Part shown: piece by piece, positions 1-64,000 of the stretch
How the letters are laid out: every line of letters begins with the position of its first letter
How positions within the stretch are numbered: the first letter of the stretch is position 1
Assembly: GCF_003019035.1 (NCBI RefSeq)
Contig: NZ_CP027447.1
DNA from: Escherichia coli
Lineage (GTDB): Bacteria > Pseudomonadota > Gammaproteobacteria > Enterobacterales > Enterobacteriaceae
Direction: 5' to 3' (one strand)
Length of the DNA: 64,000 nt
Position numbers and translations under genes: made by a program
The notes under the pieces: generated by a model
What the model saw: the letters and a program-made list of their open reading frames with translations, nothing else
What the model was told of the DNA's origin: nothing
The model's database searches: none

Positions 1-188
1 ATGGTAGTTATGCTCGGGTTTTGACTGCTCCATGTCGTTCACTGCTACTTGATCAGCAAAGCACTCCTGACAGTAAGTACCGTTTTATTCTTAAATAGAA
101 AATAACAGCTGAATTACCATGGGAGCAGAAAAAAGACAAAGGCGATATCATGCTGCGTTCTAAAATTTTAATGTAAAAGGTGATGAAC

Positions 189-290
189 ATGGCAGGGATT
201 CAGGTTATCGCAGGAAGTTTTCCTAAAGGGTGGGCAAGCATGGGGTTCGGTACCATCGTGTTTGCCACCAATCCATGGAACGATGGGTAA
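189..290 (+). other. small ORF (33 aa, MAGIQVIAGSFPKGWASMGFGTIVFATNPWNDG) with SD AAGGTG 6 nt upstream
   Basis: My own translation; good Shine-Dalgarno spacing; followed by palindrome and terminator. No recognisable family. Confidence 0.2.
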
Positions 291-410
291 TGTCTGCATT
301 TTCATAATCTGTAAGCCTTTTACAATTATTAAAAATATGGCAGGCTAGTCTGGTCTCGCGAGACTGACTGAACCTCGGTCGGCTCACAGTGCATTCCTGT
401 GGGACGATGG

Positions 411-448
411 CCAGCCCGGCTTTCGGGTGCCGGGCTGGTCGTTCTTTC
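411..448 (+). terminator. rho-independent terminator (10-bp stem CCAGCCCGGC / GCCGGGCTGG, then T-rich TCGTTCTTTC)
   Basis: Perfect inverted repeat with 8-nt loop followed by a T-rich run on the + strand. Confidence 0.55.
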
Positions 449-494
449 ATGATGCGGCAGGGATAGTGGGATTTCTGTTAATGTGGTTTAGGGA

Positions 495-710
495 TTATCC
501 GGGGTGATTGTCTGCCTTTATCTGGTCCAGGGCATAAGTGATCCCTTCAGCAAAAACAGAAGTATCGAACTGCTTTTGTATTTCCTGAAAATGAACAGTG
601 GCACGACAGATACTCAGTTCTCCGCGATGTAACCGGATAATATCTTCCAGAACATTGTTCACTGCTTCGGCACGGCGCTGATGTTCTGTTAACGTTAATC
701 GGGGATTCAT
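495..710 (-). CDS. hypothetical protein, 71 aa
   Basis: ATG preceded by strong SD (AAGGAG, 7 nt spacing) on the - strand; downstream of the NTPase gene in the same orientation. No family recognised. Confidence 0.4.
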   Translation of the reverse strand: MNPRLTLTEHQRRAEAVNNVLEDIIRLHRGELSICRATVHFQEIQKQFDTSVFAEGITYALDQIKADNHPG

Positions 711-1113
711 GATGCACTCCTTAAATGATGATTTTTATGTACTCACCGGCAAAATATTCTGCCGATTACTGAACACGCATCCGGCACCTCAGGTTTTGAT
801 TTATTCTGGTTTTTTCGATATCCCGGACCAGGTTGATCACGACCAGAAAAAGTGCCGGTATTTTATTGATACGCTGATATGGCTTCGGGATAACAGCTAT
901 ATTCGTTACTCTCAGTTGCTGGCTGTGGGAGCGGCTGATGTCGTCCTCACGGAAAAAACGCTCTGTCTGCTCAATGCCATGCCGACCTTTCTGCAGCCCC
1001 GGCCCGTACCATTTAAAGAGTTGCTTCTGGATGCAGTAAAAACCGGCGAAAATGCAGTCATCGCTGAATGCGTATCCCGGATTATGCGTTACGTGTTTAA
1101 TGAACGTAAGTGA
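709..1113 (+). CDS. hypothetical protein, 134 aa (start overlaps the divergent 71-aa ORF start; 3' end overlaps the NTPase gene 3' end)
   Basis: ORF-track ORF; weak SD-like GGGGA before ATG. Could be spurious antisense ORF. Confidence 0.25.
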   Translation: MMHSLNDDFYVLTGKIFCRLLNTHPAPQVLIYSGFFDIPDQVDHDQKKCRYFIDTLIWLRDNSYIRYSQLLAVGAADVVLTEKTLCLLNAMPTFLQPRPVPFKELLLDAVKTGENAVIAECVSRIMRYVFNERK

Positions 1114-1832
1114 GGTTTATCTGCTGTCTGCATAATCCCGATAGCCAGTGCGAGGGGAAGTAATTCCGGGGAAACTCTTTCAAACAGCGATGCCCATTCT
1201 CCTCTCGCCATCACTCTGTCCAGCCCGCCCCCCAGCTGCATTTCAGCAATCTTCCTGATTTCCCGGAACAACGCCGCTTTGATCTCTTCATGCTCAGCTT
1301 TATTTTCCGGTGTCAGAATGTATTCGTCGAAGAACCGGGGAGGCTGGTTAACGGGGATTGTGTTTACCGGGATGTGTTCCTGTTTCCCGTACTTCGGGGA
1401 CGAACAACATTCTGTTGGCTGACCGGTGAGTTTACGTAACTCCTTCATGAGCAGCTCCTGATCGTAAACTGTCATCAGTGCCGCAATGGTGGCATGCAGT
1501 GCATCGGGCAGTATCCAGGGTTGCCGGCCCGTGGGGCATATAACATCCAGTAGCTCATTCGTCCGACAGATACGCTCCTCTCCGTATGACAACAGGCCCT
1601 GTCCCGTGTATTCCTCCAGCCTGATCACTGTGCCAGCCCGTGGCTTCTGCCAGGTCGTCAGATCATCGCCACTCATACGGCGCTCATTCTCCACGTCAGC
1701 AGCATCGACAATGACGCTGTTTCCGAGTTCCTGTTTCACCACTTCCTCTATCCGCGCCAGTACGTAACTTTTACCGCTGCCCACAGGACCGGACACGGTG
1801 ACAGTGATGACCGGATTCAGTGTATGTGTCAT
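1089..1832 (-). CDS. P-loop NTPase, 247 aa, Walker A GPVGSGKS at residues 15-22 (nucleotide/polynucleotide-kinase-like N-terminus), unassigned family
   Basis: Walker A motif read directly; transcribed antisense to the phage late operon; C-terminal 130 aa without recognisable motifs. Confidence 0.6.
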   Translation of the reverse strand: MTHTLNPVITVTVSGPVGSGKSYVLARIEEVVKQELGNSVIVDAADVENERRMSGDDLTTWQKPRAGTVIRLEEYTGQGLLSYGEERICRTNELLDVICPTGRQPWILPDALHATIAALMTVYDQELLMKELRKLTGQPTECCSSPKYGKQEHIPVNTIPVNQPPRFFDEYILTPENKAEHEEIKAALFREIRKIAEMQLGGGLDRVMARGEWASLFERVSPELLPLALAIGIMQTADKPHLRSLNT

Positions 1833-1962
1833 GTTGCATTCTCCTCTGTGAATAATTCATCGTTTATCCTGCACATCCCGTATCCCCGGCTCTCTTAACG
1901 CGCTTTAAAATCCTTCGCGCCCTGTATTTGTGATGCTGTCTCCACCAGACAAGGAGACACAC
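1833..1962. promoter_or_regulatory. divergent intergenic region; 7-bp inverted repeat TGTCTCC(1937-1943)/GGAGACA(1953-1959) whose 3' arm contains the SD of the first late gene
   Basis: Inverted repeat seen directly; position corresponds to the lys late promoter of Mu-like phages. Confidence 0.3.
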
Positions 1963-2313
1963 ATGAAAAACCTGAAAAAATTCATTCCCCCTGTTAAAAA
2001 ACCTCGCCTCAGCGGCTGGCTGCTGACCTCAGTGCTGTTGCTGGGCACCATCGCTCTGGTCTCGCCACAGCAGCTGCCTGTTGTGATCTACAAGCTGGCA
2101 CTCATCACGCTGGCAGCAGTGCTGGGTTACTGGCTTGACCGTTCACTCTTCCCCAAAGCCCGTCCCGGTCAGTACCTGAAACATGAAGACAGGCTGATGG
2201 CTGAAGGGCGTTTCCCTGTGCAGACCGGCCTTCACCTTGTATTTTCTGCTGCGTTAATCCGCCGTGCACTGATTGTTGCAGCGGTCTGTCTGGCTGTGGC
2301 AACAGGACTGTGA
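1963..2313 (+). CDS. membrane protein with 2-3 predicted TM helices, putative holin (ORF-track start 1930 is GTG; ATG 1963 has SD AAGGAG)
   Basis: Hydrophobic segments in translation; directly upstream of and overlapping the endolysin gene. Confidence 0.5.
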   Translation: MKNLKKFIPPVKKPRLSGWLLTSVLLLGTIALVSPQQLPVVIYKLALITLAAVLGYWLDRSLFPKARPGQYLKHEDRLMAEGRFPVQTGLHLVFSAALIRRALIVAAVCLAVATGL

Positions 2314-3038
2314 CCATGAACTGGCCTCAAATCACCCTCATTATTCTGTTCGCCTTTGGTCTGGGCGTAACCGCCATCAGACACGGAGAACCACGTAACG
2401 ATAAATACAGCTTCTGGTGGCAGCTTGCTGGCAACCTGGTGATTGTCTGGCTGCTCTGGTGTGGCGGCTTCTTCAGTCAGGCCCGCGCAGCGCAGCCTCC
2501 GCAGGCTGCGCTGCAGTATCGCGATGATGTGATCCGTAATGCCCGGCTTGAATGGGGACTGTCTGCGCCGGTGGCCGATTTCGCTGCGCAACTGCATCAG
2601 GAAAGCGGCTGGCGACCTGATGCGGTCTCGCCGGCTGGCGCTCAGGGACTGGCGCAGTTCATGCCCGCCACTGCTGACTGGATAAGTCAGCTGATGCCGG
2701 GGCTTAACAGCCGTGAGCCGTTTAATCCGGCATGGGCCATCCGGGCGCTGGTCAGCTATGACCGCTGGCTGTGGCAGCGCGTCAGCGCCGCCAGTGACTG
2801 CGAACGTATGGCCATGACACTGTCGGGCTATAACGGTGGTCTGGGCTGGGTACAACGGGACAGGCAGCTAGCATCACAGAAAGGCCTGGACAGTACCCGC
2901 TGGTTCGGGCATGTCGCCACGGTGAATGCCGGACGCAATGCTGCCAGCTGGCGGGAGAACCGCCATTATCCGCAGCGCATCCTGCACGAACTGGCCCCCC
3001 GTTATCTGACATGGGGGGGCGGCAGCTGTGTGGACTAA
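2310..3038 (+). CDS. endolysin: lytic transglycosylase (SLT-domain) with N-terminal hydrophobic anchor, SAR-type candidate (alternative start ATG 2316)
   Basis: SLT-like catalytic region (QLHQESGW...GAQGLAQFMPATA); N-terminal hydrophobic stretches. Confidence 0.7.
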   Translation: MTMNWPQITLIILFAFGLGVTAIRHGEPRNDKYSFWWQLAGNLVIVWLLWCGGFFSQARAAQPPQAALQYRDDVIRNARLEWGLSAPVADFAAQLHQESGWRPDAVSPAGAQGLAQFMPATADWISQLMPGLNSREPFNPAWAIRALVSYDRWLWQRVSAASDCERMAMTLSGYNGGLGWVQRDRQLASQKGLDSTRWFGHVATVNAGRNAASWRENRHYPQRILHELAPRYLTWGGGSCVD

Positions 3039-3681
3039 CCTGCTAAAAAATCTGCCGTGGCGCAGTCTGCTGCTGGCTGTGCTCATAAATGCTTTTCTGA
3101 TTGGACTTTATTACCTGGGCTACAAAAGCGGGCATGAAAACGCCACGCGCGACGGCGATAAGGCGATCAGTGAGTTGCAGTCAGCATTCGACACATACAA
3201 AACGGAGCAGGCAATGCTTGAGAACGCTGCGTTGCGAGCATGGGCAAAACGGTATCAGGAGCAGGTGGCCGCCGGGCAGCGGGCTGAAGCCGGTTATCTT
3301 GAGCAGATTGCTCAACTGGAGAGCCGGAACAAACAACTACAGGGGCAAATTAACGATGTCACACAGCGCTGGATTGATGAAAAAGGTAAGAGCCATCCCA
3401 TTGAGTGCGTGTTTACTCGCGGTTTCGTGCGCCAGTACAACGCCGCACTCGGGTATGACAACGCATCCGTCGACACCGGTCATTCAGACGCAACTGCCGC
3501 CGCTGGCACCGGCACTGGCGCAGCGACCGGGCAACCTGAAACCGCTGACGCCCGGTTACGCAATTCGGGTGTCTCCCAGCGTGACGTCCTCGCCAACATC
3601 ATCGACAACGCAGGGCAATGTCGTCGCTGGCGAAACCAGATAAACGCGCTGCTGGATGAACGGGAAGGATTACAGAAATGA
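3028..3681 (+). CDS. i-spanin (Rz-like): N-terminal TM helix plus coiled-coil periplasmic domain (GTG start in ORF track)
   Basis: N-terminal TM (LLLAVLINAFLIGLYYLGY), coiled-coil region, and position directly after endolysin. Confidence 0.5.
   Translation: MWTNLLKNLPWRSLLLAVLINAFLIGLYYLGYKSGHENATRDGDKAISELQSAFDTYKTEQAMLENAALRAWAKRYQEQVAAGQRAEAGYLEQIAQLESRNKQLQGQINDVTQRWIDEKGKSHPIECVFTRGFVRQYNAALGYDNASVDTGHSDATAAAGTGTGAATGQPETADARLRNSGVSQRDVLANIIDNAGQCRRWRNQINALLDEREGLQK
3377..3643 (+). CDS. o-spanin (Rz1-like) lipoprotein, 88 aa, entirely embedded in the +1 frame of the i-spanin gene
   Basis: MKKVRAIPLSACLLAVSC signal/lipobox-like N-terminus followed by proline-rich sequence; ORF-track ORF 3101..3643 trimmed to internal ATG 3377. 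Confidence 0.45.
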   Translation: MKKVRAIPLSACLLAVSCASTTPHSGMTTHPSTPVIQTQLPPLAPALAQRPGNLKPLTPGYAIRVSPSVTSSPTSSTTQGNVVAGETR

Positions 3682-4004
3682 CACTGCAGGTTGAATTCTG
3701 GACGGTGGTGAGTTTTCTGCTCACCTTCATGGGGTTTGTTGGAGGGCTCGCCAAATGGTTGTTCAGTAAAACAGAAGAACGCCAGGCGGCACGATTCGCC
3801 TCCCTTGAACAGGCCCTGCAACAGTCCGCCTCCAACTGGGGCGAGCTGGAAAAGGAATTTATGCGATTTAAAGCGGATTTACCGCTGAATTATGTCCGTC
3901 GCGAGGATTATATCCGTGGCCAGACAGTCATCGAGGCCAAACTGGACGCACTTTACAACAAACTGGAAGTGGTACAGCAGTACCGCAATACCGGAGGTCA
4001 ATAA
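3678..4004 (+). CDS. small membrane-anchored coiled-coil protein, 108 aa (lysis-cassette accessory)
   Basis: N-terminal TM helix; SD GAAGGA before ATG; start overlaps spanin stop. Confidence 0.4.
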   Translation: MTLQVEFWTVVSFLLTFMGFVGGLAKWLFSKTEERQAARFASLEQALQQSASNWGELEKEFMRFKADLPLNYVRREDYIRGQTVIEAKLDALYNKLEVVQQYRNTGGQ

Positions 4005-4315
4005 TGGTCGATATTACCCGGGTACGCCGCGAATCCCTGCGCTGGAGTCTGCTGGTTGCCCTGAACAAAACCCGCCCTTACACCGCCAGCGAAACGTTGC
4101 TGCTGGACGTGTCCCGTGCCATCTACCCGGACACCACGCAACTGGAGCTGCGCCGGGAGCTTGATTATCTGGCAGATCGCAAAATGGTGGAGCTGGAGAA
4201 GAGACCGTCCGGTGACTGGTTTGCCGATCTGAGTCGCCTTGGTGTGGATATTGTGGAATACACCGTGGAATGCGGCCCGGGTATTGCCCGCCCGGAAAAA
4301 TACTGGAGTGAGTGA
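4004..4315 (+). CDS. hypothetical phage protein, 103 aa
   Basis: SD GGAGG before ATG; within the late operon. Confidence 0.4.
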   Translation: MVDITRVRRESLRWSLLVALNKTRPYTASETLLLDVSRAIYPDTTQLELRRELDYLADRKMVELEKRPSGDWFADLSRLGVDIVEYTVECGPGIARPEKYWSE

Positions 4316-4317
4316 TT

Positions 4318-4866
4318 ATGGGACGTCGCAGCAGCATTGATTCTCTGCCGACGGAGGTCCGCCGCTGGCTGGAGCGGGCACTGACGGAGAATAACTTCAG
4401 TGGATATGCCCGGCTGGAAGCCCTGCTGAAGGAGAAGGGATACGTCATCACCCGCTCTTCCCTGCAGCGGTTTGGCTACAAAATGGAGCGACAACTGGCC
4501 CGCATCCGCGCCGCCACCGAGGCCGCGCGTCTGATGGCGCAGGAAGCCGGTGACGAGGCGGACGATCGTTCTGCCGGGATGATGGCACTGATTCAGACCG
4601 AGATGCTGGATGTTCTGATGCGTCTGCAGGAAATCGGGGAAAGTGATGATCCTGCAAAACGCGCAAAACTGCTGGCCACTGCTTCGGAAAGTATAGCCAC
4701 ACTGGTACGGGCTTCGGTGACCCACAAGCGATTCCGGGCCGAGGTGCTGGCAAAAATTGAGGCGCGGATGAATGCTCTGGAAAAACAGGCGAAGTCCGGC
4801 GACACCCGCCTGAGTCTGGAAACCCTGAAGATGGTGCGGGAACAGATTTACGGGGTGATCTCATGA
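4318..4866 (+). CDS. DUF3486-like protein, Mu gp27 position (putative small terminase subunit); ORF-track start 4312 is GTG
   Basis: Position immediately upstream of large terminase and resemblance to Mu-type gp27 from memory. Confidence 0.55.
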   Translation: MGRRSSIDSLPTEVRRWLERALTENNFSGYARLEALLKEKGYVITRSSLQRFGYKMERQLARIRAATEAARLMAQEAGDEADDRSAGMMALIQTEMLDVLMRLQEIGESDDPAKRAKLLATASESIATLVRASVTHKRFRAEVLAKIEARMNALEKQAKSGDTRLSLETLKMVREQIYGVIS

Positions 4867-6179
4867 CAGCGGCCATTCAGCTGTATCCCTATCAGCAGTC
4901 GTGGTTTCTGGATCGTGCCCGTTTCAAGATTGGTATGTTTGCCCGTCAGACGGGCAAGACGTTCACCACCACGCTGGAACTGGTTGATGACTGTTTTGAA
5001 ACGGAGGCCTCAGGGGGACGTACACGCTGGGTGATCCTCTCGCGCGGGGAGCGTCAGGCAAAAGAAGCCATGGTGGAGGGGGTGAAAAAACACTGCAGCG
5101 CCTACCGGATGGCGGCCCGTGAGGTGGAAAGTTATTACCGTGCTGAAAGCGGCGAACGCTACACCATGCTTGAGGTGGAGTTACCCGGCGGCTCCCGTAT
5201 CACGGCCCTGCCGGCGAATCCCGACACGGCTCGTGGGTTTGCGGCTAACGTCTTTCTGGATGAGTTCGCCTTCCATGCCGACAGTCGCAAAATCTGGACC
5301 GCTCTGTTTCCGGTCATTTCCAACGGCTACAGACTGCGTGTGACATCGACACCGAACGGCAAGGGAAACAAGTTTTATGAACTGATGACCAGCAACGCCC
5401 TTGAAAATGTCTGGTCACGTCACATCGTGGATATTTACCGTGCCGTGCGTGATGGTCTGCCGCGGGATATTGCACAGATGCGACAGGCGCTCAACGATGA
5501 TGACGCCTGGGCACAGGAGTTTGAACTGAAGTGGCTGGATGAGGCATCGGCCTGGCTGACGTTTGAACTGATTGACGGCGTGGAGCACGATGCTGCCGGG
5601 CTGCCGGTGCACTATACGGGTGGCCCCTGCTTTGTGGGGGTGGATATTGCTGTTCGTAATGACCTGTTTGTCATCTGGGTGCTTGAACAGGTGGGGGATG
5701 TCTACTGGACCCGGGAAATCATCACCCGTAAACGGGCCACCTTTGCTGAGCAGGATGCTTTGCTGGATGACGTATTTTTCCGTTACCGCGTGCTGCGCTG
5801 CTGTATGGATCAGACCGGGATGGGAGAAAAGCCGGTGGAGGATGCACAGGGTCGCCATGGCAGAAGCCGTGTGGAGGGGGTGATATTTAACAGCCCGAAC
5901 AAGCTCACCCTCGCGACCCGTGGCAGGGAGATGTTTGAGGACCGCCGCCTGCGTATTCCGGCGGGAGATGTGGTCCTGCGCAGTGATCTGCATAAACTTC
6001 GCAAGGTTACCGGGCCTACCGGAACTCCCCGCTTTGTGGCCGAAAGTGATGCAGCAGGTCACGCCGACCGCACATGGGCCTGTTTTCTGGCAATAAACGC
6101 CACTGACGGACCGTCAGGGCCGGTGATGGCCCGTTCGCGTCACCGCCGTGAGGCTGGTCATATACTGGAGGGATTCTGA
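4863..6179 (+). CDS. terminase large subunit, 438 aa
   Basis: N-terminal ATPase motif (FARQTGKT) and position before the portal gene. Confidence 0.8.
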   Translation: MTAAIQLYPYQQSWFLDRARFKIGMFARQTGKTFTTTLELVDDCFETEASGGRTRWVILSRGERQAKEAMVEGVKKHCSAYRMAAREVESYYRAESGERYTMLEVELPGGSRITALPANPDTARGFAANVFLDEFAFHADSRKIWTALFPVISNGYRLRVTSTPNGKGNKFYELMTSNALENVWSRHIVDIYRAVRDGLPRDIAQMRQALNDDDAWAQEFELKWLDEASAWLTFELIDGVEHDAAGLPVHYTGGPCFVGVDIAVRNDLFVIWVLEQVGDVYWTREIITRKRATFAEQDALLDDVFFRYRVLRCCMDQTGMGEKPVEDAQGRHGRSRVEGVIFNSPNKLTLATRGREMFEDRRLRIPAGDVVLRSDLHKLRKVTGPTGTPRFVAESDAAGHADRTWACFLAINATDGPSGPVMARSRHRREAGHILEGF

Positions 6180-7675
6180 TGGCGAGGGGTATCTGGGTTT
6201 CACCCGATGAATTTGTTGCTTTTTCTGAGCCTCAGAAATCACTGACCGCGCAGATTGCCTCCCGCAGCCGCGCGATCGACTTTTACGGACTGGGCATGTA
6301 TCTGCCCAATCCTGATCCCATTCTCAAGGCTCAGGGACGGGATATCCGTATCTACCGCGAACTGCGCACCGACCCGCTGGTCGGGGGCTGTATCCGCAGA
6401 CGTAAAGCAGCGCTCAAATCGCTGGAGCGTGGACTGGAGCGCGGTCACGCTTCTGCCCGGGTCTTCCGTTTCATCCGCGACATGCTCGACGATCTGGATC
6501 TGTCCCGCATCATCGGTGAGATGAGCGATGCCGTGCTCTACGGGTATCAGCCCTGTGAAATCATGTGGGGCCGTTCGGTCAGGGCGTGGGCGGTGACGGA
6601 TATTGTCGGCAAACCGCCTGAGTGGTTTCAGTTTGATACGGACAACTGCCTGCGCTTCCGGGCGCGTGATGCGGGTGTGGAGGGTGAGCTGCTGTCACCG
6701 TCAAAATTCGTGGTGCCGGCACAGGATGCCTCGTATGACAATCCTTACGGTTTCCCTGACCTGTCCATGTGCTTCTGGCCGGTCGCCTTCAAGAAAGGCG
6801 GGATGAAATTCTGGCTCCGCTTTGCCGAAAAGTTTGGCTCCCCATGGGTGATCGGTAAGCACCCGAGGGGTGCAAATGATGCAGAGATTGAAAAACTGCT
6901 GGACTCCATGGAGCAGATGGTGGAGGACGCGGTGGCCGCCATCCCTGATGACAGCAGCATCGAACTCAAAGCAGCGGATGGCAAGGCGGACAGCAGCGAG
7001 GTATTCCGCGAGCTGATCACACTGTCACGCAGTGAGATCTCCATTGCATTACTCGGTCAGAATCAGACCACGGAAGCGAACAGTAACAAGGCCTCTGCAC
7101 AGGCCGGGCTGGAGGTGACGGCTGATATCCGCGATGCGGATGCGGACATCATTCAGGCGGCAGTGAATCAGGTCATAAGAACGGTGGTCACCCTGAACTT
7201 CGGCGATGTGCCGTGTCCGGTCTGGGCCATGTGGGAACAGGAGGCCATTGATGACACCCGTGCCACCCGCGACGAAAAACTCACCCGGGCGGGTCTGCGT
7301 CTGACCCCGCAATACTTCAAGCGTGAGTACCAGCTGCAGGACGGCGATATTGACGAGACACCACCGTCAGAACGCGAGAAGAACATGCTGCCGCTGTCAT
7401 TTGCCGAGGCGATTGATGCCGATATTCAGGCTCAACAGCAGCTTGACGACGCGCTGGACATTCTGATGAACGGAGGTGTGTTAAATGGCACGCTGGAACC
7501 CGTCCTGGCACCTCTGTTTAAGCGGGTCGAAAACGGGGTTAACCCGTCTGAGCTGCTGGGCGAACTGGCGGAGCTCTACCCTCAGATGAACACGGACGAT
7601 CTGCAGGAACGGCTGGCCCGCATTCTCTTTGTGGCAAATATCCGGGGGCGTCTGCATGAGCGTGACAACGGCTGA
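6179..7675 (+). CDS. portal protein (Mu gp29-like, DUF935 family), 498 aa
   Basis: Size, order and family resemblance. Confidence 0.75.
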   Translation: MARGIWVSPDEFVAFSEPQKSLTAQIASRSRAIDFYGLGMYLPNPDPILKAQGRDIRIYRELRTDPLVGGCIRRRKAALKSLERGLERGHASARVFRFIRDMLDDLDLSRIIGEMSDAVLYGYQPCEIMWGRSVRAWAVTDIVGKPPEWFQFDTDNCLRFRARDAGVEGELLSPSKFVVPAQDASYDNPYGFPDLSMCFWPVAFKKGGMKFWLRFAEKFGSPWVIGKHPRGANDAEIEKLLDSMEQMVEDAVAAIPDDSSIELKAADGKADSSEVFRELITLSRSEISIALLGQNQTTEANSNKASAQAGLEVTADIRDADADIIQAAVNQVIRTVVTLNFGDVPCPVWAMWEQEAIDDTRATRDEKLTRAGLRLTPQYFKREYQLQDGDIDETPPSEREKNMLPLSFAEAIDADIQAQQQLDDALDILMNGGVLNGTLEPVLAPLFKRVENGVNPSELLGELAELYPQMNTDDLQERLARILFVANIRGRLHERDNG

Positions 7676-8477
7676 ACTGGCGTACTGCATGACGCTTCCC
7701 CCGAAGCGGGCAGTCAGTTACCTGAAGTCCAAAGGGTATCAGATTACCTGGGACTGGGAAGAAATGTGGCAGGAAGCCCATGCCCGCGCCTTTACCGTCG
7801 CTAAAGTGACCCGCCTGGATATTCTGGAAGATATTCGCGGGGCACTGCAGCAGGCTGTCGATGAAGGAAAAACCGATCGCTGGTTCCGGCAGGAGCTGGA
7901 GCCGGTGCTGAAGCGTAAGGGATGGTGGGGACCACGTGACACGACTGACCCGGTAACGGGTGAGCCGGTCACCATTCAGCAGGGCAGCCCGTGGCGGCTC
8001 GACACCATCTTTCGCACCAATATGTCCGTACTCTACAGCGCCGGTCGTTGGGCGGAGCAGATGGAAAACGTCGACGACAGGCCGTACTGGATGTATACCG
8101 GCATCAACGACAGCCATACCCGCAGGAGCCATCTGGCGCTGCATGGTCTGGTGCTGCGCTGGGATGACCCGTTCTGGCAGGCATTTTACCCGCCGAACGG
8201 CTGGCGCTGCCGCTGTAGTGTGATTGCCCTGAGTGCGGCGGATGTACGTGCCCGGGGCCTGAAGGTTATCAGCTCCGGCTCTGCCATGGGCCAGGAACTG
8301 AAACTGGTCTCAGAGAAAACCGGCGAAATGCGGAACGTGGCCACCTTTAATACCGGCACCACGAAGGTGACCACCGACGTCGGCTGGTCTTATGCACCGG
8401 GGGCAGCATACCGTCCCGACCTGGCCCGCTATCAGGGTACGCTTCAGCCACTGGCACAACAGGAACTGAGAGGATAA
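7656..8477 (+). CDS. head morphogenesis protein (Mu F-like); ORF-track start 7629 is TTG, ATG 7656 preferred
   Basis: Mu F-like sequence and position after portal. Confidence 0.65.
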   Translation: MSVTTAELAYCMTLPPKRAVSYLKSKGYQITWDWEEMWQEAHARAFTVAKVTRLDILEDIRGALQQAVDEGKTDRWFRQELEPVLKRKGWWGPRDTTDPVTGEPVTIQQGSPWRLDTIFRTNMSVLYSAGRWAEQMENVDDRPYWMYTGINDSHTRRSHLALHGLVLRWDDPFWQAFYPPNGWRCRCSVIALSAADVRARGLKVISSGSAMGQELKLVSEKTGEMRNVATFNTGTTKVTTDVGWSYAPGAAYRPDLARYQGTLQPLAQQELRG

Positions 8478-8479
8478 CA

Positions 8480-8938
8480 ATGGCTTCCGATAACCTGGTC
8501 AGTATCACCATTAACGATAAATCCCTGCGCCGGAGCCTCCGTGCGCTGGATCTTGCTGCCACAGACCTGGAGCCCGCGATGCGCAAAATCGCCGGAACCC
8601 TGCTGGCGGAAACACAGTTTAACTTTCTTGATGAGGGGCGTCCGGGGTGGATGCCCTCGCTGGCAGCGGAAGAACGTGACGGGCAGACACTGCAGGATAC
8701 CGGGCGTCTGATGGGGTCAGTATCAACCGACCATGACGCCCGGCAGGCTGTTGTGGGGACCAACGTTGTTTACGGTGCCATTCACCAGTTCGGGGGTAAA
8801 ACGGGGCGTAATGAGTCTGTTGAACTTCCGGCCCGCCCGTTCCTGCCGGTGACGGGGGATGGAGAACTACAGCCTGAAGTGGTAATCCCCATCCTCGATA
8901 CCATTGTCCGCCATCTTGAATCAGCGGCCCGTCGCTGA
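8480..8938 (+). CDS. virion morphogenesis protein (Mu G-like), 152 aa
   Basis: Family resemblance; SD GAGAGGA. Confidence 0.6.
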   Translation: MASDNLVSITINDKSLRRSLRALDLAATDLEPAMRKIAGTLLAETQFNFLDEGRPGWMPSLAAEERDGQTLQDTGRLMGSVSTDHDARQAVVGTNVVYGAIHQFGGKTGRNESVELPARPFLPVTGDGELQPEVVIPILDTIVRHLESAARR

Positions 8939-9152
8939 GTTTTCTCTCTTCAGGCGGGTGATTTATCATTGCCAGCGAATGAGGGGCTGTATTACCTTTA
9001 TAAAGGCTTTACAGCCTCTGTTTTATAACCGCTTCCGGTTCACCGCATTGCTTTCCCTGTCCTTCTCCCCTGATGTTTTCTAAAGCAGATTAAAATCGCC
9101 GGGCCTGCATTTCTCACAAACTGTCTCCGACAACATAACGCGGGACAGCAAA
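8939..9152 (+). promoter_or_regulatory. 214-bp intergenic region inside the head operon with an imperfect palindrome centred on TTTATAAA; candidate late promoter (position of Mu PI)
   Basis: Long gap in an otherwise tightly packed operon; palindrome seen at ~8985-9020. Confidence 0.3.
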
Positions 9153-10268
9153 ATGTCAGCCATTCACATTTTTAAAGCCGGTACTCATACCGATATGCAC
9201 GGCAAAAAACTGCCGTTCACGCCAGACGATCTTGCCGCCTGCGTGAAAGCCTATGACCCGTCCGTCCATGAAGCACCACTCGTGATTGGTCATCCCAGAA
9301 CGGAAGACCCGGCGTGGGGCTGGGTGAAAGCCCTGTCGCTCAGCGGCGTCGATCTGATGGCAGAGCCTGCCCAGCTGGACCCGCAGTTTGCTGAGATGGT
9401 CACCGACGGACGATTCAAAAAAGTGTCCGCCTCTTTCTACCTCCCGGATTCACCGTCCAATCCGAAGCCCGGCGTGCTCTACCTGCGCCATGTGGGCTTT
9501 CTCGGGGCACAGCCACCTTCCGTCAAGGGGCTGAAACAGGTGTCCTTCAGTGAGCAGGAAGAAGGTGTGGTGGAGTTCGCCGACTGGCAGGCCATCACGA
9601 ATGCCTCCCTGTGGGGAAAGCTGCGCGATTTTCTGATCGCCCGCTTCAGTCTGGACGAGGCAGAAAAAGTCCTGCCGGAATGGCAGCTCAACAGTCTGCG
9701 CGAAGAGGCGTACCGCGACACACTGTCGCAGGATGCAGCAGGTGCCCAATTCAGTGAGACAGGCCCGGGGCCGTCTTCCGCAAGTAACGAGGAATCATCG
9801 ATGACAAAAGAAGAGATTGAAGCCCTTCAGGAGGAGAACCGCCGCCTGAAGCAGCAGGCTGCTGATCGCGATGCGCGTGATGCACAGGTCAGACAGGAGC
9901 AACTGCATAAGGACAATGTGGCCTTTGCAGAAAAACTGGTCGCAGAGGGCCGTCTGGCTCCCCGCGCCTCCTCCGTGGTGGTTGCCCTGCTGGATGCCGT
10001 CGCCGGTGGCGACAAGCCGGTGGAGTTTGCTGAGGGGGAAAGCCGCACACCGCTGGCCACCGCCTTTCGTTCATTGCTCTCCGACGGGGAGCCGGTGATG
10101 AATTTCGCCGAACAGGCCACAAAAGAGCGTGTCGGCGACACGGTGAAGGTGGATGTGGCGGAGTTTGCGGAAGCCGATCCTGAGCGTCTGGCCCTGCATC
10201 AGAAAGCAGTGGCCCTGTCCAAAAAAGAAGGCATCAGCTATGAGGCTGCTGTCGCACGCTGCCTGTAA
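9153..10268 (+). CDS. head maturation protease (Mu I-like) with C-terminal scaffold region
   Basis: Mu I-like N-terminal region; coiled-coil C-terminal half. Confidence 0.7.
   Translation: MSAIHIFKAGTHTDMHGKKLPFTPDDLAACVKAYDPSVHEAPLVIGHPRTEDPAWGWVKALSLSGVDLMAEPAQLDPQFAEMVTDGRFKKVSASFYLPDSPSNPKPGVLYLRHVGFLGAQPPSVKGLKQVSFSEQEEGVVEFADWQAITNASLWGKLRDFLIARFSLDEAEKVLPEWQLNSLREEAYRDTLSQDAAGAQFSETGPGPSSASNEESSMTKEEIEALQEENRRLKQQAADRDARDAQVRQEQLHKDNVAFAEKLVAEGRLAPRASSVVVALLDAVAGGDKPVEFAEGESRTPLATAFRSLLSDGEPVMNFAEQATKERVGDTVKVDVAEFAEADPERLALHQKAVALSKKEGISYEAAVARCL
9801..10268 (+). CDS. nested in-frame scaffold protein (Mu Z-like), internal ATG with SD GAGGAA
   Basis: In-frame ATG at 9801 preceded by GAGGAA at 7 nt; Mu makes Z from an internal start in I. 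Confidence 0.4.
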   Translation: MTKEEIEALQEENRRLKQQAADRDARDAQVRQEQLHKDNVAFAEKLVAEGRLAPRASSVVVALLDAVAGGDKPVEFAEGESRTPLATAFRSLLSDGEPVMNFAEQATKERVGDTVKVDVAEFAEADPERLALHQKAVALSKKEGISYEAAVARCL

Positions 10269-10282
10269 TTTAAGGAGAAATC

Positions 10283-11236
10283 ATGTCTGATTACTTAAAA
10301 GGTAAACGTGTCGTTGATCCGGTACTGACCAGTATCGCCCGTGGCTATAAAAATGCCGCATTCATCGGCGAACGTATTTTCCCCGTCGTGCTGACGGACA
10401 AGGAAGGCGTGCGTGTACCGACCTTCGGGAAAACCGCCTTTGTGGAATATGACACCGAGCGCGCCGTCGGGGCGGACAGCAATGTTCTGGTCCGTGAGAA
10501 AACCGGCACGCTTGATCTGGTGCTGGGTGAACACGATCTGGCAGCGCCGGTGGATTACCGCGAACAGGCGGAGTCCATGTTTAACGAGGAGAGCAAGGCC
10601 ATCCGTCGCGCCACGAATGGCGTGAACCTGCGCCGTGAACTTATCGCTGCCCGTCTGGCTCAGGATGAAAAGGTCTACCGTACCGGACACGTCAAAAAAC
10701 TGACGTCCGGCGACCGCTGGGCCGGTGGTAAGGGTGACCCCATCGGGGTGATTGAAGCCGGTATGGAAGCGGTCCGTACGGCCACAGGGCTGCGTCCTAA
10801 CCTGATGACCATGGGTGCCGGCGTGATGGCGCTGCTGAAGTTCCATCCAGCACTTCAGGCAGCCATCGGAGCCAACGAGCGTAAGCGCATCACCACGGAG
10901 ATCCTGCAGGACCTCTTTCAGATCGAAGAGATCGTCATCGGTGCTCCTGTTTCCCTGCCATCCATGAAAGCGGCAATGGATAAAAACAGCGTGCCGGCGG
11001 ATATCTGGGGAGACAACCTGATGCTGCACTATGTCGGCAAACCGCAGCCCGGGGCGGACAGCGCGGACGAGAACGAGCCGTCCTTCGGCTACACTCTGCG
11101 TCGTAAGGGGATGCCTGTTGCTGACAAATACGACGGAGCCGGTGGCAAGGTGAAGTACTGCCGTTATACCGATATCTACAAAGTCGCCGTGGTTGGTGGC
11201 GATGCCGGGTATCTCATCACCGGTATCAGTAAATAA
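10283..11236 (+). CDS. major head subunit (Mu T-like), 317 aa
   Basis: Size, strong SD AAGGAG, position after protease/scaffold. Confidence 0.8.
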   Translation: MSDYLKGKRVVDPVLTSIARGYKNAAFIGERIFPVVLTDKEGVRVPTFGKTAFVEYDTERAVGADSNVLVREKTGTLDLVLGEHDLAAPVDYREQAESMFNEESKAIRRATNGVNLRRELIAARLAQDEKVYRTGHVKKLTSGDRWAGGKGDPIGVIEAGMEAVRTATGLRPNLMTMGAGVMALLKFHPALQAAIGANERKRITTEILQDLFQIEEIVIGAPVSLPSMKAAMDKNSVPADIWGDNLMLHYVGKPQPGADSADENEPSFGYTLRRKGMPVADKYDGAGGKVKYCRYTDIYKVAVVGGDAGYLITGISK

Positions 11237-11245
11237 GGAGGCGTT

Positions 11246-11584
11246 ATGGGAACCACTCAGCAGGTCATTCTGATTACAACCGTAACGGCAGGGGCAGAAC
11301 TGGCACAGCAGCGTTTTGTCGGGGCAGATAATACCCCCTGTAAAGCCGGTGCCGCAGCGCTCGGGGTTGCCGATGTGGATGCTGTTACCGGCGACAGCAC
11401 GCCGGTGAGCGTTCTGGGCATTATTGCTGTTGAGGCCGGTGCTGCGGTCAGCCGTGGTGTGGCTGTTCAGTCAGATGCTCAGGCCAGAGCCGTGCCGCAG
11501 TCCGGCGACGGTAAATCCTGTGGTATTGCACTTGATGAAGCCGGGGGTGAAGGCGACGTCATTCGTATCCTGCGCGGGGTGTGA
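11246..11584 (+). CDS. small Gly/Ala/Val-rich head-associated protein, 112 aa
   Basis: SD AGGAGG; position after major head gene. Confidence 0.4.
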   Translation: MGTTQQVILITTVTAGAELAQQRFVGADNTPCKAGAAALGVADVDAVTGDSTPVSVLGIIAVEAGAAVSRGVAVQSDAQARAVPQSGDGKSCGIALDEAGGEGDVIRILRGV

Positions 11585-11585
11585 C

Positions 11586-12032
11586 ATGTACTGCACCCTG
11601 GAGGATTTGCTTGCGCAGGTGCCGGAACGAACGCTGATCGAGCTCACCAGTGAAGAGATGGACTTCGACTCGCCTGCAACAGTGAATACCCGTGTGGTGG
11701 ACAGCTGTATCCGCTATGCCGACGAGCTGATTGATGCCCATCTGCGCGGACGCTATATCCTGCCACTGGCAGAGATACCGACTGTTCTGCGGGACATTGC
11801 CATCACGCTGGTCCGTTACCGGCTCTACGCCCGCCGCCCGGAAGGTGACCTCCCGGATACGGTGAAGGATGACCACAAAGAAGCGCTGCGGCAACTCAGG
11901 GAGTTACGTGATAACAGGCTCACGCTGGGGCTGCCGTCCACTCAGAAAGATGTGCCTGAGCCTGGCGAGTTTCGTGTACGCAGCCGCCTGGCCACTTTCG
12001 GCGGTCGTGACGGTTTACTGGAGAAATACTGA
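11586..12032 (+). CDS. head-tail joining protein candidate (Mu gp36-like)
   Basis: ATG 11586 directly after upstream stop; ORF-track ORF 11424..12032 trimmed. Confidence 0.45.
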   Translation: MYCTLEDLLAQVPERTLIELTSEEMDFDSPATVNTRVVDSCIRYADELIDAHLRGRYILPLAEIPTVLRDIAITLVRYRLYARRPEGDLPDTVKDDHKEALRQLRELRDNRLTLGLPSTQKDVPEPGEFRVRSRLATFGGRDGLLEKY

Positions 12033-12496
12033 TGAACGTTCTGCCCGTCCTTGATGCGGTACTGGCCCGGTTACGCGAGAAGCTGCCGCAACTGCAGGTG
12101 GAGTACTTCCCGGAGAAACCGGCTGAATATCGCCTGAACCATCCGGTTGGCGCGTTGCTGCTGAGCTATGCCGGTTCGCGCTTTGACAGGCCGGATGATA
12201 CCGGTGCGGTGATCCAGTCTCAGACTATCCAGCTCTACGTCACGGTGGTCTTCCGCCAGCTCAACGGTAAAAAAGGGGCGATTAATGTCCTGGATGCTGT
12301 CCGCCGCATTCTCGGCGGCCACACCCCGCCCGGCTGCCGCCGCCGTATCTGGCTGACCCGCGAGGTGTTCATCGGTGAAGTCAGGGGGCTGTGGCAATAC
12401 GCCCTCGACTTCGCGACTGAAAGCGTCTTTATCGAAGACAGCGATTTACCGTCCGGCCCGCTGTTAACCGAAGTGAACTATGAGGAAAGCGAGTGA
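12032..12496 (+). CDS. neck/tail completion protein candidate (Mu gp37-like)
   Basis: Order and size. Confidence 0.45.
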   Translation: MNVLPVLDAVLARLREKLPQLQVEYFPEKPAEYRLNHPVGALLLSYAGSRFDRPDDTGAVIQSQTIQLYVTVVFRQLNGKKGAINVLDAVRRILGGHTPPGCRRRIWLTREVFIGEVRGLWQYALDFATESVFIEDSDLPSGPLLTEVNYEESE

Positions 12497-12747
12497 TGAA
12501 AGAATACCGCTATTCCGGCCCGGCCAGCGGCGTCACGCTGTGGGACGGAACCGAAATCCTGCTCTGGCCGGGGAAGACGGTTTCCCTGCCGGAGGAGCAT
12601 GACTACGTGAAGGTACTGGTGGCGCTGAAGCATCTGACGCCGGTACCAGAAGATACTAAACCCGCCGTCACACCGGCAGTGCAGTCACCAAAGCGCAGAA
12701 GCAGCAGTGACAGCGAAGTGAAAACGGAGGACTCCCATGGCAGCTAA
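12496..12747 (+). CDS. small phage protein (Mu gp38-like position), 83 aa
   Basis: ATG 12496 overlapping upstream stop. Confidence 0.4.
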   Translation: MKEYRYSGPASGVTLWDGTEILLWPGKTVSLPEEHDYVKVLVALKHLTPVPEDTKPAVTPAVQSPKRRSSSDSEVKTEDSHGS

Positions 12748-14164
12748 CTATCTGCATGGCGTCGAAACCATTGAGGTGGAAAACGGAGCCCGCCCGGTTA
12801 AAACGGTGAAATCTGCCGTTATTGGCCTGATTGGTACCGCCCCGATGGGGGATGTCAATACGCTGGTACAGTGCCTGTCTGAGAAAGACGCTGCGGCATT
12901 TGGCAGCCAGTTCACCGGCTTTACCATTCCGCAGGCGCTGGATGCGATTTATGACCATGGTGCAGGCACCGTTCTGGTCATTAACGTACTCGATCCGTCT
13001 GTGCATAAAACCGCTGTGGTCAGTGAGAATGTGTCGTTCGACAAGGCGACAGGCAGAGCCCGGCTGGCTAATCCGGTGGTCGCGCAGCTGGTACTGAAAC
13101 CGGACAGCGACGGTCAGCCTTATGTTGAAGGTCAGGACTACTCGCTTGATGCACAGACCGGGGTGATTACTAACCTGGGTAAAAGCATTGCTGCAGATGC
13201 AACGGTGAAGGCCAGCTATAACTATGCTGATCCGACCAAAGTCACCCCGGCTGATATCATCGGTACCGTTAACGCTGCAGGCAACCGTACCGGCATGAAG
13301 CTGCTTAACGACAGTTTTAACCTGTTTGGCTACTTCGCCAAAATCCTGATTGCTCCGGTATTCTGCACCCAGAATAGCGTCTCGGTTGAGCTTATCGCCA
13401 TGGCTGAGAAACTGGGAGCAGTAACCTATATTGATGCGCCGGTTGGTACCACTTTTGCGCAGGCTCTGGCGGGACGTGGCCCGGAAGGCACCATTAACTT
13501 TAATACCAGCTCTGACCGTGTCCGCCTGTGCTACCCGCATGTGAAGGTATATGACCCGGTGACGAACACGGAGCGTCTGGAGCCACTGAGCCAGCGTGCG
13601 GCGGGCCTGCGTGCCAAAGTCGACCTGGACAAAGGGTACTGGTGGTCATCCTCCAATCAGGAAATTCTGGGGATCACCGGCGTGGAGCGCCAGCTGTCGG
13701 CAATGATTGACGATCCGCAGAGCGAGGTGAACCTGCTTAACGAACAGGGGATCACCACGGTATTCAGCAGTTACGGCAGCGGCCTTCGTCTGTGGGGTAA
13801 CCGGACGGCAGCATGGCCAACGGTCACCCATATGCGTAACTTTGAGAACGTTCGCCGCACCGGTGATGTGATCAACGAGTCCATTCGTTACTTCAGCCAG
13901 CAGTACATCGACATGCCGATTACTCAGGCGCTGATTGATGCACTGACGGAGTCGGTCAACGCCTACGGTCGCAAAATGACTGGTGATGGTGCGGTACTGG
14001 GCTTCCGTTGCTGGTTTGATCCGGCCCGCAATCCGGAGACGGAGCTGGCCGCCGGGCACCTGTTGCTGAGCTACAAATATACGCCACCACCGCCGCTGGA
14101 GCGACTGACGTTTGAGACTGAAATCACCTCGGAATACCTGTTAACCCTGAAAGGGGGCAACTGA
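12737..14164 (+). CDS. contractile tail sheath protein (Mu L-like), 475 aa
   Basis: Size, order, sheath-like sequence. Confidence 0.8.
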   Translation: MAANYLHGVETIEVENGARPVKTVKSAVIGLIGTAPMGDVNTLVQCLSEKDAAAFGSQFTGFTIPQALDAIYDHGAGTVLVINVLDPSVHKTAVVSENVSFDKATGRARLANPVVAQLVLKPDSDGQPYVEGQDYSLDAQTGVITNLGKSIAADATVKASYNYADPTKVTPADIIGTVNAAGNRTGMKLLNDSFNLFGYFAKILIAPVFCTQNSVSVELIAMAEKLGAVTYIDAPVGTTFAQALAGRGPEGTINFNTSSDRVRLCYPHVKVYDPVTNTERLEPLSQRAAGLRAKVDLDKGYWWSSSNQEILGITGVERQLSAMIDDPQSEVNLLNEQGITTVFSSYGSGLRLWGNRTAAWPTVTHMRNFENVRRTGDVINESIRYFSQQYIDMPITQALIDALTESVNAYGRKMTGDGAVLGFRCWFDPARNPETELAAGHLLLSYKYTPPPPLERLTFETEITSEYLLTLKGGN

Positions 14165-14685
14165 TGTCAAAGATTGAGATAAACCGAATCACGAATGCCA
14201 ACATCTATCTGGATGGTACTAACCTGCTGGGACGGGCTGAGGAAGTTAAACTCCCCGATGTCTCCATGATTATGCAGGAGCACAAGGCACTGGGGATGGT
14301 GGGTAAGGTGGAACTCCCGGCTGGTTTTGACAAACTGGAAGGCGAAATCAAATGGAACAGCTTTTACCGCGATGCGATGTTGTCTGCCGCGAACCCGTAC
14401 AGGTCGCTGGCGCTGCAGTGTCGCTCCAGCGTCCAGCGCTACAGCTCGCAGGGGCTGATCGACGAAATCCCGCTGGTCACCTTCCTGACAATTATGTTCA
14501 AGAAGAACCCGCTGGGGACGTTCAAACAGCACGAGAACGCCGAGTTCTCCAGTAGCTTCACCTGCACGTATATCAGACAGGTACTGGATGGTGAAGAGTT
14601 GCTGCAACTGGACTATCTGGCCAACATCTTCCGCGTCGGTGGCGTTGATCAACTGACTGACTATCGAATCAATATCGGGGGCTGA
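14164..14685 (+). CDS. tail tube protein (Mu M-like), 173 aa
   Basis: Size and position after sheath. Confidence 0.75.
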   Translation: MSKIEINRITNANIYLDGTNLLGRAEEVKLPDVSMIMQEHKALGMVGKVELPAGFDKLEGEIKWNSFYRDAMLSAANPYRSLALQCRSSVQRYSSQGLIDEIPLVTFLTIMFKKNPLGTFKQHENAEFSSSFTCTYIRQVLDGEELLQLDYLANIFRVGGVDQLTDYRINIGG

Positions 14686-14687
14686 CG

Positions 14688-14969
14688 GTGAGTGTTGAAC
14701 TGACTGACAAAGGAGGGCGATGTGCGTCACTGGGCATGTCAAATGGTACGTGGTTTACCCTCCTTGATATTCCGGGGGTGGAGACCCTCTTTAATACCCG
14801 TAAAACCAATGACCCGATTGACTGCACACGTTCAAAGGCCCGCAAACTGGCCGATTTGATTGAAGCATGGGAGCCGCCCGACCAGTGGTTCTCCGGCACC
14901 GGCAACTCTGAGGGAAAGGCGCTTCTCATCGCTTTCCTGCGTAACTGCAAGGGTTTTCGCACTTGCTGA
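14688..14969 (+). CDS. hypothetical protein, 93 aa, GTG start, followed by a terminator
   Basis: ORF immediately after tube stop; strong terminator directly downstream. Confidence 0.35.
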   Translation: MSVELTDKGGRCASLGMSNGTWFTLLDIPGVETLFNTRKTNDPIDCTRSKARKLADLIEAWEPPDQWFSGTGNSEGKALLIAFLRNCKGFRTC

Positions 14970-14976
14970 CATCACA

Positions 14977-14998
14977 GGGGCTCCGGCCCCTTCTTTTT
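14977..14998 (+). terminator. rho-independent terminator GGGGC-TCCG-GCCCC followed by TTCTTTTT
   Basis: GC stem plus T-tract read directly. Confidence 0.6.
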
Positions 14999-15066
14999 AA
15001 TCCCCTTTAATATCCGTCACGTCCACCGCCAGACATACTGCTCTGAATTTACAAAGGAGTATGATC

Positions 15067-15402
15067 ATGTCACAGACCCAGTCCGATACTTTTACGCTGT
15101 CTTATCCTTTCACCACTGCTGCAGGTACCAGAATTGAACAGATTGAACTGAAACGCCTGACAGTAAAAGACCTGAAGCAGGTGCGCAAAATCAACAAAGA
15201 CCCGACAGACTGGGACGAACCACTGATTGCCCGTAGCACCGGTATCCTCCCGGAAGACCTCGATAACATGGATCTTGCCGACTATATGGAGCTGCAGAAA
15301 CGATTTCAGAAAATCACTGGGCTGGGCAAGAGCGACAAAAACACTGATGCAGGCGCAGGGCCTGCTGGCGAGATGGTTCAGGTTTCAACCGGGGGAGATT
15401 GA
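15067..15402 (+). CDS. tail assembly chaperone (Mu gp41 position); SD AAGGAGT
   Basis: Position immediately upstream of tape measure. Confidence 0.55.
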   Translation: MSQTQSDTFTLSYPFTTAAGTRIEQIELKRLTVKDLKQVRKINKDPTDWDEPLIARSTGILPEDLDNMDLADYMELQKRFQKITGLGKSDKNTDAGAGPAGEMVQVSTGGD

Positions 15403-15484
15403 TGCCCTCGATACTGACGATCTGGAGATGTGGCTGGAGCAGGCTGAAGAGCAAATCAAAAGCGAGTTCGGCGACAATCAGTAA
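15227..15484 (+). CDS. overlapping +1/-2 frame ORF, probable frameshift extension of the tail assembly chaperone
   Basis: Open frame overlapping the 3' half of the chaperone gene with no SD of its own. Confidence 0.35.
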   Translation: MPVAPVSSRKTSITWILPTIWSCRNDFRKSLGWARATKTLMQAQGLLARWFRFQPGEIDALDTDDLEMWLEQAEEQIKSEFGDNQ

Positions 15485-15577
15485 CAACGTATCACTTAAC
15501 AGCCGCCAGTCGCGGCTGTTCTGCATGGGTTTCAGACACTTCCCTTCCGTTTTTTTTGCTTTCAGAGGATAGCCACC

Positions 15578-18043
15578 GTGGCCAGTGAATTTTCAGTCGG
15601 CGTCATTATTGGCGGCATTGTCGGGAGCAGCTTCCGCTCAGCCGTCAGTGGCACCCGACGCGCCCTTGATTCCCTTGGTGATACCTCCCGCCGTCTGCAG
15701 GAACGCCAGAATGCCTTAACCCGGGCAACAGAACGTTATGGTCAACTGGGTTCTTCCCGGATGCAGCATCTCAACAGCGAGTTGCTGCGGGTAAGCCGCA
15801 CCATGGAGCAAATTGAACGTCAGCAGCGCCGTCTGTCAGCAGTATCAGCCACCGGTGATGCGTTGAAGGCTAACCGCCTGGCGCTCTATGGTCAGGGTGC
15901 AGAAACCTATGCTATTGGCAGAACGCTGGGCGCACCGGTCATGGCCTCGGTTAAACAATATGCCTCGTTTGAATCACAGTTGCGGGATATCAGTGTCACA
16001 GGAGACCTGGATGCAAAACAGGAACGTGCAATTGGCCAGGCTATCAGACAGGCCTCGCTGAAGGTTAACCAACTGCAGGAGTCTCTGTTAGGGGGAGTCG
16101 GACAATTAGTTGCTGATGGTATGGCCCCCGAACGGGCAGCAACGTTTGCAGAGATGCTTGGAAAGACCGCTACAGCAACCAAAGCCGATATGACCGACCT
16201 TGCCAAAATGACTTATGCCTTCAGCGATGCACTCAGAATCACTGATGCGAAAGAACTTGAACAGGCGTTTGGTATTGCGGCAACAGGAGCCAAACTTGGG
16301 TCATTTGAGCTGAAGGATATGGCAAAAGCATTACCCGGTATGGCTAAAGCCTTCGCTGCTCGTGGTATTTATGGAAAAGATGCGATTACCCAGATTGTTG
16401 CCAGTCTGGAGGTCGGTAAAGGTAGTGGCTCTGCAGAGGAAGCGGTCACCAATATGTCCAACTGGCTGGCAGCAATGGGCCGCGGAGATACCATCCAGAA
16501 ATATGCTAAAGCCGGGGTGGATTACCAGGGGTCAATGCAGAATTACGTCGCTCAGGGTTTTTCGCAGTACGAAGCTTCACTGATGATTGCCAACCGTTTT
16601 ATCGACAGTAAAGGCAAAGCGTTCTTGCAGCAATGGAAAGCTGCAGGAGCAAGAGGCGATCAGGAAGGTCAGCAGAAACTCATGGAGTCATTTGGTCTGG
16701 CTGAGGTCTTTACCGATATTCAGACTGTCAACCATTTACTGTCAATGCGACAGGGCTGGGATAAATACCTTTCCAGTAAGCAGGAAATGAATGCTCCGGC
16801 TGCAATGTCTACCCTGGATAAGGATGCTGCAAAGCAGAATGATACGCTTGAAGGTCGCTGGCGCAGAATGCAGATCGGCTTTAATGATTCTGCTATCAGC
16901 ATCGGGCAATCCTTGCGTCCGGCTTTGCTCCAGTTGGGTGAAACATTTATTCCTTTAATGGACAGCGTCGGCAAATGGATAGCGGCAAATCCGCAGCTCG
17001 TCAGCAGCACCATAAAGGTTGTGGGCGCATTACTCGCTTTCAGGATGGCCACTATCGGTCTCAAGTTTGGGCTGAATCTCCTTATTTCCCCCTTTGTAAG
17101 CGTCTGGAAAAATGCTGTTTTACTTCGGGCCAACTGGCTTCGTCTGATGCTCGCACTGGGGGAAGGCGGTAAACTCCGCTGGCTGGTGACAGGCTTTGGT
17201 GCCGTCGCCAGAGGAGCCAGAACACTGGGGGGTGTGCTCTCAGGGGGGCTGGTTCGCGGAATTATGAGCGCCGGGCGTGCCGTTCTCTGGATTGGCCGGG
17301 CGCTGATGATGAATCCCATCGGTCTCGCTATCACCGCCGTCGCGGCAGCAGCTTACCTTATCTACCGCAACTGGGGCGCGGTCAGTAGCTGGTTTAAACA
17401 GCGCTGGGCTGACATTCAGGAAGCCTTTAACGGCGGTATCGCGGGAATTGGTAAACTGCTGGTTAACTGGTCTCCGGCAGGTCTGCTTTATAAAGCCTTT
17501 GCGGCTGCGCTGAAATATCTCGGCGTTGATTTGCCGGCGAAATTCACCGACTTCGGTGGTCATCTTATTGACGGGCTGATAAATGGCATCAGAAACAAAT
17601 GGGAGTCACTGAAAACCAGCATAACCGGAATGGGTGACAGCATCAGTGACTGGTTCAGCGAAAAGCTGGGCATCCATTCACCGAGTCGCGTGTTTATAGG
17701 CTTTGGTGACAATATCGCGCAGGGTGCCGCCATTGGCCTGCAACGGACCACTCCGCTTGCTGCACTGGCCGGGCAGCGCCTGGCCGCTGAAATGACACCG
17801 GATGTTCCCCGTATCCCGTCGCCGGAAATCATGGCTGCCGGATATTCAGGCCGTGGCGCAACGGCAACCGGCGGTGGAGCGTCTGGCGGTATCCAGGTCA
17901 GCTTTAATCCTCAGTTTTTCCTCAATGGTAAGGAAACCGCAGCGCCTGCCGGGCTGACTGGTGCCCTGAATATGAGCCTGCATGAGCTGGAAAAAATGCT
18001 GGAGCGTCTGCTGGCTCAGAAACAACGTAAGGAGTACAGCTGA
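15578..18043 (+). CDS. tail tape measure protein, 821 aa (GTG start)
   Basis: Length, Ala/Gly-rich repetitive sequence, position. Confidence 0.8.
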   Translation: MASEFSVGVIIGGIVGSSFRSAVSGTRRALDSLGDTSRRLQERQNALTRATERYGQLGSSRMQHLNSELLRVSRTMEQIERQQRRLSAVSATGDALKANRLALYGQGAETYAIGRTLGAPVMASVKQYASFESQLRDISVTGDLDAKQERAIGQAIRQASLKVNQLQESLLGGVGQLVADGMAPERAATFAEMLGKTATATKADMTDLAKMTYAFSDALRITDAKELEQAFGIAATGAKLGSFELKDMAKALPGMAKAFAARGIYGKDAITQIVASLEVGKGSGSAEEAVTNMSNWLAAMGRGDTIQKYAKAGVDYQGSMQNYVAQGFSQYEASLMIANRFIDSKGKAFLQQWKAAGARGDQEGQQKLMESFGLAEVFTDIQTVNHLLSMRQGWDKYLSSKQEMNAPAAMSTLDKDAAKQNDTLEGRWRRMQIGFNDSAISIGQSLRPALLQLGETFIPLMDSVGKWIAANPQLVSSTIKVVGALLAFRMATIGLKFGLNLLISPFVSVWKNAVLLRANWLRLMLALGEGGKLRWLVTGFGAVARGARTLGGVLSGGLVRGIMSAGRAVLWIGRALMMNPIGLAITAVAAAAYLIYRNWGAVSSWFKQRWADIQEAFNGGIAGIGKLLVNWSPAGLLYKAFAAALKYLGVDLPAKFTDFGGHLIDGLINGIRNKWESLKTSITGMGDSISDWFSEKLGIHSPSRVFIGFGDNIAQGAAIGLQRTTPLAALAGQRLAAEMTPDVPRIPSPEIMAAGYSGRGATATGGGASGGIQVSFNPQFFLNGKETAAPAGLTGALNMSLHELEKMLERLLAQKQRKEYS

Positions 18044-18927
18044 TGTTTGCCGTACTGGGTGATATTGAGTTTGAACTGATTACCTACTGGGACGGCTTCG
18101 AGGCCACGTTTGGCGTCGATTATGCGGAGCATGCCCGCATCGAGGGTAAACCCGGCCTGCAGTTCGTCGGCGACAGGCTGGACGAAATCCAGATAAGCCT
18201 GGTCTTCCATCAGCATTATTGTGTGCCCGACGTGGAGCTGGCGAGAGTGCGAACAGCCATGAAGGCCCATCAGGCACTGGCGCTGGTCTTCGGCAACGGT
18301 GACTATCGCGGCTGGTTCGTGATTACCGATGTGACCGCAACCAGCGAGCAGACAGACAGCACCGGTAACGTGCTGGCTGTCAGTGCCACCGTGTCTCTCC
18401 GGGAATACACCGGTGACCCGAAAAATCCTCTGCAACCGCCGGCAATACGCAGGCAGGTTCCCGGTGCCGGGGCCGTATCTGGTGCTGTTCCATCGCCTTC
18501 CGGGGTGGCGCAGTTCGTCCGTAACGGCGTCAACTATGCGAAACAGGCGCAGTCTGTACTCCAGACCACCATCAGTGCCGTTCGGGTGGCACAGAAAATG
18601 AAGGGTAACCCTGTTGTCGCGCTGACCCGTGTACCGGGACTGATGAGCGGACTGGGTAATATATCCGTGGCTCTGGGGAAAAGTGTTCCGGCGTTTAATG
18701 CACTCTCTGAATCCATGCCCGATGCCATCAGTCTGGCCAGAACAGCCAGTGAGGCAGCCACGTATGTACAGCAGGCGCAGTCGGCGCTGAGTGGTGTGGA
18801 CAAAAGAAATATTGCAGGTGCTCTGGATACCGTTTCCGGGCAGCTTAACGCCGCCGGCACAGCATTCAACCGCATGTCTCCGGGATTAAGTGCAATGGCC
18901 GCCAGAATACTGACGAGGAGTGTGTGA
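18043..18927 (+). CDS. tail protein (Mu N / DNA-circulation-like)
   Basis: Order after tape measure; family resemblance from memory. Confidence 0.5.
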   Translation: MFAVLGDIEFELITYWDGFEATFGVDYAEHARIEGKPGLQFVGDRLDEIQISLVFHQHYCVPDVELARVRTAMKAHQALALVFGNGDYRGWFVITDVTATSEQTDSTGNVLAVSATVSLREYTGDPKNPLQPPAIRRQVPGAGAVSGAVPSPSGVAQFVRNGVNYAKQAQSVLQTTISAVRVAQKMKGNPVVALTRVPGLMSGLGNISVALGKSVPAFNALSESMPDAISLARTASEAATYVQQAQSALSGVDKRNIAGALDTVSGQLNAAGTAFNRMSPGLSAMAARILTRSV

Positions 18928-19139
18928 TGTTTCTTGAACATATTACCCGTGACGGAGAGCGCTGGGATTCGCTGGCATGGCAGTACTACGGTGACCCGCT
19001 GGGCTATCCCCGGATTATTGCAGCCAATCCGCACGTGGCCATTACGCCGGTGCTGCCCTCCGGGTTGTTGTTACTGATCCCGGTTATTGAGGCTGAAGAT
19101 GCCCGTACAGAAGAGGATATTGCCCCATGGCTGAGATAA
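18927..19139 (+). CDS. tail protein X-like (LysM-like small tail protein)
   Basis: Small protein between N-like and D-like genes resembling P2 gpX. Confidence 0.45.
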   Translation: MFLEHITRDGERWDSLAWQYYGDPLGYPRIIAANPHVAITPVLPSGLLLLIPVIEAEDARTEEDIAPWLR

Positions 19140-20281
19140 ACAGTACTGCGCAAGCCACATCAGCGTTAACCGGCGTCAGCGATGTGCTGACGCCGGTATT
19201 CACTCTGTGGTATCTGCAGAAAAACATCACCTCTGATATCGCGCCTTATGTCACCCGTGTGGTCTGGAGCGATAACATCAAAAATGAGTCCGATACCATT
19301 GAGGTGGAGCTGGACGACACCGATGGCCGCTGGCTGGATAAGTGGTATCCGGGCAAGGGTGACACGCTGACGCTGAAAATGGGTTATCAGGGCGAGAAAC
19401 TGCTGTCCTGCGGTACATTCTCAATAGACGAGATCGAAGTGAGTTCGCCCGCGTCCGTTGTCGCTATCCGTGGGGTGGCCACCTCGGTTAACAGTGCTCT
19501 GCGGACTAAATCCAGCCGTGGTTTTGAGAACACCACGCTGGCAGCTGTTGCGGGGCGGATTGCCAGAAAGCACCGGCTGAAACTGGTGGGCAGCATTGAG
19601 TCCATCAGAATCGACCGGGTGACCCAGTATGCTGAAACCGACGTGGGTTTTCTGCGCCGGCTGGCCAGCGAGTATGGTTATGCAGTGAAAGTGGTCAGTG
19701 ACCAGTTGATTTTTTCTCATCTGGCCACACTGCGCAGTCAGGAGCCGGTCAGGCAGTTAAAACCGCAGGATGTGGCCTGCTTTTCCCTGCGTGACACCAT
19801 CAACCGGGTCTATAAATCTGCAAAGGTAAAACACCAGAAAAGCAGCAGTAAAAAACTGATCGTCTACGAAGCTGATGGTGGTACCCGTGAAAGCGACAAA
19901 AAGCTCAAAGGCGGTAAGGTTACCAGCGCTGACTCACTTAAAGTTAACAGCCGCGTCAGCGACCCGGACAGTGCCCGGATTAAAGCGGATTCAGCACTGG
20001 CCAGACATAACGAATACCAGCAGAACGGCTCCCTGACGCTGACGGGAACGCCTCAACTGACAGCAGGCAACAAAATTGAACTGGTGGGCTTTGGACAGTT
20101 ATCCGGTCCATGGCTGATAATCACTGCCCGCCATGCGTTTGAGCGTAACAGCGGCTACACCACAGAGCTGGAAGTGGCACGGGGGCCAGTCACAAGAGGG
20201 AAAAAACAAAAAACTCAGAAACTCACGGTTTATCACCCGGATGGCAGTACATCGACGGTGATTAAGGAGAAGAAAAAATGA
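19127..20281 (+). CDS. tail/baseplate hub protein (P2 gpD-like / Mu P-like), 384 aa
   Basis: Order and family resemblance. Confidence 0.65.
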   Translation: MAEINSTAQATSALTGVSDVLTPVFTLWYLQKNITSDIAPYVTRVVWSDNIKNESDTIEVELDDTDGRWLDKWYPGKGDTLTLKMGYQGEKLLSCGTFSIDEIEVSSPASVVAIRGVATSVNSALRTKSSRGFENTTLAAVAGRIARKHRLKLVGSIESIRIDRVTQYAETDVGFLRRLASEYGYAVKVVSDQLIFSHLATLRSQEPVRQLKPQDVACFSLRDTINRVYKSAKVKHQKSSSKKLIVYEADGGTRESDKKLKGGKVTSADSLKVNSRVSDPDSARIKADSALARHNEYQQNGSLTLTGTPQLTAGNKIELVGFGQLSGPWLIITARHAFERNSGYTTELEVARGPVTRGKKQKTQKLTVYHPDGSTSTVIKEKKK

Positions 20282-20805
20282 CTGGTGTCACCCGTCAGAT
20301 CGGTACGGTCAGTGCCGTTGATGCCGACAGGGTTCAGGCCCGCGTTCGTCTGCCTGAATGCGATAATCTGCGCACAAACTGGCTTAACGTGCTACAGCGC
20401 AATACCCAGGATAACAAGGATTACTGGCTCCCTGACGTGGGGGAGCAGGTTGAGGTGCTGCTCGATGCCAACGGCGAGGATGGTGTTATTCTGGGCGCGG
20501 TGTACTCAGACGTCGATAAACCGCCGTTCAGTGATAAAAACGTCCGGGGTACGAAATACGCTGATGGCGCGGAGTTCAGTTATAACCGCGCGACCCATAC
20601 GCTGACGGTCAGAGGAGGTATTGAGCGTATCGTGGTGGAGGTTGCCGCTGATATCTCTCTCAAAGGGAAAAAACTCGACCTCACGGGAGTTACCACGATC
20701 AACGGCCCCGCGACACTCAATGGTGATCTGGAAATCAACGGAAGCGCCCATGCAACGGGTAACATATTTGCTGATGGTCAGAACTCTAATCACCATTCCC
20801 ATTGA
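20278..20805 (+). CDS. baseplate assembly protein V (spike), 175 aa
   Basis: gpV-like sequence. Confidence 0.7.
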   Translation: MTGVTRQIGTVSAVDADRVQARVRLPECDNLRTNWLNVLQRNTQDNKDYWLPDVGEQVEVLLDANGEDGVILGAVYSDVDKPPFSDKNVRGTKYADGAEFSYNRATHTLTVRGGIERIVVEVAADISLKGKKLDLTGVTTINGPATLNGDLEINGSAHATGNIFADGQNSNHHSH

Positions 20806-20861
20806 ACCTTCTTAAACGCCTTTAATATCGGCGCTTACTTCCCGGGGGCAATACTGCCTCC

Positions 20862-21209
20862 ATGAAAACGACCTCAGTATTCTGGCAACCAGCTCTGCAG
20901 GCTCCCGGCGAAATCGTCCGGGGGCTGGATGATATCCGGCAGTCCATCCAGATCATCCTGCGGACTCCCCGCGGCAGCGACCCGCATCGCCCGGAGTTCG
21001 GCAGCAATCTGCACCTTTATATCGACTGGCCTGTCGACCGGGCCATTCCGCATGTGGTTCGCGAATCCGTCGATGCCATCAGGCGCTGGGAACCCCGCTG
21101 CCAGCTTATGTCGGTTAAACCCGCCGTCGACGGCGAACATCTTACGCTCCGGGTGAGCTGGAAAGGCTCAGACGGACAACCCCGTACTCAGGAACTGCTA
21201 TGGCGCTGA
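20862..21209 (+). CDS. baseplate wedge protein gpW/gp25-like, 115 aa
   Basis: GPW_gp25-like sequence. Confidence 0.7.
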   Translation: MKTTSVFWQPALQAPGEIVRGLDDIRQSIQIILRTPRGSDPHRPEFGSNLHLYIDWPVDRAIPHVVRESVDAIRRWEPRCQLMSVKPAVDGEHLTLRVSWKGSDGQPRTQELLWR

Positions 21210-22303
21210 CAGAACCCGATTTTATTGAACGCGATGCCGATAAAATCACGGCAGAAATGATTGCGAAGTATGAAGAGGATACCGGAAAAACGCTGTACCC
21301 GGCACAGGCTGAACGTCTGCTGATTGACCTGTGGGCCTATCGCGAAATGCTGGTCAGGGTGGCAGTACAGGAGGCGGCGAAGCAGAATCTGGTCGCTTTT
21401 TCCCGTGAGCCGATGATTGATTACCTCGGTGAACTGGTCGGTGTATACCGCCTTGCCGCGCAGCCTGCCACCACCACACTTCAGTTCTCTGTGGATGAGG
21501 CACTGGCCATTGATGTGCTGATCCCGGCAGGCACCCGCGTCAGCGCTTCCGACAGTATTATTTTTGCCACCGATACAGACGTGGTGCTGAAGGCCGGATT
21601 GCTGCTGGTCAATGTCACGGCCACCTGTACCGAGCCGGGTACCGCTGGCAACGGCTGGCAACCGGCGCAGGTCAGTCAGTTACTCGATGAGATTGATAAC
21701 ATTGACCTGCTGGTGACCAATCTGACGGCCAGCTCTGGCGGTTCAGAGCAGGAAGACGATGACCGGCTCCGGGAGCGTATCAGGCTGGCCCCGGAGTCAT
21801 TCACCAATGCCGGAAGCCGTGGTGCATACCGTTTTCATGCTATGGGGGCGCATCCCGGCATTGTCGACGTTGCTGTTCTTTCTCCCGCTCCCGGCACTGT
21901 CGAGCTGTATCCGCTGCTCAGCACTGGTCTGCCGGACAGCAGTATCCTCACTCTGGTAGAGAGTTTCTGTTCTGACGAAAAAGTCAGACCACTCACTGAT
22001 ACCGTGCGGGCTAAAACACCTGTTCAGGTGGATTACACCATTGAAGCCAGGATTACGATCTATCGTGATCAGGATGCAAGGTTGGTAAAGGACAACGCTA
22101 ACAGCGCCATACAGAACTGGGTGGCATCCCGTACCGCCACGCTGGGGCGCGATATTGTTCCCAGCCAGATTATCAGCGTGTTGTCCGTTTCCGGGGTGTA
22201 CCAGGTCGAACTGGTGACACCGGCACTGAGGGTGGTGGCAGAAAACGAATGGGCAAACTGTACGGCGATCACTCTTAACATGACCGGGGTGTCCGATGGC
22301 TAA
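21200..22303 (+). CDS. baseplate protein J-like, 367 aa
   Basis: Baseplate_J-like sequence and order. Confidence 0.8.
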   Translation: MALTEPDFIERDADKITAEMIAKYEEDTGKTLYPAQAERLLIDLWAYREMLVRVAVQEAAKQNLVAFSREPMIDYLGELVGVYRLAAQPATTTLQFSVDEALAIDVLIPAGTRVSASDSIIFATDTDVVLKAGLLLVNVTATCTEPGTAGNGWQPAQVSQLLDEIDNIDLLVTNLTASSGGSEQEDDDRLRERIRLAPESFTNAGSRGAYRFHAMGAHPGIVDVAVLSPAPGTVELYPLLSTGLPDSSILTLVESFCSDEKVRPLTDTVRAKTPVQVDYTIEARITIYRDQDARLVKDNANSAIQNWVASRTATLGRDIVPSQIISVLSVSGVYQVELVTPALRVVAENEWANCTAITLNMTGVSDG

Positions 22304-22874
22304 GGTGCTACAACTCCCGCCACCGCTTGAGGGTGATATCAGTCTCAGAACGCTGGGAAGACTGGCCGGACGGCTGGATAACATCGACCTGAGCGTACTG
22401 ATGGTCGGTCTCGTCGATATTGTCGACAGTTCCGCGCTGCCATGGCTTGGCGAGCAGTTCTCGCTGTTCGGCGATGGCTGGGAACTGGCGGAATCGGACG
22501 ATGTACGCCGCATGCTTATCAAATCCGCTATCGAGCTACACCGCTATAAAGGAACACCGTGGTCAATCCGGGAAATTATCCGCCGTTTTGGCTTCGGCGA
22601 AGTGGATCTGATTGAAGGTACGGGGCAGATTGGCTATGACGGCAGACACACGTACAACGGGCTTTTCGTCCATGGTGATGCACAAGCCTGGGCAGTCTAT
22701 CGCGTCATCTTTCAACAACCCATCACTAACGATCAGGCGGCGCTGTTACGTCAGACGCTTGCTGCCTTTGCTCCGGCTCGCTGTCATCTGGCAAGTCTGG
22801 AATATCAGTCTGTCGCCATTCGATACAACAGTACTACCTGTTATGACGGTAGTTACAACCACGGGAGCAGTTAA
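22296..22874 (+). CDS. tail protein I-like (P2 gpI / Mu gp48-like), 192 aa
   Basis: Family resemblance and order. Confidence 0.7.
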   Translation: MAKVLQLPPPLEGDISLRTLGRLAGRLDNIDLSVLMVGLVDIVDSSALPWLGEQFSLFGDGWELAESDDVRRMLIKSAIELHRYKGTPWSIREIIRRFGFGEVDLIEGTGQIGYDGRHTYNGLFVHGDAQAWAVYRVIFQQPITNDQAALLRQTLAAFAPARCHLASLEYQSVAIRYNSTTCYDGSYNHGSS

Positions 22875-22876
22875 TT

Positions 22877-23845
22877 ATGGCAAATCTACCCGAAACCCCG
22901 CAGTGGGAAAGCGGCATCTACCAGATTGAGGTCTCTGACCCCGTTCTGGGCGGACCTGACGGAATTTCTAACCGCCAGGCTAAACAACTGGCCAGCCGAA
23001 CGTCATACCTCAAACAGAAGGTCGAAAAAAGCGGAACAGACCTGGCTGCACATATCGCGGCAGTTGACCCGCATACCCAGTACGCGACGAAAGCCAGTCC
23101 GACATTCACCGGCACACCAACAGCACCTACACCTGCAAATGGTGATAACAGCAAAAAGCTGGCGACGACGGAGTTTGTGGCCAAAGCACTTGCGGCACTT
23201 GCAGGCAGCGCCCCTGAGACACTGGATACGCTTAAAGAGCTGGCTGACGCTCTCGGTAATGATCCAAACTTTGCGACTACGGTACTGAACAAGCTGGCGG
23301 AAAAGCTGGCTAAAGACCAGAACGGCGCAGATATTCCTGAGCCTGCGCTGTTTGTCAAAAACCTTGGTTTGGGGGAAGGCTCTGCACTGCCCGTTGGTGT
23401 GCCCGTTCCGTGGCCCTTAGCAACACCACCAACGGGCTGGCTGAAATGTAACGGTGCAGCATTTTCTTCTGAAATGTACCCCAAACTGGCAAAAGCCTAC
23501 CCCGCGAATAAATTACCGGATTTACGCGGAGAATTTATCCGTGGCTGGGATGATGGGCGAGGAATTGATGCGGCACGCGCTTTATTGAGCATTCAAAACG
23601 GGATGTTGGAAAAACACCGCCATATTGTTGTAGCTAACGATGGATATGACACAAAAGATGAATGGGAGTTGGCTACGATTTTCAAAAAAACATATACACA
23701 AGGCAGGGGGCTTGATGCCACAAATACAGGAGGGAGTTTGACTCCATCACCAACGCTTCATTCACGAGGAAGTATTGGTAACACAGGTGGTAGTGAAACC
23801 CGCCCCCGCAATATTGCATTTAACTATATCGTGAGGGCGGCTTAG
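22877..23845 (+). CDS. tail fibre protein: constant N-terminal part fused to the variable C-terminal part currently in the + orientation
   Basis: Tail-fibre-like N-terminus; C-terminal ~155 aa lie inside the invertible segment. Confidence 0.75.
   Translation: MANLPETPQWESGIYQIEVSDPVLGGPDGISNRQAKQLASRTSYLKQKVEKSGTDLAAHIAAVDPHTQYATKASPTFTGTPTAPTPANGDNSKKLATTEFVAKALAALAGSAPETLDTLKELADALGNDPNFATTVLNKLAEKLAKDQNGADIPEPALFVKNLGLGEGSALPVGVPVPWPLATPPTGWLKCNGAAFSSEMYPKLAKAYPANKLPDLRGEFIRGWDDGRGIDAARALLSIQNGMLEKHRHIVVANDGYDTKDEWELATIFKKTYTQGRGLDATNTGGSLTPSPTLHSRGSIGNTGGSETRPRNIAFNYIVRAA
23361..23386 (+). other. gix/hix-like recombination site, left (TTGTCAAAAACCTTGGTTTGGGGGAA)
   Basis: Matches the AAACC-NN-GGTTT core of Gin/Hin sites; sits at the outer edge of the long inverted repeat. 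Confidence 0.55.
23371..23569 (+). repeat. inverted repeat, left copy (~200 bp, high identity to reverse complement of 24772..24978)
   Basis: Direct comparison of the two stretches; both encode GEGSALPVGVPVPWP...GRGID. Confidence 0.8.
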
Positions 23846-23851
23846 TTATAT

Positions 23852-24469
23852 TCAACTGGCTGCTGCCAGAGGCATTTCCGGCCAGTTGATATCCGGTGCA
23901 GTGCTGATGTCAGTCGCATTAAGCACATCTATGAAATCAAGCACGGCGTTTAGTTTTTCCGTCTCCTGGGGCGTCAATCGGCGTCCGGCTCGTAGTTTGA
24001 GATTTATAAGCTCAACAGATGCCATTGCCTGTTCCTCAAGTTGCTGACGATGCACTCCGGCAGCTTCCAGTTCTGCTGCGTGCTGTCGTCCCGCATCTGT
24101 CACCCAGGTCTCACCATCCCAGACATCATAGATAGTAGCTGGCTGTTTCACCGTCGTATCAGGAGGGTAATCTCCCGGTTGTGTGATTTGCACAGCGTTA
24201 CCATTCTCTGTGCTGTAAACCGTTTCGCCTCTGTGGTCTGGAACATATTTCCAGATGTTCTGGTCGGTATCACGACAGACAGCGAAGCCGGGGCGTTTTT
24301 CTGGTGGCGCGTCAATGCATGAGTGAGCCGGAATTCCAACACCATAAGCGAGATACTCAACAGTGGCAGAGAGATATTCACGGTTTTCAGCATCGTAGTT
24401 ATAAACGGTAATATCGCCTGCAGTTATAGCGATACCATTCTGATCAAGTACTGCAGCAGCATTATTCAT
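23852..24469 (-). CDS. tail fibre assembly protein (Tfa/U-like), 205 aa
   Basis: Tfa-like sequence; start overlaps stop of the inverted alternative fibre segment. Confidence 0.7.
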   Translation of the reverse strand: MNNAAAVLDQNGIAITAGDITVYNYDAENREYLSATVEYLAYGVGIPAHSCIDAPPEKRPGFAVCRDTDQNIWKYVPDHRGETVYSTENGNAVQITQPGDYPPDTTVKQPATIYDVWDGETWVTDAGRQHAAELEAAGVHRQQLEEQAMASVELINLKLRAGRRLTPQETEKLNAVLDFIDVLNATDISTAPDINWPEMPLAAAS

Positions 24470-24972
24470 TAAGTAGCCCTTACAATATAGTTAAACGCAA
24501 TATTACGGGGGCGGTTTTCCGTTCCTGTATTCCCTCCGTTGGCACCTAATCTATAAACACCACGAGTGCCAATAGCACGTAGTGAAGATGGAACTTTTAC
24601 ACCTGACTCATCTGTTTTAACAATCCCGCCATCACCGTATGTAGCCAGTATACCAGGGTTTGTTCCTGCACGGGTGCTATTTGCGGCAAGCCCTTCACCA
24701 GTCCATAACTCCATATAGTGAATATGATCTATAACCGAATGTGATTGTGCATTAAGCAAGGAACGCCCTGAATCAATTCCCCGCCCGTCATCCCAGCCGC
24801 GAATAAACTCACCCCGTAAATCCGGTAATTTATTCGCGGGGTAGGCTTTTGCCAGTTTGGGGTACATTTCAGAAGAAAATGCTGCACCGTTACATTTCAG
24901 CCACCCTGCTGGCGGTGTGGCTGAGGGCCACGGAACGGGCACACCAACGGGCAGTGCAGAGCCTTCCCCCAA
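24469..24972 (-). CDS. alternative tail fibre C-terminal segment (silent in this orientation; no own start expected)
   Basis: First 65 aa near-identical to internal part of the + strand fibre; different C-terminal ~100 aa ending in the same RPRNIAFNYIVRA motif. Confidence 0.65.
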   Translation of the reverse strand: MGEGSALPVGVPVPWPSATPPAGWLKCNGAAFSSEMYPKLAKAYPANKLPDLRGEFIRGWDDGRGIDSGRSLLNAQSHSVIDHIHYMELWTGEGLAANSTRAGTNPGILATYGDGGIVKTDESGVKVPSSLRAIGTRGVYRLGANGGNTGTENRPRNIAFNYIVRAT

Positions 24973-24978
24973 ACCAAC
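24772..24978 (-). repeat. inverted repeat, right copy
   Basis: Reverse complement matches 23371..23569. Confidence 0.8.
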
Positions 24979-24988
24979 GTTTTCGTCT
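24963..24988 (-). other. gix/hix-like recombination site, right (reads GACGAAAACGTTGGTTTGGGGGAA on the - strand)
   Basis: Same AAAC-NN-GGTTT core in inverted orientation. Confidence 0.5.
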
Positions 24989-25043
24989 TAACTCCCACCT
25001 ATACCAGCTATGTATTTTTAACAAAACAAAGAGGATATTTTTC

Positions 25044-25616
25044 ATGCAAATTGGCTACATTCGTGTGTCAACAAATGACCAGAATACAGATTTACAACGA
25101 AACGCACTGAACTGCGCAGGATGTGAACTGATTTTTGAGGATAAAATCAGCGGAACAAAGTCAGCCCGACCGGGATTGAAAAAGCTGCTCAGAACGTTAT
25201 CAGAAGGAGATACGCTCGTTGTCTGGAAGCTGGACAGGCTGGGCAGAAGCATGAAACACCTCATCACTCTTATTGAGGAACTGCGGGAAAAAGGGGTTAA
25301 CTTCCGTAGTCTTACAGACAGCATTGATACGTCAACACCCATGGGACGTTTCTTTTTTCACGTCATGGGGGCTTTAGCGGAAATGGAGCGTGAATTAATA
25401 GTTGAACGAACACTGGCCGGACTTGAAGCAGCACGTGCACAGGGGCGTATTGGTGGACGTCGTCCGAAACTGACAAAAGAGCAACATGAACAAATAGCAA
25501 GGCTGATCAAAAATGGCTATAGCAGGAAACAGTTGGCAATTATTTACGATATCGGTATATCGACGATTTATCGTTATCACCCTGTAGAGGAACTTCAAAC
25601 TCAAGCTGAGTTGTAA
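25044..25616 (+). CDS. Gin/Pin/Hin-family serine DNA invertase, 190 aa
   Basis: N-terminal MQIGYIRVSTNDQ catalytic-serine motif and near-identity of long blocks to Gin/Pin as I remember them; SD AAGAGGA. Confidence 0.85.
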   Translation: MQIGYIRVSTNDQNTDLQRNALNCAGCELIFEDKISGTKSARPGLKKLLRTLSEGDTLVVWKLDRLGRSMKHLITLIEELREKGVNFRSLTDSIDTSTPMGRFFFHVMGALAEMERELIVERTLAGLEAARAQGRIGGRRPKLTKEQHEQIARLIKNGYSRKQLAIIYDIGISTIYRYHPVEELQTQAEL

Positions 25617-25691
25617 TTCTTTTTCTGATATTGAAATGCCGCGGCGATGTAATTTATCTCACGGAAATAGGTACGTTTATCGCGCGGCGCA

Positions 25692-26204
25692 TCAATTCCT
25701 TTGTAAATCCAGCAAATCATCAATGCCAGTTTCACTTGCGGTATAAAAACTATCGGACTGAAAAACACACGGGCGACCTTGCTGATTAAAGGTCATCAGA
25801 ATCAAAAACGCGTTAGGTGCCAGACCATTTCCTGAAATACCCCGCCAGATAACCAGATCCTGAATGCCGTTACGATCAAGATCGGCACGGTAAAGTTGCG
25901 CATTACCCGCCATATTTTGCAGCACCCCCACAGGCACAGACCAGGATTTACCGGCGCGATCTTTACCGTTCAATTGCCATTCACTATCATCATTTGGCAT
26001 CTTTTCAAGCGTCACGCCAGCAACGCCGACTTTTCTAAAATGCCAGGTTTGCTCGGCATCATAAGGCATGGTCAGGAGAGGTTTCAGCGCCCGCTTTTGC
26101 GCGTATTCGCTGTCACTCATCGGCAGATATTCGGTAAAGCTGGTGGCCTGTGCAGGCAGCACTAAGCTCAATAAAAAAGCGCACATCCCTGTTCTGATGT
26201 TCAA
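25692..26204 (-). CDS. secreted hypothetical protein, 170 aa (signal peptide ...LSLVLPAQA), between invertase and hycI
   Basis: Signal-peptide-like N-terminus; TTG at 26204 or ATG at 26186 as start. No family recognised. Confidence 0.5.
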   Translation of the reverse strand: MNIRTGMCAFLLSLVLPAQATSFTEYLPMSDSEYAQKRALKPLLTMPYDAEQTWHFRKVGVAGVTLEKMPNDDSEWQLNGKDRAGKSWSVPVGVLQNMAGNAQLYRADLDRNGIQDLVIWRGISGNGLAPNAFLILMTFNQQGRPCVFQSDSFYTASETGIDDLLDLQRN

Positions 26205-26228
26205 TTCCCTGAATTCCTTACTGAAAAA

Positions 26229-26699
26229 CTACTCTTCTTCCACCGCTAACTGCGCGAAGCCGCCGTTCCCTTCCCAGCCTTCCAGACGTTGATAAACGGT
26301 TTCCACCGCATCTTTAATCGGCTGGGTCATCGGGTAGTAAAAGCCGACGATATCCGGCTGGATGCCGAGGAAAATCACTTCGCCAATGTCTTCTTTCAAC
26401 TGGTCGATAAGGTAGTTCAGCGGCATGTTATGGGTAGTCATCATAAACATCTCGGCGATGTCATCCGGGTCGATGATGCGGATCTCGCCGGGGTTTAGCC
26501 CCATATCCGTGGCGTCGACAATCAGCAGTCGTGTCGGGCGCAGTTCACGGATGGCGACGATATCGTTTTCCGGTGCGCTACCGCCGTCAATCACCACCCA
26601 GTTACCTTTCGGCGCGGCGGCGCACTTTTCCGCCAGCAGCGGGCCTGCGCCATCATCGCCCATCATGCTATTGCCAACACAGAGTAAAACGTCAGTCAC
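26229..26699 (-). CDS. hycI: hydrogenase 3 maturation protease
   Basis: Recognised E. coli protein sequence; operon context. Confidence 0.9.
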   Translation of the reverse strand: MTDVLLCVGNSMMGDDGAGPLLAEKCAAAPKGNWVVIDGGSAPENDIVAIRELRPTRLLIVDATDMGLNPGEIRIIDPDDIAEMFMMTTHNMPLNYLIDQLKEDIGEVIFLGIQPDIVGFYYPMTQPIKDAVETVYQRLEGWEGNGGFAQLAVEEE

Positions 26700-27102
26700 G
26701 CAATCTCCTCACCATCAAATAGATGGCATTTTCCTGATAAATATCATGCAGCATACTTAACAGCATGGTACTCCATTCTTTCTGCTGCGAAGTTTGCGCT
26801 GCCCGGGCTTTATCGAATGCGTTAGCCAGCATCGGCACATGGTTAATGTCGATGACGATCTCACCGTACTTCGGCACGCCTTCCATTTTACGGCGGGCTT
26901 CACTGCCCGCCTCCAGAGTGGCAATCCATGCCAGATATTCATCCCACGGGCAGGTGAGCGCGGCTTCCAGGCAATCGATAACCCCAAGGTGGTGACCAAT
27001 CGCCAGGCTGTAATAGACCACCTGCTGCGCCTCGGCGGGCGTGGCATCGTTCTCATCAATAAATTTACGGCTCAGTTGACTGAACACCACCTTTTCACTC
27101 AT
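26692..27102 (-). CDS. hycH: formate hydrogenlyase maturation protein HycH
   Basis: Sequence and gene order. Confidence 0.9.
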
Positions 27103-27866
27103 CGGATACGCGCCTCTTCAACAACATGATTCAGATGGCTGACAATCTCGTTCAGACGCGGATCGTTTTCCGCTTCCAGCCAGCGTGCAACCTGTTCTTC
27201 ACCCTGCCCTAACTGTGTCAGGAAGTCATCGGCAATCTGACGACCGTAACGATAACCCGCCAGGCGGCGTGCTTCGCGATCCACTTTCACACGCAGCGGC
27301 TGCACCATATCGCCATGAAGGATTTCCGCCGGTTGTTCATCCTGCTCACCCGGGCCACGGGCGTGAATTTTCTGCTCCAGCAGGCCGAGCGCCATTGCAA
27401 AGCCGTACAGCGTGGCGGCTGGCGTTGGCGGGCACCCCGGAATGTAGACATCCACCGGGACGATTTTATCCGTACCGCCCCACACGCAGTAGAGATCGTG
27501 GAAAATGCCGCCGCTGTTACCGCAGGCACCGTAGGAGATACAGATTTTCGGGTCCGGCGCGGACTGCCACGCACGCAGCGCAGGGGATCGCATTGCACGG
27601 GTGACCGCGCCGGTAAACAGTAAAATATCCGCATGACGCGGTGACGGGACGACTTTAATGCCGAAGCGTTCTGCATCGAACAGCGGCGAAAGCGTGGCGA
27701 AAATTTCGATTTCACAGCCGTTGCAGCCGCCGCAGTCCACGCGGTAAACGTAGGCAGAACGTTTGATTTTTTTCAGTAACGACGCCTTCATGCTGGCGAT
27801 GGATTCATCCACCGTCATCGGGACCGGAATGCCGTTGGCGTCACGGGGGCCTAATAAATTGCTCAT
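27099..27866 (-). CDS. hycG: hydrogenase 3 small subunit
   Basis: Sequence and gene order. Confidence 0.9.
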
Positions 27867-28408
27867 CAGATGGCCTCTTTCATATGGCGAGTCAGTTCAA
27901 TACGGTCGGACGGCACCAGGCATTTCTGGCGCTTACATTCCGGGCAAGTCTCAAAGCTTTCGCGGTGGTTTTCCGCGCGGCTGTCACCATTGTGCTTAAG
28001 CAGCGCAATGGCGTAGTCGATCTCTTTCTGGACGGCGAAAGGACGATTGCAGACGCGGCAGTTGCACAGCGCGAAGCGGGACTGTTGCAGGAAGTCTTCT
28101 TTCTTCCACACCGCCAGTTCGTACTCTTGCGACAGTTTGATCGCCGCCGTCGGGCAAACTTCTTCGCAGCGTCCACAGAAGATGCAGCGCCCGAGATTAA
28201 ACTCCCAGGCAAGCTCTCCTGTGGCGAGGTCGGTTTCAACCGTTAAGGCGTTTGACGGGCAGGCATTGACGCAGGCCGCGCAGCCGATGCACTGCTGCGG
28301 GTTCTGCTCTGGCTTACCACGGAAGTTTTTATCAACCGCAATCGGCTCCAGCGGATAAGACGAGGTCGCCGTGCCGGTTTTGATGACTTTTTTGATAAAG
28401 GTAAACAT
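27866..28408 (-). CDS. hycF: formate hydrogenlyase iron-sulfur subunit (4Fe-4S ferredoxin-type)
   Basis: CxxCxxCxxxCP motifs; gene order. Confidence 0.9.
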
Positions 28409-28417
28409 GGCGATTCC

Positions 28418-30127
28418 TTATTTCAGCGGCGAGTTTTTACGCTCAATGCTGTAGCGCTCGAGTTCTTTGTACGGCACCACTTTGCTCTTCTTCTTACGTA
28501 CATCGACCACGGTCATGCGGTCGGTACAGGAGTAGCAAGGGTCCAGGCTACCGATAATCAGCGGCGCATCGGAAACGGTGTTGCCGCGCAGCATGTAGCG
28601 CAGGGTCGGCCAGTTCGCGTAGGTCGCCGCACGGCAGCGCCAGCGGTACAGCTTCTGGTTGTCGCCGGTCATGCTCCAGTGGATATCGTCGCCGCGCGGC
28701 GCTTCGGCAAAGCCCAGCGCGAAACGGTGCGGAATATAGGTAAAGCCTTCCACCATCAGCGGACCGCCCGGCAGGTTATCCAGACCGTAGTCGATCATGT
28801 TCAGCGCGGTATAGACCTCGTTGATTCGCACTTTCAGACGGGAAATAACGTCGCAGCCCTGCTCGCTGTGGACTTCCATTGGCAGCAGGCCATAACCGAC
28901 AAACGGGTGATCGGCGCGAGTATCGCGGGCGTGACCGCTGGCGCGAACCATCGGGCCAACGTTACTGAAGTCGCGAGCGATTTCCGGGTCCAGACGACCA
29001 ATACCGACGGTGCGTTGTTCCATGTTCGGTGTGCTCAGCAGCACATCCACCAGCTCCTGCACTTCACGACGCATCTGTTGTGCCAGCTGGCGGGTCTGGA
29101 TCATGTCGTCTTTCAGCAGATCGCGACGAATCCCGCCGATCAGGTTCAGGCCGTAGGTTTTACGTGCACCGGTAAGGATCTCTGCCATTTTCATGGAGGT
29201 TTCACGCACGCGGAAGAACTGCATAAAGCCGGAGTCGAAGCCGGTAAAGTGACAGGCCAGGCCGAGATTGAGCAGATGCGAGTGCAGGCGTTCTACCTCC
29301 AGCAGAATGGCGCGGATCATCTGCGCGCGTTCTGGCACCTGAATACCCATCGCGTTTTCCACCGACGTGGTATAGGCGGTGCTGTGAGCAAAGCCGCAGA
29401 TCCCGCACACACGGTCAGAGAGGAAGGTCACTTCGTTGTAACCCATACGGGTTTCCGCCAGTTTTTCCATGCCGCGATGGACGTAGAACAGGCGGTAGTC
29501 GGCGTCGATAATGTTTTCACCATCGACGAACAGACGGAAGTGACCCGGTTCGTCAGAAGTGACGTGCAGTGGACCAATCGGCACGACATTGTTTTTCTTG
29601 TCGCCCAGTTCGTTGATGAACTCGTAGGTTTCAGCATCAGTAGTCGGTGCCGGACGCTGACGATAATCCATGCTGTCTTTACGCAGCGGATAAAGTTCAT
29701 CCGGCCAGTCATCCGGCAGCACCAGACGACGTTCATCCGGCAGACCAACCGGAATCAAACCGTACATATCGCGCACTTCGCGCTCGCCCCACACCGCCGC
29801 CGGAACGCGCGGCGTTACGGACGGATATTCCGGTTTGTTGGCGTCAACTTCGACGCGCACCGTTACCCAGCACTTAGTCCCCTTCTCCATCGACAGCACG
29901 TAGTAAACGGCGTAATGACCATTAAGTTTGCGTTCGTCGTTACCAAACAGCACCGACAGCCAGCCCCCCTGCTTGTAATAGAGAAACTCCACCACTTCCG
30001 GCAGGTAGTTCACCTTCACGGTCACGGTCAGCTGATCTTTGGTCTGCCAGGCGTGGTCCAGCACGACGCCCGGAAATGCCTCATTCAGCGCGGCGAGATA
30101 ATGTTGACCTAATTTTTCTTCAGACAT
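28418..30127 (-). CDS. hycE: hydrogenase 3 large subunit (start MSEEKLGQ; ORF track extends 7 codons upstream)
   Basis: Recognised sequence; NiFe large-subunit motifs. Confidence 0.9.
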   Translation of the reverse strand: MSEEKLGQHYLAALNEAFPGVVLDHAWQTKDQLTVTVKVNYLPEVVEFLYYKQGGWLSVLFGNDERKLNGHYAVYYVLSMEKGTKCWVTVRVEVDANKPEYPSVTPRVPAAVWGEREVRDMYGLIPVGLPDERRLVLPDDWPDELYPLRKDSMDYRQRPAPTTDAETYEFINELGDKKNNVVPIGPLHVTSDEPGHFRLFVDGENIIDADYRLFYVHRGMEKLAETRMGYNEVTFLSDRVCGICGFAHSTAYTTSVENAMGIQVPERAQMIRAILLEVERLHSHLLNLGLACHFTGFDSGFMQFFRVRETSMKMAEILTGARKTYGLNLIGGIRRDLLKDDMIQTRQLAQQMRREVQELVDVLLSTPNMEQRTVGIGRLDPEIARDFSNVGPMVRASGHARDTRADHPFVGYGLLPMEVHSEQGCDVISRLKVRINEVYTALNMIDYGLDNLPGGPLMVEGFTYIPHRFALGFAEAPRGDDIHWSMTGDNQKLYRWRCRAATYANWPTLRYMLRGNTVSDAPLIIGSLDPCYSCTDRMTVVDVRKKKSKVVPYKELERYSIERKNSPLK

Positions 30128-30144
30128 GCTCAAACTCTCTTTAA

Positions 30145-31068
30145 TCACGCCGCCAGCAAGGAGACGAACGCTAAAAATGCAAAGCCAAACCCGGCCCAGG
30201 TAATGCGTGGTGTAATATCAAGACGCAGACGGGCCATGCTGTTTTCGAACAGCGCGATAACCAGGACGCCAACCACCAGTTTGACGATGGCAATCACCAG
30301 CGCCAGCAGCAGCCCACCGACGGTGAAGGTTTCCATTTGTCCCCACGGAATAAACACCCCGACGAACATCTGCAACACCACCAACTGTTTCAGGCTGATG
30401 CCCCATTTCATGACGCCAAAACCGCTGCCGCTATACTCAGAGAGCGGACCTTCCTGCAACTCCTGCTCGGCTTCCGCCAGGTCGAACGGCAGTTTGCCCA
30501 TTTCGATAAAAGTGGCGAACGCACAGGCACAAAGCGCCAGCACCAGCGGGATGCTCTGGCTCAGTGGCCAGTGATAAACGGTGTCGGTGATGTTGCTGAT
30601 GTTGGTGGAACCGGCAACCTGTGCGGCAACCCACAGACCAAGCAGCAGCATCGGTTCAACCAACACGCCAAGCATCGCTTCACGGCTCGCGCCGATAGCG
30701 GTAAACGGGCTACCGGTATCCAGACCAGAAATGGCAAAGAAGAAACGCGCGATGGCGAAGAGATACAGTAAGGTGATCAAATCGCCCAGTTGCGGCAGCG
30801 GAGAACCGACGGTCACCACCGGCAGCGCAGTGGCGATAGTCAGCATGACGCCCACCATCACATACGGCGTCAGGCGGAACACCCAGCCGGAGGCATCCGG
30901 GCCAACGCTCTGACGCCCCAGCAGTTTGATAATGTCGCGATACTCCTGCAACACACCCGGCCCACGACGGTTATGCAGACGGGCGCGCGCTACGCGGGTA
31001 ATACCGGAGAGCAGCGGCGCAACGGCAAATAGCACCAGCGCCTGAATTAACGGATATAAAACACTCAT
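30145..31068 (-). CDS. hycD: formate hydrogenlyase membrane subunit
   Basis: Sequence and gene order. Confidence 0.9.
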   Translation of the reverse strand: MSVLYPLIQALVLFAVAPLLSGITRVARARLHNRRGPGVLQEYRDIIKLLGRQSVGPDASGWVFRLTPYVMVGVMLTIATALPVVTVGSPLPQLGDLITLLYLFAIARFFFAISGLDTGSPFTAIGASREAMLGVLVEPMLLLGLWVAAQVAGSTNISNITDTVYHWPLSQSIPLVLALCACAFATFIEMGKLPFDLAEAEQELQEGPLSEYSGSGFGVMKWGISLKQLVVLQMFVGVFIPWGQMETFTVGGLLLALVIAIVKLVVGVLVIALFENSMARLRLDITPRITWAGFGFAFLAFVSLLAA

Positions 31069-31070
31069 TC

Positions 31071-32897
31071 TCAGGCTCCTCGTGAAACAATAATCACCAC
31101 CAGCACCGCCAGTTCAACCAGCGCCATCCGGCGGAACAGCAACGCACTCCCCTCGCACTGCCAGCCCGGTACCAGCGACACCGGATTCAGCCATTTGCGC
31201 AGTTTCAGCACCGGCGCAAACGCCTGTTTCACCGGCATGGCAAAACCGTGAGCGGTAATCACCATTGATTTTTCATGGTCGTAGCCGCACACCCAGGCCG
31301 CGCCGCGGGAACGCGACGGCAAACGATCGCCTTTGCAAATCGCCATAATGATGAATGGCAGCAGCGGGCAGGCAATCAGCAGCAACGTGATCATTGGTTG
31401 AGAAACGGTGGTGTTAGCAGGCTCCAGCGGCAGAGGTACAGCAGCAGAGAGCATCGGCAGTAGCCACGGCGCAGCAACACCGCCAATTACGCAGCAAATC
31501 GCCAGTGCCACTACGCTTACGCTCATCAGGAGCGGCGCACAGGTGGCGTTTTCGGCTTCTTTGGTACGCGGCGCGCCGAGGAAAGTAACACCATAGACTT
31601 TCGCCATACACATCACCGCCAGCGCACCGGTAATTGCCAGCCCCACGGCGAGCAGCGGCCCGAGAAGACGGGCAACAAACGCGCCACTATTGCTCAGTTT
31701 GAAGAAGGATTGATAGATAACCCATTCCCCGGCAAACCCGTTCAGTGGCGGCAGCGCAGCCATTGCCATCAGCCCGACTAACATGGCGATGGAGATAACC
31801 GGCATTTTCTTGCCAATACCACCGAGTTTTTCGATATCGCGATGACCGGTACGGAACCAGACGCTCCCCGCCCCGAGGAAAAGCACGCTTTTGAACAGGC
31901 TATGGTTAAGCAGATGGTACAGACCACCGACCAGGCCAAGGGCAATCAGCGCCGGTTGTTCGAGCGCGATACCCGTTACGCCAGCGCCCAGCCCCAGCAG
32001 GATAATGCCGATATTTTCCAGGGTGTGGTAAGCCAGCAGGCGCTGGATGTTGTGTTCCATCAACGCATACAGACCACCGACGAACGCGGTGATCATACCG
32101 AGCACCAGCAGCGCGATCCCCCACCACAGCGGTGCGTTACCGCCCAGCAGTGACAGGGTTAAAATGCCCAGCAGGCCAATTTTCATGACTACCGTAGAAA
32201 ACAACGCGGCAGCTGGCGCAGAGGCGTTAGCATGTGCCTGCGGCACCCAGCCGTGCAGCGGAATAATCCCTGCCAGCAGACCAAAGCCAATCACACCGAG
32301 CAGCCAGATATCGGAACCGAGCGGCAGCTGTTGCATACGCATATCCAGCAGGCGCAGATCCAGCGTGCCGTAACGCTGCCACAGCAGCCAGCAAGCAATC
32401 GCCAGCAGCAGAGTGCCAAGACGCCCCAGCGCAAACCACAGTTTGCCCTCTTTGCTGTTGCTGGTGAGGAACACCGCACACAGGGCCATGATTTCGGCCA
32501 TTACCACGAACATGCCGAGGTTGCTGGCGATGACGGCACAGACGGCGGCAGCCATCAACATATTGATCTGCAAGCCGTTGCACTTCACCTGCGCGTGGCG
32601 ATGCCAGTCAATGTTGTAGAGGCTGACAAACAGACCGCACATACCGAGCGTAATCAGCCAAATCGCGTTAAGCGGAGAGATTTGCACATCGTAGCTTACC
32701 AGCGACAGCGCACCGCTCACGCCAACCGCGCCAGTCAGCACAGTAAAGCCCGCGGCTGCCGTATACAGGCTACCCACCGCGCCGCCAATTCCGGCTATCC
32801 AGCCACTTAGCGCTTTTTGAAAAGAAAAGAGAAATGCCAGAACAGCGGCGGCGACAAACCACGCCACGCCGCTATTGATCAGGGAAATTGCGCTCAT
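31071..32897 (-). CDS. hycC: formate hydrogenlyase membrane subunit (antiporter-like)
   Basis: Sequence and gene order. Confidence 0.9.
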   Translation of the reverse strand: MSAISLINSGVAWFVAAAVLAFLFSFQKALSGWIAGIGGAVGSLYTAAAGFTVLTGAVGVSGALSLVSYDVQISPLNAIWLITLGMCGLFVSLYNIDWHRHAQVKCNGLQINMLMAAAVCAVIASNLGMFVVMAEIMALCAVFLTSNSKEGKLWFALGRLGTLLLAIACWLLWQRYGTLDLRLLDMRMQQLPLGSDIWLLGVIGFGLLAGIIPLHGWVPQAHANASAPAAALFSTVVMKIGLLGILTLSLLGGNAPLWWGIALLVLGMITAFVGGLYALMEHNIQRLLAYHTLENIGIILLGLGAGVTGIALEQPALIALGLVGGLYHLLNHSLFKSVLFLGAGSVWFRTGHRDIEKLGGIGKKMPVISIAMLVGLMAMAALPPLNGFAGEWVIYQSFFKLSNSGAFVARLLGPLLAVGLAITGALAVMCMAKVYGVTFLGAPRTKEAENATCAPLLMSVSVVALAICCVIGGVAAPWLLPMLSAAVPLPLEPANTTVSQPMITLLLIACPLLPFIIMAICKGDRLPSRSRGAAWVCGYDHEKSMVITAHGFAMPVKQAFAPVLKLRKWLNPVSLVPGWQCEGSALLFRRMALVELAVLVVIIVSRGA

Positions 32898-33505
32898 TTA
32901 GCCTCTCCACTTTGAGCCTGCTGAAACAAGGTGAGATCGCCAAAGTCCGTGTTAAAGGTCAGCTCACGCTTACGTTTGCTGACGCGGGCGATATCGGTGT
33001 TATCCACCAGATGCAGGGCTTTAGTCGGGCACATCCGCACGCAGGCCGGACCTTGTTCATCAAAACTGCAAAGGTCACATTTGACGGCGATCGCGCGAAT
33101 ACCTGGCACCCAGTCAAGCAATGTGCTGACACGCGCCGGAGCAGGCGGTGCCGGTGGCGCTTTCGGGGTATTGGCGTTTGCCGGAATATCCAGCGGACGG
33201 CTGCCGGAAAATTCAATTGCGCCAAACGGGCAGGCGATGCCGCACAGTTTGCAGCTTACGCACAGACTTTCATTCAACTGCACGGCCCCATCAACGCGGG
33301 TGATGGCGTTAACCGGGCAAACCACCGCACAGGGCGCATCTTCACAGTGGTGACAGAGCTGCGGCGCAGATTCTTTTTCATTGAGCATCACTCGCAGGCG
33401 CGGCATTGATTGCAGGCCGTGCTGGCGATGCGTCTCTGAACAGGCAGCCTCACAAGTGTGGCAGCCGATACAGAGCGTGGAGTCAGCAATTACAAAACGA
33501 TTCAC
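32894..33505 (-). CDS. hycB: formate hydrogenlyase iron-sulfur subunit
   Basis: Multiple ferredoxin Cys motifs; gene order. Confidence 0.9.
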   Translation of the reverse strand: MNRFVIADSTLCIGCHTCEAACSETHRQHGLQSMPRLRVMLNEKESAPQLCHHCEDAPCAVVCPVNAITRVDGAVQLNESLCVSCKLCGIACPFGAIEFSGSRPLDIPANANTPKAPPAPPAPARVSTLLDWVPGIRAIAVKCDLCSFDEQGPACVRMCPTKALHLVDNTDIARVSKRKRELTFNTDFGDLTLFQQAQSGEAK

Positions 33506-33629
33506 CAGGCATTCCTCAGGTGATTGTCATTTTTGACGAAAACATGCCGATGAAATGTCATTTTCGACACTCATCGACACGCCCATCCCCAAACAGGCGT
33601 AACGCCTGCAAAACGGGCAAAGCCTCAGC

Positions 33630-34091
33630 TCATGCTGCCGGGCTTTGTCCCTTTACCAGTTGGCTTAAATTCACCGGCACATTGTTTTCAATGGCGGTAT
33701 ATAAGCTGTCGTAAACGCCAGCGATTTTTTCGAGATAGTGTTCCAGAACCTGTTCGCGATCGCGGATGTTGACCTTGCCATCAATCATGCCGTCAATGCT
33801 CAGTTGCGCCTGCGCAATCCGCTGTTTGTCTTCACCCTCTTTCGTTTCGACGTAATACTCGATGGTGTGGCTGTTAAAGCCATCCGCCAGGGTGACGTAA
33901 ATACGAAAATGTTCAAAAAGGACGAAACAGAGTTCTTTGTCCGGCGCGCAGCTCATGGCGTGATGCAGGCGCGCTTTCGATAACGTGATCCCCTGAACCA
34001 GCGAATTACAGTAGATGTGCCACTGGTCCTGTAGGCGACGATGCCGCTGTGCGATGTAATCGGCTTTCTCGCTTATTTCCCAAATAGTCAT
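33630..34091 (-). CDS. hycA: formate hydrogenlyase regulatory protein
   Basis: Recognised sequence; first gene of hyc operon. Confidence 0.9.
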   Translation of the reverse strand: MTIWEISEKADYIAQRHRRLQDQWHIYCNSLVQGITLSKARLHHAMSCAPDKELCFVLFEHFRIYVTLADGFNSHTIEYYVETKEGEDKQRIAQAQLSIDGMIDGKVNIRDREQVLEHYLEKIAGVYDSLYTAIENNVPVNLSQLVKGQSPAA

Positions 34092-34125
34092 TGTCAGGTT
34101 ACCCGTTTAACAGAGATGCCAGCTT

Positions 34126-34143
34126 TAAGCATTTTTTATGCCA
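34126..34143 (-). promoter_or_regulatory. sigma-54 promoter of hyc operon (- strand reads TGGCAT-N8-TGC)
   Basis: GG and GC elements spaced as in -24/-12 consensus, upstream of hycA. Confidence 0.6.
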
Positions 34144-34186
34144 ACTTTTAATTCATTGTTATTAAAACGATTTTTAAGCTAAAGAT

Positions 34187-34230
34187 GAATTTCGTCGCCG
34201 TGTCGACGTGTCATTTCGACATCATCGACA
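34187..34230. promoter_or_regulatory. FhlA upstream activating region (repeated TTTCGTCG / TGTCGACG / TTTCGACA / CATCGACA motifs)
   Basis: Repeated motifs in the hycA-hypA intergenic region; FhlA is known to bind here. Confidence 0.5.
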
Positions 34231-34256
34231 TTATTTACCGCAGGGATAATCAATGC

Positions 34257-34272
34257 TGGCACAATTATTGCT
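34257..34272 (+). promoter_or_regulatory. sigma-54 promoter of hyp operon (TGGCAC-N5-TTGCT)
   Basis: Near-consensus -24/-12 element ~30 bp upstream of hypA. Confidence 0.65.
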
Positions 34273-34302
34273 TGTAGCTGGCAATAGTTAATGGGAGGCG
34301 AT

Positions 34303-34653
34303 ATGCACGAAATAACCCTCTGCCAACGGGCACTGGAATTGATCGAACAGCAGGCCGCAAAACACGGCGCAAAACGCGTAACTGGGGTCTGGCTCAAAAT
34401 TGGCGCATTTTCTTGTGTCGAAACCAGCTCTCTTGCCTTTTGTTTTGATCTGGTTTGCCGCGGCAGCGTGGCGGAAGGTTGTAAACTGCACCTCGAAGAA
34501 CAAGAGGCCGAATGCTGGTGTGAAACATGCCAACAGTATGTGACGCTACTGACCCAGCGCGTCCGCCGCTGTCCACAGTGTCATGGTGACATGCTACAGA
34601 TTGTGGCAGACGACGGTTTACAGATTCGGCGGATAGAAATAGACCAGGAGTGA
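34303..34653 (+). CDS. hypA: hydrogenase nickel incorporation protein
   Basis: Recognised sequence (MHEITLCQ...); ORF track extends 4 codons upstream. Confidence 0.9.
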   Translation: MHEITLCQRALELIEQQAAKHGAKRVTGVWLKIGAFSCVETSSLAFCFDLVCRGSVAEGCKLHLEEQEAECWCETCQQYVTLLTQRVRRCPQCHGDMLQIVADDGLQIRRIEIDQE

Positions 34654-34656
34654 GCG

Positions 34657-35529
34657 ATGTGTACAACATGCGGTTGCGGTGAAGGCAACCTGTATATCGA
34701 GGGTGATGAACATAACCCTCATTCCGCGTTTCGTAGCGCGCCATTTGCCCCGGCGGCACGCCCGAAGATGAAAATCACCGGCATTAAAACGTCTGAATTT
34801 ACCCCCAGCCAGACTGAAGAAGGCGACCTGCATTACGGTCATGGCGAAGCGGGCACTCACGCGCCGGGCATGAGCCAGCGTCGGATGCTGGAAGTCGAAA
34901 TTGACGTGCTGGACAAAAATAACCGTCTGGCTGAACGCAACCGCGCGCGCTTTGCTGCCCGCAAGCAACTGGTGCTCAACCTGGTTTCCAGCCCTGGTTC
35001 CGGTAAAACCACCCTGCTGACGGAAACCTTAATGCGCCTGAAAGACAGCGTTCCGTGTGCAGTTATTGAAGGCGACCAGCAAACCGTGAACGATGCCGCG
35101 CGCATTCGCGCTACCGGCACACCAGCGATTCAGGTGAACACCGGTAAAGGCTGCCATCTCGACGCTCAGATGATCGCCGACGCCGCACCGCGCCTGCCAC
35201 TGGCCGATAACGGTATTCTGTTTATCGAAAACGTTGGCAACCTCGTATGTCCGGCGAGCTTCGATCTCGGTGAAAAACACAAAGTGGCGGTGCTTTCCGT
35301 TACCGAAGGTGAAGACAAACCGCTGAAATATCCACATATGTTTGCCGCCGCCTCACTGATGCTGCTCAACAAAGTTGACCTGCTACCGTATCTCAATTTC
35401 GACGTTGAGAAGTGCATCGCCTGCGCCCGTGAAGTCAATCCAGAAATTGAAATCATCCTTATTTCCGCCACCAGCGGCGAAGGGATGGACCAGTGGCTGA
35501 ACTGGCTGGAGACACAGCGATGTGCATAG
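34657..35529 (+). CDS. hypB: hydrogenase maturation GTPase/nickel-binding protein
   Basis: Recognised sequence; GSGKTT P-loop. Confidence 0.9.
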
Positions 35530-35792
35530 GCGTTCCCGGCCAGATCCGCACCATTGACGGCAACCAGGCGAAAGTCGACGTCTGCGGTATTCAGCGCGAC
35601 GTCGACCTAACGTTAGTCGGCAGCTGCGATGAAAACGGTCAGCCACGTGTGGGCCAGTGGGTACTGGTTCACGTTGGCTTTGCCATGAGCATAATTAATG
35701 AAGCCGAAGCGCGCGACACTCTCGACGCCTTACAAAATATGTTTGACGTTGAGCCGGATGTCGGCGCGCTGTTGTATGGCGAGGAAAAATAA
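35520..35792 (+). CDS. hypC: hydrogenase maturation chaperone (starts MCIGVPGQ)
   Basis: Recognised sequence; ATG overlaps hypB stop. Confidence 0.9.
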
Positions 35793-36913
35793 TGCGTTTT
35801 GTTGATGAATATCGCGCGCCGGAACAGGTGATGCAGTTAATTGAGCATCTACGCGAACGTGCTTCACATCTCTCTTACACCGCTGAACGCCCTCTGCGAA
35901 TTATGGAAGTGTGCGGCGGCCATACCCACGCCATTTTTAAATTCGGCCTCGACCAGTTACTGCCGGAGAACGTTGAGTTTATCCACGGTCCGGGTTGCCC
36001 GGTATGTGTACTGCCGATGGGAAGAATCGACACCTGCGTGGAGATTGCCAGCCATCCGGAAGTCATCTTCTGTACCTTTGGCGACGCCATGCGCGTACCA
36101 GGGAAACAGGGGTCGTTGTTACAGGCAAAAGCGCGCGGTGCCGATGTGCGCATCGTTTACTCGCCAATGGATGCGTTAAAACTGGCGCAGGAGAATCCAA
36201 CCCGCAAAGTGGTGTTCTTCGGCTTAGGTTTTGAAACCACCATGCCGACCACCGCCATCACTCTGCAACAGGCAAAAGCCCGCGATGTGCAGAATTTTTA
36301 CTTCTTCTGCCAGCACATTACGCTCATCCCAACACTGCGCAGTTTGCTGGAACAGCCGGATAACGGTATCGACGCGTTCCTCGCGCCCGGCCACGTCAGT
36401 ATGGTTATCGGCACCGACGCCTATAATTTTATCGCCAGCGATTTTCATCGTCCGCTGGTGGTGGCTGGTTTCGAACCGCTTGATCTACTGCAAGGCGTGG
36501 TCATGCTGGTGGAGCAGAAAATAGCAGCCCACAGCAAGGTAGAGAATCAGTATCGTCGGGTGGTGCCGGATGCCGGTAACCTGCTGGCGCAACAGGCGAT
36601 TGCCGATGTGTTCTGTGTCAACGGCGACAGCGAATGGCGCGGCTTAGGCGTGATTGAATCTTCTGGTGTACACCTGACGCCGGATTATCAACGATTCGAT
36701 GCCGAAGCGCATTTCCGCCCGGCACCGCAGCAGGTCTGCGATGACCCGCGCGCACGTTGTGGCGAAGTATTAACGGGCAAATGTAAGCCGCATCAATGCC
36801 CGCTGTTTGGTAACACCTGTAATCCTCAAACCGCGTTTGGTGCGCTGATGGTTTCCTCCGAAGGAGCGTGCGCCGCGTGGTATCAGTATCGTCAGCAGGA
36901 GAGTGAAGCGTGA
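35792..36913 (+). CDS. hypD: hydrogenase maturation protein
   Basis: Recognised sequence and order. Confidence 0.9.
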   Translation: MRFVDEYRAPEQVMQLIEHLRERASHLSYTAERPLRIMEVCGGHTHAIFKFGLDQLLPENVEFIHGPGCPVCVLPMGRIDTCVEIASHPEVIFCTFGDAMRVPGKQGSLLQAKARGADVRIVYSPMDALKLAQENPTRKVVFFGLGFETTMPTTAITLQQAKARDVQNFYFFCQHITLIPTLRSLLEQPDNGIDAFLAPGHVSMVIGTDAYNFIASDFHRPLVVAGFEPLDLLQGVVMLVEQKIAAHSKVENQYRRVVPDAGNLLAQQAIADVFCVNGDSEWRGLGVIESSGVHLTPDYQRFDAEAHFRPAPQQVCDDPRARCGEVLTGKCKPHQCPLFGNTCNPQTAFGALMVSSEGACAAWYQYRQQESEA

Positions 36914-37920
36914 ATAATATCCAACTCGCCCACGGTAGCGGCGGCCAGGCGATGCAGCAATTAATCAACAGCCTGTTTATGGAAGCCTTTGCCAACCCGT
37001 GGCTGGCAGAACAGGAAGACCAGGCGCGCCTTGATCTGGCGCAACTGGTGGCGGAAGGCGACCGTCTGGCGTTCTCCACCGACAGTTACGTTATTGACCC
37101 GCTGTTCTTCCCTGGCGGTAATATCGGCAAGCTGGCGATTTGCGGCACCGCGAATGACGTTGCGGTCAGTGGCGCTATTCCGCGCTATCTCTCCTGTGGC
37201 TTTATCCTCGAAGAAGGATTGCCGATGGAGACACTGAAAGCCGTAGTGACCAGCATGGCAGAAACCGCCCGCGCGGCAGGCATTGCCATCGTTACTGGCG
37301 ATACTAAAGTGGTGCAGCGCGGCGCGGCAGATAAACTGTTTATCAACACCGCTGGCATGGGCGCAATTCCGGCGAATATTCACTGGGGCGCACAAACGCT
37401 AACCGCAGGCGATGTTCTGCTGGTGAGTGGAACTCTCGGCGACCACGGGGCGACTATCCTTAACCTGCGTGAGCAGCTGGGGCTGGATGGCGAACTGGTC
37501 AGCGACTGTGCGGTACTAACGCCGGTTATTCAGACGCTGCGTGACATTCCCGGCGTGAAAGCGCTGCGTGATGCCACCCGTGGTGGAGTGAACGCGGTAG
37601 TTCATGAGTTCGCGGCAGCCTGCGGTTGTGGTATTGAAATTTCAGAAGCGGCACTGCCGGTTAAACCTGCTGTACGCGGCGTTTGCGAACTGCTGGGACT
37701 GGACGCCCTTAATTTTGCCAACGAAGGCAAACTGGTGATCGCCGTTGAACGCAACGCAGCAGAGCAAGTGCTGGCGGCGTTACATTCCCATCCATTGGGA
37801 AAAGACGCGGCGCTGATTGGTGAAGTGGTGGAACGTAAAGGTGTTCGTCTTGCCGGTCTGTATGGCGTGAAACGAACCCTCGATTTACCACACGCCGAAC
37901 CGCTTCCGCGTATATGCTAA
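36910..37920 (+). CDS. hypE: hydrogenase maturation carbamoyl dehydratase
   Basis: Recognised sequence and order. Confidence 0.9.
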   Translation: MNNIQLAHGSGGQAMQQLINSLFMEAFANPWLAEQEDQARLDLAQLVAEGDRLAFSTDSYVIDPLFFPGGNIGKLAICGTANDVAVSGAIPRYLSCGFILEEGLPMETLKAVVTSMAETARAAGIAIVTGDTKVVQRGAADKLFINTAGMGAIPANIHWGAQTLTAGDVLLVSGTLGDHGATILNLREQLGLDGELVSDCAVLTPVIQTLRDIPGVKALRDATRGGVNAVVHEFAAACGCGIEISEAALPVKPAVRGVCELLGLDALNFANEGKLVIAVERNAAEQVLAALHSHPLGKDAALIGEVVERKGVRLAGLYGVKRTLDLPHAEPLPRIC

Positions 37921-37993
37921 TAAAATTCTAAATCTCCTATAGTTAGTCAATGACCTTTTGCACCGCTTTGCGGTGCTTTCCTGGAAGAACAAA

Positions 37994-40072
37994 ATGTCAT
38001 ATACACCGATGAGTGATCTCGGACAACAAGGGTTGTTCGACATCACTCGGACACTATTGCAGCAGCCCGATCTGGCCTCGCTGTGTGAGGCTCTTTCGCA
38101 ACTGGTAAAGCGTTCTGCGCTCGCCGACAACGCGGCTATTGTGTTGTGGCAAGCGCAGACTCAACGTGCGTCTTATTACGCGTCGCGTGAAAAAGACACC
38201 CCCATTAAATATGAAGACGAAACTGTTCTGGCACACGGTCCGGTACGCAGCATTTTGTCGCGCCCTGATACGCTGCATTGCAGTTACGAAGAATTTTGTG
38301 AAACCTGGCCGCAGCTGGCCGCAGGTGGACTATACCCCAAATTTGGTCACTATTGCCTGATGCCACTGGCGGCGGAAGGGCATATTTTTGGTGGCTGTGA
38401 ATTTATTCGTTATGACGATCGCCCCTGGAGCGAAAAAGAGTTCAATCGTCTGCAAACATTTACGCAGATCGTTTCGGTCGTCACCGAACAAATCCAGAGC
38501 CGCGTCGTTAACAATGTCGACTATGAGTTGTTATGCCGGGAGCGCGATAACTTCCGCATCCTGGTTGCCATTACCAACGCGGTGCTTTCCCGCCTGGATA
38601 TGGACGAACTGGTCAGCGAAGTCGCCAAAGAAATCCATTACTACTTCGACATTGACGATATCAGCATCGTCTTACGCAGCCACCGTAAAAACAAACTCAA
38701 CATCTACTCCACTCACTATCTTGATAAACAGCATCCCGCCCACGAACAGAGCGAAGTCGATGAAGCCGGAACCCTCACCGAACGCGTCTTCAAAAGTAAA
38801 GAGATGCTGTTGATTAATCTCCACGAGCGGGACGATTTAGCCCCCTATGAACGCATGTTGTTCGACACCTGGGGCAACCAGATTCAAACCTTGTGCCTGT
38901 TACCGCTGATGTCTGGCGACACCATGCTGGGCGTGCTGAAACTGGCGCAATGCGAAGAGAAAGTATTTACCACTACCAATCTGAGCTTACTGCGCCAGAT
39001 TGCCGAACGTGTGGCAATCGCTGTCGATAACGCCCTCGCCTATCAGGAAATTCATCGTCTGAAAGAACGGCTGGTTGATGAAAACCTCGCCCTGACCGAG
39101 CAGCTCAACAATGTTGATAGTGAATTTGGCGAGATTATTGGCCGCAGCGAAGCCATGTACAGCGTACTTAAACAAGTTGAAATGGTGGCGCAAAGTGACA
39201 GTACCGTTCTGATCCTCGGTGAAACTGGTACAGGTAAAGAGCTGATTGCCCGCGCGATCCATAATCTCAGTGGGCGTAATAATCGCCGCATGGTCAAAAT
39301 GAACTGCGCGGCGATGCCTGCCGGATTGCTGGAGAGCGATCTATTTGGTCATGAGCGTGGGGCTTTTACCGGTGCCAGCGCTCAGCGCATTGGTCGTTTT
39401 GAACTGGCGGATAAAAGCTCACTATTCCTCGATGAAGTGGGCGATATGCCGCTGGAGTTACAGCCGAAGTTGCTGCGTGTATTACAGGAACAGGAGTTTG
39501 AACGTCTTGGCAGCAACAAAATCATTCAGACGGACGTACGTTTAATTGCCGCGACTAACCGCGATCTGAAAAAAATGGTCGCAGACCGAGAGTTCCGTAG
39601 CGATCTCTATTACCGCCTGAACGTATTCCCGATCCACCTGCCGCCACTACGCGAGCGTCCGGAAGATATTCCGCTGCTGGCGAAAGCCTTTACCTTCAAA
39701 ATTGCCCGTCGTCTGGGGCGCAATATCGACAGCATTCCTGCCGAGACGCTGCGCATCCTGAGCAACATGGAATGGCCGGGCAACGTGCGTGAGCTGGAAA
39801 ACGTCATCGAGCGCGCGGTATTGCTGACACGTGGCAACGTGCTGCAGCTGTCATTGCCTGATATTGCTTTACCAGAACCTGAAACGCCGCCTGCCGCAAC
39901 GGTTGTCGCTCAGGAGGGCGAAGATGAATATCAGTTGATTGTTCGCGTGCTGAAAGAAACTAACGGCGTGGTTGCCGGACCTAAAGGCGCTGCGCAACGT
40001 CTGGGGCTGAAACGCACGACCCTGCTGTCACGGATGAAGCGACTGGGAATTGATAAATCGGCATTGATTTAA
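37994..40072 (+). CDS. fhlA: formate hydrogenlyase transcriptional activator (sigma-54 enhancer-binding protein)
   Basis: Recognised sequence starting MSYTPMSD; AAA+ GETGTGKE motif; ORF track extends 12 codons upstream. Confidence 0.9.
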   Translation: MSYTPMSDLGQQGLFDITRTLLQQPDLASLCEALSQLVKRSALADNAAIVLWQAQTQRASYYASREKDTPIKYEDETVLAHGPVRSILSRPDTLHCSYEEFCETWPQLAAGGLYPKFGHYCLMPLAAEGHIFGGCEFIRYDDRPWSEKEFNRLQTFTQIVSVVTEQIQSRVVNNVDYELLCRERDNFRILVAITNAVLSRLDMDELVSEVAKEIHYYFDIDDISIVLRSHRKNKLNIYSTHYLDKQHPAHEQSEVDEAGTLTERVFKSKEMLLINLHERDDLAPYERMLFDTWGNQIQTLCLLPLMSGDTMLGVLKLAQCEEKVFTTTNLSLLRQIAERVAIAVDNALAYQEIHRLKERLVDENLALTEQLNNVDSEFGEIIGRSEAMYSVLKQVEMVAQSDSTVLILGETGTGKELIARAIHNLSGRNNRRMVKMNCAAMPAGLLESDLFGHERGAFTGASAQRIGRFELADKSSLFLDEVGDMPLELQPKLLRVLQEQEFERLGSNKIIQTDVRLIAATNRDLKKMVADREFRSDLYYRLNVFPIHLPPLRERPEDIPLLAKAFTFKIARRLGRNIDSIPAETLRILSNMEWPGNVRELENVIERAVLLTRGNVLQLSLPDIALPEPETPPAATVVAQEGEDEYQLIVRVLKETNGVVAGPKGAAQRLGLKRTTLLSRMKRLGIDKSALI

Positions 40073-40116
40073 CAGATGTGGTTATACTCGATCAACATTC
40101 AATGAAAGGAGGCAGT

Positions 40117-40545
40117 ATGGCAGTTTCAGCAAGAAATCAATTAACCGGAACAGTTAGCGCAGTAGCAATGGGCGCTGTGAATGACGAAGTAGAACTGACG
40201 CTGGCAGGTGGTGCAAAGCTGGTGGCAATTGTGACTCACAGCAGCCAGCAAGCGCTGGGTCTGGCGAAAGGGAAAGAAGCGATTGCCCTGATTAAAGCCC
40301 CGTGGGTAACGCTGGCAACGGAAGACTGTGGACTGAAATTCTCTGCTCGCAACCAGTTTGCTGGCAGCGTGTCGACAATCACCGAAGGCGCAGTGAACGC
40401 CACTGTCCATATCAAAACGGATGCGGGTTTTGAAATTGTGGCAGTGGTAACAAATGAAAGTCAGGATGAAATGAAACTCACCACTGGCTCGCGCGTTATT
40501 GCATTGATCAAAGCATCAGCCATCCTGATTGCCACCAAAGCGTAA
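40117..40545 (+). CDS. tandem Mop/TOBE-domain molybdate-binding-type protein, 142 aa
   Basis: Two internal repeats each starting SARNQ; strong SD AAGGAGG before ATG 40117. Confidence 0.75.
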   Translation: MAVSARNQLTGTVSAVAMGAVNDEVELTLAGGAKLVAIVTHSSQQALGLAKGKEAIALIKAPWVTLATEDCGLKFSARNQFAGSVSTITEGAVNATVHIKTDAGFEIVAVVTNESQDEMKLTTGSRVIALIKASAILIATKA

Positions 40546-40556
40546 GCGCCTTATTT

Positions 40557-40593
40557 GCCGGAGAGTATGGCTCTCCGGCAGATTTATTTCTTT
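40557..40593 (+). terminator. terminator hairpin GCCGGAGAG-TATGG-CTCTCCGGC followed by T-rich tract; overlaps ygbA 3' end
   Basis: Perfect 9-bp stem and T-tract. Confidence 0.6.
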
Positions 40594-40928
40594 GGACGAT
40601 ATTTTTCTGGCAACTCCGGCACCGGACGCTTGTCATCGATGAGATGACGCACGGTTAAGATCGGATGACGCCACAGCATTCTCGGCCCGGCCCAACGCAT
40701 AATCTGTTTCATCTCTTCACGCTTTGCAGGCTGGTAACAGTGCACCGGACACTGCTTACAGGCTGGTTTCTCTTCGCCGAACACACATTTATCCAGCCGC
40801 TTTTGCGCGTAGGCAAACAGCGCGTCGTAATGCTCCGGCTCCGCTGACGCCTGCGGGCATTTCGCTTGATAAAGATCGATCATTTTTTTAATCGTCAGTT
40901 TTTCACGAGAGATACGCTTGCCGGACAT
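40584..40928 (-). CDS. ygbA: conserved protein YgbA
   Basis: Recognised sequence; position between fhlA and mutS. Confidence 0.85.
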   Translation of the reverse strand: MSGKRISREKLTIKKMIDLYQAKCPQASAEPEHYDALFAYAQKRLDKCVFGEEKPACKQCPVHCYQPAKREEMKQIMRWAGPRMLWRHPILTVRHLIDDKRPVPELPEKYRPKK

Positions 40929-41214
40929 GCTGCCTCCATACTCTTAAGGTGTATTTATATTACAACTTAATTTGAAAGGGGACTATGGCTCTGAAGGAGG
41001 AGGTTTATTCAACCGACGCAATTTTGCGTACTTGCTTCATAAGCATCACGCAAAAGCTGCAAAACAGCATCTTTCCCGGAATCACCATCAAGAACTCGCC
41101 GTTCGCTTCTTCCCCTGAAATGATTAACTCCGGTATCATGTGCGCCTTATGTGATTACAACGAAAATAAAAACCATCACACCCCATTTAATATCAGGGAA
41201 CCGGACATAACCCC

Positions 41215-43776
41215 ATGAGTGCAATAGAAAATTTTGATGCCCATACGCCCATGATGCAGCAGTATCTCAAGCTGAAAGCCCAGCATCCCGAGATCCTGCT
41301 GTTCTATCGGATGGGTGACTTTTACGAACTGTTTTATGACGACGCGAAACGCGCCTCGCAGCTGCTGGATATTTCACTGACCAAACGCGGTGCTTCCGCG
41401 GGAGAGCCGATCCCGATGGCGGGGATCCCCTACCATGCGGTGGAAAACTATCTCGCCAAACTGGTGAATCAGGGCGAGTCCGTTGCCATCTGCGAACAAA
41501 TTGGCGATCCGGCGACCAGCAAAGGTCCGGTTGAGCGCAAAGTTGTGCGTATCGTTACGCCGGGCACCATCAGCGATGAAGCGCTGTTGCAGGAGCGTCA
41601 GGATAACCTGCTGGCAGCTATCTGGCAGGACAGCAAAGGGTTCGGCTACGCGACGCTGGATATCAGTTCCGGGCGTTTTCGCCTGAGCGAACCGGCTGAC
41701 CGGGAAACGATGGCGGCAGAACTGCAACGCACTAATCCGGCGGAACTGCTGTATGCAGAAGATTTTGCTGAAATGTCGTTAATTGAAGGTCGTCGCGGTC
41801 TGCGCCGTCGTCCGCTGTGGGAGTTTGAAATCGACACCGCGCGCCAGCAGTTGAATCTGCAATTTGGCACCCGCGATCTGGTCGGTTTTGGCGTCGAGAA
41901 CGCGCCGCGCGGACTTTGTGCTGCCGGTTGTCTGTTGCAGTATGCGAAAGATACCCAACGTACGACTCTGCCGCATATTCGTTCCATCACCATGGAACGT
42001 GAGCAGGACAGCATCATTATGGATGCCGCGACGCGTCGTAATCTGGAAATCACCCAGAACCTGGCGGGCGGTGCGGAAAACACGCTGGCTTCAGTGCTCG
42101 ACTGCACCGTCACGCCGATGGGCAGCCGTATGCTGAAACGCTGGCTGCATATGCCAGTGCGCGATACCCGCGTGTTGCTTGAGCGCCAGCAAACTATTGG
42201 CGCATTGCAGGATTTCACCGCCGAGCTGCAGCCGGTACTGCGTCAGGTCGGCGACCTGGAACGTATTCTGGCGCGTCTGGCTTTACGAACTGCTCGCCCA
42301 CGCGATCTGGCCCGTATGCGTCACGCTTTCCAGCAACTGCCGGAGCTGCGTGCGCTATTAGAAAATGTCGATAGCGCTCCGGTACAGGCGTTGCGTGAAA
42401 AAATGGGCGAGTTTGCCGAGCTGCGCGATCTGCTGGAGCGAGCAATCATCGACACACCGCCAGTGCTGGTACGCGACGGTGGTGTTATCGCACCGGGCTA
42501 TAACGAAGAGCTGGATGAGTGGCGCGCGCTGGCTGACGGCGCGACCGATTATCTGGAGCGTCTGGAAGTCCGCGAGCGTGAACGTACTGGCCTGGACACG
42601 CTGAAAGTCGGCTTTAACGCGGTTCATGGTTATTACATTCAGATCAGCCGTGGACAAAGCCATCTGGCACCCATCAATTACATGCGTCGCCAGACGCTGA
42701 AAAACGCCGAGCGCTACATTATTCCAGAGCTAAAAGAGTACGAAGATAAAGTTCTCACCTCAAAAGGCAAAGCACTGGCACTGGAAAAACAGCTTTATGA
42801 AGAGCTGTTCGACCTGCTGTTGCCGCATCTGGAAGCGTTGCAACAGAGCGCAAGCGCACTGGCAGAACTTGATGTGCTGGTTAACCTGGCGGAGCGGGCC
42901 TATACCCTGAACTACACCTGCCCGACCTTTATTGATAAACCGGGTATTCGCATCACCGAAGGCCGCCATCCGGTGGTTGAACAGGTACTGAACGAGCCAT
43001 TTATCGCCAACCCGCTGAACCTGTCGCCGCAGCGCCGCATGTTGATCATCACCGGTCCGAACATGGGCGGTAAAAGTACCTATATGCGCCAGACCGCGTT
43101 GATTGCGCTGATGGCCTATATCGGCAGCTACGTACCGGCGCAAAAAGTCGAGATTGGGCCGATCGACCGTATCTTCACGCGCGTAGGAGCAGCGGACGAT
43201 CTGGCATCCGGGCGTTCAACCTTTATGGTGGAAATGACCGAAACCGCCAATATTTTACATAACGCCACCGAGTACAGTCTGGTGCTGATGGATGAGATTG
43301 GGCGCGGAACCTCCACTTACGATGGTCTGTCGCTGGCGTGGGCGTGCGCGGAAAATCTGGCGAATAAGATTAAAGCGTTGACGTTGTTTGCCACCCACTA
43401 TTTCGAGCTAACCCAGTTACCGGAGAAAATGGAAGGCGTCGCCAACGTGCATCTTGATGCACTGGAGCACGGCGACACCATTGCCTTTATGCACAGCGTG
43501 CAGGATGGCGCGGCGAGCAAAAGCTACGGCCTGGCGGTTGCTGCTCTGGCGGGCGTGCCAAAAGAGGTTATTAAGCGCGCACGGCAAAAACTGCGTGAGC
43601 TGGAAAGCATTTCGCCGAACGCCGCCGCTACGCAAGTGGATGGTACGCAAATGTCTTTGCTGTCAGTGCCAGAAGAAACGTCGCCTGCGGTCGAGGCACT
43701 GGAAAACCTGGACCCGGATTCACTCACCCCGCGTCAGGCGCTGGAATGGATTTATCGCTTGAAGAGTCTGGTGTAA
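41215..43776 (+). CDS. mutS: DNA mismatch repair protein MutS
   Basis: Recognised sequence; Walker [10 protein letters not shown]. Confidence 0.95.
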
Positions 43777-43782
43777 TAACAA

Positions 43783-43815
43783 TTCCCGATAGTCTTTTGC
43801 TATCGGGAATATTAA
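43783..43815 (+). terminator. hairpin TTCCCGATAG-TCTTTTG-CTATCGGGAA after mutS
   Basis: 10-bp stem seen; weak T-tract. Confidence 0.45.
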
Positions 43816-43881
43816 CGACAACTGACGAATCAAATAAAAATACCCTGTATAATAGGAAAGCTTATTTTACAGGGTAAAACC

Positions 43882-44538
43882 ATGCCATCTACACGCTATC
43901 AAAAAATCAATGCCCATCACTATCGCCATATATGGGCCGTTGGTGATATTCATGGTGACTATCAATTATTACAATCCCGCTTACATCAACTCTCTTTTTG
44001 CCCTGAAACCGACTTACTTATTTCTGTCGGCGATAATATTGATCGTGGGCCGGAGAGTCTTAACGTACTACGCCTGTTAAACCAGCCCTGGTTTACATCG
44101 GTTAAAGGCAACCATGAAGCGATGGCGCTTGATGCATTCGAAACTGGCGATGGAAATATGTGGCTTGCCAGCGGTGGTGACTGGTTTTTCGATTTAAATG
44201 ATTCAGAGCAACAAGAGGCAATAAATCTGTTGCTGAAATTTCATCGCCTTCCACATATTATTGAAATCACTAACGACATAATAAAATATGTCATCGCACA
44301 TGCAGATTATCCGGAGAATGAATATCTCTTTGGCAAAGAAATAGCGGAGAGCGAATTACTCTGGCCTGTTGATCGTGTGCAGAAATCACTTAATAGCGAA
44401 TTACAAAAAATAAACGGTGCCGACTTCTTTATATTTGGTCATATGATGTTTGATAACACTCAGACGTTCGCTAACCAGATTTATATTGATACCGGATCGC
44501 CGAAAAGCGGGCGGCTGTCATTTTATAAAATAAAGTAG
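43882..44538 (+). CDS. pphB: serine/threonine protein phosphatase 2
   Basis: Recognised sequence (GDIHG, GNHE motifs). Confidence 0.9.
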   Translation: MPSTRYQKINAHHYRHIWAVGDIHGDYQLLQSRLHQLSFCPETDLLISVGDNIDRGPESLNVLRLLNQPWFTSVKGNHEAMALDAFETGDGNMWLASGGDWFFDLNDSEQQEAINLLLKFHRLPHIIEITNDIIKYVIAHADYPENEYLFGKEIAESELLWPVDRVQKSLNSELQKINGADFFIFGHMMFDNTQTFANQIYIDTGSPKSGRLSFYKIK

Positions 44539-44539
44539 T

Positions 44540-44566
44540 CTCATGCTTCTTCTGTGAAGCATGAGT
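44540..44566. terminator. hairpin CTCATGCTTC-TTCTGTG-GAAGCATGAG between convergent pphB and ygbI
   Basis: 10-bp stem; T-rich on the - strand side. Confidence 0.45.
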
Positions 44567-44588
44567 AACCCGGTGTTATTGCAGGCCA

Positions 44589-45356
44589 TTATTCATTTTT
44601 CGCTACCAGCAAAGAGAGATCCTGCTTCGCCAGCGCGCGACTGGCACTCTCCGGCAAACCGTCGTCTGTAATAATCTGATCAAACTCGCTTAATGGTAAC
44701 GCCAGCCATGTCGCCACCTGACCATATTTCGTCGCATCACAGACCAAAACTCGCTGGCGGCTGGCACTGGCAATCGCCCGTTTCACCGTGACTTTATCTT
44801 CCGCTGGCGTAGAAATCCCCCGCACACTCCATGACGATGCAGAAATAAAAGCCTGATCAATCATCAGGCTGCGCAGCATGGTCGCAGCGGCTTCCCCGAC
44901 ACAGGAACGGTTTTCCCGACACACTGCACCGCCAGTGTGAATAATTGTGCAATTACTGTTGTCGAGCAAGTAGTCCGCAATAACGAAATCGTTTGTGACC
45001 ACAGTCAGTGACTCCATGTGAATCAGATGCTGTGCTATCGCTAGCGTGGTCGTTCCCGCATCCAGATAGATACAACTTCCCGGCTGAACAAGACTTGCCG
45101 CCAGCTTGCCAATAGCCGCTTTTTGCGTCATTGCCAGCGCAGTTTTTACCTGATGAGAAGGTTCATGCGCCACGCGTCCCGGAGACTGGACGCCTCCGGA
45201 CACCAGCACAACGGCTCCCTGCTGCTCCAGTTTTTGTAAATCCCGACGAATGGTCATATGTGACACATTCATTCTGTCCGTTAGTTCAGCAATACTGACA
45301 ATGCCTTTTTCAGCTACCATCTCAAGGATGATTTGGCGACGCTCTACGGGTATCAA
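44589..45356 (-). CDS. ygbI: DeoR-family transcriptional regulator; TTG start with SD AAGGAG
   Basis: Recognised sequence; ORF track extends 10 codons upstream to an ATG without SD. Confidence 0.85.
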   Translation of the reverse strand: MIPVERRQIILEMVAEKGIVSIAELTDRMNVSHMTIRRDLQKLEQQGAVVLVSGGVQSPGRVAHEPSHQVKTALAMTQKAAIGKLAASLVQPGSCIYLDAGTTTLAIAQHLIHMESLTVVTNDFVIADYLLDNSNCTIIHTGGAVCRENRSCVGEAAATMLRSLMIDQAFISASSWSVRGISTPAEDKVTVKRAIASASRQRVLVCDATKYGQVATWLALPLSEFDQIITDDGLPESASRALAKQDLSLLVAKNE

Positions 45357-45551
45357 CTTTTGCTCCTTCCTTTGTCCTGCTGACATTCTACGCTATTTGC
45401 CTGCGAAACGTGCGCGGCGCAACTAACGCTTAGTTCACATAAAATAACACACAATGTTAATTTTTGTGAATCAGCTCACCATATCGTTATCTTCCAGCGC
45501 TTATATTCACAATATCAAACAAAATATCACTTAAATTAACAAGGAGAACAG

Positions 45552-46460
45552 ATGAAAACGGGATCTGAGTTTCATGTCGGTATCGTTGGCTTAGGGTCAA
45601 TGGGAATGGGAGCAGCACTGTCATGTGTCCGCGCAGGTCTTTCTACCTGGGGCGCAGACCTGAACAGCAATGCCTGCGCTACGTTGAAAGAGGCAGGTGC
45701 TTGCGGGGTTTCTGATAACGCCGCGACGTTTGCCGAAAAACTGGACGCTCTGCTGGTGCTGGTGGTCAATGCGGCCCAGGTTAAACAGGTGCTGTTTGGT
45801 GAAACAGGCGTTACACAACATCTGAAACCCGGTACGGCAGTAATGGTTTCTTCCACTATCGCTAGTGCTGATGCGCAAGAAATTGCTACCGCTCTGGCTG
45901 GATTCGATCTGGAAATGCTGGATGCGCCAGTTTCTGGTGGTGCAGTAAAAGCCGCTAACGGTGAAATGACTGTCATGGCCTCCGGTAGCGATATTGCCTT
46001 TGAACGACTGGCACCCGTGCTGGAAGCCGTTGCCGGAAAAGTTTATCGCATAGGTGCAGAACCGGGACCAGGTTCGACCGTAAAAATTATTCACCAGTTG
46101 TTAGCGGGCGTACATATTGCTGCCGGAGCCGAAGCGATGGCACTTGCAGCCCGTGCGGGGATCCCGCTGGATGTGATGTATGACGTCGTGACCAATGCCG
46201 CCGGAAATTCCTGGATGTTCGAAAACCGGATGCGTCATGTGGTGGATGGCGATTACACCCCGCATTCAGCCGTCGATATTTTTGTTAAGGATCTTGGTCT
46301 GGTTGCCGATACAGCCAAAGCCCTGCACTTCCCGCTGCCATTGGCCTCAACAGCATTGAATATGTTCACCAGCGCCAGTAACGCGGGTTACGGGAAAGAA
46401 GACGATAGCGCAGTTATCAAGATTTTCTCTGGCATCACTCTACCGGGAGCGAAATCATGA
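45552..46460 (+). CDS. ygbJ: L-threonate dehydrogenase (3-hydroxyisobutyrate dehydrogenase family)
   Basis: Recognised sequence; NAD-binding GLGSMG. Confidence 0.9.
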   Translation: MKTGSEFHVGIVGLGSMGMGAALSCVRAGLSTWGADLNSNACATLKEAGACGVSDNAATFAEKLDALLVLVVNAAQVKQVLFGETGVTQHLKPGTAVMVSSTIASADAQEIATALAGFDLEMLDAPVSGGAVKAANGEMTVMASGSDIAFERLAPVLEAVAGKVYRIGAEPGPGSTVKIIHQLLAGVHIAAGAEAMALAARAGIPLDVMYDVVTNAAGNSWMFENRMRHVVDGDYTPHSAVDIFVKDLGLVADTAKALHFPLPLASTALNMFTSASNAGYGKEDDSAVIKIFSGITLPGAKS

Positions 46461-47719
46461 TCAAGATTGGCGTTATCGCCGATGATTTTACCGGCGCGAC
46501 GGATATCGCCAGTTTTCTGGTGGAAAACGGTCTACCAACGGTACAAATTAACGGTGTTCCAACAGGTAAAATGCCGGAAGCAATCGACGCACTGGTGATC
46601 AGCCTGAAAACGCGTTCCTGTCCGGTGGTTGAAGCCACACAGCAATCGCTGGCGGCTCTGAGCTGGTTGCAACAGCAAGGTTGCAAACAGATCTATTTCA
46701 AATACTGCTCTACTTTCGACAGTACGGCGAAAGGTAATATCGGCCCGGTTACCGATGCATTAATGGATGCTCTCGACACGCCGTTTACGGTCTTCTCTCC
46801 GGCCCTGCCGGTCAACGGACGTACGGTTTATCAGGGGTATTTGTTCGTAATGAATCAACTGCTGGCCGAATCCGGGATGCGCCATCACCCGGTAAATCCC
46901 ATGACCGACAGCTATCTTCCTCGTCTGGTTGAAGCGCAATCCACAGGGCGCTGCGGCGTCGTTTCGGCACATGTTTTCGAACAAGGTGTGGATGCCGTTC
47001 GTCAAGAGCTGGCTCGCTTACAGCAAGAGGGCTACCGCTACGCGGTGCTTGATGCGCTGACCGAATACCATCTGGAAATTCAGGGAGAAGCCTTGCGCGA
47101 TGCCCCACTGGTAACGGGCGGTTCTGGTCTGGCGATTGGCCTTGCCCGGCAGTGGGCGCAAGAAAACGGTAACCAGGCTCGCAAAGCAGGGCATCCGCTC
47201 GCTGGGCGCGGCGTAGTGCTCTCCGGTTCATGCTCTCAAATGACCAACCGCCAGGTAGCACATTACCGTCAAATTGCACCAGCCCGTGAAGTTGATGTGG
47301 CACGCTGCCTCTCAATTGAAACTCTGGCCGCTTATGCACACGAACTGGCAGAGTGGGTTCTGGGCCAGGAAAGTGTACTTGCTCCACTGGTTTTTGCCAC
47401 CGCAAGCACTGACGCATTGGCAGCAATTCAACAGCAATACGGTGCACAAAAAGCCAGTCAGGCAGTAGAAACACTGTTTTCTCAACTAGCGGCGCGGTTA
47501 GCAGCGGAAGGCGTGACACGCTTTATTGTCGCAGGCGGTGAGACCTCCGGCGTAGTCACACAGAGCCTGGGAATAAAAGGGTTTCATATTGGCCCAACCA
47601 TTTCCCCTGGCGTGCCGTGGGTAAACGCACTGGATAAGCCTGTCTCACTCGCCCTTAAATCTGGCAACTTCGGTGATGAAGCCTTTTTTTCACGAGCCCA
47701 AAGAGAGTTTTTATCATGA
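46457..47719 (+). CDS. ygbK: 3-oxo-tetronate kinase
   Basis: Sequence and operon order. Confidence 0.85.
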   Translation: MIKIGVIADDFTGATDIASFLVENGLPTVQINGVPTGKMPEAIDALVISLKTRSCPVVEATQQSLAALSWLQQQGCKQIYFKYCSTFDSTAKGNIGPVTDALMDALDTPFTVFSPALPVNGRTVYQGYLFVMNQLLAESGMRHHPVNPMTDSYLPRLVEAQSTGRCGVVSAHVFEQGVDAVRQELARLQQEGYRYAVLDALTEYHLEIQGEALRDAPLVTGGSGLAIGLARQWAQENGNQARKAGHPLAGRGVVLSGSCSQMTNRQVAHYRQIAPAREVDVARCLSIETLAAYAHELAEWVLGQESVLAPLVFATASTDALAAIQQQYGAQKASQAVETLFSQLAARLAAEGVTRFIVAGGETSGVVTQSLGIKGFHIGPTISPGVPWVNALDKPVSLALKSGNFGDEAFFSRAQREFLS

Positions 47720-48354
47720 GCGATTTCGCAAAAGTAGAGCAGTCTTTGCGAGAGGAGATGACGCGGATTGCCAGTTCATTCTTTCAGCGCGGCTATGCAA
47801 CCGGTTCGGCTGGCAATCTGTCGCTGCTTTTACCTGACGGGAATTTACTGGCGACACCGACAGGTTCATGCCTGGGCAATCTCGATCCGCAGCGGCTTTC
47901 CAAAGTCGCCGCGGATGGCGAATGGTTAAGTGGTGACAAACCCTCGAAAGAGGTGCTCTTTCATCTGGCGCTGTATCGCAACAATCCGCGCTGTAAAGCG
48001 GTGGTGCATTTGCACAGCACATGGTCGACGGCGCTTTCCTGCCTGCAAGGGCTGGACAGCAGCAACGTTATTCGTCCGTTCACACCATACGTGGTGATGC
48101 GGATGGGAAATATCCCGCTGGTGCCTTATTACCGACCGGGCGATAAACGCATCGCACAGGATCTGGCGGAACTGGCAGCAGACAATCAGGCTTTTTTACT
48201 GGCAAATCATGGCCCAGTGGTTTGCGGTGAAAGCCTGCAAGAAGCCGCCAACAATATGGAAGAGCTGGAGGAAACGGCAAAGCTGATTTTTATTCTCGGT
48301 GACCGCCCGATCCGTTATCTGACCGCAGGTGAAATTGCGGAATTAAGGAGTTAA
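47716..48354 (+). CDS. ygbL: class II aldolase family 3-oxo-tetronate 4-phosphate decarboxylase
   Basis: Sequence and operon order. Confidence 0.85.
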
Positions 48355-48358
48355 TGCA

Positions 48359-49135
48359 ATGCCTCGTTTTGCAGCTAATTTATCCATGATGTTCACCGAA
48401 GTGCCTTTTATTGAACGCTTCGCCGCAGCGCGAAAAGCCGGGTTCGATGCTGTGGAATTTCTGTTTCCCTATAACTACTCCACCCTGCAAATCCAAAAGC
48501 AACTGGAGCAAAACCATCTGACACTGGCGCTGTTCAATACCGCTCCCGGAGATATTAATGCGGGGGAATGGGGATTATCCGCCCTTCCCGGACGTGAGCA
48601 CGAAGCACACGCAGACATCGACCTGGCACTGGAATATGCATTGGCGCTCAATTGTGAACAAGTCCATGTGATGGCAGGCGTCGTGCCCGCTGGCGAAGAT
48701 GCTGAACGGTACAGGGCAGTATTTATCGATAATCTCCGCTACGCTGCCGACCGCTTTGCGCCACACGGCAAGCGAATATTAGTTGAAGCACTCAGCCCCG
48801 GCGTTAAGCCTCATTATCTCTTCTCCAGCCAGTATCAGGCACTGGCTATTGTTGAAGAAGTTGCGCGAGATAACGTGTTTATTCAACTAGATACTTTTCA
48901 TGCGCAAAAAGTAGATGGCAACCTGACGCATTTAATCCGCGACTACGCCGGGAAATATGCGCACGTACAAATTGCCGGACTACCTGATCGACATGAACCG
49001 GACGATGGAGAAATCAACTATCCGTGGCTGTTCCGCCTGTTCGATGAGGTGGGATATCAGGGCTGGATCGGTTGTGAATATAAACCTCGTGGCCTCACCG
49101 AAGAAGGGCTTGGCTGGTTTGACGCCTGGCGCTAA
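48359..49135 (+). CDS. ygbM: 2-oxo-tetronate isomerase (hydroxypyruvate isomerase family)
   Basis: Sequence and operon order. Confidence 0.85.
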
Positions 49136-49223
49136 TTCGTTAAATCCCTAATTACAACGTACCCATACATCCCCCCATCTACGGATGGGGTAGGTTAACT
49201 ATAACTTTCAGACAGGGTTTCCC

Positions 49224-50588
49224 ATGTCCACAATTACATTGTTATGCATTGCGTTAACTGGCGTAATCATGCTGTTGCTGCTGGTCATCAAGGCAAAGGT
49301 ACAACCATTCGTTGCTCTGCTCCTCGTCAGCCTGTTAGTCGCACTTGCGGCGGGTATACCGGCGGGCGAAGTGGGTAAAGTGATGATCGCCGGGATGGGC
49401 GGTGTGCTTGGTTCCGTCACTATTATTATTGGTCTGGGCGCTATGCTGGGGCGTATGATCGAACACTCTGGTGGTGCAGAGTCACTGGCTAATTATTTCA
49501 GTCGCAAGTTAGGTGACAAACGAACTATCGCTGCACTGACTCTGGCAGCGTTCTTCCTCGGTATCCCCGTCTTCTTTGATGTCGGCTTTATTATTCTTGC
49601 GCCAATCATTTACGGTTTTGCCAAGGTTGCCAAAATATCGCCACTCAAATTTGGCCTGCCTGTCGCTGGGATCATGCTCACTGTTCATGTGGCGGTACCG
49701 CCGCATCCAGGCCCTGTCGCCGCAGCGGGGTTACTCCACGCAGACATCGGCTGGCTAACCATCATCGGTATTGCGATTTCTATTCCCGTAGGGATTGTTG
49801 GCTACTTTGCAGCGAAAATAATCAATAAGCGCCAATATGCAATGTCGGTGGAAGTACTGGAACAGATGCAACTGGCTCCGACCAGTGAGGAAGGCGCGAC
49901 AAAATTAAGCGATAAAATAAATCCACCGGGCGTCGCGCTGGTCACCTCGCTAATTGTTATTCCTATCGCGATTATCATGGCGGGTACGGTTTCCGCAACA
50001 CTGATGCCGCCTTCGCATCCCCTGCTTGGTACGCTACAGCTGATCGGCTCACCAATGGTAGCTCTAATGATTGCGCTGGTGCTGGCATTCTGGTTATTGG
50101 CTTTACGTCGCGGCTGGAGCTTACAACACACCAGCGACATTATGGGCTCAGCCCTTCCCACCGCGGCGGTAGTGATTTTGGTTACTGGTGCTGGAGGGGT
50201 ATTTGGCAAAGTGCTGGTGGAATCGGGCGTCGGCAAAGCCCTTGCCAACATGCTACAAATGATTGACCTGCCTCTGTTACCAGCCGCATTTATTATTTCA
50301 CTGGCGCTGCGTGCATCGCAGGGGTCAGCAACCGTAGCAATCCTGACAACCGGCGGGTTACTCTCAGAAGCGGTGATGGGATTGAATCCGATTCAGTGCG
50401 TATTGGTGACGCTGGCAGCCTGCTTTGGTGGGCTTGGCGCGTCACATATTAATGACTCAGGGTTCTGGATTGTGACCAAATATCTGGGGTTGTCGGTAGC
50501 AGACGGTCTGAAAACCTGGACAGTGTTAACGACCATTCTCGGTTTTACCGGATTCTTAATTACCTGGTGCGTATGGGCGGTAATTTGA
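49224..50588 (+). CDS. ygbN: GntP-family transporter
   Basis: Polytopic membrane protein; operon order. Confidence 0.85.
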   Translation: MSTITLLCIALTGVIMLLLLVIKAKVQPFVALLLVSLLVALAAGIPAGEVGKVMIAGMGGVLGSVTIIIGLGAMLGRMIEHSGGAESLANYFSRKLGDKRTIAALTLAAFFLGIPVFFDVGFIILAPIIYGFAKVAKISPLKFGLPVAGIMLTVHVAVPPHPGPVAAAGLLHADIGWLTIIGIAISIPVGIVGYFAAKIINKRQYAMSVEVLEQMQLAPTSEEGATKLSDKINPPGVALVTSLIVIPIAIIMAGTVSATLMPPSHPLLGTLQLIGSPMVALMIALVLAFWLLALRRGWSLQHTSDIMGSALPTAAVVILVTGAGGVFGKVLVESGVGKALANMLQMIDLPLLPAAFIISLALRASQGSATVAILTTGGLLSEAVMGLNPIQCVLVTLAACFGGLGASHINDSGFWIVTKYLGLSVADGLKTWTVLTTILGFTGFLITWCVWAVI

Positions 50589-50594
50589 CCTTAA

Positions 50595-50627
50595 TAAAAA
50601 GGTCCGATGGGCATCGGACCTTTTATT
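50595..50627. terminator. bidirectional terminator AAAAA-GGTCCGATG-GGC-CATCGGACC-TTTTATT
   Basis: A-tract, 8-9-bp stem, T-tract between convergent ygbN and ecdD-like gene. Confidence 0.7.
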
Positions 50628-50863
50628 TAGCGCTTACCTTCCGCCAGCAGCGGCGGGATGCTCGGCACCATCGGCGCGTCATCAATATCTTTCTGCGTCA
50701 TGCGGAACGCTTCGGGATAATGTTCGCGGCTGGTGCGGCGCAGCGGTTCGGTATCGCGCCAGGTATAGAGGCAATGCTGGCACTGGTAGACCGTCCAGAC
50801 ATCTTTTACCGGCGATTTCGCCATCACTTCAATCTGTTCATCAGCACAACGTGGACAAATCAT
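50627..50863 (-). CDS. small subunit of UbiD/UbiX-type aromatic acid decarboxylase (EcdD/YclD-like), 78 aa, CxxC...CxxC
   Basis: Two Cys pairs (CPRC, CQHC); position downstream of UbiD-like gene. Confidence 0.7.
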   Translation of the reverse strand: MICPRCADEQIEVMAKSPVKDVWTVYQCQHCLYTWRDTEPLRRTSREHYPEAFRMTQKDIDDAPMVPSIPPLLAEGKR

Positions 50864-50873
50864 CTTGTTCTCC

Positions 50874-52325
50874 TTATTGACGTGCGGCCAGCATAGCGGT
50901 CAGTTTTTCAGCCCAGGCTTTGGTTTCCGGTAAATCCACCACCGGCTGACTGTAGTGACCGCGGTTGTCCGGGGCGACAGGCGTGGTGGCGTCGATAATC
51001 AGCTTGTCGGTGATCCCCGCCGGGCTTGAGCCTGGGTCGAGTTCCAGCACGGACATATTCGGCAACTGCACCAAATCCCCTGCCGGGTTCACTTTCGAGG
51101 AGAGCGCCCACATCACCTGCGGCAGGTTGAACGGATCAACGTCTTCATCGACCATAATCACCATCTTCACATAGCCCAGACCGTGCGGCGTGGTCATCGC
51201 ACGGAGGCCCACCGCGCGGGCAAAGCCACCGTAGCGTTTTTTGGTGGAGATAATCGCCAGCAGGCCGTGGGTGTACATGGCGTTTACCGCCTGCACTTCC
51301 GGGAACTCGGCTTTCAGTTGCTGATACAGCGGCACGCAGGTGGCTGGCCCCATCAGGTAGTCGATTTCCGTCCACGGCATCCCGAGATAGAGCGATTCAA
51401 AAATGGGTTTGCTGCGATAAGAGACGTTATCGATGCGCACCACGGTCATGTTGCGCCCGCCGGAGTAGTGCCCGGTAAACTCACCGAACGGCCCTTCGAT
51501 TTCACGTTTACGGCTTTCGATGACACCTTCGAGGATCACTTCTGAACCCCACGGCACATCAAAACCAGTCAGCGGGGCGGTGGCGATCGGGTACGGGCTT
51601 TCACGCAGCGCGCCTGCCATTTCGTACTCGGACTGATCATATTTCAGCGGCGTGGCCCCCATCAGCGTGATGATCGGATCGTTACCGAGGGTGATCGCAA
51701 TCGGCAGATCTTCACCGCGCTCTTCCGCTTTATGCAGATGCAGGGCGATATCGTGCATCGGCACCGGTTGCAGGCCGAGCTTACGTTTGCCCTTCACTTC
51801 CATGCGGTAGATACCGACGTTCTGCTTGCCGAAGTTATCCGGATCAAGCGGATCGCGGGAAACCACGCACGCTTTGTCGAGATAGAAACCGCCATCGCCA
51901 TCGTTTAAACGAAACAGCGGCAGGATATCGAACAGGTTGATCTCGTCTCCATCGACGGTGTTCTGCGCCCAGGCTGGATTGGCTCGGCGTTCCGGGGCAA
52001 TCGGGAAGTTGTCCCAGCGGCGGATAAACTCATCGATCTGTTTTTTAACCGGGGTATTTGGCGGCAGGCCGAGGGAAATCGCGTGGTTCTGCCAGGAACC
52101 GATGGTGTTCATCGCCACGCGGGCATCGGTAAAGCCGCGAATATTATCAAACCACAGCGCTGGCGCGCCGTCGCCGATACGCCCGGTGGCGTTGGCTGCG
52201 GCTGCCAGATCCGGTTCTGCGTTCACCTCTTCGCTGATTTTCAGCAATTGCCCATGGTCGTCGAGCGCCCTACCAGGCCATCGGCGTAACCGGCACGGAT
52301 ACCGGCGAGCGTTTTCATACTGCAC
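50874..52325 (-). CDS. UbiD-family decarboxylase (EcdC/YclC-like); homology begins ~ALDDHGQ, N-terminal ~20 codons of the ORF derive from out-of-frame upstream sequence
   Basis: UbiD-like sequence through most of the ORF; N-terminus disrupted by the junction near 52270. Confidence 0.7.
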   Translation of the reverse strand: MQYENARRYPCRLRRWPGRALDDHGQLLKISEEVNAEPDLAAAANATGRIGDGAPALWFDNIRGFTDARVAMNTIGSWQNHAISLGLPPNTPVKKQIDEFIRRWDNFPIAPERRANPAWAQNTVDGDEINLFDILPLFRLNDGDGGFYLDKACVVSRDPLDPDNFGKQNVGIYRMEVKGKRKLGLQPVPMHDIALHLHKAEERGEDLPIAITLGNDPIITLMGATPLKYDQSEYEMAGALRESPYPIATAPLTGFDVPWGSEVILEGVIESRKREIEGPFGEFTGHYSGGRNMTVVRIDNVSYRSKPIFESLYLGMPWTEIDYLMGPATCVPLYQQLKAEFPEVQAVNAMYTHGLLAIISTKKRYGGFARAVGLRAMTTPHGLGYVKMVIMVDEDVDPFNLPQVMWALSSKVNPAGDLVQLPNMSVLELDPGSSPAGITDKLIIDATTPVAPDNRGHYSQPVVDLPETKAWAEKLTAMLAARQ

Positions 52326-52579
52326 GGAATAACGATCATGCCGTCGGTACGAAAGGAACCTGAGGAGATGGTCGCCGCCTGATCCGCCGAGTTATGGCTG
52401 AAGTCTGCGAGGGCAGCAACATCGCGAGCGCTGTAAGGCGTTTCCAGTTCAATGGTGGTTTTCGCCCACGTCGACATCACCAGATGAGTCTCGACATTCG
52501 GCATCTCCCGCAGCGCTTGCAGTAATGCCACACCAAGAGGCGCACCGGTAGCCCCTGTCATCCCGACGATCAGTTTCAT
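52241..52579 (-). pseudogene. truncated UbiX-like flavin prenyltransferase (EcdB/Pad1-like): 105 aa of ~190 retained, C-terminal half missing
   Basis: N-terminal UbiX homology up to GYADGLVGR then STTMGNC-stop; no UbiX C-terminal coding sequence in any frame downstream. Confidence 0.65.
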
Positions 52580-52725
52580 TGCTTACTCTCTTAATTGTTC
52601 GTATACGAACGTTATTATTAACATACTCCTTCATTTCCACAGCGGCAAGGATTGAAAAGTAACAACATCTTCTTCGTCACTGAAAAACCGCTATGATAGC
52701 GACAGAGAATTAGCCCGGAGTTTAC

Positions 52726-53133
52726 ATGGCGTTACGAAATAAAGCGTTCCATCAGTTACGACAGCTTTTTCAGCAGCATACGGCCCGCTGGCAGCACGAG
52801 TTACCTGACCTGACCAAACCACAGTACGCGGTGATGCGCGCCATTGCTGATAAGCCTGGTATCGAACAGGTGGCACTGATAGAAGCAGCAGTCAGCACCA
52901 AAGCAACGCTGGCAGAAATGTTGGCAAGAATGGAAAATCGTGGCTTAGTCAGACGTGAACATGACGCCGCTGATAAGCGGCGACGCTTTGTCTGGCTGAC
53001 TGCCGAAGGAGAAAAGGTACTTGCTGCGGCGATACCGATTGGCGACAGTGTGGATGAGGAATTTTTGGGGCGTTTGAGTGGAGAAGAGCAGGAGCTGTTT
53101 ATGCAGCTGGTGCGCAAGATGATGAGCAAATAG
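52726..53133 (+). CDS. MarR/SlyA-family transcriptional regulator, 135 aa
   Basis: MarR-like winged-helix region; divergent from the ecd-like cluster. Confidence 0.7.
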   Translation: MALRNKAFHQLRQLFQQHTARWQHELPDLTKPQYAVMRAIADKPGIEQVALIEAAVSTKATLAEMLARMENRGLVRREHDAADKRRRFVWLTAEGEKVLAAAIPIGDSVDEEFLGRLSGEEQELFMQLVRKMMSK

Positions 53134-53252
53134 GATGTTGATTGCCGGATGGGACGCTGACGTGTCTTATCCAGGCGACAAAACACACCGACTCCCAAAT
53201 AAAAGAAAAAGGCCAGCCTCGCTTGAGACTGGCCTTTCTGACAGATGCTTAC

Positions 53253-54245
53253 TTATTCGCGGAACAGCGCTTCGATATTCAGCCCCTGCGTTTGCAGGAT
53301 TTCGCGCAAACGGCGCAGGCCTTCAACCTGAATCTGGCGAACACGTTCACGGGTGAGGCCAATTTCACGACCTACATCTTCCAGTGTTGCCGCTTCGTAC
53401 CCCAGCAAACCGAATCGACGTGCCAGTACTTCACGCTGTTTGGCGTTCAGCTCGAACAGCCATTTGACGATGCTCTGCTTCATATCGTCATCTTGCGTGG
53501 TATCTTCCGGACCGTTCTCTTTTTCATCGGCCAGGATGTCCAGCAACGCTTTTTCGGAATCACCACCCAGCGGGGTGTCTACCGAGGTAATGCGCTCGTT
53601 AAGACGAAGCATACGGCTGACGTCATCAACTGGCTTATCCAGTTGCTCTGCGATCTCTTCCGCACTTGGTTCATGGTCCAGTTTATGGGACAACTCGCGT
53701 GCGGTTCGCAGGTAAACGTTCAGCTCCTTTACGATGTGAATCGGCAAACGAATAGTACGGGTTTGGTTCATAATCGCCCGTTCGATCGTCTGGCGAATCC
53801 ACCAGGTTGCGTATGTTGAGAAGCGGAAACCACGTTCCGGGTCAAACTTCTCTACCGCGCGGATCAGCCCCAGGTTGCCCTCTTCGATAAGATCCAGCAA
53901 AGCCAGACCACGATTGCCATAACGGCGGGCAATTTTTACCACCAGGCGCAAGTTACTCTCGATCATCCGGCGGCGAGAGGCAACATCTCCACGCAGTGCG
54001 CGACGCGCAAAATAAACTTCTTCTTCGGCCGTTAACAGTGGTGAATAACCAATCTCACCAAGGTAAAGCTGAGTCGCGTCCAGCACACGCTGTGTGGCTC
54101 CCTGCGATAACAGTTCCTCTTCGGCCAAATCGTTATCACTGGGTTCCTCTTCTACTAAGGCCTTTTCGTCAAAAACCTCAACTCCGTTCTCATCAAATTC
54201 CGCATCTTCATTTAAATCATGAACTTTCAGCGTATTCTGACTCAT
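53253..54245 (-). CDS. rpoS: RNA polymerase sigma factor RpoS (sigma-38), full length, Glu at codon 33
   Basis: Recognised sequence starting MSQNTLKV; ORF track extends 12 codons upstream. Confidence 0.95.
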
Positions 54246-54307
54246 AAGGTGGCTCCTACCCGTGATCCCTTGACGGAACATTCAAGCAAAAGCCTGGTTC
54301 CGCCGAT

Positions 54308-55447
54308 TTATCGCTGCGGCAAATAACGCAGCGGGTTTACGGATTTCCCCTTGTAACGAATTTCAAAATGCAAGCGTGTTGAACTGGTTCCGGTGCTACC
54401 CATGGTTGCTATTTTTTGCCCCGCCTTCACTTCTTGTTGTTCCCGGACCAGCATTGTGTCGTTATGGGCGTAGGCACTCAGGTAATCATCATTATGTTTG
54501 ATGATAATCAGATTACCGTAGCCGCGCAGCGCGTTACCGGCATAAACAACGCGGCCATCTGCAGTCGCGATAATTGCCTGTCCTTTGCTGCCTGCGATAT
54601 CAATCCCCTTGTTGCCCCCCTCAGAAGCGCCAAAGGTTTCGATCACTTTGCCCTCAGTCGGCCAGCGCCAGGTGGAGATAGGCGTACTGGTTGATGTACT
54701 GCTGACAGTCGGCTCGGTTGTGCTTGCTGTTGGTACCGTTACAGGCGCTGTGACCGTGGTCGCAGTTGGCTTGTTGTTCGGCAACATTTTGTTAGCACTC
54801 TGTTCACCCGAAGACTCAGAATACGTAATTGTCGGTTGCGACGCAACAGCAACGGTGGAATTTTGTGCAGGCTTGATCACAACTCCTTGCTCTGCTGCGT
54901 CGGCCTGGGTAATGGCATTTCCGCCAGTGATTGGCGTACCGGAAGCATTCCCCACCTGTAAGGTCTGACCGACGTTCAGCGCGTATGGTGCCTGAATATT
55001 GTTGCGCTGAGCAAGGTCACGGAAATCGTTGCCAGTAATCCAGGCGATATAGAAAAGTGTGTCGCCTTTTTTCACTGTATAGGTACTGCCGCTATAACTG
55101 CCTTTCGGAATGTTCCCATACTGACGGTTATAGACGATGCGTCCGTTTTCCATCTGTACCGGCTGCTGAGCTACTGGCTGCACCGGCTGGATTTGCGGTT
55201 GTTGAGTGGCCTGAATTTGTGGCTGCTGTACCGGCTGAATTTGCGGTTGCTGCGCTGTAGACGTCGTCCCCATTTTCGGCGGCGGCGTAATCAACATACC
55301 AGAATTGGTATTTGCAGGCGCATTGCCATTAACGGAGCTGACCGGGGCCGGTGGATTTGAAGTGTCAGAACAGCCTGCCAGCCATAGCGAAACCAGTGAC
55401 AAAGCCGCAATGCGGCGAACGGTGAATTTTGGGCTTCCCGCGCTCAT
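54308..55447 (-). CDS. nlpD: murein hydrolase activator lipoprotein NlpD (LysM + M23 domain)
   Basis: Lipobox LAGC, Gln/Pro-rich repeats, recognised sequence. Confidence 0.9.
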
Positions 55448-55586
55448 TTATCCCCCAGGAAAAATTGGTTAATAACCAGTGACATAATTACCGTGCAAGG
55501 CACCATACTGAACACTGGAAAAGATGTTCACGATACGCTGACCTGCGGCAAAATAACCAGGAAAAATCCAGGTATTTCCTCACGTT

Positions 55587-56948
<1,362 letters not shown>

Positions 56949-56968
<20 letters not shown>

Positions 56969-57998
56969 AATCACCTGTTGTGTTGATAAGTTCCCTGACA
57001 ACGCTGGTTGCAAAACTACCCGCCGGAAGCCAGAAACGGATTTCTACGGTGACGTCATCCCACCAGTTCCAGCTTAATTGTTGCGGATACAGCAGCATCG
57101 CTCTGCGCGCGGCTTCAACTTTTTCGCGCACCAGTAAGGCTTGTAATTCAGTTTCTGCGGCGACAGCTGCTTGTTCGAATGCCAGCGCTTCACGCTGAGT
57201 TCCCCATTCGCCACTGCCCGGCAATGCGGCGGTTATCATTAGCTCTTTATCGTTGACGCGACACTGTAATTCCGCCAGTTCTTCGGTGGTTGCGACAAAC
57301 CAGCTACCACGTCCGGCTAATTGTAGCGCATCGCCGTCAACAACTTGATTAACGTCTGCTTTTTTGAGGCGCTCAGCAACAATCTGATTAAACAACGCAC
57401 TGCGGGCTGCCGACAACCAAAAACTCCGTTTATTGCGATCGCGCACCGGAGTATTGGTTTGCGCCCAGCGCAGCGCGCCCTGCAAGTTGCTACCGCCAAT
57501 CCCAAAACGTTGGGCACCGAAGTAGTTCGGTACACCTTTTACGCAAATATCGATCAGACGTTGTTCAACGTCATCGCGATTGCTCACTTCGCGTAGTACC
57601 AGGGTAAAGGCGTTACCTTTCAGCGCCCCTAAACGCAGCTTGCGCTTGTGCCGCGCATACTCCAGCACCTGGCAGCCTTCCAGTTGAAAGGCGCTCAGAT
57701 CGGGCATCTCTTTGCCCGGCACGCGAGCGCATAACCACTGTTCCGTAACAGCATGTTTGTCTTTTTGCCCAGCGAAGCTGACTTCACGGGAATGAATTTT
57801 CAGGAATTTCGCCAGTGCATCCGCCACAAAACGGGTATTGCAGCCGTTTTTGAGGATTCTAACCAGAATATGCTCACCTTCACCATCAGGCTCAAAGCCC
57901 AAATCTTCCACCACCACAAAGTCTTCCGGATTGGCTTTCAGCAGCCCGGTGCCTTGCGGTTTACCGTGGAGGTAAGTGAGATTATCAAACTCAATCAT
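56949..57998 (-). CDS. truD: tRNA pseudouridine(13) synthase
   Basis: Recognised sequence and order. Confidence 0.9.
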
Positions 57999-58474
57999 TT
58001 TGTTGCCTTAATGAGTAGCGCCACCGCTTCACAGGCAATCCCTTCCCCACGTCCGGTAAATCCAAGTTTTTCCGTAGTAGTGGCTTTCACGTTAACATCA
58101 TCCATATGGCAGCCGAGATCTTCGGCAATAAACACGCGCATTTGTGGAATGTGCGGCAACATCTTCGGTGCCTGAGCGATGATAGTGACATCGACGTTGC
58201 CAAGGGTATAACCCTTCGCCTGAATACGACGCCAGGCTTCGCGTAGCAGCTCGCGGCTGTCGGCACCTTTAAATGCCGGATCGGTATCCGGGAACAGCTT
58301 GCCGATATCTCCCAGCGCCGCCGCGCCAAGCAATGCATCGGTCAACGCATGGAGCGCCACATCGCCATCAGAATGCGCCAGCAATCCTTTTTCGTAAGGA
58401 ATGCGTACGCCACCAATGATAATTGGGCCTTCACCGCCAAAGGCGTGTACGTCAAAACCGTGTCCAATTCGCAT
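57995..58474 (-). CDS. ispF: 2-C-methyl-D-erythritol 2,4-cyclodiphosphate synthase
   Basis: Recognised sequence. Confidence 0.9.
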
Positions 58475-59184
58475 TATGTATTCTCCTGATGGATGGTTCG
58501 GGTGAGGTAAAACTCGGCCAGTGCCAAATCTTCCGGGCGCGTGACTTTAATGTTATCCGCGCGGCCTTCGACCAACTGCGGATGAAATCCGCAATATTCC
58601 AGCGCCGAGGCTTCGTCGGTAATGGTAGCGCCTTCATTTAGAGCGCGCGTCAGGCAGTCATGTAACAGCTCACGAGGGAAAAATTGCGGCGTCAGCGCGT
58701 GCCATAAGCCGTTGCGATCAACGGTATGAGCAATGGCATTTTTGCCCGGTTCGGCACGTTTCATCGTATCGCGCACTGGTGCGGCGAGGATCCCCCCCGT
58801 GCGGCTGGTTTCGCTCAACGCCAACAGGCGCGCGAGGTCATCCTGATGCAGACAAGGACGAGCGGCGTCATGCACCAATACCCACTGCGCGTCGCCAGCG
58901 GCTTTCAGACCTGCCAGCACGGAATCGGCACGCTCTTCACCACCATCAACAACCGTGATTTGTGGATGATTCGCCAGAGGAAGTTGTGCAAAACGGCTAT
59001 CGCCAGGACTTATGGCAATGACGACATGTTTCACCCGGGGATGCGCCAGCAGCGCATGCACCGAGTGTTCAAGAATGGTTTGATTACCGATTGAGAGATA
59101 TTGCTTAGGACATTCCGTTTGCATTCGACGGCCAAATCCGGCCGCCGGAACCACGGCGCAAACATCCAAATGAGTGGTTGCCAT
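58474..59184 (-). CDS. ispD: 2-C-methyl-D-erythritol 4-phosphate cytidylyltransferase
   Basis: Recognised sequence. Confidence 0.9.
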
Positions 59185-59202
59185 GTTAATTCCTGGGCTG
59201 AT

Positions 59203-59514
59203 TTATCGATTGTTTTGCCCCGCAGACTGTGCGCGCTTCGACGCGTCAGGCACCAGACGATAAAAAGTTTCGCCCGGCCTGGTCATGCTGAGTTCATTAC
59301 GCGCACGCTCTTCGAGCGCCTCCTGGCCGCCATTGAGATCGTCAATTTCGGCAAAAAGTTGATCGTTTCGCGCTTTAAGTTTCGCGTTTGTAGCTTGCTG
59401 TGCCGCCACATCATCATTGACGCGGGTATAGTCATGTATACCGTTCTTACCGAACCACAGCGAATACTGTAGCCAGACCAGAATAGCCAGCAACAGCAGC
59501 GTTAGTTTACCCAT
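59203..59514 (-). CDS. ftsB: cell division protein FtsB
   Basis: Recognised sequence; TM plus coiled coil. Confidence 0.9.
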
Positions 59515-59707
59515 CCTGCCCCCTGAAAAACGGCATCATCATCCCATGCATCCGAAGACGACTCTACATCCTCTGTTGGGGATACCGCGACAACGCGGGC
59601 AAATGTACCACATTTGTCCATTGTTACGTATACCCAGGGCGTGCAGAACATAATCTCATTATTAGTTACGGTTTGAATTATGAACAGAGGAGACAAGAAA
59701 GTACAAA

Positions 59708-60031
59708 TTAGCCCAGTAGCCACATAAACAGTGCGCCAAACATAATGCCTACTGTCACCAGGGTGAAAACAATACTGTAGCGTAGCTTTCCGTCCATCAA
59801 TGAATGCAGCGCAATCCCCACCACTACCGCGACAGGCATCAGTGCCAGAAAGAAAGGCCAGGTGTAGATAAAGAAGAACAGCGTGTTAGAGCCATAAATC
59901 AACATCGGCATCGCCAGCGCAAATAACCATGAGATAAAACCGACCACGGCACCAGGCAGTGACCATGTGGTTTCTTCATCCTCAGTAAGGCTGTCGTTAT
60001 TTGTTAGTGTAATGTTATGGCTATTACGCAT
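59708..60031 (-). CDS. ygbE: inner membrane protein YgbE
   Basis: Hydrophobic small protein; position. Confidence 0.8.
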   Translation of the reverse strand: MRNSHNITLTNNDSLTEDEETTWSLPGAVVGFISWLFALAMPMLIYGSNTLFFFIYTWPFFLALMPVAVVVGIALHSLMDGKLRYSIVFTLVTVGIMFGALFMWLLG

Positions 60032-60080
60032 ATTTGATCCTGTTACTTTGACGAACCGGGCATGGAAACCCGGTGGTGTC

Positions 60081-60686
60081 TCAGGATCTGATAATATCGT
60101 TCTGTCTCAACAGATCTAATAATTGCTGTACCAAATTTGTTACTAATTGTTCACCATTGAGATGAATTTCTGCCGATTCAGGCGCTTCGTAAACGGAATC
60201 TATTCCCGTAAAGTTGCGCAGTTCACCGGCACGCGCTTTCTTATATAAGCCTTTTGGATCGCGGGCTTCGCAAATCGCCAGCGGTGTATCGACAAACACT
60301 TCGATAAAGCGCCCTTCTCCTACGCGTTCGCGAACCATCTGGCGTTCGGCGCGGTGTGGCGAGATAAATGCGGTCAGCACCACCAGTCCGGCTTCAACCA
60401 TCAAATTCGCCACTTCACCGACGCGACGGATATTTTCTTTACGATCGGCATCGCTAAAACCGAGATCGCTGCATAATCCGTGGCGAACATTGTCGCCATC
60501 CAGCAGATACGTACTGACGCCAAGTTTATGTAACGCCTCCTCCAGCGCCCCCGCGACGGTTGATTTACCGGAACCAGAGAGGCCGGTAAACCACAGCACA
60601 ACACCACGATGACCGTGGTGCTGTTCGCGTTGTTGCGGAGTTACTGGGTGGCTATGCCAGACGACGTTTTCGTCATGCAGCGCCAT
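60081..60686 (-). CDS. cysC: adenylylsulfate kinase
   Basis: Recognised sequence; Walker [10 protein letters not shown]. Confidence 0.9.
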
Positions 60687-62113
60687 TATTTATCTCCCAG
60701 TAAATCGCGCGCACCCCAATGCGGGAAATGGCGGCGAACCAGGGCATTCAATTCCAGTTCGAATGCACTGAATTGAGATGGCGCAGCAGTTGCCTGGCTA
60801 ACTGGCTCGTGCACCATACCGGCACCTACGGTCACATTGCTCAGGCGATCGATAAAAATCAGCCCACCGGTCACCGGATTTTGCTGATAACGATCTAACA
60901 CCAGTGGCTCGTCAAAAGTGAGATCCACCAGGCCGATGCCGTTCAGCGGCAGGTTTTCAACTTCGCGTTGGGTAAGGTTATTGATATCAACCTGATAACG
61001 AATGCCATCAACACGAGCACGCGTCTTCTTACCGGCAATTTTGATGTCGTAACTCTGGCCCGGGGAAAGCGGCTGTTCCGCCATCCATACCACATCCACC
61101 GACGCGCTCTGCACAGCCGGTAACGCTTCGTCTGCCGCCAGCAGCAGATCGCCACGGCTGATGTCGATTTCATCCGTCAGCACCAGGGTGATCGCTTCTC
61201 CGGCAAAGGCTTCTTCGCGATCACCATCAAAAGTCACGATCCGCGCGACGTTTGATTCCACACCAGAGGGCAGCACTTTTACACGTTGCCCGACTTCCAC
61301 GCGACCGGATGCCAGCGTTCCGGCGTAGCCACGAAAATCGAGATTCGGACGGTTAACGTACTGCACCGGGAAGCGCATTGGCTGAGCATCCACCACTCGC
61401 TGGATCTCCACGGTTTCCAGCACTTCGAGCAGTGTCGGACCGCTGTACCACGGCATACTTTCACTTTGCGAAGCCACGTTGTCGCCTTCCAGTGCGGAGA
61501 GCGGCACAAAGCGGATATCCAGATTACCCGGCAGCTGCCCGGCAAAAGTCAGATAATCTTCACGAATACGGGTGAACGTCTCTTCACTGTAATCCACCAG
61601 ATCCATTTTGTTGATCGCCACGACCAGATGTTTGATCCCCAACAGTGTGGAGATAAAACTGTGACGACGGGTTTGATCGAGCACGCCTTTACGGGCATCG
61701 ATCAGTAAGATCGCCAGTTCACATGTCGATGCGCCAGTCGCCATATTGCGGGTGTACTGCTCGTGCCCCGGGGTGTCGGCGATAATAAATTTACGCTTCT
61801 CGGTAGAGAAATAGCGGTAGGCCACATCAATAGTGATGCCCTGTTCGCGCTCAGCTTGCAGGCCGTCCACCAGCAGTGCCAGATCCAGCTTTTCGCCCTG
61901 GGTGCCGTGACGCTTACTGTCGTTATGCAGCGATGAGAGCTGATCTTCGTAGATTTGGCGGGTATCGTGTAGCAGGCGACCAATCAGGGTACTTTTGCCG
62001 TCATCGACGCTACCACAGGTCAGAAAACGCAGCAGGCTTTTATGTTGTTGCGCAATCATCCAGGCTTCGACGCCGCCTTCATTGGCGATTTGTTGTGCAA
62101 GTGCGGTGTTCAT
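60686..62113 (-). CDS. cysN: sulfate adenylyltransferase subunit 1 (GTPase)
   Basis: Recognised sequence; GTPase motifs. Confidence 0.9.
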
Positions 62114-62114
62114 C

Positions 62115-63023
62115 TTAAAAATACCCCTGACGTTTTTTCAGCTCCATAGACCCCGCCTGGTCGCGGTCAATCACGCGGCCCTGACGTTCACTGGTGGTGG
62201 AAACCAGCATCTCTTCGATGATCTCCGGCAGTGTTTGTGCATTTGACTCCACCGCACCGGTCAGCGGCCAGCAGCCCAGCGTACGGAAACGCACCATCCG
62301 TTTTTTAATCACTTCGCCCGGTTGCAGGTCGATACGGTTGTCATCAATCATCATCAACATACCGTCGCGTTCCAGAACCGGACGTTCCGCAGCGAGATAC
62401 AGCGGCACAATGTCGATATTTTCCAGCCAGATGTATTGCCAGATATCCTGCTCGGTCCAGTTAGAGAGCGGGAAGACGCGGATGCTTTCGCCTTTGTTAA
62501 TTTGCCCGTTGTAGTTGTGCCACAGCTCCGGGCGCTGATTTTTCGGATCCCAGCGATGGAAGCGGTCACGGAAAGAGTAGATTCGCTCTTTAGCGCGGGA
62601 TTTCTCTTCGTCACGACGTGCGCCACCGAAGGCGGCATCAAAACCGTATTTGTTCAGCGCCTGTTTCAGGCCTTCAGTTTTCATAATATCGGTATGTTTC
62701 GCGCTGCCGTGTACGAATGGATTAATCCCCATCGCCACGCCTTCCGGGTTTTTATGCACCAGCAGCTCGCAGCCGTAGGCTTTCGCCGTACGATCGCGGA
62801 ACTCATACATCTCGCGGAATTTCCAGCCGGTATCGACATGCAGCAACGGGAAAGGCAGCGTACCTGGATAAAACGCCTTGCGCGCCAGATGCAGCATGAC
62901 GCTGGAATCTTTACCGATAGAGTAGAGCATCACCGGATTTGAGAATTCTGCAGCCACCTCGCGAATAATGTGGATGCTTTCCGCCTCCAGTTGCCGCAGG
63001 TGAGTAAGTCGTTTTTGATCCAT
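62115..63023 (-). CDS. cysD: sulfate adenylyltransferase subunit 2
   Basis: Recognised sequence. Confidence 0.9.
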
Positions 63024-63275
63024 AACCGTTCCTTTGCAATACCGCTATTTTCTTGCCATCAGATGTTTCGACTATAGGGAGCGCAGGAGAACGAATGAAA
63101 TTACCAATTAGAATGAGTAGTTCCTTAACGGAATAACGATTTGGCAAAGCTAATATCAAAAAGTGCTTAAGGCACCGGATTTCGGGCGTTTAGGAAGATT
63201 TGAAATTGTTTTAGCGCATCGGCAGTTTCATACTATGGCGGTAAAAAAAATTTGCATGGTATTTAAGGACTCACT

Positions 63276-64000
63276 ATGTTTTCCGCATTGCGCCACCGTA
63301 CCGCTGCCCTGGCGCTCGGCGTATGCTTTATTCTCCCCGTACACGCCTCGTCACCTAAACCTGGCGATTTTGCTAATACCCAGGCACGACATATTGCTAC
63401 TTTCTTTCCGGGACGCATGACCGGAACTCCAGCAGAAATGTTATCTGCCGATTATATTCGCCAACAGTTTCAGCAAATGGGTTATCGCAGTGATATTCGG
63501 ACATTTAATAGTCGGTATATTTATACCGCCCGCGATAATCGCAAGAGCTGGCATAACGTGACGGGAAGTACGGTGATTGCCGCTCATGAAGGCAAAGCGC
63601 CGCAGCAGATCATCATTATGGCGCATCTGGATACTTACGCCCCGCTGAGCGATGCTGACGCCGATGCCAATCTCGGCGGGCTGACGTTACAAGGAATGGA
63701 TGATAACGCCGCAGGTTTAGGTGTCATGCTGGAATTGGCAGAACGCCTGAAAAATACGCCTACCGAGTATGGTATTCGATTTGTGGCGACCAGCGGCGAA
63801 GAGGAAGGGAAATTAGGCGCTGAGAATTTACTCAAGCGGATGAGTGACTCCGAAAAGAAAAATACACTGCTGGTGATTAATCTCGATAACTTAATTGTTG
63901 GCGATAAATTGTATTTCAACAGCGGTGTAAAAACCCCTGAAGCAGTAAGGAAATTAACGCGCGACAGGGCGCTGGCAATTGCGCGTAGTCATGGAATTGC
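63276..64000 (+). CDS. iap: alkaline phosphatase isozyme conversion aminopeptidase, 5' part (runs off window end)
   Basis: ATG 63276 then signal peptide; open to end of window; recognised sequence and position divergent from cysD. Confidence 0.8.
   Translation, partial: MFSALRHRTAALALGVCFILPVHASSPKPGDFANTQARHIATFFPGRMTGTPAEMLSADYIRQQFQQMGYRSDIRTFNSRYIYTARDNRKSWHNVTGSTVIAAHEGKAPQQIIIMAHLDTYAPLSDADADANLGGLTLQGMDDNAAGLGVMLELAERLKNTPTEYGIRFVATSGEEEGKLGAENLLKRMSDSEKKNTLLVINLDNLIVGDKLYFNSGVKTPEAVRKLTRDRALAIARSHGI

Follow-up and report, generated by a model that had tools for sequence, protein, structure and literature searches.

Organization of the locus

The region is the boundary of two accessory modules in a BcepMu-like transposable prophage. 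The window, by which we mean the whole 64-kb stretch of E. coli DNA that was analysed, holds the following features here.

177-183, + strand: SD sequence AAGGTGA of a 193-aa gene, kept ahead of a stub of that gene (read directly from the sequence)
189-290, + strand: 33-aa chimeric ORF, with codons 1-26 from the 5' end of the 193-aa gene and codons 27-33 plus the stop from the dam 5' end in antisense
260-267, no strand assigned: recombination joint, an 8-bp microhomology GTTTGCCA common to both parental sequences (three-way alignment)
261-305, - strand: stub of dam (D12-class N6-adenine methylase), first 15 codons MKMQTLPIVPWIGGK, running on as a 45-aa chimeric ORF to 168
332-451, + strand: full extent of the conserved structured element linked to dam, found once in the window (scored at 143.6 bits by covariance model R1 and at 106.6 bits by R2)
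342-375, + strand: hairpin P1, an imperfect long stem with the palindrome at its tip (-10.6 kcal/mol)
353-364, + strand: perfect palindrome GTCTCGCGAGAC, which forms the top of the P1 stem and with which the RNA probably begins, as a hairpin at its 5' end
383-403, + strand: hairpin P2 (CUCACAG, 7-nt loop, CUGUGGG), stem invariant and loop free in close relatives
406-449, + strand: hairpin P3 (core 411-438, extended 406-443) with pyrimidine-rich tail UCGUUCUUUCA, a terminator-like 3' end
478-490, + strand: motif TTAATGTGGTTTA, part of the neighbouring late-promoter-like region and not of the RNA

The initial annotation had read these features as one discrete short transcription unit on the + strand. 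The ORF, the palindrome and the terminator-like hairpin all exist, yet they do not form one small gene unit: palindrome and hairpin go with dam and not with the 33-codon ORF, and the structured RNA element begins 3' of that ORF, at about 343-353. Nor is the arrangement 'head-to-head', since the + strand unit and the - strand gene for 71 aa (495-710) face each other with their 3' ends (convergent). Among the neighbouring proteins, PADLOC and Pfam scans recognized Dam and HTH, but no defence system or other family.

A conserved structured element beside dam

The element measures about 100-120 nt and consists of three hairpins (P1, capped by the palindrome; P2; and P3, followed by the pyrimidine-rich tail); homology in the relatives stops directly after this tail, at 449-450. 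In the relatives its place is always the strand opposite a D12-class dam or com-dam, directly 5' of that gene; this is seen in more than 100 phage and prophage loci, among them those of the phages PhiKM, KP12, Pseudomonas B3, Burkholderia phiE125 and KS9, and Vibrio VP882. In distant family members a Com-like zinc-finger gene stands between the element and dam. The association holds from both directions of search: 51 of the 57 loci retrieved by the element sequence encode an intact Dam of 254-256 aa, its ATG equivalent to window position 305 and about 34 nt to the left, and loci retrieved by the Dam protein alone have the element antisense just upstream in about 60 of 80 cases with R1 and in more with R2. 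A covariance-model search found no copy in the dam-less A-type prophage. In the window, the element survived intact as the former upstream companion of dam. It is absent as such from Rfam and from every genome annotation inspected.

The pairing itself is conserved. Paired positions are complementary in 93.6% of alignment cells, against 73.7% in shuffles, none of 500 of which reaches the observed value; double changes occur in 28 of 33 pairs, and slid controls pair at only 35-49%. The signal persists in a MAFFT alignment that was not fitted to the structure, where P2 pairs at 93% (83% shuffled) and the P3 core at 87% (67% shuffled). All three stems covary. In distant relatives P2 shows compensatory changes from A-U to G-C, A-U to U-A and C-G to U-A, and P3 has double changes in 13 of its 15 pairs, with the tail invariant in 57 close relatives. 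Indels in the loops are not multiples of three, so the element is non-coding. Two stem-loops, SL1 and SL2, predicted by RNAalifold from the close relatives, gave way to the long P1 hairpin once distant relatives were included.

Which strand carries the structure? The consensus folding energy is -49.8 kcal/mol on the + strand and -29.6 kcal/mol on the - strand; read on the + strand, the alignment contains 175 G.U cells and 48 A.C cells, and a T/C-rich tail lies 3' of P3 on this strand only. Covariation, G.U pattern and tail all point to a + strand RNA that would end at about 449. The sRNA proposed as one alternative by the initial annotation is upheld to the extent that there is such a conserved, structured + strand element, although it is independent of the ORF.

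The same data bear on the possibility that the element acts in cis as a 5' leader of the dam mRNA (an attenuator, an RBS-sequestering switch or a stability element) and not as a separate antisense RNA. Its position directly upstream of dam or com-dam in the relatives suits this idea, and in phiE125, B3 and VP882 dam and the genes ahead of it share one orientation, so that read-through would transcribe the complement of the element. Within such a leader, alternative pairings are conceivable among AGGCU, AGCCU and the dam SD region AAGGCU(UAC), and the - strand, too, folds better than its shuffles (z -4.2). Against it stand the consensus fold, 20 kcal/mol weaker on that strand, the excess of G.U over A.C cells, a conserved U.G pair in P2 that becomes a C.A mismatch on the dam strand, and the tail, pyrimidine-rich on the + strand only; the Rfam family RF00236 and our model R2 both match the + strand, and the shared word AGGCUUAC is not universal. 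We consider a cis-acting leader unlikely.

The terminator-like 3' end

The hairpin with a 10-bp stem is confirmed at its proposed place: its arms, 411-420 and 429-438, form 10 perfect pairs around an 8-nt loop (-23.2 kcal/mol), and it can be extended to 406-443 (-30.8 kcal/mol), with the tail TCGTTCTTTCA reaching 449. By chance 0.41 perfect hairpins with a 10-bp stem are expected per window, and about seven loci are seen. P3 resembles intrinsic (Rho-independent) terminators in its GC-rich stem of 10-15 bp, short loop, T-rich tail on the + strand (UCGUUCUUUCA, 7 U in 11) and location at a module boundary. It differs from them in that the U-tract is short, interrupted by C and partly paired with the base of the stem, and in that P3 is only the final third of a larger conserved structure. 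A terminator scan flagged the orthologous hairpin of phage KP12 and not the one in the window, which was missed because the extended stem takes up part of the T-rich tail. As a terminator for the - strand P3 was rejected, there being no T-run on that side.

A terminator at a module boundary might be there for its neighbours' sake: the element could be a DNA-level insulator in which divergent, overlapping promoters and a terminator guard the adjacent genes, the transcript itself being discarded without a function of its own. An AT-rich block (AAAAT/ATTTT) and a TAnnnT hexamer between dam and the palindrome are compatible with this, as is the exact end of homology 3' of the tail, and in the simplest relatives the terminator lies 35 nt ahead of the promoter-like motif for holin and the gene itself, a place where read-through would do harm. 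A mere terminator, however, leaves unexplained the covarying P2, the palindromic 5' hairpin and the inter-helix segments AGCCUUGG and GGUCGC, parts that persist in phages of enterobacteria, Pseudomonas, Burkholderia and Vibrio with differing neighbour genes. Insulation as the sole role of the element is accordingly improbable in our judgement.

The palindrome and hairpin P1

The perfect 12-bp palindrome is present once, as GTCTCGCGAGAC, at 353-364, eight positions from the 345-356 given initially. Alone, it is statistically unremarkable, for nine perfect 12-bp palindromes are seen in the window and 19 +/- 3.8 in order-1 Markov simulations. Among 51 distinct relatives, 34 different palindromes of 8-20 nt occupy this position, all with a self-complementary central tetranucleotide; among close relatives the palindrome is nearly invariant, and the two natural variants found there fit a hairpin, one as a loop change and the other as a U.G pair. 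The assignment of the outer P1 stem is uncertain: the bases concerned also include a -10-like hexamer, and the two readings cannot both hold in full.

An operator for a dimeric DNA-binding regulator of dam would also be a perfect dyad with close to no variation among close relatives, and it would overlap the -35 position of a candidate dam promoter as well as the start of the + strand RNA. We nevertheless find this very improbable: the palindrome takes those many forms across the family while its flanks and Dam are conserved, the two natural variants are those of a hairpin, and no DNA-binding protein co-varies inside the cassette. A search of the 64-kb window for related copies, the sign of an operator, found none beyond chance and no second copy of the palindrome; half-sites were neither conserved across the family nor recurrent.

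The 33-codon frame spans a recombination joint

The ORF, too, exists as described, running from the ATG at 189 to the TAA at 288-290, with 5 nt between its SD and the ATG. These start signals also open an annotated 193-aa CDS in E. coli EC32 (L003 5189-5770), whose product matches PHROG 12025 along its full length. The short ORF shares 27 of 29 residues with residues 1-29 of that protein, and homologues of the 33-aa product cover residues 1-26 only, that is, the N-terminus of the 193-aa protein. The gene is intact in about 97 E. coli genomes, which match positions 1-275 of the window and have the CDS start at 189. Another 634 E. coli genomes match only from position 260 on, and the records examined among them carry dam with its ATG at 305; the phage dam gene is intact in about 600 E. 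coli genomes. At the joint the A-type parental sequence reads ...ATCGTGTTTGCCAAAAAACCA and the B-type ...GGCGGCGTTTGCCACCAATCCATGG.

Judged from these alignments, illegitimate recombination at the 8-bp microhomology fused the 5' ends of the + strand 193-aa gene and the - strand dam, deleting most of both. The 33-aa ORF and its 45-aa mirror on the opposite strand are by-products of this event. In phage B3, the very short CDSs that annotation places on the element, ORF45 and ORF46, are probably artefacts as well.

Could the stub nevertheless be a genuine 33-aa small protein in a discrete + strand unit, with an SD, a regulatory palindrome and a terminator of its own? It has a good SD and ATG and a same-strand hairpin with a T-rich tail downstream, and its translation is quite plausible, as it inherited its initiation signals from a real gene. 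Yet the frame crosses the joint, its last seven codons being the antisense of dam codons, and palindrome and hairpin travel with dam. The joint occurs in two of 5,426 complete E. coli genomes, in both of which PGAP leaves the ORF unannotated, and the frame is known from three sequences only: the window, CUVET21 (CUVET21-PYO5) and A24. Elsewhere the 5' part continues as the 193-aa gene and the 3' part is dam antisense. Comparison of the codons, suggested initially as a check on the small protein, yields a single difference among the three copies, the non-synonymous A16V; a kept frame with synonymous-biased changes, the mark of a conserved sORF, is not what we see. A functional small protein is scarcely credible here.

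The motif TTAATGTGGTTTA lies 3' of the RNA tail in all relatives and, in the window, recurs at 1895-1907, ahead of the holin gene. In some close relatives a promoter-like hexamer, a structured RNA of about 100 nt with its terminator, and the holin gene follow one another on one strand, as in a lambda-PR'/6S-RNA-like leader of a late (lysis) operon read through by an antiterminator; we give this idea almost no credence, for in phiE125, B3 and VP882 the late genes around the element lie on the other strand, same-type dam-less prophages do not have it, opposite-strand genes separate it from the holin gene in the window, and its co-orientation with late genes is not general.

Relation to known RNA families

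An Rfam search of window positions 1-2000 at E <= 10 returned only noise, namely CC0196 at 15.5 bits (on the bare hairpin) and Mu-gpT-DE at 14 bits (near the holin gene), and the window copy gave no match to RF00236 at this threshold. RF00236 (ctRNA_pGA1) matches the best relatives, the Burkholderia-type loci L147 and L138, over the full model with 44.4 bits and E 1e-5, just under the cut-off of 45 bits, and others with 29-34 bits; no family member reaches the gathering threshold of 45 bits. In the reciprocal comparison, for which Corynebacterium plasmids related to pGA1 were used, R2 matches the ctRNA locus of plasmid pTP10 with 30.6 bits and E 3e-9, including a P1-like first hairpin (E-values from R1 and R2 are rough). 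That locus lies a short way 5' of the rep start codon, on the opposite strand. No other family of Rfam 15 came close to matching any of the approximately 35 loci searched.

The closest known family is the plasmid countertranscript ctRNA_pGA1, described in Rfam as the countertranscript RNA of Corynebacterium pGA1-family plasmids that exerts negative control of rep. Its members are small RNAs antisense to a partner gene, starting a few tens of nucleotides upstream of the partner's start codon, as is predicted for the element. The layout also corresponds, with a 7-nt-loop hairpin (P2, 383-403), a long GC-rich hairpin (P3, 406-443) and a U-rich tail to 449. The antisense, upstream geometry seen at pTP10 rep recurs in the relatives of the element; in the window dam is down to 15 codons. 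Venkova-Canova and co-workers are said to have found, in 2003, that the pGA1-family countertranscript RNA controls rep negatively. Here, in contrast, the partner is a phage Dam methylase and not a plasmid Rep, the setting is a prophage and not a plasmid replication-control region, the hosts are phages of Proteobacteria and not plasmids of Actinobacteria, and the tip of the first hairpin is perfectly palindromic.

Two further systems invite comparison. In phage Mu, the DNA-modification gene mom is under multilayer late control, with Com as translational activator. The dam cassette is alike in that a gene for phage DNA modification has an elaborate control region of its own immediately 5' of it, but its enzyme is a D12-class Dam and not Mom, without sequence similarity, and we know of no structured antisense RNA encoded in the Mu mom region. 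The D12-methyl RNA motif, a candidate motif upstream of D12-class methyltransferase genes, would share with the element the association with genes for D12-class adenine methyltransferases. A literature search found no description of a relevant sRNA in BcepMu-like or Mu-like prophages, of the element sequence or of the 'D12-methyl' motif; the sole literature match for the sequence was an unrelated human TCTCGCGAGA promoter motif.

On this evidence we think it rather probable that the 33-codon frame is the fusion scar of two truncated phage genes, and that the palindrome and the hairpin belong to a ctRNA-like antisense RNA gene of the dam cassette, now an orphan in the window because its presumed target, dam, has been deleted.

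Transcription and possible control of dam

How might such an RNA be made, and what might it do? The candidate signals lie between the dam start codon and the palindrome.

315-324, no strand assigned: dam SD region AAAGGC on the - strand (complement of 315-320), overlapping the + strand -35-like TTTACA at 319-324, whose promoter role is putative
341-346, + strand: putative -10-like hexamer CAGGCT, separated from TTTACA by 16 nt and from the palindrome by 6 nt

The hexamer of the window, CAGGCT, is a poor one, and its counterparts in relatives are TAGGCT, TAGAAT or TAAACT; of the 51 distinct family members, 40 have a TAnnnT-type hexamer 4-7 nt (mostly 6) in front of the palindrome. Conservation of TTTACA is partly owed to its being the complement of the dam SD. 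Transcription of the + strand would then proceed from a weak sigma-70-type promoter (TTTACA, 16 nt, CAGGCT), starting at about the first base of the palindrome and ending near 449, and the geometry of this predicted RNA would match that of plasmid countertranscripts of the pGA1 family. Two other origins were rejected: read-through from the repressor gene, as intact relatives have a separate terminator between that gene and dam, and a sigma-54 promoter at TGGCAG..., which lacks a -12 element and is not conserved.

In intact cassettes the antisense RNA would probably pair with the complementary leader of dam transcripts started upstream, for example by late-operon read-through, and such pairing would hold the methylase low until late infection. 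Its terminator may also block + strand transcription from entering the genes beyond, which in the simplest relatives are the lysis operon. Some points speak against such pairing. Were dam made only from a promoter beside its SD (candidate TGcCATATT, 342-334, - strand), its mRNA would share no stretch with the RNA, and in close relatives with a divergent right-hand neighbour (holin) the start of a dam transcript with a complementary leader is hard to place. A search for conserved pairing of the RNA with the dam ribosome-binding region gave only short, inconsistent matches, for example one of 11 nt between the tail and the start-codon region in the KP12 type.

A broader reading, on balance doubtful, is that a mobile dam cassette has reached Mu-like, lambda-like and telomere phages of Gamma- and Betaproteobacteria together with a countertranscript RNA of its own, and that recognition through loop-loop or duplex pairing of identical or mirror-image hairpins sets Dam expression. 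Such pairing is suggested by the 34 palindromes, which differ in sequence but all centre on a self-complementary tetranucleotide. Under such an arrangement, the variants suggest that the 5' hairpin is selected for perfect palindromy, and the RNA would be akin to plasmid copy-control ctRNAs in architecture and perhaps also in descent.

Significance

What looks like a small SD-led gene in a prophage hot spot can turn out to be a fusion scar; here the breakpoints of homology revealed it immediately. Phage Dam methylases affect restriction evasion, host gene expression and virulence; to our knowledge, little has been established about how their expression is controlled. A structured RNA opposite the dam start in the well-studied phages B3, phiE125, KS9 and VP882 offers a testable handle on this control, and it suggests that a DNA-modification gene has come under the kind of antisense control that plasmids apply to their copy number.

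Setting and features

The start of the window falls within the accessory region of a transposable, BcepMu-like prophage. In its E. coli relatives this region has ExeA and DDE transposase genes on its left side and genes for holin, SLT, terminase and portal on its right; the closest named phage is PhiKM, classified in Bcepmuvirus. The initial annotation described here a short plus-strand unit of a 33-aa ORF, a palindrome and a terminator. This description is partly confirmed: ORF and hairpin are as reported, and the palindrome exists, although its coordinates (345-356) were wrong by 8 nt.

177-183 (+), Shine-Dalgarno (SD) sequence AAGGTGA
189-290 (+), 33-aa ORF, ATG at 189, stop codon 288-290
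332-451 (+), structured element of hairpins P1, P2 and P3 with a pyrimidine-rich tail
353-364 (+), palindrome GTCTCGCGAGAC at the tip of P1
383-403 (+), P2
411-438 (+), P3 core, a 10-bp stem (arms 411-420, 429-438) closing an 8-nt loop, then TCGTTCTTTCA up to 449

The window holds nine 12-bp palindromes against 19 +/- 3.8 expected, so that GTCTCGCGAGAC is not unusual by chance; a perfect 10-bp stem is unusual (0.41 expected per window). A consensus terminator scan of the window did not flag the 411-438 hairpin because its stem can be extended to 15 pairs, consuming part of the T-rich tail; the same scan flagged the orthologous hairpin of Klebsiella phage KP12.

Origin of the 33-aa ORF

Comparison by BLAST with 5,426 complete E. 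coli genomes reveals two sharp homology breakpoints. About 97 genomes (A type) align to window 1-275, and in them the ATG at 189 starts an annotated 193-aa CDS whose product matches PHROG 12025 (function unknown) over its full length. Another 634 genomes (B type) align only from 260 rightwards; in the records examined the minus strand encodes a D12-class Dam methylase of 254 aa, which starts at an ATG corresponding to window 305. In a three-way alignment the window is A type until ...ATCGTGTTTGCCA and B type starting at GTTTGCCACCAATCC..., and we therefore place the crossover in the shared octamer GTTTGCCA (260-267). The 33-aa product thus comprises 26 residues of the 193-aa protein, to which it is identical at 27 of 29 positions, and 7 residues from dam antisense codons. 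On the opposite strand dam is reduced to its first 15 codons, MKMQTLPIVPWIGGK, continuing into a 45-aa chimera (168-305, minus) that mirrors the 33-aa ORF; it keeps the dam SD and ATG ahead of the antisense of the 193-aa stub, and might also be expressed.

The joint is present in only two of the complete genomes, CUVET21-PYO5 and A24, with no annotation over it in either, and the three copies differ only by one non-synonymous change. The proposal of a small protein with a conserved 33-codon frame is contradicted by these data, as the frame is not conserved in relatives. To judge from the alignments, the 33-aa ORF is a recombination scar; it may be translated, since a genuine SD and ATG are retained, yet nothing points to a gene. 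The small-ORF finding as such is ordinary.

Between the repressor and lysis genes lies a hot spot for cargo (window 1-290; 3654-5770 in the A-type strain EC32, L003; 2809-4046 in a further retrieved locus, L002). Its occupant is the dam cassette or, alternatively, an HTH gene followed by genes for a 328-aa protein (PHROG 10002) and the 193-aa glycine-zipper/TM protein (PHROG 12025); neither of the latter two proteins has a Pfam or PADLOC match. In intact relatives the convergent repressor and dam genes are separated by a hairpin that resembles a good terminator, with 10 pairs followed by TTTGCTT (L002 3251-3275).

A structured element travelling with dam

The stretch 260-450 behaves as one unit. 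Similarity of KP12 and Escherichia phage Phi06_2974 B to the window is confined to it, and strain A24 aligns over 1-450 and diverges beyond; the right-hand neighbours of the element vary (at least three contexts), homology ending directly after the tail. Exact-word searches with the element recovered 43 and 51 loci in IMG/VR and further ones in species-representative genomes (Pantoea, Citrobacter, Mixta, Intestinirhabdus, Trabulsiella, Buttiauxella, Limnobaculum and Ca. Erwinia); a search with the Dam protein alone, which made no use of the element, recovered 80 loci (64-98% identity). An intact Dam starts ~34 nt left of the element in 51 of 57 sequence-retrieved loci, the six exceptions being three carriers of the scar and three loci with degraded dam. 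A covariance model from close relatives places the element just upstream of dam, on the opposite strand, in ~60 of the 80 Dam-retrieved loci. A second model, built from hits of the first, adds more loci, among them those of Burkholderia phiE125 (81 bits) and KS9, of Vibrio VP882 (75 bits) and, upstream of com-dam, of Pseudomonas B3 (68 bits). The window contains exactly one copy, at 332-451, and a dam-less A-type prophage scanned with the family model contains none. The element is strictly linked to dam.

Among decayed copies, L054 has a truncated dam and a palindrome changed to GTCTCACGAGAC, and L013 and L039 have degraded dam; in Pantoea stewartii (L059) unrelated sequence cuts the element on the left at ~window 346. 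Many distant cassettes (L105-L111, L151 and others) have a Mu Com-like zinc-finger ORF between element and dam, an order paralleling com-mom of Mu. In B3 (L151) the annotated CDSs ORF45 and ORF46 (997-1222), both tiny, overlap the element, which lies on the opposite strand at 1126-1246, and are likely annotation artefacts.

Structure, covariation and strand

Close relatives preserve the P2 and P3 stems, P3 with compensatory pairs, while the loops vary in sequence and length; coding is excluded on either strand because loop lengths are 6 or 7 nt and 8, 9 or 11 nt. Among distant relatives all helices covary. In the model-fitted alignment 93.6% of cells are paired, against 73.7% in shuffles (0 of 500 reaching the observed value) and 35-49% in slid controls, with both-sided changes in 28 of 33 pairs. 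A plain MAFFT alignment, made without structure fitting, gives 93% pairing for P2 (shuffles at most 86%) and 87% for the P3 core (at most 70%), its pair switches including A-U/G-C, A-U/U-A and C-G/U-A. Per-pair divergence is 0.35 at dam third-codon positions and 0.09 in the element, a difference partly forced by the retrieval method; the tail and 3' arms, never used for retrieval, are invariant.

Which strand is read? Consensus folding energy is -49.8 kcal/mol on the plus strand and -29.6 on the minus strand, G.U cells outnumber A.C cells (175 vs 48), pairs altered on one side among the close relatives read as U.G on the plus strand in 15 cells and as A.C in one, and the pyrimidine-rich tail lies 3' of P3 on the plus strand only. 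The element is structured and non-coding, and is best read on the plus strand. A cis-acting leader on the dam strand, with which the position just upstream of dam would agree, appears unlikely beside this bias.

Palindrome and candidate promoter

Every subfamily has a palindrome at the position of window 353-364, its sequence differing between subfamilies (for example GTCATCGATGAC, GCCTCGCGAGGC, CTGATGGCCATCAG, TTTCGTGCACGAAA, CTTTCAGCGCTGAAAG, CCTACCGGTAGG, GCTCACGCGTGAGC, CCTACGTAGG and ACCGTAGCTACGGT). Among 51 distinct family members there are 34 distinct palindromes, mostly of 12-20 nt, about half with one G.T wobble. Conservation of symmetry and not of sequence argues for a hairpin and against a sequence-specific operator, which we consider very unlikely. 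The symmetry also extends through the centre: the four central bases (window 357-360) form a self-complementary tetramer in practically every member (CGCG, TGCA, GGCC, ACGT, TCGA, CCGG, AGCT, GATC, GTAC). This exceeds the need of a simple RNA loop.

A TAnnnT-type hexamer (TAGGCT, TAGAAT, TAAACT, TAGACT; CAGGCT in the window) stands 4-7 nt, most often 6, before the palindrome in 40 of the 51 members. Members without com have TTTnCA 16-17 nt upstream of it (TTTACA, 319-324, in the window), overlapping the complement of the dam SD. This geometry is that of a sigma-70 promoter, which would start the RNA at about the first palindrome base (~352-353) and yield ~97 nt with a 5'-terminal hairpin. An alternative start near 343, from an AAAAAT block, would give the RNA a longer P1 with AGGCU/AGCCU pairing in its outer part.

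Likeness to plasmid countertranscripts

The window copy has no match in Rfam 15. Burkholderia-type members match the whole 79-nt model of RF00236 (ctRNA_pGA1), whose consensus corresponds to Corynebacterium plasmids, at 44.4 bits (E ~1e-5), 0.6 bit below the gathering score; other members reach 29-34 bits. The near-threshold similarity is reciprocal: searched with the family model, C. striatum pTP10 gives a match along the full length of its ctRNA locus, at 30.6 bits and a rough E of 3e-9. In this plasmid the locus is antisense to rep and sits immediately before the rep start codon, just as the element is placed relative to dam. We call the element ctRNA-like and do not file it under RF00236, because its score falls short, it accompanies a different gene on a different type of replicon, and its overlap with a target leader is presumptive.

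Discussion

What could the element do? Most likely it encodes an antisense RNA acting on dam. The element would be transcribed on the plus strand and terminated at P3, and in intact cassettes the RNA would base-pair with any dam transcripts that start upstream of the element and so contain its complement. Such transcripts would come from co-directional late genes in phiE125, B3 and VP882, and from the co-directional 71-aa/NTPase genes in the window's type. By analogy with ctRNA control of rep, pairing would limit Dam synthesis. Several observations count against this mechanism: the window hexamer CAGGCT is poor, the U-tract after P3 is short, a search for conserved trans-pairing of the RNA with the dam ribosome-binding site found none, and in some relatives a divergent right-hand neighbour leaves no evident origin for a long-leader dam mRNA.

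P3 may also keep plus-strand transcription out of neighbouring genes. In the simplest relatives a promoter-like motif and the holin leader begin 35 nt beyond the element, and in the window no candidate terminator other than this hairpin was seen between the convergent 71-aa gene and the truncated plus-strand operon, which comprises HTH, the 328-aa gene and the stub. The arrangement in the simplest relatives would also suit a promoter plus insulator with a functionless RNA, which, given covariation in all helices, we consider improbable; this reading and the cis-acting dam-strand leader are the main rivals, held equally likely.

The motif TTAAYGNNGTTTA, a candidate activator-dependent late promoter element, occurs at 478-490, 30 nt past the RNA tail, and at 1895-1907, ~55 nt before the holin start codon. 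Relatives lacking the 71-aa/134-aa/NTPase module have the holin leader and gene directly after the motif behind the RNA tail, and module 495-1832 therefore appears inserted between two motif copies. Within it the 134-aa gene (709-1113, plus; PHROG 2266) is nested between two minus-strand genes; CUVET21-PYO5 lacks it, window 763-1080 being missing there. At 1920-1965 the holin ribosome-binding site (GGAG) lies within an inverted repeat, GTCTCC...GGAGAC, which may be a translational control hairpin and weakly matches Mu-gpT-DE in Rfam (14 bits, cut-off 49).

Of the discrete plus-strand unit first proposed, the small-RNA half survives, differently defined, as a probable dam-linked RNA, and the small-protein half gives way to the scar. 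Because its presumed target is gone, the RNA gene in the window would be an orphan. The by-product of moderate interest is a structured RNA, widespread and unannotated, that is linked to the Dam methylases of phages and is notable for its plasmid-ctRNA-like architecture and its oddly palindromic 5' hairpin.

Follow-up and report, generated by a model that had tools for sequence, protein, structure and literature searches.

The window analysed here, 64,000 nucleotides of an Escherichia coli contig (NZ_CP027447.1), opens with a long run of phage genes that abuts the hyc locus. Which kind of phage is this, how was it inserted, and is it still whole? The earlier note took it for a Mu-like prophage, either a divergent Mu-family member or a partly decayed one.

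Identity and extent of the prophage

We are highly confident that positions 1-25694 of the window are the right-hand 71% of a 36,254-bp BcepMu-type temperate transposable myovirus, integrated 535 bp downstream of hycI, where it interrupts a small gene adjoining the hydrogenase-3 (hyc) operon. BcepMu gives same-order matches for 36 of the 53 prophage genes (68% identity for the transposase, 59% for the ATPase), while Mu matches only 10, and tblastn detected no counterparts of MuA and MuB in the prophage. The genus label, Bcepmuvirus, comes from the GenBank filing of a 94%-identical relative, PhiKM. Prophages of this type have already been described and are common and ordinary in E. coli, with the transposase-ATPase gene pair present in 627 of 5,426 complete genomes; phage Mu itself is ruled out.

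Because the first base of the window already falls within the prophage, the left 10,560 bp of the element are missing there, an extension that had been overlooked. The left junction, the transposase and the repressor were therefore read from a near-identical draft assembly (GCA_041349135.1), another genome than the window's own. The full element was rebuilt from one contig, whose overlaps with the window contain no mismatches. The repressor, transposase and TG end that the earlier note advised looking for on this side are all found in the draft assembly.

Ends and target duplication

Megablast against E. coli genomes places the first host base at 25695, on the hyc operon side, and the prophage-free site of strain SCU-301 agrees with this boundary. 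The prophage thus fills the window from its start and adjoins hyc as proposed, except that 25700, given as its end, is the final base of the target duplication. Its termini read 5'-TGATCA...CATCA-3'. The left end was placed at the point of divergence across 10 chromosomal contexts, and the left junction in the near-identical contig is ...GGCCATTCCT followed by TGATCA. The two GATAAA-type repeats of the right end (25652-25660 and 25676-25683) have left-end counterparts in a pair of GAGATAAAT repeats, and the right-end sequence recurs in 6 other insertions. All seven insertions, at unrelated sites, have target duplications of 6 bp and not the 5 bp that had been expected. Duplications of this length have been published for B3/Tn552-family transposases (PMC8705779), and are consistent with a transposase of that type.

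The left 13 kb of the prophage (99.1-100% identical) occurs at 10 or more distinct chromosomal locations, which implies recent mobility, and none of the 5,426 complete genomes has a junction identical to that of the window. An integrase is absent from all gene lists of the element, whose sole recombinase is a 190-aa invertase; we found no att site in the prophage and no tRNA in the window. Together with the TG...CA termini and the DDE transposase, the lack of integrase and att site bears out the view of a transposable prophage in the style of Mu. The suggested comparison of base composition was of no help, as G+C content does not set the prophage apart from the hyc region.

Early region, accessory genes and late control

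The early operon lies on the bottom strand within the 10,560-bp stretch that precedes the window and encodes the transposase, the ATPase, Gam, GemA and a Mor-family late activator, the latter at the extreme left end of the element. The corresponding domains (rve, AAA_22, Gam, GemA, Mor) are carried by contigs 99.8-99.99% identical to the window. The DDE (rve) transposase and the AAA+ target ATPase are homologues of BcepMu gp09 and gp08; only the rve core was recognised in the transposase, which has no sequence match to solved MuA structures. The divergent leftward early operon would be kept off by a cI-like repressor, encoded immediately beyond the left edge of the window. Upon induction, the genome would be replicated by transposition via the transposase and the ATPase, and the Mor-family activator would then turn on four top-strand late units. 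From motif position we infer that the TTAA(A/T)ATC(C/G) elements starting at 1905, 9090, 15007 and 20822 are their promoters: the motif occurs only four times, always intergenic and on the + strand, and the equivalent BcepMu gaps hold related motifs. Headful packaging would include flanking host DNA.

Positions 1-1832 hold accessory ORFs; this part of the genome, flanked by the immunity region and the lysis cassette, is a variable slot. The segment upstream of the holin does hold - strand ORFs and lacks a + strand activator, as the earlier note observed, but these ORFs are not foreign cargo that replaced a late activator: they belong to phage protein families, and BcepMu-type genomes encode all of their early operon on the bottom strand (PMC2771037). 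The Mor-family activator of this prophage lies at its far left end, outside the window. The 247-aa protein has an invariant N-terminal Walker-A motif (GPVGSGKS), and its variable sites by codon position (28/23/42) show a third-position excess that supports coding; the values for the overlapping 134-aa candidate are 6/6/4. The 328-aa gene, which corresponds by coordinate mapping to the gene at 2379-3365 of L013, has no PADLOC match.

Late genes

The gene order on the + strand is confirmed by Pfam and PHROGs from the holin through the fibre (Table 1). It runs from holin, SLT endolysin, Rz-like protein and terminases to portal, Mu F, Mu G, protease/scaffold, capsid, gp36 and Gp37, then sheath, tube, chaperone, tape measure, gpU, X, D, V, W, J, I and fibre. 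The Mu order claimed for the late region holds for the head module; the tail module is P2-like, a combination also seen in BcepMu. With only 24% identity to BcepMu gp28, the large terminase represents a divergent allele. The putative Rz1-like ORF is proline-rich and has a lipobox-like signal (MKKVRAIPLSACLLAVSC...). The absence of mom noted earlier is confirmed: the right end has neither com nor mom and extends just 78 bp beyond the last gene.

Table 1. Features of the prophage and its right junction (window coordinates).
Feature	Position	Strand	Evidence
328-aa accessory gene, 3' end, downstream of repressor gene	1..98	+	phrog_10002; rest left of window
71-aa ORF	495..710	-	phrog_4490
Candidate 134-aa ORF, overlaps both neighbours	709..1113	+	phrog_2266
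247-aa protein (earlier "antisense cargo")	1089..1832	-	phrog_3787
Candidate activator-dependent late promoter element (TTAAAATCC), upstream of holin gene	1905..1913	+	Motif position
Holin (Holin_2-3)	1963..2313	+	Pfam E=1e-40; BcepMu gp21, 54% identity
SLT-domain endolysin (lytic transglycosylase)	2310..3038	+	Pfam SLT; BcepMu gp22, 59%
Rz-like spanin component	3028..3681	+	BcepMu gp23 region, 31%
Putative Rz1-like embedded out-of-frame ORF, as BcepMu gp24	3377..3643	+	Translation, BcepMu annotation
Two small conserved genes, 108 and 103 aa	3678..4315	+	BcepMu gp25, gp26: 52%, 57%
Small terminase, Mu gp27 family	4312..4866	+	Pfam Phage_Mu_Gp27, E=6e-44
Large terminase, 438-aa allele	4863..6179	+	Pfam Terminase_6N and Terminase_6C, both complete
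Mu-type portal protein	6179..7675	+	Pfam Portal_Mu, E=3e-90
Mu F-like minor head protein	7656..8477	+	Pfam Phage_Mu_F; Mu gp30, 48%
Mu G-like virion morphogenesis protein	8480..8938	+	Pfam Phage_tail_S
Terminator-like hairpin after gene G	9004..9017	+	
Candidate late promoter element, upstream of protease/scaffold gene	9090..9098	+	
Head maturation protease/scaffold, Mu I equivalent	9153..10268	+	phrog_976, E=2e-163; BcepMu gp32, 49%
Major head protein	10283..11236	+	phrog_1005; BcepMu gp34, 44%
Cement protein (DUF2190), Mu gp36-like adaptor, Gp37, 84-aa protein	11246..12747	+	Pfam Phage_cement_2, Phage_Mu_Gp36, Gp37
Tail sheath	12737..14164	+	Pfam Phage_sheath_1, Phage_sheath_1C; BcepMu gp39, 77%
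Tail tube (P2 FII type) and 93-aa protein	14164..14969	+	Pfam Phage_tube
Best terminator-like hairpin of the region, GGGGCTCCGGCCCC then T run	14976..14991	+	
Candidate late promoter element, upstream of tail chaperone and tape-measure genes	15007..15015	+	
Tail assembly chaperone (P2 gpE type)	15061..15402	+	Pfam Phage_TAC_7
Tape measure protein	15578..18043	+	Pfam PhageMin_Tail
P2-type gpU, gpX, gpD, gpV (baseplate hub, spike)	18043..20805	+	Pfam Phage_P2_GpU, Phage_GPD, Phage_base_V; BcepMu gp45-48, 40-60%
Candidate late promoter element, upstream of baseplate genes	20822..20830	+	
Baseplate gpW, gpJ, gpI	20862..22874	+	Pfam GPW_gp25, Baseplate_J, Tail_P2_I (precomputed, from identical proteins); BcepMu gp49-51, 54-62%
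Tail fibre, constant N-terminal part with the C-terminal cassette expressed at present	22877..23845	+	Pfam Collar; N-terminus BcepMu gp52, 55%
Invertible tail-fibre segment	23352..24989		
Left gix-like crossover site, 26 bp, TTGTCAAAAACCTTGGTTTGGGGGAA	23352..23377	+	Alignment with Mu gixL, gixR
Tail fibre assembly protein	23852..24469	-	Pfam Caudo_TAP; antisense to fibre gene in present orientation
Silent alternative fibre C-terminal cassette, 167 aa	24469..24972	-	Collar domain on identical protein in relatives
Right gix-like crossover site; reverse complement AAGACGAAAACGTTGGTTTGGGGGAA	24964..24989	-	
Serine DNA invertase, Gin/Hin/Pin/Cin type, 190 aa	25044..25616	+	Pfam Resolvase, HTH_7; Mu Gin, 75%
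Right phage end ...GCGCGGCGCATCA-3'	25617..25694		
Target-site duplication, right copy, 6 bp ATTCCT	25695..25700		Empty site GGCCATTCCTTTG in SCU-301
Split host gene, N-terminal 164 codons of 251 aa	25695..26186	-	Between ascB and hycI

Invertible tail-fibre segment

The last gene of the prophage, a Gin-type invertase, and the invertible segment beside it had both escaped the earlier note. Two gix-like sites in inverted orientation enclose the fibre C-terminus, the assembly gene and an alternative C-terminus, and the segment is flanked by inverted repeats of 212 nt (23358-23569 and 24772-24983, 93% complementary). The invertase would flip the segment, changing the fibre tip and with it the host range. 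The region is here cut down to two cassettes, whereas relatives have 3-6 in differing orders; with only two crossover sites, this copy would act as a simple two-state switch.

Alternative explanations

A divergent, Muvirus-like member of the Mu lineage would transpose by MuA/MuB-type proteins and leave 5-bp duplications. Mor, GemA, Gam (63% identity), F, G, the portal and the invertase all have Mu matches, and the head gene order and TG...CA termini are also those of Mu. However, the far fewer Mu than BcepMu matches, the lack of any tblastn match to MuA and MuB with an rve core alone in the transposase, the inverted early operon, the P2-type tail genes and the 6-bp duplication in every insertion make this reading highly improbable, and Mu lineage proper was refuted at the sequence level. 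The prophage belongs with BcepMu, and in that lineage neither the transposase nor the ATPase is related in sequence to MuA and MuB. The tail module could instead speak for a P2-like prophage, inserted site-specifically by its integrase into an att site close to hyc, and a second strain, NR301, indeed has a related prophage between hydN and hycI. Yet that insertion has a different target and its own 6-bp duplication (CATATG), a tyrosine integrase is absent from the whole element, and the same phage occupies 10 or more unrelated loci. We give this reading practically no credence, and junction analysis refuted it.

The remaining question is whether this BcepMu-type prophage is defective or decaying in the window strain, and so past induction or infection. 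The loss of the 2-5 extra cassettes of relatives from the invertible region, an assembly gene that is now antisense and the unusual terminase allele could be read in this way. Against this, all modules are present with ORF lengths that match those of relatives, the terminase has complete N- and C-terminal domains, the two phage termini and the target duplication are undamaged, and near-identical copies of the left 13 kb lie at many sites. We regard decay as unlikely, and the prophage is apparently intact.

Comparison with known phages

The primary BcepMu paper is that of Summer et al. 2004. As in BcepMu (NC_005882; genus Bcepmuvirus) and phiE255, the prophage has an early gene cluster on the bottom strand whose leftmost members are Mor and GemA, a Tn552/IS1604-type rve transposase and an ExeA-like ATPase, a cI-like repressor at the strand switch, a lysis cassette of holin, SLT endolysin and Rz with embedded Rz1, Mu-like head and P2-like tail genes in shared order, and TG...CA ends with short terminal repeats. 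Its layout agrees with that in print for BcepMu (PMC2771037). It differs from BcepMu by its Mu-type Gam, which BcepMu lacks, by its terminase allele, by its accessory genes, both the terminal ones and those between repressor and lysis genes, and by a right end with a Gin-type invertase and invertible fibre segment where BcepMu has an acyltransferase.

With Mu (NC_000929) it shares the transposable lifestyle, TG...CA ends, Mor/C, GemA, Gam, the head gene order from gp27 to gp37 and the logic of the G segment, with its Gin invertase and 26-bp gix sites. Unlike Mu, it lacks MuA, MuB, com and mom, its early operon is inverted, its tail proteins are P2-type, its duplication is 6 bp rather than 5 bp, and it has one assembly gene instead of a U/U' pair. 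Min (plasmid p15B), Cin (P1) and Pin (e14) are serine invertases beside promoterless fibre C-terminal cassettes with crossover sites between them; compared with these multiple-inversion systems, the window copy has two crossover sites only.

The closest relatives are Escherichia phage PhiKM (PQ738613; 94% nucleotide identity) and Klebsiella phage KP12 (OM835952; 86%), each over about 80% of window 1-25000, and a BcepMu-like prophage of E. coli strain 12089 (up to 97.5% identity over 98%). These phages and the E. coli BcepMu-like prophages have gene order, ends and invertase in common with the window prophage. They differ in insertion site and number of fibre cassettes, in some cases also in terminase allele, and carry a Dam methylase in the accessory slot where the window prophage has the 328-aa gene. 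Tail-fibre inversions have been reported in E. coli Bcepmuvirus-type prophages (bioRxiv 10.1101/2022.05.07.487787).

Extent and insertion site of the prophage

The first 25.7 kb of the window hold an unbroken run of phage genes on the + strand. Comparison by megablast with 5,426 complete E. coli genomes places the first host base at 25695, with the region from hycI to hycE 98.5-100% identical to its counterparts. The E. coli strain SCU-301, which lacks a prophage at this site, matches window 25695-64000 at 99.98-100% identity. An earlier note, made from the sequence alone, had placed a Mu-like prophage at 1-25700; since host DNA begins at 25695 and SCU-301 is prophage-free, the prophage is real and the proposed coordinates are right to within the 6-bp target duplication. 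The G+C content does not separate the prophage from the flanking host DNA.

The insertion split a 251-aa host gene lying between ascB and hycI, whose product is annotated only as hypothetical. The N-terminus of this protein resembles a signal peptide, and PADLOC gave no match for it. The insertion is clone-specific, because its junction, searched as DNA, is absent from all 5,426 complete E. coli genomes; a search for exact matches to the truncated host protein (164 aa), intended to count the assemblies sharing the junction, found nothing.

Two side observations concern the neighborhood of the site. Strain NR301 (NZ_AP040196; comparison loci L003, position 16445, and L049, position 21635), which lacks ascGFB, carries a second BcepMu-like prophage, independently inserted between hydN and hycI at about 1.3 kb from hycI and flanked by the duplication CATATG. 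We considered an insertion hot spot near hyc and rejected it, as two independent insertions in the hydN-hycI interval are, by our rough estimate, about what is expected by chance among several hundred, and chance is probably all that they reflect. Further into the host DNA, about 305 bp are missing relative to SCU-301, covering the 3' end of the gene for subunit B of the hydroxyarylic acid decarboxylase and the start of that for subunit C; the junction shows a microhomology of 11 bp. Only 112 aa of subunit B are left, which probably inactivates the BCD decarboxylase.

Ends, target duplications and mobility

The left part of the prophage was recovered from contigs carrying the same element, found by exact-protein look-ups. 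The draft contig ABUDOY010000002.1 (GCA_041349135.1) differs from window 1-11832 by a single mismatch, has none over both overlap stretches used in the reconstruction, and has the prophage likewise inserted between ascB and hycI. The full element measures 36,254 bp, 10,560 bp of it left of the window. Its left 13 kb recur at 99.1-100% identity in ten contigs that all diverge at the very same base into ten unrelated host contexts, so that the left end reads 5'-TGATCAGACATGAGATAAATG; the right end reads ...GCGCGGCGCATCA-3'. Two GAGATAAAT-type repeats with a GATAAA core lie at each end, about 23 bp apart and in mirror orientation between the ends, recalling the terminal repeats of 23 bp reported in BcepMu and phiE255.

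The empty site in SCU-301 reads GGCCATTCCTTTG, the left junction ...GGCCATTCCT|TGATCA (read in ABUDOY010000002.1 and presumed to be the same in the genome of the window), and the right junction, read in the window, CATCA|ATTCCTTTG. The target duplication is therefore ATTCCT, of 6 bp. With the boundaries thus exact, it is clear that the hyc operon is untouched (535 bp separate the end of hycI from that of the phage) and that one small gene was split. Six further insertions were taken from complete genomes, their ends being sought by BLAST: TCTGGC flanks the copy inside another prophage in strain 12089, GCTTTT that in rlmI of A31, TCCAGC that in otsA of M-17, ATGCAT that in the malZ-proY interval of CFS3292, GCTGCA that in adeP of IGC_RcoliRes_1.1, and a sixth is the NR301 insertion. 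All seven duplications are thus of 6 bp, not of the 5 bp that the earlier note expected, and 6 bp is the footprint of B3/Tn552-family transposases (PMC8705779).

An integrase with att sites in place of a transposase would have marked a site-specific element, as in P2-like integrase-dependent prophages, which have a tyrosine integrase with attL/attR, often at a tRNA. We found no tyrosine integrase or Phage_integrase domain in any gene list examined of the element and its relatives, the window holds no tRNA, and the junctions show only the 6-bp duplication, with no attL/attR core repeats. Because integrase and tRNA are absent, the view of a transposable phage taken in the earlier note stands. 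Since near-identical copies are spread over many loci, the prophage appears to have been mobile recently. The transposase-ATPase gene pair occurs in 627 of the 5,426 complete E. coli genomes, with at most three copies per genome. Being widespread and apparently recently mobile, this type of prophage could plausibly give rise to insertional mutations and to diversity in tail fibres.

Gene content

Reading leftward, the bottom-strand genes encode a small HTH protein, a winged-helix protein, a DUF3102 protein, the transposase, the ATPase, Gam, the products of several small ORFs, GemA, Mor and, beside the left end, a 210-aa ORF. The transposase, of the Tn552/IS1604 type, is 68% identical to BcepMu gp09 over 581 aa. 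By sequence it matches none of the solved MuA structures, and its only NCBIfam hits, to IS481/IS21 models, are sub-threshold.

Features of the prophage and its surroundings (window coordinates unless stated)
Feature	Position	Strand	Remarks
cI-like repressor	left of window	top	39% identity to BcepMu gp17
328-aa gene after repressor	last 98 nt open window	top	
Transposase, 589 aa, rve-core DDE	left of window	bottom	Pfam rve only
AAA+ (ExeA-like) ATPase, 388 aa	adjoining transposase	bottom	Pfam AAA_22; 59% identity to BcepMu gp08
Antisense ORF	495-710	-	upstream of holin
134-aa ORF	709-1113	+	
Antisense ORF	1089-1832	-	upstream of holin
TTAA(A/T)ATC(C/G) site	1905	+	upstream of holin
Holin	1963-2313	+	Pfam/PHROGs
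Large terminase	4863-6179		438 aa, both domains complete
TTAA(A/T)ATC(C/G) site	9090	+	upstream of protease/scaffold
TTAA(A/T)ATC(C/G) site	15007	+	upstream of tail chaperone
TTAA(A/T)ATC(C/G) site	20822	+	upstream of gpW
Tail fibre gene	22877-23845	+	
Crossover site, 26 bp	23352-23377		inverted relative to the other; outer edge of inverted repeat
Tail-fibre assembly gene	23852-24469	-	
Silent alternative fibre C-terminus	24469-24972	opposite to fibre gene	
Crossover site, 26 bp	24964-24989		inverted relative to the other; outer edge of inverted repeat
Serine invertase, 190 aa	25044-25616		last gene; Pfam Resolvase E=2e-51, HTH_7 E=1e-13
Right end of prophage	25694		
Split 251-aa host gene	25695-26186; L002 (fetched comparison locus) 7737-8492		
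Decarboxylase subunit B and C genes	50874-52579	-	
~305 bp missing	52259-52269		relative to SCU-301

Within the window, Pfam and PHROGs identify a lysis cassette (holin, SLT endolysin, and an Rz-like protein with an embedded proline-rich Rz1-like ORF) and head genes comprising a Mu gp27-type small terminase, large terminase, Mu-type portal, Mu F, Mu G, protease/scaffold, major head protein, cement protein, Mu gp36 and Gp37. These are followed by P2-type tail genes for the sheath, tube, chaperone, tape measure, gpU, X, D, V, W, J, I and fibre. By Pfam and tblastn, a Mu-like head module is thus joined to a P2-like contractile tail module in the BcepMu order. Rfam reported no RNA family in 1-26500. 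The earlier note had also raised the possibility of a partly decayed prophage. The sole reduction that we found is the loss of extra fibre cassettes; all modules are present, ORF lengths equal those of relatives, and near-identical copies occur at many loci, so that decay seems an unlikely description of this element. As a separate observation, two large-terminase alleles exist among prophages otherwise 94-98% identical: the 438-aa form of the window recurs in strain 12089, and a form of 507-531 aa is found in M-17, CFS3292, NR301 and the deposited phage PhiKM. The pattern suggests that a module was exchanged within the head operon.

Between the repressor and the lysis cassette is a slot that contains the 328-aa protein, on the strand of the repressor, and ORFs of 71, 134 and 247 aa; in relatives it holds a Dam methylase. 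The accessory ORFs in 1-1832 belong to phage families of no known function (phrog_10002, 4490, 2266 and 3787), and PADLOC found no defence-system match among them. An invariant Walker-A motif is present in the 247-aa protein, its gene shows an excess of substitutions at third codon positions, which supports its coding status, and its homologues are E. coli hypothetical proteins only, more distant relatives sharing just the first ~75 residues. Its Pfam matches are to AAA families only, all sub-threshold, and its AlphaFold model, with a pLDDT of 43, is too poor to interpret. The 134-aa ORF shares 25 nt with the 3' end of the 247-aa gene and 2 nt with the 5' end of the 71-aa gene. Though assigned to a PHROG family, it may not be a real gene, because its few variable sites (6/6/4 by codon position) show no third-position bias. 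That the slot is a swappable module serving lysogenic conversion or the exclusion of other phages seems to us rather unlikely.

The 9-nt sequence TTAA(A/T)ATC(C/G) occurs four times in 25.7 kb, against about 0.4 expected per strand by our estimate, and all four copies are in intergenic gaps of the + strand. The second and third are closely preceded by terminator-like hairpins, and the equivalent gaps of BcepMu hold related sequences. Judging from their positions, the four elements look like -10 regions of activator-dependent promoters, and they may represent the late promoters that depend on Mor in this group of phages. A scan for sigma-70 promoters performed no better than on shuffled sequence. 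In the cycle that we envisage, the repressor would silence the early operon, which runs divergently leftward; upon derepression, the genome would be copied by replicative transposition through the transposase and ATPase, and Mor would then activate the top-strand late genes, a step that the four elements support.

The invertible tail-fibre segment

The last gene encodes a serine invertase of the Gin/Hin/Pin/Cin type, 75% identical to Mu Gin. Inverted repeats of 212 nt bracket a segment with the C-terminal part of the fibre gene, the assembly gene and the alternative C-terminus, and the two crossover sites, which share a TT core, can be aligned base by base with the gix sites of Mu. This arrangement points to a G-segment-like host-range switch, seen in a single orientation in the two-cassette form. 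In the present orientation the expressed fibre gene and the only assembly gene lie on opposite strands, and the assembly gene would be co-transcribed with the fibre gene only after inversion; relatives are found in both states of assembly-gene orientation.

Relatives hold 3-6 promoterless C-terminal cassettes whose orders differ, sometimes at one chromosomal site, which makes this a multiple-inversion system in the family, with the copy in the window as a reduced two-site version. Tail-fibre inversions have been reported in E. coli prophages of the Bcepmuvirus genus (bioRxiv 10.1101/2022.05.07.487787). The 190-aa invertase has exact matches in 9,580 indexed blocks of the assembly collection, from which ten loci (L022-L031) were fetched. 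Among invertase-bearing enterobacterial chromosomes of 4.7-4.8 Mb, one insertion site is associated with different cassette orders, which we take as direct evidence of in vivo shuffling in these relatives.

Comparison with BcepMu and Mu

Gene by gene, tblastn matches 36 of the 53 genes to BcepMu, in the same order, and only 10 of the 53 to Mu (Mor, GemA, Gam, large terminase, portal, F, G, a weak J, a fibre fragment and Gin); neither the transposase nor the ATPase matches MuA or MuB of Mu. The closest deposited phages are Escherichia phage PhiKM, filed under Bcepmuvirus (94% identity over 78% of the query), and Klebsiella phage KP12 (86% identity).

In BcepMu the transposase is of the Tn552/IS1604 type, genes 1-13 occupy the bottom strand, and lysogeny is controlled from the strand switch (PMC2771037). 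The element fits the layout given in that paper and in the BcepMu record: its early and regulatory genes are on the bottom strand, those for lysis, head and tail are on the top strand, and the genes controlling lysogeny lie where the two meet. Its TGATCA...CATCA termini follow the 5'-TG...CA-3' ends with short terminal repeats of BcepMu-like phages. This bears on two peculiarities pointed out in the earlier note. The antisense ORFs upstream of the holin are indeed present, but their interpretation as cargo gives way to the normal BcepMu layout, because they match the published picture. Likewise, no + strand late activator lies near the lysis genes, but a Mor activator is encoded at the far left end. 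The lack of mom at the right end was correctly noted: the invertase stop codon leaves only 78 bp before the end of the phage, and there is no com/mom.

Prophages of this type are easily mislabelled "Mu-like", which brings wrong expectations of MuA/MuB, a 5-bp duplication, mom and top-strand early genes. Mu has all of these, its early operon running from the left end in the direction of the late genes; here the early operon is on the opposite strand, the duplication is of 6 bp, and neither MuA/MuB nor com/mom is present. The family, its architecture, its transposase type and its members in E. coli have all been described before, and the prophage is an element of this already known kind.

What the first reader, a model, noticed from the sequence alone, without database searches (positions are those of the whole stretch)
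495..1832. Unassignable antisense P-loop NTPase module at the prophage left flank
A 247-aa protein with an N-terminal Walker A (GPVGSGKS, kinase-like placement) is encoded antisense to the entire late operon, followed by a 71-aa ORF with a strong SD and a convergent/overlapping 134-aa ORF. The two small ORFs have start codons overlapping on opposite strands (708-711). I cannot assign any of the three to a known family. Genes transcribed against the grain of a prophage structural operon are typical moron/defence or toxin-antitoxin cargo, so this is the best candidate in the window for an undescribed accessory system.
Basis: partly seen in the sequence, partly recalled or inferred. Interest (0 to 1): 0.6.

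Follow-up and report, generated by a model that had tools for sequence, protein, structure and literature searches.

The report
Uncharacterised accessory genes inside Mu-like prophage
Three real but uncharacterised genes sit in a swappable cargo slot in the middle of a common Mu-like E. coli prophage, not at its edge; the genes on one strand appear to be switched on with the late lysis genes, and the function of all three is still unknown.

Summary
All three ORFs are real, conserved genes under purifying selection (dN/dS 0.17-0.48). The "prophage left flank" is a window-edge artefact. The module lies inside a BcepMu-like transposable prophage, in the variable slot between the immunity repressor and the holin gene.

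The 247-aa protein is a mosaic. A ~75-aa minimal Walker-A domain (G20 and K21 invariant) is fused to shuffled small helical cassettes. It has no conserved Walker B, no predicted sheet, and no specific P-loop family.

There are two separable units. The N-domain gene always lies divergent from the holin gene. The second unit is a triad that always travels together: the C-terminal "DWVTSR" cassette, the antisense 134-aa weakly winged-helix-like protein, and the 71-aa protein. In Serratia the triad occurs without the P-loop domain.

A conserved palindrome between the P-loop and holin genes has the geometry of Mu Mor/C-dependent late promoters. It recurs before three other late operons (0.02 expected by chance). 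It carries a mirrored -10-like hexamer pointing into the P-loop gene. The leftward genes are therefore probably late lytic genes, usually with Dam downstream, much like Mu's mom operon.

There are no PADLOC, Pfam, PDB or literature matches. The leading guess is a phage-side accessory role, possibly counter-defence, and this is unproven. It is a new variant of a known kind, of moderate interest.

The parts
1089..1832 (-). Gene C, 247 aa: a mosaic protein (phrog_3787) made of a minimal Walker-A N-domain, a middle cassette and a C-terminal 'DWVTSR' cassette.
   Evidence: ORF. phrog_3787 E 1e-166. Only residues 1-76 are conserved in distant relatives. dN/dS 0.20-0.31.
1605..1832 (-). N-terminal mini P-loop domain (residues 1-76). 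The Walker A motif GPVGSGKS is at nt 1767-1790. Conserved residues are E50, R51 and W61.
   Evidence: G20 and K21 are invariant; G15, G18, S22, I28, E50 and W61 are at least 90% conserved in 40 sequences. AF2 pLDDT exceeds 90 for residues 11-70, but DSSP finds no sheet. Pfam hits cover only beta1-Walker A-alpha1 of many P-loop families. Stand-alone proteins of 75-90 aa exist.
1092..1295 (-). C-terminal 'DWVTSR' helical cassette of gene C (residues ~180-246). It is homologous to a free-standing 89-aa gene in Serratia.
   Evidence: BLASTP to L012 C89 gives 46% identity, E 1e-10. HMM hit at 1092-1295, E 1e-26. L012 C89 matches positions 176-230 of phrog_3787.
709..1113 (+). Gene B, 134 aa (phrog_2266), encoded antisense between C and A. 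It is weakly winged-helix-like and has no conserved catalytic-type residues.
495..710 (-). Gene A, 71 aa (phrog_4490): a small helical protein, probably a distant paralogue of the DWVTSR-type cassettes.
   Evidence: ORF with an AAGGAG Shine-Dalgarno sequence. phrog_4490 E 1e-49. The Serratia homologue has 38% identity. hhalign against the cassette scores 21.9 versus 8.5 +/- 1.7 for shuffles. Linking evidence comes from L059 and phrog_25421.
1895..1908 (.). Palindrome TTAACGC|GCTTTAA: the putative binding site of a Mor/C-family late activator, shared by two divergent promoters.
   Evidence: Conserved in 8 lineages. The composite motif is found upstream of 3 late operons against 0.02 expected. 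The geometry matches Mu C sites centred at -43.5 (PMC2582627).
1932..1937 (+). The -10-like hexamer GATGCT of the rightward late promoter (P_lys), 23 nt from the dyad and followed by GTCTCC.
1866..1871 (-). The mirrored -10-like hexamer CAGGAT, exactly 23 nt from the dyad on the other side. This is the putative leftward late promoter for gene C.
   Evidence: Position and sequence are conserved in 7 lineages, including Serratia with CAAGAT.
449..491 (-). A dyad-like CTAAACCACATTAA, then 23 nt, then CATCAT, downstream of A and upstream of the dam remnant. This is a possible extra late promoter for dam.
   Evidence: Hit to the relaxed motif, 0.075 expected per window. Also present in L002. The evidence is weak.
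260..305 (-). The 5' remnant of the Dam methylase gene (MKMQTLPIVPWIGGK). Dam is intact at this position in most relatives.
   Evidence: ORF translation. Dam HMM hit at 201-305. Relatives.
189..262 (+). The 5' remnant of a 193-aa membrane-protein cargo gene (phrog_12025). It is a recombination scar.
   Evidence: Identical N-terminus to the L036 193-aa protein.
1..98 (+). The 3' end of a 328-aa membrane-protein gene (phrog_10002) that follows the repressor gene in L003, L036 and L037.

Best explanation
SHOWN. The region is the variable cargo slot of a BcepMu-like transposable prophage of E. coli, between the immunity repressor and the holin/SLT lysis cassette. It holds two separable genetic units.

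Unit 1 is a gene that always lies divergent from the holin gene. It encodes a ~75-aa minimal Walker-A domain. Its 3' half is exchanged by recombination, which gives mosaic C-termini built from small helical cassettes that also exist as free-standing phage ORFs.

Unit 2 is a triad inherited as a block. It comprises a 'DWVTSR' helical cassette (fused here to unit 1, free-standing in Serratia), the antisense 134-aa protein B, and the 71-aa protein A, which is probably a paralogue of the cassette. The geometry is conserved: B and C overlap tail-to-tail, and A and B abut start-to-start.

INFERRED. A palindrome between gene C and the holin gene is the binding site of the phage's Mor/C-type late activator and serves both directions. 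Gene C would then be transcribed late in lytic growth. No terminator lies between C and A, so A would be transcribed too, and in most relatives Dam as well. This resembles Mu's late mom operon. That transcript is antisense to the whole of B, so B and the leftward genes should be expressed in a mutually exclusive way.

SPECULATIVE. None of the proteins shows conserved catalytic residues, so they probably act by binding. The N-domain would bind a nucleotide or phosphate ligand, and the helical cassettes and B would bind proteins or DNA. The most likely role is a phage-side accessory function in the lytic cycle, such as counter-defence or host takeover alongside Dam anti-restriction. A lysogen-expressed defence system or a toxin-antitoxin pair is less likely.
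For: Position and variability of the slot.

Mosaic structure of the family.

Co-occurrence table from an HMM scan of 69 loci:
- A, B and the cassette always occur together in four divergent lineages. The exceptions are clean 325-bp deletions of B.
- The N-domain occurs without the triad in many loci.
- The triad occurs without the N-domain in Serratia.

Geometry is conserved at 27-53% identity.

All three genes are under purifying selection.

Late-promoter evidence:
- Conserved intergenic blocks.
- The composite dyad-N23-nAnnCT motif lies upstream of the holin gene and of the ORFs at 9153 and 15061, against 0.02 expected. A fourth site lies before 20862.
- The mirrored CAGGAT sits exactly 23 nt from the dyad in 7 lineages.
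- Mu C-dependent late promoters have a -10, no -35, and a dyad at -43.5 (PMC2582627).
- Relatives encode a Mor-family activator.

No minus-strand terminator lies between C and A.

Dam lies directly downstream in most loci.

Distant N-domain genes sit in other phage-like contigs among small accessory genes: Dam, dGTP_diPhyd_N, HNH, and a faint Acb2/Tad1-like neighbour.

There are no PADLOC hits.
Against: - There are no expression, binding or phenotype data. Promoter assignment rests on sequence geometry alone.
- The leftward hexamer CAGGAT is a poor -10 and lacks the GTCTCC block of the four rightward promoters. The conserved block could instead be an upstream element of P_lys.
- No promoter for B was found.
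- Other cargo in the same slot looks like lysogenic-conversion or defence genes: a SLATT-like effector and membrane proteins. A defence role for B therefore cannot be excluded.
- No anti-defence family library was available for testing.
Confidence: 0.35

Rival explanations
1. This is prophage-encoded defence, superinfection-exclusion or toxin-antitoxin cargo. On this reading the module is expressed in the lysogen and protects the host from other phages, or stabilises the prophage.
For: The slot is a cargo hotspot. Its alternative occupants include a SLATT-like 2TM effector (PADLOC PDLC00712 E 3.7e-5; NCBIfam SLATT_4 E 2.5e-6, below cut-off) and several membrane proteins. A and B have lower G+C than the late genes. 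B has the same orientation as the repressor and those cargo genes.
Against: No PADLOC, NCBIfam or Pfam match for A, B or C. The genes lie on opposite strands and are not a co-directional operon. The leftward genes carry late-promoter geometry. The N-domain is too small to be an NTPase motor. A plus-strand terminator-like hairpin left of A would block read-through from the repressor operon. N-domain relatives occur in other phage contigs among early or accessory genes.
Confidence: 0.2
2. This is a regulatory device. B would be a winged-helix DNA-binding regulator. The two paralogous small helical proteins (A and the DWVTSR cassette) would be its late-expressed binding partners or anti-regulators. 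The fully antisense layout would enforce an either/or state, for example tuning late, lysis or dam expression.
Confidence: 0.2
3. The ORFs are non-functional debris: recombination scars and fused fragments with no selected function.
For: The region immediately to the left (99-494) is a patchwork of gene remnants. The C-termini of the P-loop family are mosaic, and truncated versions of 128 and 158 aa exist.
Against: dN/dS is 0.17-0.48. Proteins are conserved at 27-53% identity across genera with the layout retained. The Walker-A residues are invariant across 40 sequences. The genes are intact in 491-582 of 5426 complete E. coli genomes.
Confidence: 0.05

Closest known systems
Phage Mu late operons, especially com-mom (P_mom), activated by the Mor/C family
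   Same: The host element is a transposable phage. The promoter lacks a -35 and has an activator dyad about 43 nt upstream of the inferred start. The same promoter architecture recurs four times before late operons. A DNA-modification gene (Dam here, Mom in Mu) lies on an accessory late transcript.
   Different: The dyad sequence (TTAAAGC|GCTTTAA) is specific to this phage group. Here it appears to work in both directions. The accessory genes (minimal P-loop, helical cassettes, antisense B) have no counterpart in Mu. Nothing here has been tested experimentally.
Morons and accessory-region cargo of temperate phages (for example the BcepMu gp18-20 slot and KS10 genes 11-12)
   Same: The location is a variable slot between conserved modules. 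Presence varies, G+C is lower, and different cassettes are exchanged between related prophages. The products are hypothetical proteins.
   Different: Classical morons are autonomous units with their own sigma-70 promoter and terminator, and they are expressed in the lysogen. Here the leftward genes seem wired into the phage's late regulon, and one gene is embedded fully antisense.
P-loop NTPases (kinase-like, ABC, AAA: Pfam AAA_30, KAP_NTPase, Zeta_toxin, Cytidylate_kin)
   Same: There is an N-terminal strand-GxxGxGKS-helix element, with invariant Gly and Lys.
   Different: The domain is only ~75 aa. It has no family-wide Walker B, no further core strands, and no structural match. Matches cover only about 40 residues of any model, and some members have GKN. 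It resembles a minimal phosphate-binding module more than an enzyme.
Anti-defence loci with an associated HTH regulator (for example acr-aca operons of Mu-like Pseudomonas phages)
   Same: These are small, fast-evolving, non-enzymatic proteins in an accessory locus of a transposable phage, next to a small helix-turn-helix-type protein.
   Different: There is no sequence similarity. The putative regulator here is on the opposite strand, the expression signals are late rather than early, and no inhibitory activity is known. This is an analogy only.

Membership tests
P-loop NTPase | Walker A motif GxxxxGK[ST] after a beta-strand | tested here: met
   GPVGSGKS at residues 15-22. G20 and K21 are invariant, and G15, G18 and S22 are at least 90% conserved in 40 sequences. 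A few members have GKN.
P-loop NTPase | Walker B (hhhhD/E) conserved across the family | tested here: not met
   The window protein has VIVD43, but this column varies across the family (D, E, I, G, T, V, L). Only an acidic residue near position 46 and E50 are broadly conserved.
P-loop NTPase | Full alpha/beta core with a parallel sheet of five or more strands, recognisable by structure comparison | tested here: not met
P-loop NTPase | Assignment to a specific Pfam or NCBIfam P-loop family above threshold | tested here: not met
   The best result is AAA_30, i-E 6e-4 on the isolated domain. Matches cover only model positions ~20-60, and many families score similarly.
Known anti-phage defence systems (PADLOC-DB v2) | A significant match of any component to a defence-system HMM | tested here: not met
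   A and B give no hits. C gives only Walker-A-level noise, E at least 0.011.
Type II toxin-antitoxin module | A co-directional bicistronic operon with a recognisable toxin or antitoxin family | tested here: not met
   The genes are on opposite strands with overlapping ends. There are no TA families in Pfam, NCBIfam or PADLOC. The Zeta_toxin hit is noise at the Walker A motif only.
DUF2513 (PF10711), the label given by a source to the Serratia homologue of B | A match to the Pfam model | tested here: not met
   None of six B-family members, including P0083, matches any Pfam family at E of 0.1 or better.
Winged helix-turn-helix DNA-binding proteins | An H-T-H plus beta-hairpin wing fold, with structural matches to winged-helix proteins | tested here: inconclusive
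Mor/C-dependent late transcription unit (Mu type) | A -10 hexamer, no -35, and a dyad-symmetric activator site centred near -43.5, repeated at several late operons | tested here: met
   The dyad-N23-hexamer motif lies upstream of the holin gene and of ORFs at 9153 and 15061, with a fourth site before 20862. Only 0.02 are expected by chance. The leftward mirror is conserved in 7 lineages. The reference geometry comes from PMC2582627.
Mor/C-dependent late transcription unit (Mu type) | Activator binding and activator-dependent transcription | not testable with these tools
   This needs footprinting or reporter assays with the prophage's Mor-family protein, which is encoded in relatives and lies outside the window.
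Moron | Variable presence between conserved phage genes and atypical base composition | tested here: met
   Slot variants are shown. A and B have about 47% G+C against 57-60% for the late genes.
Moron | Its own sigma-70 promoter and terminator, and expression from the prophage | tested here: inconclusive
   Consensus scans give no convincing promoter for B or A, and counts do not exceed shuffles. No expression data are available.

The most novel reading that the evidence does not exclude
The ~75-aa N-domain may be a natural minimal P-loop: a strand, phosphate-binding loop and helix with a conserved Glu-Arg and Trp. It would work without hydrolysis, binding or sequestering a nucleotide-type ligand, possibly an immune signalling nucleotide. 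It would serve as the constant 'handle' of late-expressed phage proteins whose exchangeable helical cassettes target different host factors. The linked triad (two paralogous helical proteins around an antisense winged-helix-like gene) would be a previously undescribed counter-defence or switch module built on fully overlapping antisense transcription.
Probability: 0.12. Interest if true: 0.7.

Novelty: new variant of a known kind. Interest (0 to 1): 0.4.

Why it matters
This prophage family is present in about 11% of complete E. coli genomes, including ST131 and ABU 83972, so its cargo is widespread in clinically relevant strains.

The analysis turns three "hypothetical proteins" into a defined and testable picture:
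- a cargo slot with precise boundaries;
- two separable units;
- a predicted bidirectional late promoter with a specific activator site;
- a minimal Walker-A domain family that recurs in unrelated phages.

If the leftward genes prove to be late-expressed counter-defence factors, the slot would be a useful place to mine further phage-host conflict genes in transposable phages. If the mini P-loop binds nucleotides without a full NTPase fold, it would also interest people who study how the P-loop fold evolved.

Tried and rejected
- PADLOC, NCBIfam and Pfam on all three proteins gave nothing beyond Walker-A noise.
- The DUF2513 label for B, taken from a source name, was rejected by Pfam scans of six members.
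- Sequence searches of PDB with profiles of C, B, A and the cassette gave nothing meaningful.
- A first hhalign of A against the cassette was negative, with probability 2.9%. After adding L016's unannotated A-like ORF it rose to a score of 21.9, against a shuffle maximum of 14.3. L059 and phrog_25421 add a link between the two. I treat the paralogy as probable, not proven.
- Scans of 100,044 species-representative genomes with B and with the N-domain returned zero loci.
- Sigma-70 promoter and terminator scans gave no convincing promoter for B.
- Literature searches for the PHROG and WP identifiers, PhiKM/Bcepmuvirus, and accessory or anti-defence cargo in transposable phages found no description of these genes.
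- The 'housekeeping replication/packaging ATPase' idea is rejected. No such homology exists, and the prophage has its own terminase (in the window) and, in relatives, an ExeA-family ATPase next to the transposase.
Full report
**Observation**

The three ORFs are present as described.
- C is 247 aa at 1089..1832 (-), with GPVGSGKS at residues 15-22.
- B is 134 aa at 709..1113 (+).
- A is 71 aa at 495..710 (-), preceded by AAGGAG.
- The A and B start codons overlap by 2 nt.
- B and C overlap tail-to-tail by 25 nt.

They are genuine genes.
- Each matches a PHROG of unknown function over its full length: phrog_3787, phrog_2266 and phrog_4490, with E 1e-166 to 1e-43.
- RefSeq annotates all three in E. 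coli.
- Pairwise dN/dS between alleles is 0.17-0.48.
- Homologues at 27-53% identity occur in other lineages.

**Location**

The 'prophage left flank' is an artefact of where the window begins.
- Window 260-2400 matches 635 of 5426 complete E. coli genomes at 95-99% identity. It also matches Escherichia phage PhiKM, genus Bcepmuvirus.
- In complete relatives (L002, L003) the order has three parts:
  - a leftward early operon (Mor ... Gam, an ExeA-family ATPase, transposase, a Ner-like protein);
  - a rightward repressor, followed by the variable slot;
  - the holin, SLT, terminase and remaining late genes.
- The module occupies that central slot.
- BcepMu itself has gp18-20 between its repressor (gp17) and holin (gp21), according to the KS10 paper (PMC2628397).
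- The host is E. coli. The prophage's right end abuts the hyc operon at about 25.7 kb.

The slot is a recombination hotspot.

| Locus | Slot content |
|---|---|
| L035 | Dam, A, B, C |
| L004/L005 | P-loop gene followed directly by Dam |
| L036 | 328-aa and 193-aa membrane proteins facing a 158-aa truncated P-loop gene |
| L037 | SLATT-like 2TM effector facing a 128-aa truncated P-loop gene |
| KP12 | an unrelated 188-aa gene |

In the window itself, positions 1-494 are a patchwork:
- the 3' end of the 328-aa gene (1-98);
- a 5' stub of the 193-aa gene (189-262);
- a 5' stub of dam (305-260).

A and B have about 47% G+C, against 57-60% in the late genes.

**The 247-aa protein is a mosaic**

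- A word-indexed search found only 19 clusters, all from E. coli.
- An exhaustive HMMER search of 1.84 billion representatives found 54 proteins. The distant ones share only residues 1-76 with the query.
- Their C-terminal parts are reshuffled cassettes. Several of these match separate small PHROGs of unknown function. None has a Pfam domain.

The N-domain has these properties.
- G20 and K21 are invariant. G15, G18, S22, I28, E50 and W61 are nearly invariant.
- It exists on its own as proteins of 75-90 aa.
- It matches many P-loop Pfam families, but only over the strand-Walker A-helix element, and no specific family.
- No Walker B is conserved across the family.
- AlphaFold is confident for residues 11-70, but DSSP finds no sheet there.

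I therefore call it a minimal or degenerate P-loop module, not an NTPase.

**Two separable units**

I built HMMs for the N-domain, B, A and the C-terminal 'DWVTSR' cassette and scanned all 69 fetched loci.
- A, B and the cassette always occur together. This holds in four divergent lineages: the E. coli type, Serratia L012-15, L016/17 and L018.
- The exceptions are variants with a clean 325-bp deletion that removes B (L003, L028/29).
- In Serratia the cassette is a free-standing 89-aa gene with no P-loop domain.
- The N-domain gene occurs without the triad in many BcepMu-like prophages, always divergent from the holin gene.
- The N-domain also occurs in unrelated phage-like contigs.

The geometry of the triad is conserved.
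- The B/C 3' overlap is 25, 37, 54 and 4 nt in the four lineages.
- The A and B start codons overlap by 2, 8 and 2 nt, or are separated by 1 nt.

A and the cassette are probably distant paralogues.
- hhalign scores 21.9, against 8.5 +/- 1.7 (maximum 14.3) for 100 column shuffles.
- In L059, two tandem cassettes are hit by the cassette HMM and the A HMM respectively.
- The A-position genes of L016 and L018 fall in phrog_25421, which also matches internal cassettes of other P-loop proteins.

B has few clues.
- It has no Pfam match. This includes DUF2513, the label one source gives to the Serratia homologue.
- Its low-confidence model has a helix-helix-hairpin topology.

**Expression signals**

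The 130-bp region between C and the holin gene has conserved blocks in eight lineages.
- There is a palindrome, TTAAAGC|GCTTTAA (window 1895-1908).
- Exactly 23 nt to its right lies GATGCT followed by GTCTCC.
- The same architecture lies upstream of the late ORFs at 9153 and 15061. A fourth copy, with a 24-nt spacer, lies before 20862.
- The composite motif occurs three times on the plus strand, against 0.02 expected.
- This is the design of Mu's four C-dependent late promoters: a -10 hexamer, no -35, and a dyad centred at -43.5 (PMC2582627).
- Relatives encode a Mor-family activator.

Exactly 23 nt to the left of the same dyad, on the other strand, lies CAGGAT. It is conserved in position in seven lineages, including Serratia, whose leftward gene lacks the P-loop domain.

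From this I infer a bidirectional late promoter.
- Gene C would be a late gene.
- No minus-strand terminator lies between C and A, so A is probably late as well.
- In most relatives Dam would also be on this transcript, which parallels Mu's late mom operon.
- That transcript is antisense to the whole of B, so the two should be expressed in a mutually exclusive way.
- A plus-strand terminator-like hairpin left of A (window 411-438; a 14-bp stem in Serratia) would stop read-through from the repressor side.
- I found no convincing promoter for B.

**Function**

Nothing matches PADLOC, NCBIfam, Pfam or solved structures beyond the Walker A motif. No paper mentions these families. The conserved positions are mostly structural, so the proteins probably bind rather than catalyse.

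| Reading | Confidence |
|---|---|
| Phage-side accessory function in the lytic cycle, plausibly counter-defence alongside Dam anti-restriction | 0.35 |
| Lysogen-expressed defence, exclusion or TA cargo | 0.2 |
| Regulatory switch in which A and the cassette act on a winged-helix B | 0.2 |
| Non-functional debris | 0.05 |

Selection and conservation argue against the last.

**Verdict**

- The interpretation as accessory cargo of unknown family is partly right.
- The specific ideas of a P-loop NTPase, a defence system or a TA pair at the prophage edge are not supported.
- The region is an undescribed variant of phage accessory cargo with an unusual, conserved antisense architecture.
- It is common in E. 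coli: the P-loop gene is in 582 and B in 491 of 5426 complete genomes.
- Interest is moderate, because no function has been shown.

Noticed in passing
window 1895-1937, 9080-9122, 14997-15039, 20812-20855: Four promoter-like sites share one architecture: a TTAA-N6-TTAA dyad, 23-24 nt, an nAnnCT hexamer, then G(T/C)CTCC. Each lies upstream of a late operon (lysis, head, tail, baseplate). This is a candidate Mor/C-type late regulon for BcepMu-like enterobacterial prophages.
   Followed up: partly
window 1-494: This stretch is a patchwork of recombination scars. It holds the 3' end of a 328-aa membrane-protein gene (phrog_10002, with a weak Flk-like N-terminus), a 5' stub of a 193-aa membrane-protein gene (phrog_12025), and a 15-codon 5' stub of dam on the other strand.
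   Followed up: partly
window 411-450 (+); L012 6737-6780: A G+C-rich hairpin (CCAGCCCGGC...GCCGGGCTGG) followed by a T-rich tail lies just left of gene A. The Serratia counterpart is a 14-bp-stem terminator. It would stop rightward transcription coming from the repressor side.
   Followed up: no
L037 1836-2384 (E. coli A24): The same slot carries a 182-aa SLATT-like two-transmembrane effector (PADLOC 'Effector 2TM' E 3.7e-5; NCBIfam SLATT_4 E 2.5e-6, below cut-off), facing a truncated 128-aa P-loop gene.
   Followed up: partly
L021 4154-4537 (= L040): A second, divergent B-family paralogue (~127 aa; phrog_2266 E 1e-35) stands alone between an intact Dam gene and a dam remnant. B-type genes therefore move as cargo on their own.
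   Followed up: no
L003 14762/14763; L028, L029, L039, L041: A clean 325-bp deletion (window 763-1087) recurs. It removes B but leaves A and C intact and adjacent, ending one base from C's stop codon.
   Followed up: partly
L030 5659-6681, L031 2066-3088: In an unrelated phage-like metagenome contig, the gene next to a distant N-domain protein carries a faint Acb2/Tad1-hairpin Pfam hit. Acb2 and Tad1 are anti-CBASS and anti-Thoeris sponge families. This is a hint only.
   Followed up: no
window ~25690: The prophage's right end abuts the hyc (formate hydrogenlyase) operon. From 25.7 kb onward the window is ordinary E. coli chromosome.
   Followed up: no

Follow-up and report, generated by a model that had tools for sequence, protein, structure and literature searches.

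What does an inverted repeat do when one of its arms contains the Shine–Dalgarno (SD) sequence of a holin gene? In the 64-kb stretch of E. coli DNA analysed here (the window), the arms TGTCTCC and GGAGACA are 100% complementary, enclose a 9-nt loop (ACCAGACAA, 1944–1952) and lie 4–26 nt before the ATG of such a gene. The first-pass annotation had placed the repeat and the ATG at 1963 exactly, had identified the 3′ arm as the SD of a putative holin gene, an identity now backed by a Holin_2-3 match, and had offered two roles for it: an RNA hairpin gating translation of the lysis cassette, or a dyad for a late-gene activator. The relevant features are:

1894–1909, + strand: predicted Mor-type activator dyad of a late promoter, P1 (CTTAA-CGCGCT-TTAAA; two inverted 5-bp repeats separated by a G/C-rich 6-bp spacer)
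1932–1937, + strand: predicted −10 hexamer of P1, GATGCT, 22 nt after the dyad and without a −35 hexamer
1937–1943, + strand: 5′ arm TGTCTCC, comprising the last base of the predicted −10 hexamer and the 6-nt discriminator; putative anti-SD
1938–1943, + strand: discriminator of P1, between the hexamer and the predicted start
1944/1945, + strand: predicted late transcription start (1945 from Mu Pm geometry, A1944 from purine preference; both in the hairpin loop)
1953–1959, + strand: 3′ arm GGAGACA, containing the holin SD, GGAG
1927–1967, + strand: extended hairpin with two bulges that includes the SD and AUG, predicted to form in promoter-crossing RNA
1963–2313, + strand: holin gene, 116 aa (Pfam PF13272, Holin_2-3, E = 1.1e-40; homolog of BcepMu gp21)

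The window contains a BcepMu-like (Bcepmuvirus-type) transposable prophage whose sequence in this region is 95.7% identical to Escherichia phage PhiKM, and which occurs in 635 (~12%) of 5,426 complete E. coli genomes. In a 99% identical prophage, RefSeq starts its ‘putative holin’ at the ATG corresponding to 1963–1965. The holin gene opens a lysis/packaging operon that continues with an SLT transglycosylase, spanin-like genes and terminase, in the gene order of BcepMu gp21–gp28. Because the gene on its 5′ side (1089–1832) lies on the opposite strand, the promoter of the lysis operon must sit in the 130-bp gap between the two.

Scans of 1700–2100 for terminators and for sigma-70 promoters with both −35 and −10 hexamers found nothing. 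By analogy with phage Mu, however, a Mor/C-type activator-dependent promoter, P1, is predicted upstream of the holin gene. Mor- and C-dependent promoters of Mu carry a 16-bp dyad with a G/C-rich 6-bp spacer, centred at −43.5 and replacing the −35 element, together with a recognisable −10 (PMC4390567, PMC2582627). Promoters of this type in Mu are Pm, Plys, PI, PP and Pmom, with half-sites of 5 bp (Mor) or 4 bp (C). A primer table places the Mor site of Pm at −51 to −36 (PMC4390567), and in the Mu genome this site (AGTAA-AGCCGG-TTAAT) is followed, after 22 nt, by TATCCT at −13 to −8. P1 shares the geometry of Mu Pm, with a 16-bp dyad, 22 nt, a −10 hexamer and no −35 hexamer, whereas its half-sites are TTAA/TTAA rather than the AGTAA/TTAAT of Pm or the TTAT/ATAA of the Mu late promoters. 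The composite motif TAA-N6-TTAA-N24-ANNCTG occurs three times in the window (at 1896, 9081 and 14998, all on the + strand; 0 expected), each copy heading an operon (lysis/packaging, head and tail, respectively), the second and third after terminator-like hairpins.

A candidate activator, WP_001281698.1 (‘Mor transcription activator family protein’ in RefSeq), is encoded at the end of the leftward early operon of the 99% identical prophage, at a position outside the 64-kb window, and is the single Mor-family gene annotated in the prophage arm examined; BcepMu gp01 is likewise annotated as Mor family. The early operon of Mu also ends with a Mor-family activator gene. Mu runs a two-step cascade, Mor then C, whereas here one Mor-family gene is annotated in that arm, and the first late gene encodes a holin, a protein absent from Mu.

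The annotated Mu late promoters align on their −10 hexamers, with +1 seven nucleotides later. By the geometry of Mu Pm and Plys, we infer that P1 transcripts start at 1944/1945, giving a predicted start-to-ATG leader of 19 nt, about as short as that of Mu Plys (24 nt). The 5′ arm, with the hexamer T at −7 or −8 by this ruler, should then be missing from the late mRNA, and the predicted message (5′-ACCAGACAAGGAGACACACAUG...) is essentially unstructured (−0.5 kcal/mol). RNA folding, a check that the first-pass annotation proposed, does give a stable hairpin that includes the SD and AUG, but in RNA that crosses the promoter: 1900–1990 folds at −19.2 kcal/mol (z = −3.07, with none of 200 shuffles as good), and a tighter 62-nt context at −14.2 kcal/mol (z = −1.68). 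Perfect 7-bp inverted repeats with loops of 3–12 nt number 81 in the window (41 ± 10 in shuffles), and because such repeats are commonplace, the case for the holin repeat rests on its position and conservation. An Rfam scan of 1700–2200 returned no relevant family, the best match (E = 0.8) being to an unrelated one.

We propose that the repeat is the overlap of the P1 core with the holin translation initiation region, and that the discriminator doubles as an anti-SD sequence. A late transcript from P1 would escape folding because the anti-SD lies just upstream of the predicted start, leaving the SD free, whereas an RNA entering from upstream would carry both arms and form the 1927–1967 hairpin, burying the SD and AUG. 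In a lysogen the immunity/accessory-gene side might supply such read-through, or it might originate in the preceding operon. The repressor-side genes gp17–20 of BcepMu reach the holin promoter without a gap, the gp20 stop codon lying inside the dyad. In the window, no + strand terminator-like site was detected between 681 and 7492, an interval that includes a + strand ORF (709–1113) and P1. Holin would be made only when the Mor-family activator of the phage fires P1, and the repeat would serve as a translational insulator. The data show the sequence elements, their conservation, a statistical excess of complementarity between promoters and start regions and a computed difference in accessibility, whereas the transcription start, the read-through RNA and its effect on translation are inferred parts of this scheme, and we give a promoter-embedded anti-SD that silences read-through transcripts, in the manner of the IS10 fold-back, an even chance of being correct.

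In all, 120 related loci from viral and genome collections were reduced to about 65 distinct sequences (66 folded, 44 aligned). The P1 orthologs share the pattern (C/T/A)TAA-N6-TTAA-aatcc, 18 unconserved nucleotides, a hexamer nAnnnT, a 6-nt block and usually a purine. The dyad, the dyad-to-hexamer spacing and the hexamer are kept in all orthologs, while the 18 nt after TTAAaatcc vary freely; after the discriminator most orthologs have a purine, and one subgroup has CA. Positions A2 and T6 of the hexamer are invariant in the 44 distinct aligned orthologs. T1937 is invariant although its pairing partner may be A, G, C or T, and A1933 although it is bulged in the fold, so both fit a −10 hexamer and not pairing. 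A dual-start holin of the lambda S105/S107 type, initiating at ATG1933 or GTG1930, was considered and rejected: both codons are in frame in the window, but the frame is not kept in orthologs because the hexamer-to-ATG distance ranges over 31–37 nt. ATG1933 has no SD.

Across the same 44 orthologs the GGA of the 3′ arm never varies and conservation of GGAGAC is 90% or higher, running two bases past the SD into an SD-to-ATG spacer that is otherwise variable. In each of the 66 distinct orthologs the minimum-energy fold pairs at least three of the four SD bases (mean z = −2.86), and in most it also pairs the AUG. Arm spacing varies from 9 to 14 nt, and in some lineages the 5′ arm has relocated. 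In Lonsdalea the discriminator has changed to GTGTGC and a new GTCTCC in the spacer pairs with the SD; Symbiopectobacterium (L121) has a different upstream region, in which CCACCTC pairs with GAGGTGG (z = −3.75). In one ortholog (L103) the SD has changed from GGAG to GGAA, turning a U·G pair into U-A. The 5′ arm may thus lie in the discriminator or anywhere in the spacer, whereas the 3′ arm always tracks the SD or the AUG, whatever the leader length. Since one arm is mobile and the other follows the start region, an RNA structure confined to promoter-crossing transcripts is the simplest reading.

Formal covariation analysis of the 44 distinct P1 orthologs gave no signal (88.9% of cells paired, against 89.1% in shuffles; one compensatory pair), and because the core helix columns are nearly invariant this result neither supports nor refutes pairing. 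Most changes in the helix still allow wobble pairing, with C becoming U in the 5′ arm and A becoming G in the 3′ arm; the excess of C-to-T over T-to-C events in the 5′ arm (6 versus 2; binomial estimate ~0.07) is no more than suggestive. When 5′ and 3′ halves were swapped between lineages, cognate pairs were only slightly more stable (−15.7 versus −15.0 kcal/mol, permutation p = 0.0016), with the reservation that the lineages are not independent and the cognate half is rarely the best-ranked. Co-variation of the outer arms is weak. Sense and antisense duplexes differ by a mean of −0.8 kcal/mol (p = 0.10), and because this difference is not significant, an RNA-level role is unproven over a DNA-level one.

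The two other copies of the composite motif provide a comparison within the same prophage:

9079–9155, + strand: P2 and its fold-back, with dyad 9079–9094, −10 hexamer CAAACT 9117–9122, discriminator GTCTCC 9123–9128 and predicted +1 G9129
9121–9128 and 9142–9148, + strand: P2 5′ arm CTGTCTCC and 3′ arm/SD GGGACAG, respectively; ATG at 9153
8921–8938 and 9004–9017: terminator-like hairpins upstream of P2
14996–15069, + strand: P3 and its fold-back, with dyad 14996–15011, −10 hexamer CATACT 15034–15039, discriminator GCTCTG 15040–15045 and predicted +1 A15046
15056–15059 and 15058–15063, + strand: P3 SD GGAG and 3′ arm AGTATG, respectively; ATG at 15067
14976–14991: terminator-like hairpin before P3

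The first gene of P2 is a homolog of the Mu I/BcepMu gp32 protease. P2 and P3 differ in sequence from P1, yet at each the promoter's own discriminator or hexamer pairs with its own SD and AUG. The pairing is present in 7 of 7 distinct variants of P2 and in 21 of 21 of P3, including one with a ~50-nt leader. We then computed the energy needed to open the start region, a proxy for accessibility, in read-through RNA and in RNA from the predicted +1. For P1 (region from the SD to the first codons after the AUG; +1 RNA taken from 1944) the values were 9.7–10.4 versus 4.6 kcal/mol, for P2 11.6–13.1 versus 5.7, and for P3 8.4–8.6 versus 4.3. By this computed proxy, opening costs 4–7 kcal/mol more in the read-through RNA at all three promoters.

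The same relation extends to other transposable phages. In a pre-set test, the duplex energy of the ‘hexamer + 7 nt’ was calculated against the sequence from there to ATG+8, Mu Pm, Plys and PI being placed by their aligned −10 hexamers and start sites as published; the starts of the Mu late promoters have been mapped by S1 nuclease. Seven of eight promoter units fell at −10.5 to −15.2 kcal/mol (combined p 4e-8 against shuffles, 1.4e-6 against random 13-mers), while for 72 internal genes of Mu and the window the identical test gave uniform p-values and only 5 duplexes at −10.5 kcal/mol or below. The four Mu promoters alone gave ~4e-5 (shuffles) to 3e-3 (random 13-mers) in our own Fisher combination. 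The arms are CCTGTGATGA and TCATCATGGG at Mu Pm (including TGATGA/TCATCA), CTGCCATCA and TGATGGCGG at Mu Plys (including GCCATC/GATGGC), and ACTGCTC and GAGCAG at Mu PI, and at all three the 5′ arm lies upstream of the published +1 and the 3′ arm at the start region. Mu Plys, the comparison that the first-pass annotation had suggested, has the same layout as P1, down to a discriminator complementary to the lys start region.

Outside Mu, the anti-SD lies in the spacer both at BcepMu P1 (CCCGTA/TACGGG, enclosing a second hairpin; z = −2.78) and in a Bordetella relative (CCTCCGG/CCGGAGG; z = −2.84), and BcepMu P3 pairs GTGCTC with GAGCAC. The pattern is absent from Mu Pmom and BcepMu P2. Judged from these sequence comparisons, SD-sequestering complementarity looks selected in this phage group. 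That Mor/C-family promoters of transposable phages carry in their untranscribed core, as a rule, a sequence able to pair with the ribosome-binding site or the start codon of their first gene is a tentative generalization, somewhat likelier to fail than to hold; Mu Pm, Plys and PI and the three late promoters of BcepMu-like phages would be examples of it. In the literature searched, which covered little of the older Mu work, we found no published description of complementarity between promoter and start region for Mu or BcepMu.

If transcription began upstream of 1927, for example with TAAAAT (1906–1911) as the −10, the whole hairpin would lie in the late 5′ UTR, where it could gate or tune holin translation, perhaps until opened by a factor, or stabilise the mRNA. 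The hairpin is stable and conserved, SD hairpins such as that of IS200 tnpA are known inside authentic mRNAs, and TAAAAT is widely conserved and matches the −10 consensus at five of six positions. We nevertheless rejected it as a −10: its equivalent (TAAAAG or TAATAG) lacks the essential final T in orthologs L062, L064, L105, L109 and L126, and it forms the right half of the Mor-type dyad, which it would place at about −16. The invariance of T1937 and A1933 and the position of the Mu 5′ arms upstream of mapped starts also argue against a transcribed hairpin, and we consider it quite unlikely. What stands of the gating first proposed is the SD-sequestering complementarity, which the comparative data indicate to be selected; the presence of the 5′ arm in the late mRNA does not fit the predicted start, which falls downstream of 1943 by inference rather than by mapping, a placement that the first-pass annotation had itself listed as counting against its reading. 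As a hairpin gating the late mRNA, the proposal is probably wrong in its details. The other role first suggested, that TGTCTCC-N9-GGAGACA is the binding site of a late-gene activator, draws on a perfect 7-bp dyad near the first late gene, but the repeat ends 4 bp before the ATG, and a start downstream of it would fall inside the gene. A better Mor-format site, correctly spaced to the −10, lies ~40 bp upstream at 1894–1909; its TTAA-N6-TTAA form recurs at P2 and P3 whereas that of the repeat does not, and the spacing of the arms is not conserved. We regard an activator site at the repeat as highly improbable.

A role in the DNA itself would fit the specificity of the feature for Mor/C-type promoters. 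A repeat flanking the start might affect promoter opening or escape, for example through a non-template hairpin in the scrunched bubble, or might bind a symmetric protein such as a repressor. Published work has C acting at the steps of open-complex formation and promoter escape, sense and antisense duplexes do not differ significantly, and at BcepMu P1 and P2 inverted repeats flank the −10 hexamer itself. However, the position of the 5′ arm is not fixed. It forms the discriminator in Enterobacterales, but Lonsdalea, BcepMu and Bordetella have it in the spacer, around −30 to −15, a segment that is unmelted in the open complex. Across these promoters the arms are separated by 9 to more than 30 nt, which is unfit for a dimeric DNA-binding protein, and the 3′ arm follows the SD or the AUG over leaders of ~19–50 nt, which points to translation and not transcription; a DNA-level role is therefore unlikely. 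It is similarly doubtful that the complementarity has no function, a pyrimidine-rich ...CTCC discriminator and a GGAG SD each being conserved separately after a match that originated a single time and was passed on by descent. In favour of this reading, a CTCC will pair with any strong SD, inverted repeats of 7 bp are frequent, and the core helix lacks significant covariation within the orthologs. Set against this are the unrelated arms that take up the same arrangement at Mu Plys, Mu Pm, L121, Bordetella and BcepMu P3, the same-geometry controls without any excess, the two conserved bases beyond the SD and the L103 substitution described above.

The fold-back reading that we favour has a precedent in IS10. 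Davis, Simons and Kleckner are said to have described there, in 1985, a sequence before the start that is complementary to the translation start, such that RNA originating outside the element, and no other, contains both arms and is translationally silent. The RNA that the element itself initiates reportedly begins within the structure and escapes it. If the inferred +1 is correct, the holin repeat is alike in having its 5′ arm before the predicted start and its SD as the 3′ arm. It differs in that it would protect a phage holin and other first late genes and not a transposase, and in that a predicted activator-dependent promoter houses its 5′ arm, in the −10/discriminator or in the spacer.

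Start-region RNA structure also controls translation of late or lysis genes at Mu com–mom and in the ‘sdi’ of lambda S. Those structures are part of the real mRNA, and either a protein, Com, opens them or they fix the proportion in which two start codons are used. Com is annotated in the Mu genome; for the holin repeat, by contrast, no factor is implied, and the upstream ATG1933 is not conserved in frame. The 5′ UTR of IS200 tnpA contains a stem–loop that reduces ribosome binding by sequestering the SD, and a terminator upstream of it counters impinging transcription (PMC4513863). Our proposed fold-back would likewise be a short cis-acting hairpin that buries an SD and can be combined with an upstream terminator, but in IS200 both arms belong to the authentic mRNA and repression is constitutive, whereas at P1 the authentic mRNA is predicted to lack the 5′ arm. 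For the protection of IS10/Tn10 from external promoters, Davis, Simons & Kleckner 1985 is cited in PMC13181058.

The biological rationale is strongest for the holin and weaker for the head and tail promoters. The benefit of insulation is not evident for P2, P3 and Mu PI, because their first genes are harmless head or tail genes with terminators upstream, and a fold-back on the first gene alone does not silence the genes downstream of it. Holin expression, in contrast, kills the cell, so a prophage must keep its holin silent. Transcription from the neighbouring immunity and accessory genes points at the holin, and in BcepMu those genes lead directly into the holin promoter. An anti-SD inside the promoter would make control all-or-none, with holin translatable only from activator-initiated RNA. 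If the same holds for Mu Pm, Plys and PI, it would add an unrecognised layer to a textbook regulatory cascade. Were it general, each operon would be insulated from transcription that starts elsewhere, providing a second safeguard beside terminators for the early–middle–late cascade and for survival of the lysogen, and it would supply a compact rule for designing expression of toxic genes without leakage.

At P2 and P3, the window's two further predicted Mor-type promoters (activator dyad and -10 hexamer, no -35 hexamer), the Shine-Dalgarno (SD) sequence and AUG of the first gene are complementary to the -10/discriminator region, the discriminator being the six nucleotides after the hexamer. 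A terminator-like hairpin lies upstream of each. Similar complementarity is found in phage Mu, where the -10/discriminator of Pm, Plys and PI is complementary to the first downstream gene around its SD or start codon, and helices of 9-10 bp are predicted in any RNA spanning each promoter. No description of this arrangement in Mu was found in the literature searched. Perfect 7-bp inverted repeats with loops of 3-12 nt are themselves about twice as common across the whole window as in mononucleotide shuffles (81 versus 41 ± 10).

Positions of the features
Window 9079-9155: P2, Mor-type motif copy ahead of the head protease/scaffold gene
Window 14996-15069: P3, Mor-type motif copy ahead of a tail gene
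Mu (AF083977) 9211-9256, 10444-10488, 18018-18064: complementary regions of Pm, Plys and PI
BcepMu (NC_005882) 11515-11536: repeat around the hexamer, ATGCCGTC-caagat-GACGGCAT
BcepMu 18842-18860: repeat around the hexamer, CGCCC-gatgat-GGGCG

Unlike the other Mu promoters, Pmom (AF083977 35740-35782) pairs its start-site region with com codons 2-5 in a helix (GCGAAUUGAU/AUCAAUUCGC) whose loop holds the com SD and AUG. In BcepMu, inverted repeats at two sites bracket the -10 hexamer itself, which therefore sits in a hairpin loop. The annotated ATG of BcepMu gp32 (18850) falls within the predicted hexamer GATGAT of a Mor-type promoter (18812-18866), and a second in-frame ATG at 18862 immediately follows the discriminator, which suggests that the gp32 start has been mis-set and that its mRNA may possibly be leaderless.

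At the holin gene, the frame upstream of the start is open as far as GTG1930 and ATG1933 (window 1930-1965), the latter inside the predicted -10 hexamer. Initiation at these codons would lengthen the holin by 10-11 codons; since this upstream frame is not conserved among the orthologs and has no SD, the holin is probably not a dual-start gene.

QPLR01000374.1 ('Halobellus sp.') is a 521-bp contig in an archaeal assembly whose holin is 95% identical to the enterobacterial one, most likely through contamination. The record for Klebsiella phage KP12 clone KP12_2 (OM835952.1) is assigned to Vequintavirinae. Its sequence is that of a BcepMu-like element sharing the lysis cassette and its promoter, and the assignment probably reflects misclassification or a co-assembled prophage.

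Within the window's lysis cassette, the SLT endolysin has a hydrophobic N-terminal segment, MNWPQITLIILFAFGLGVTAIRHG (window 2316-2390), which suggests a signal-anchor (SAR-type) enzyme. If so, its release without holin would matter for leak control.
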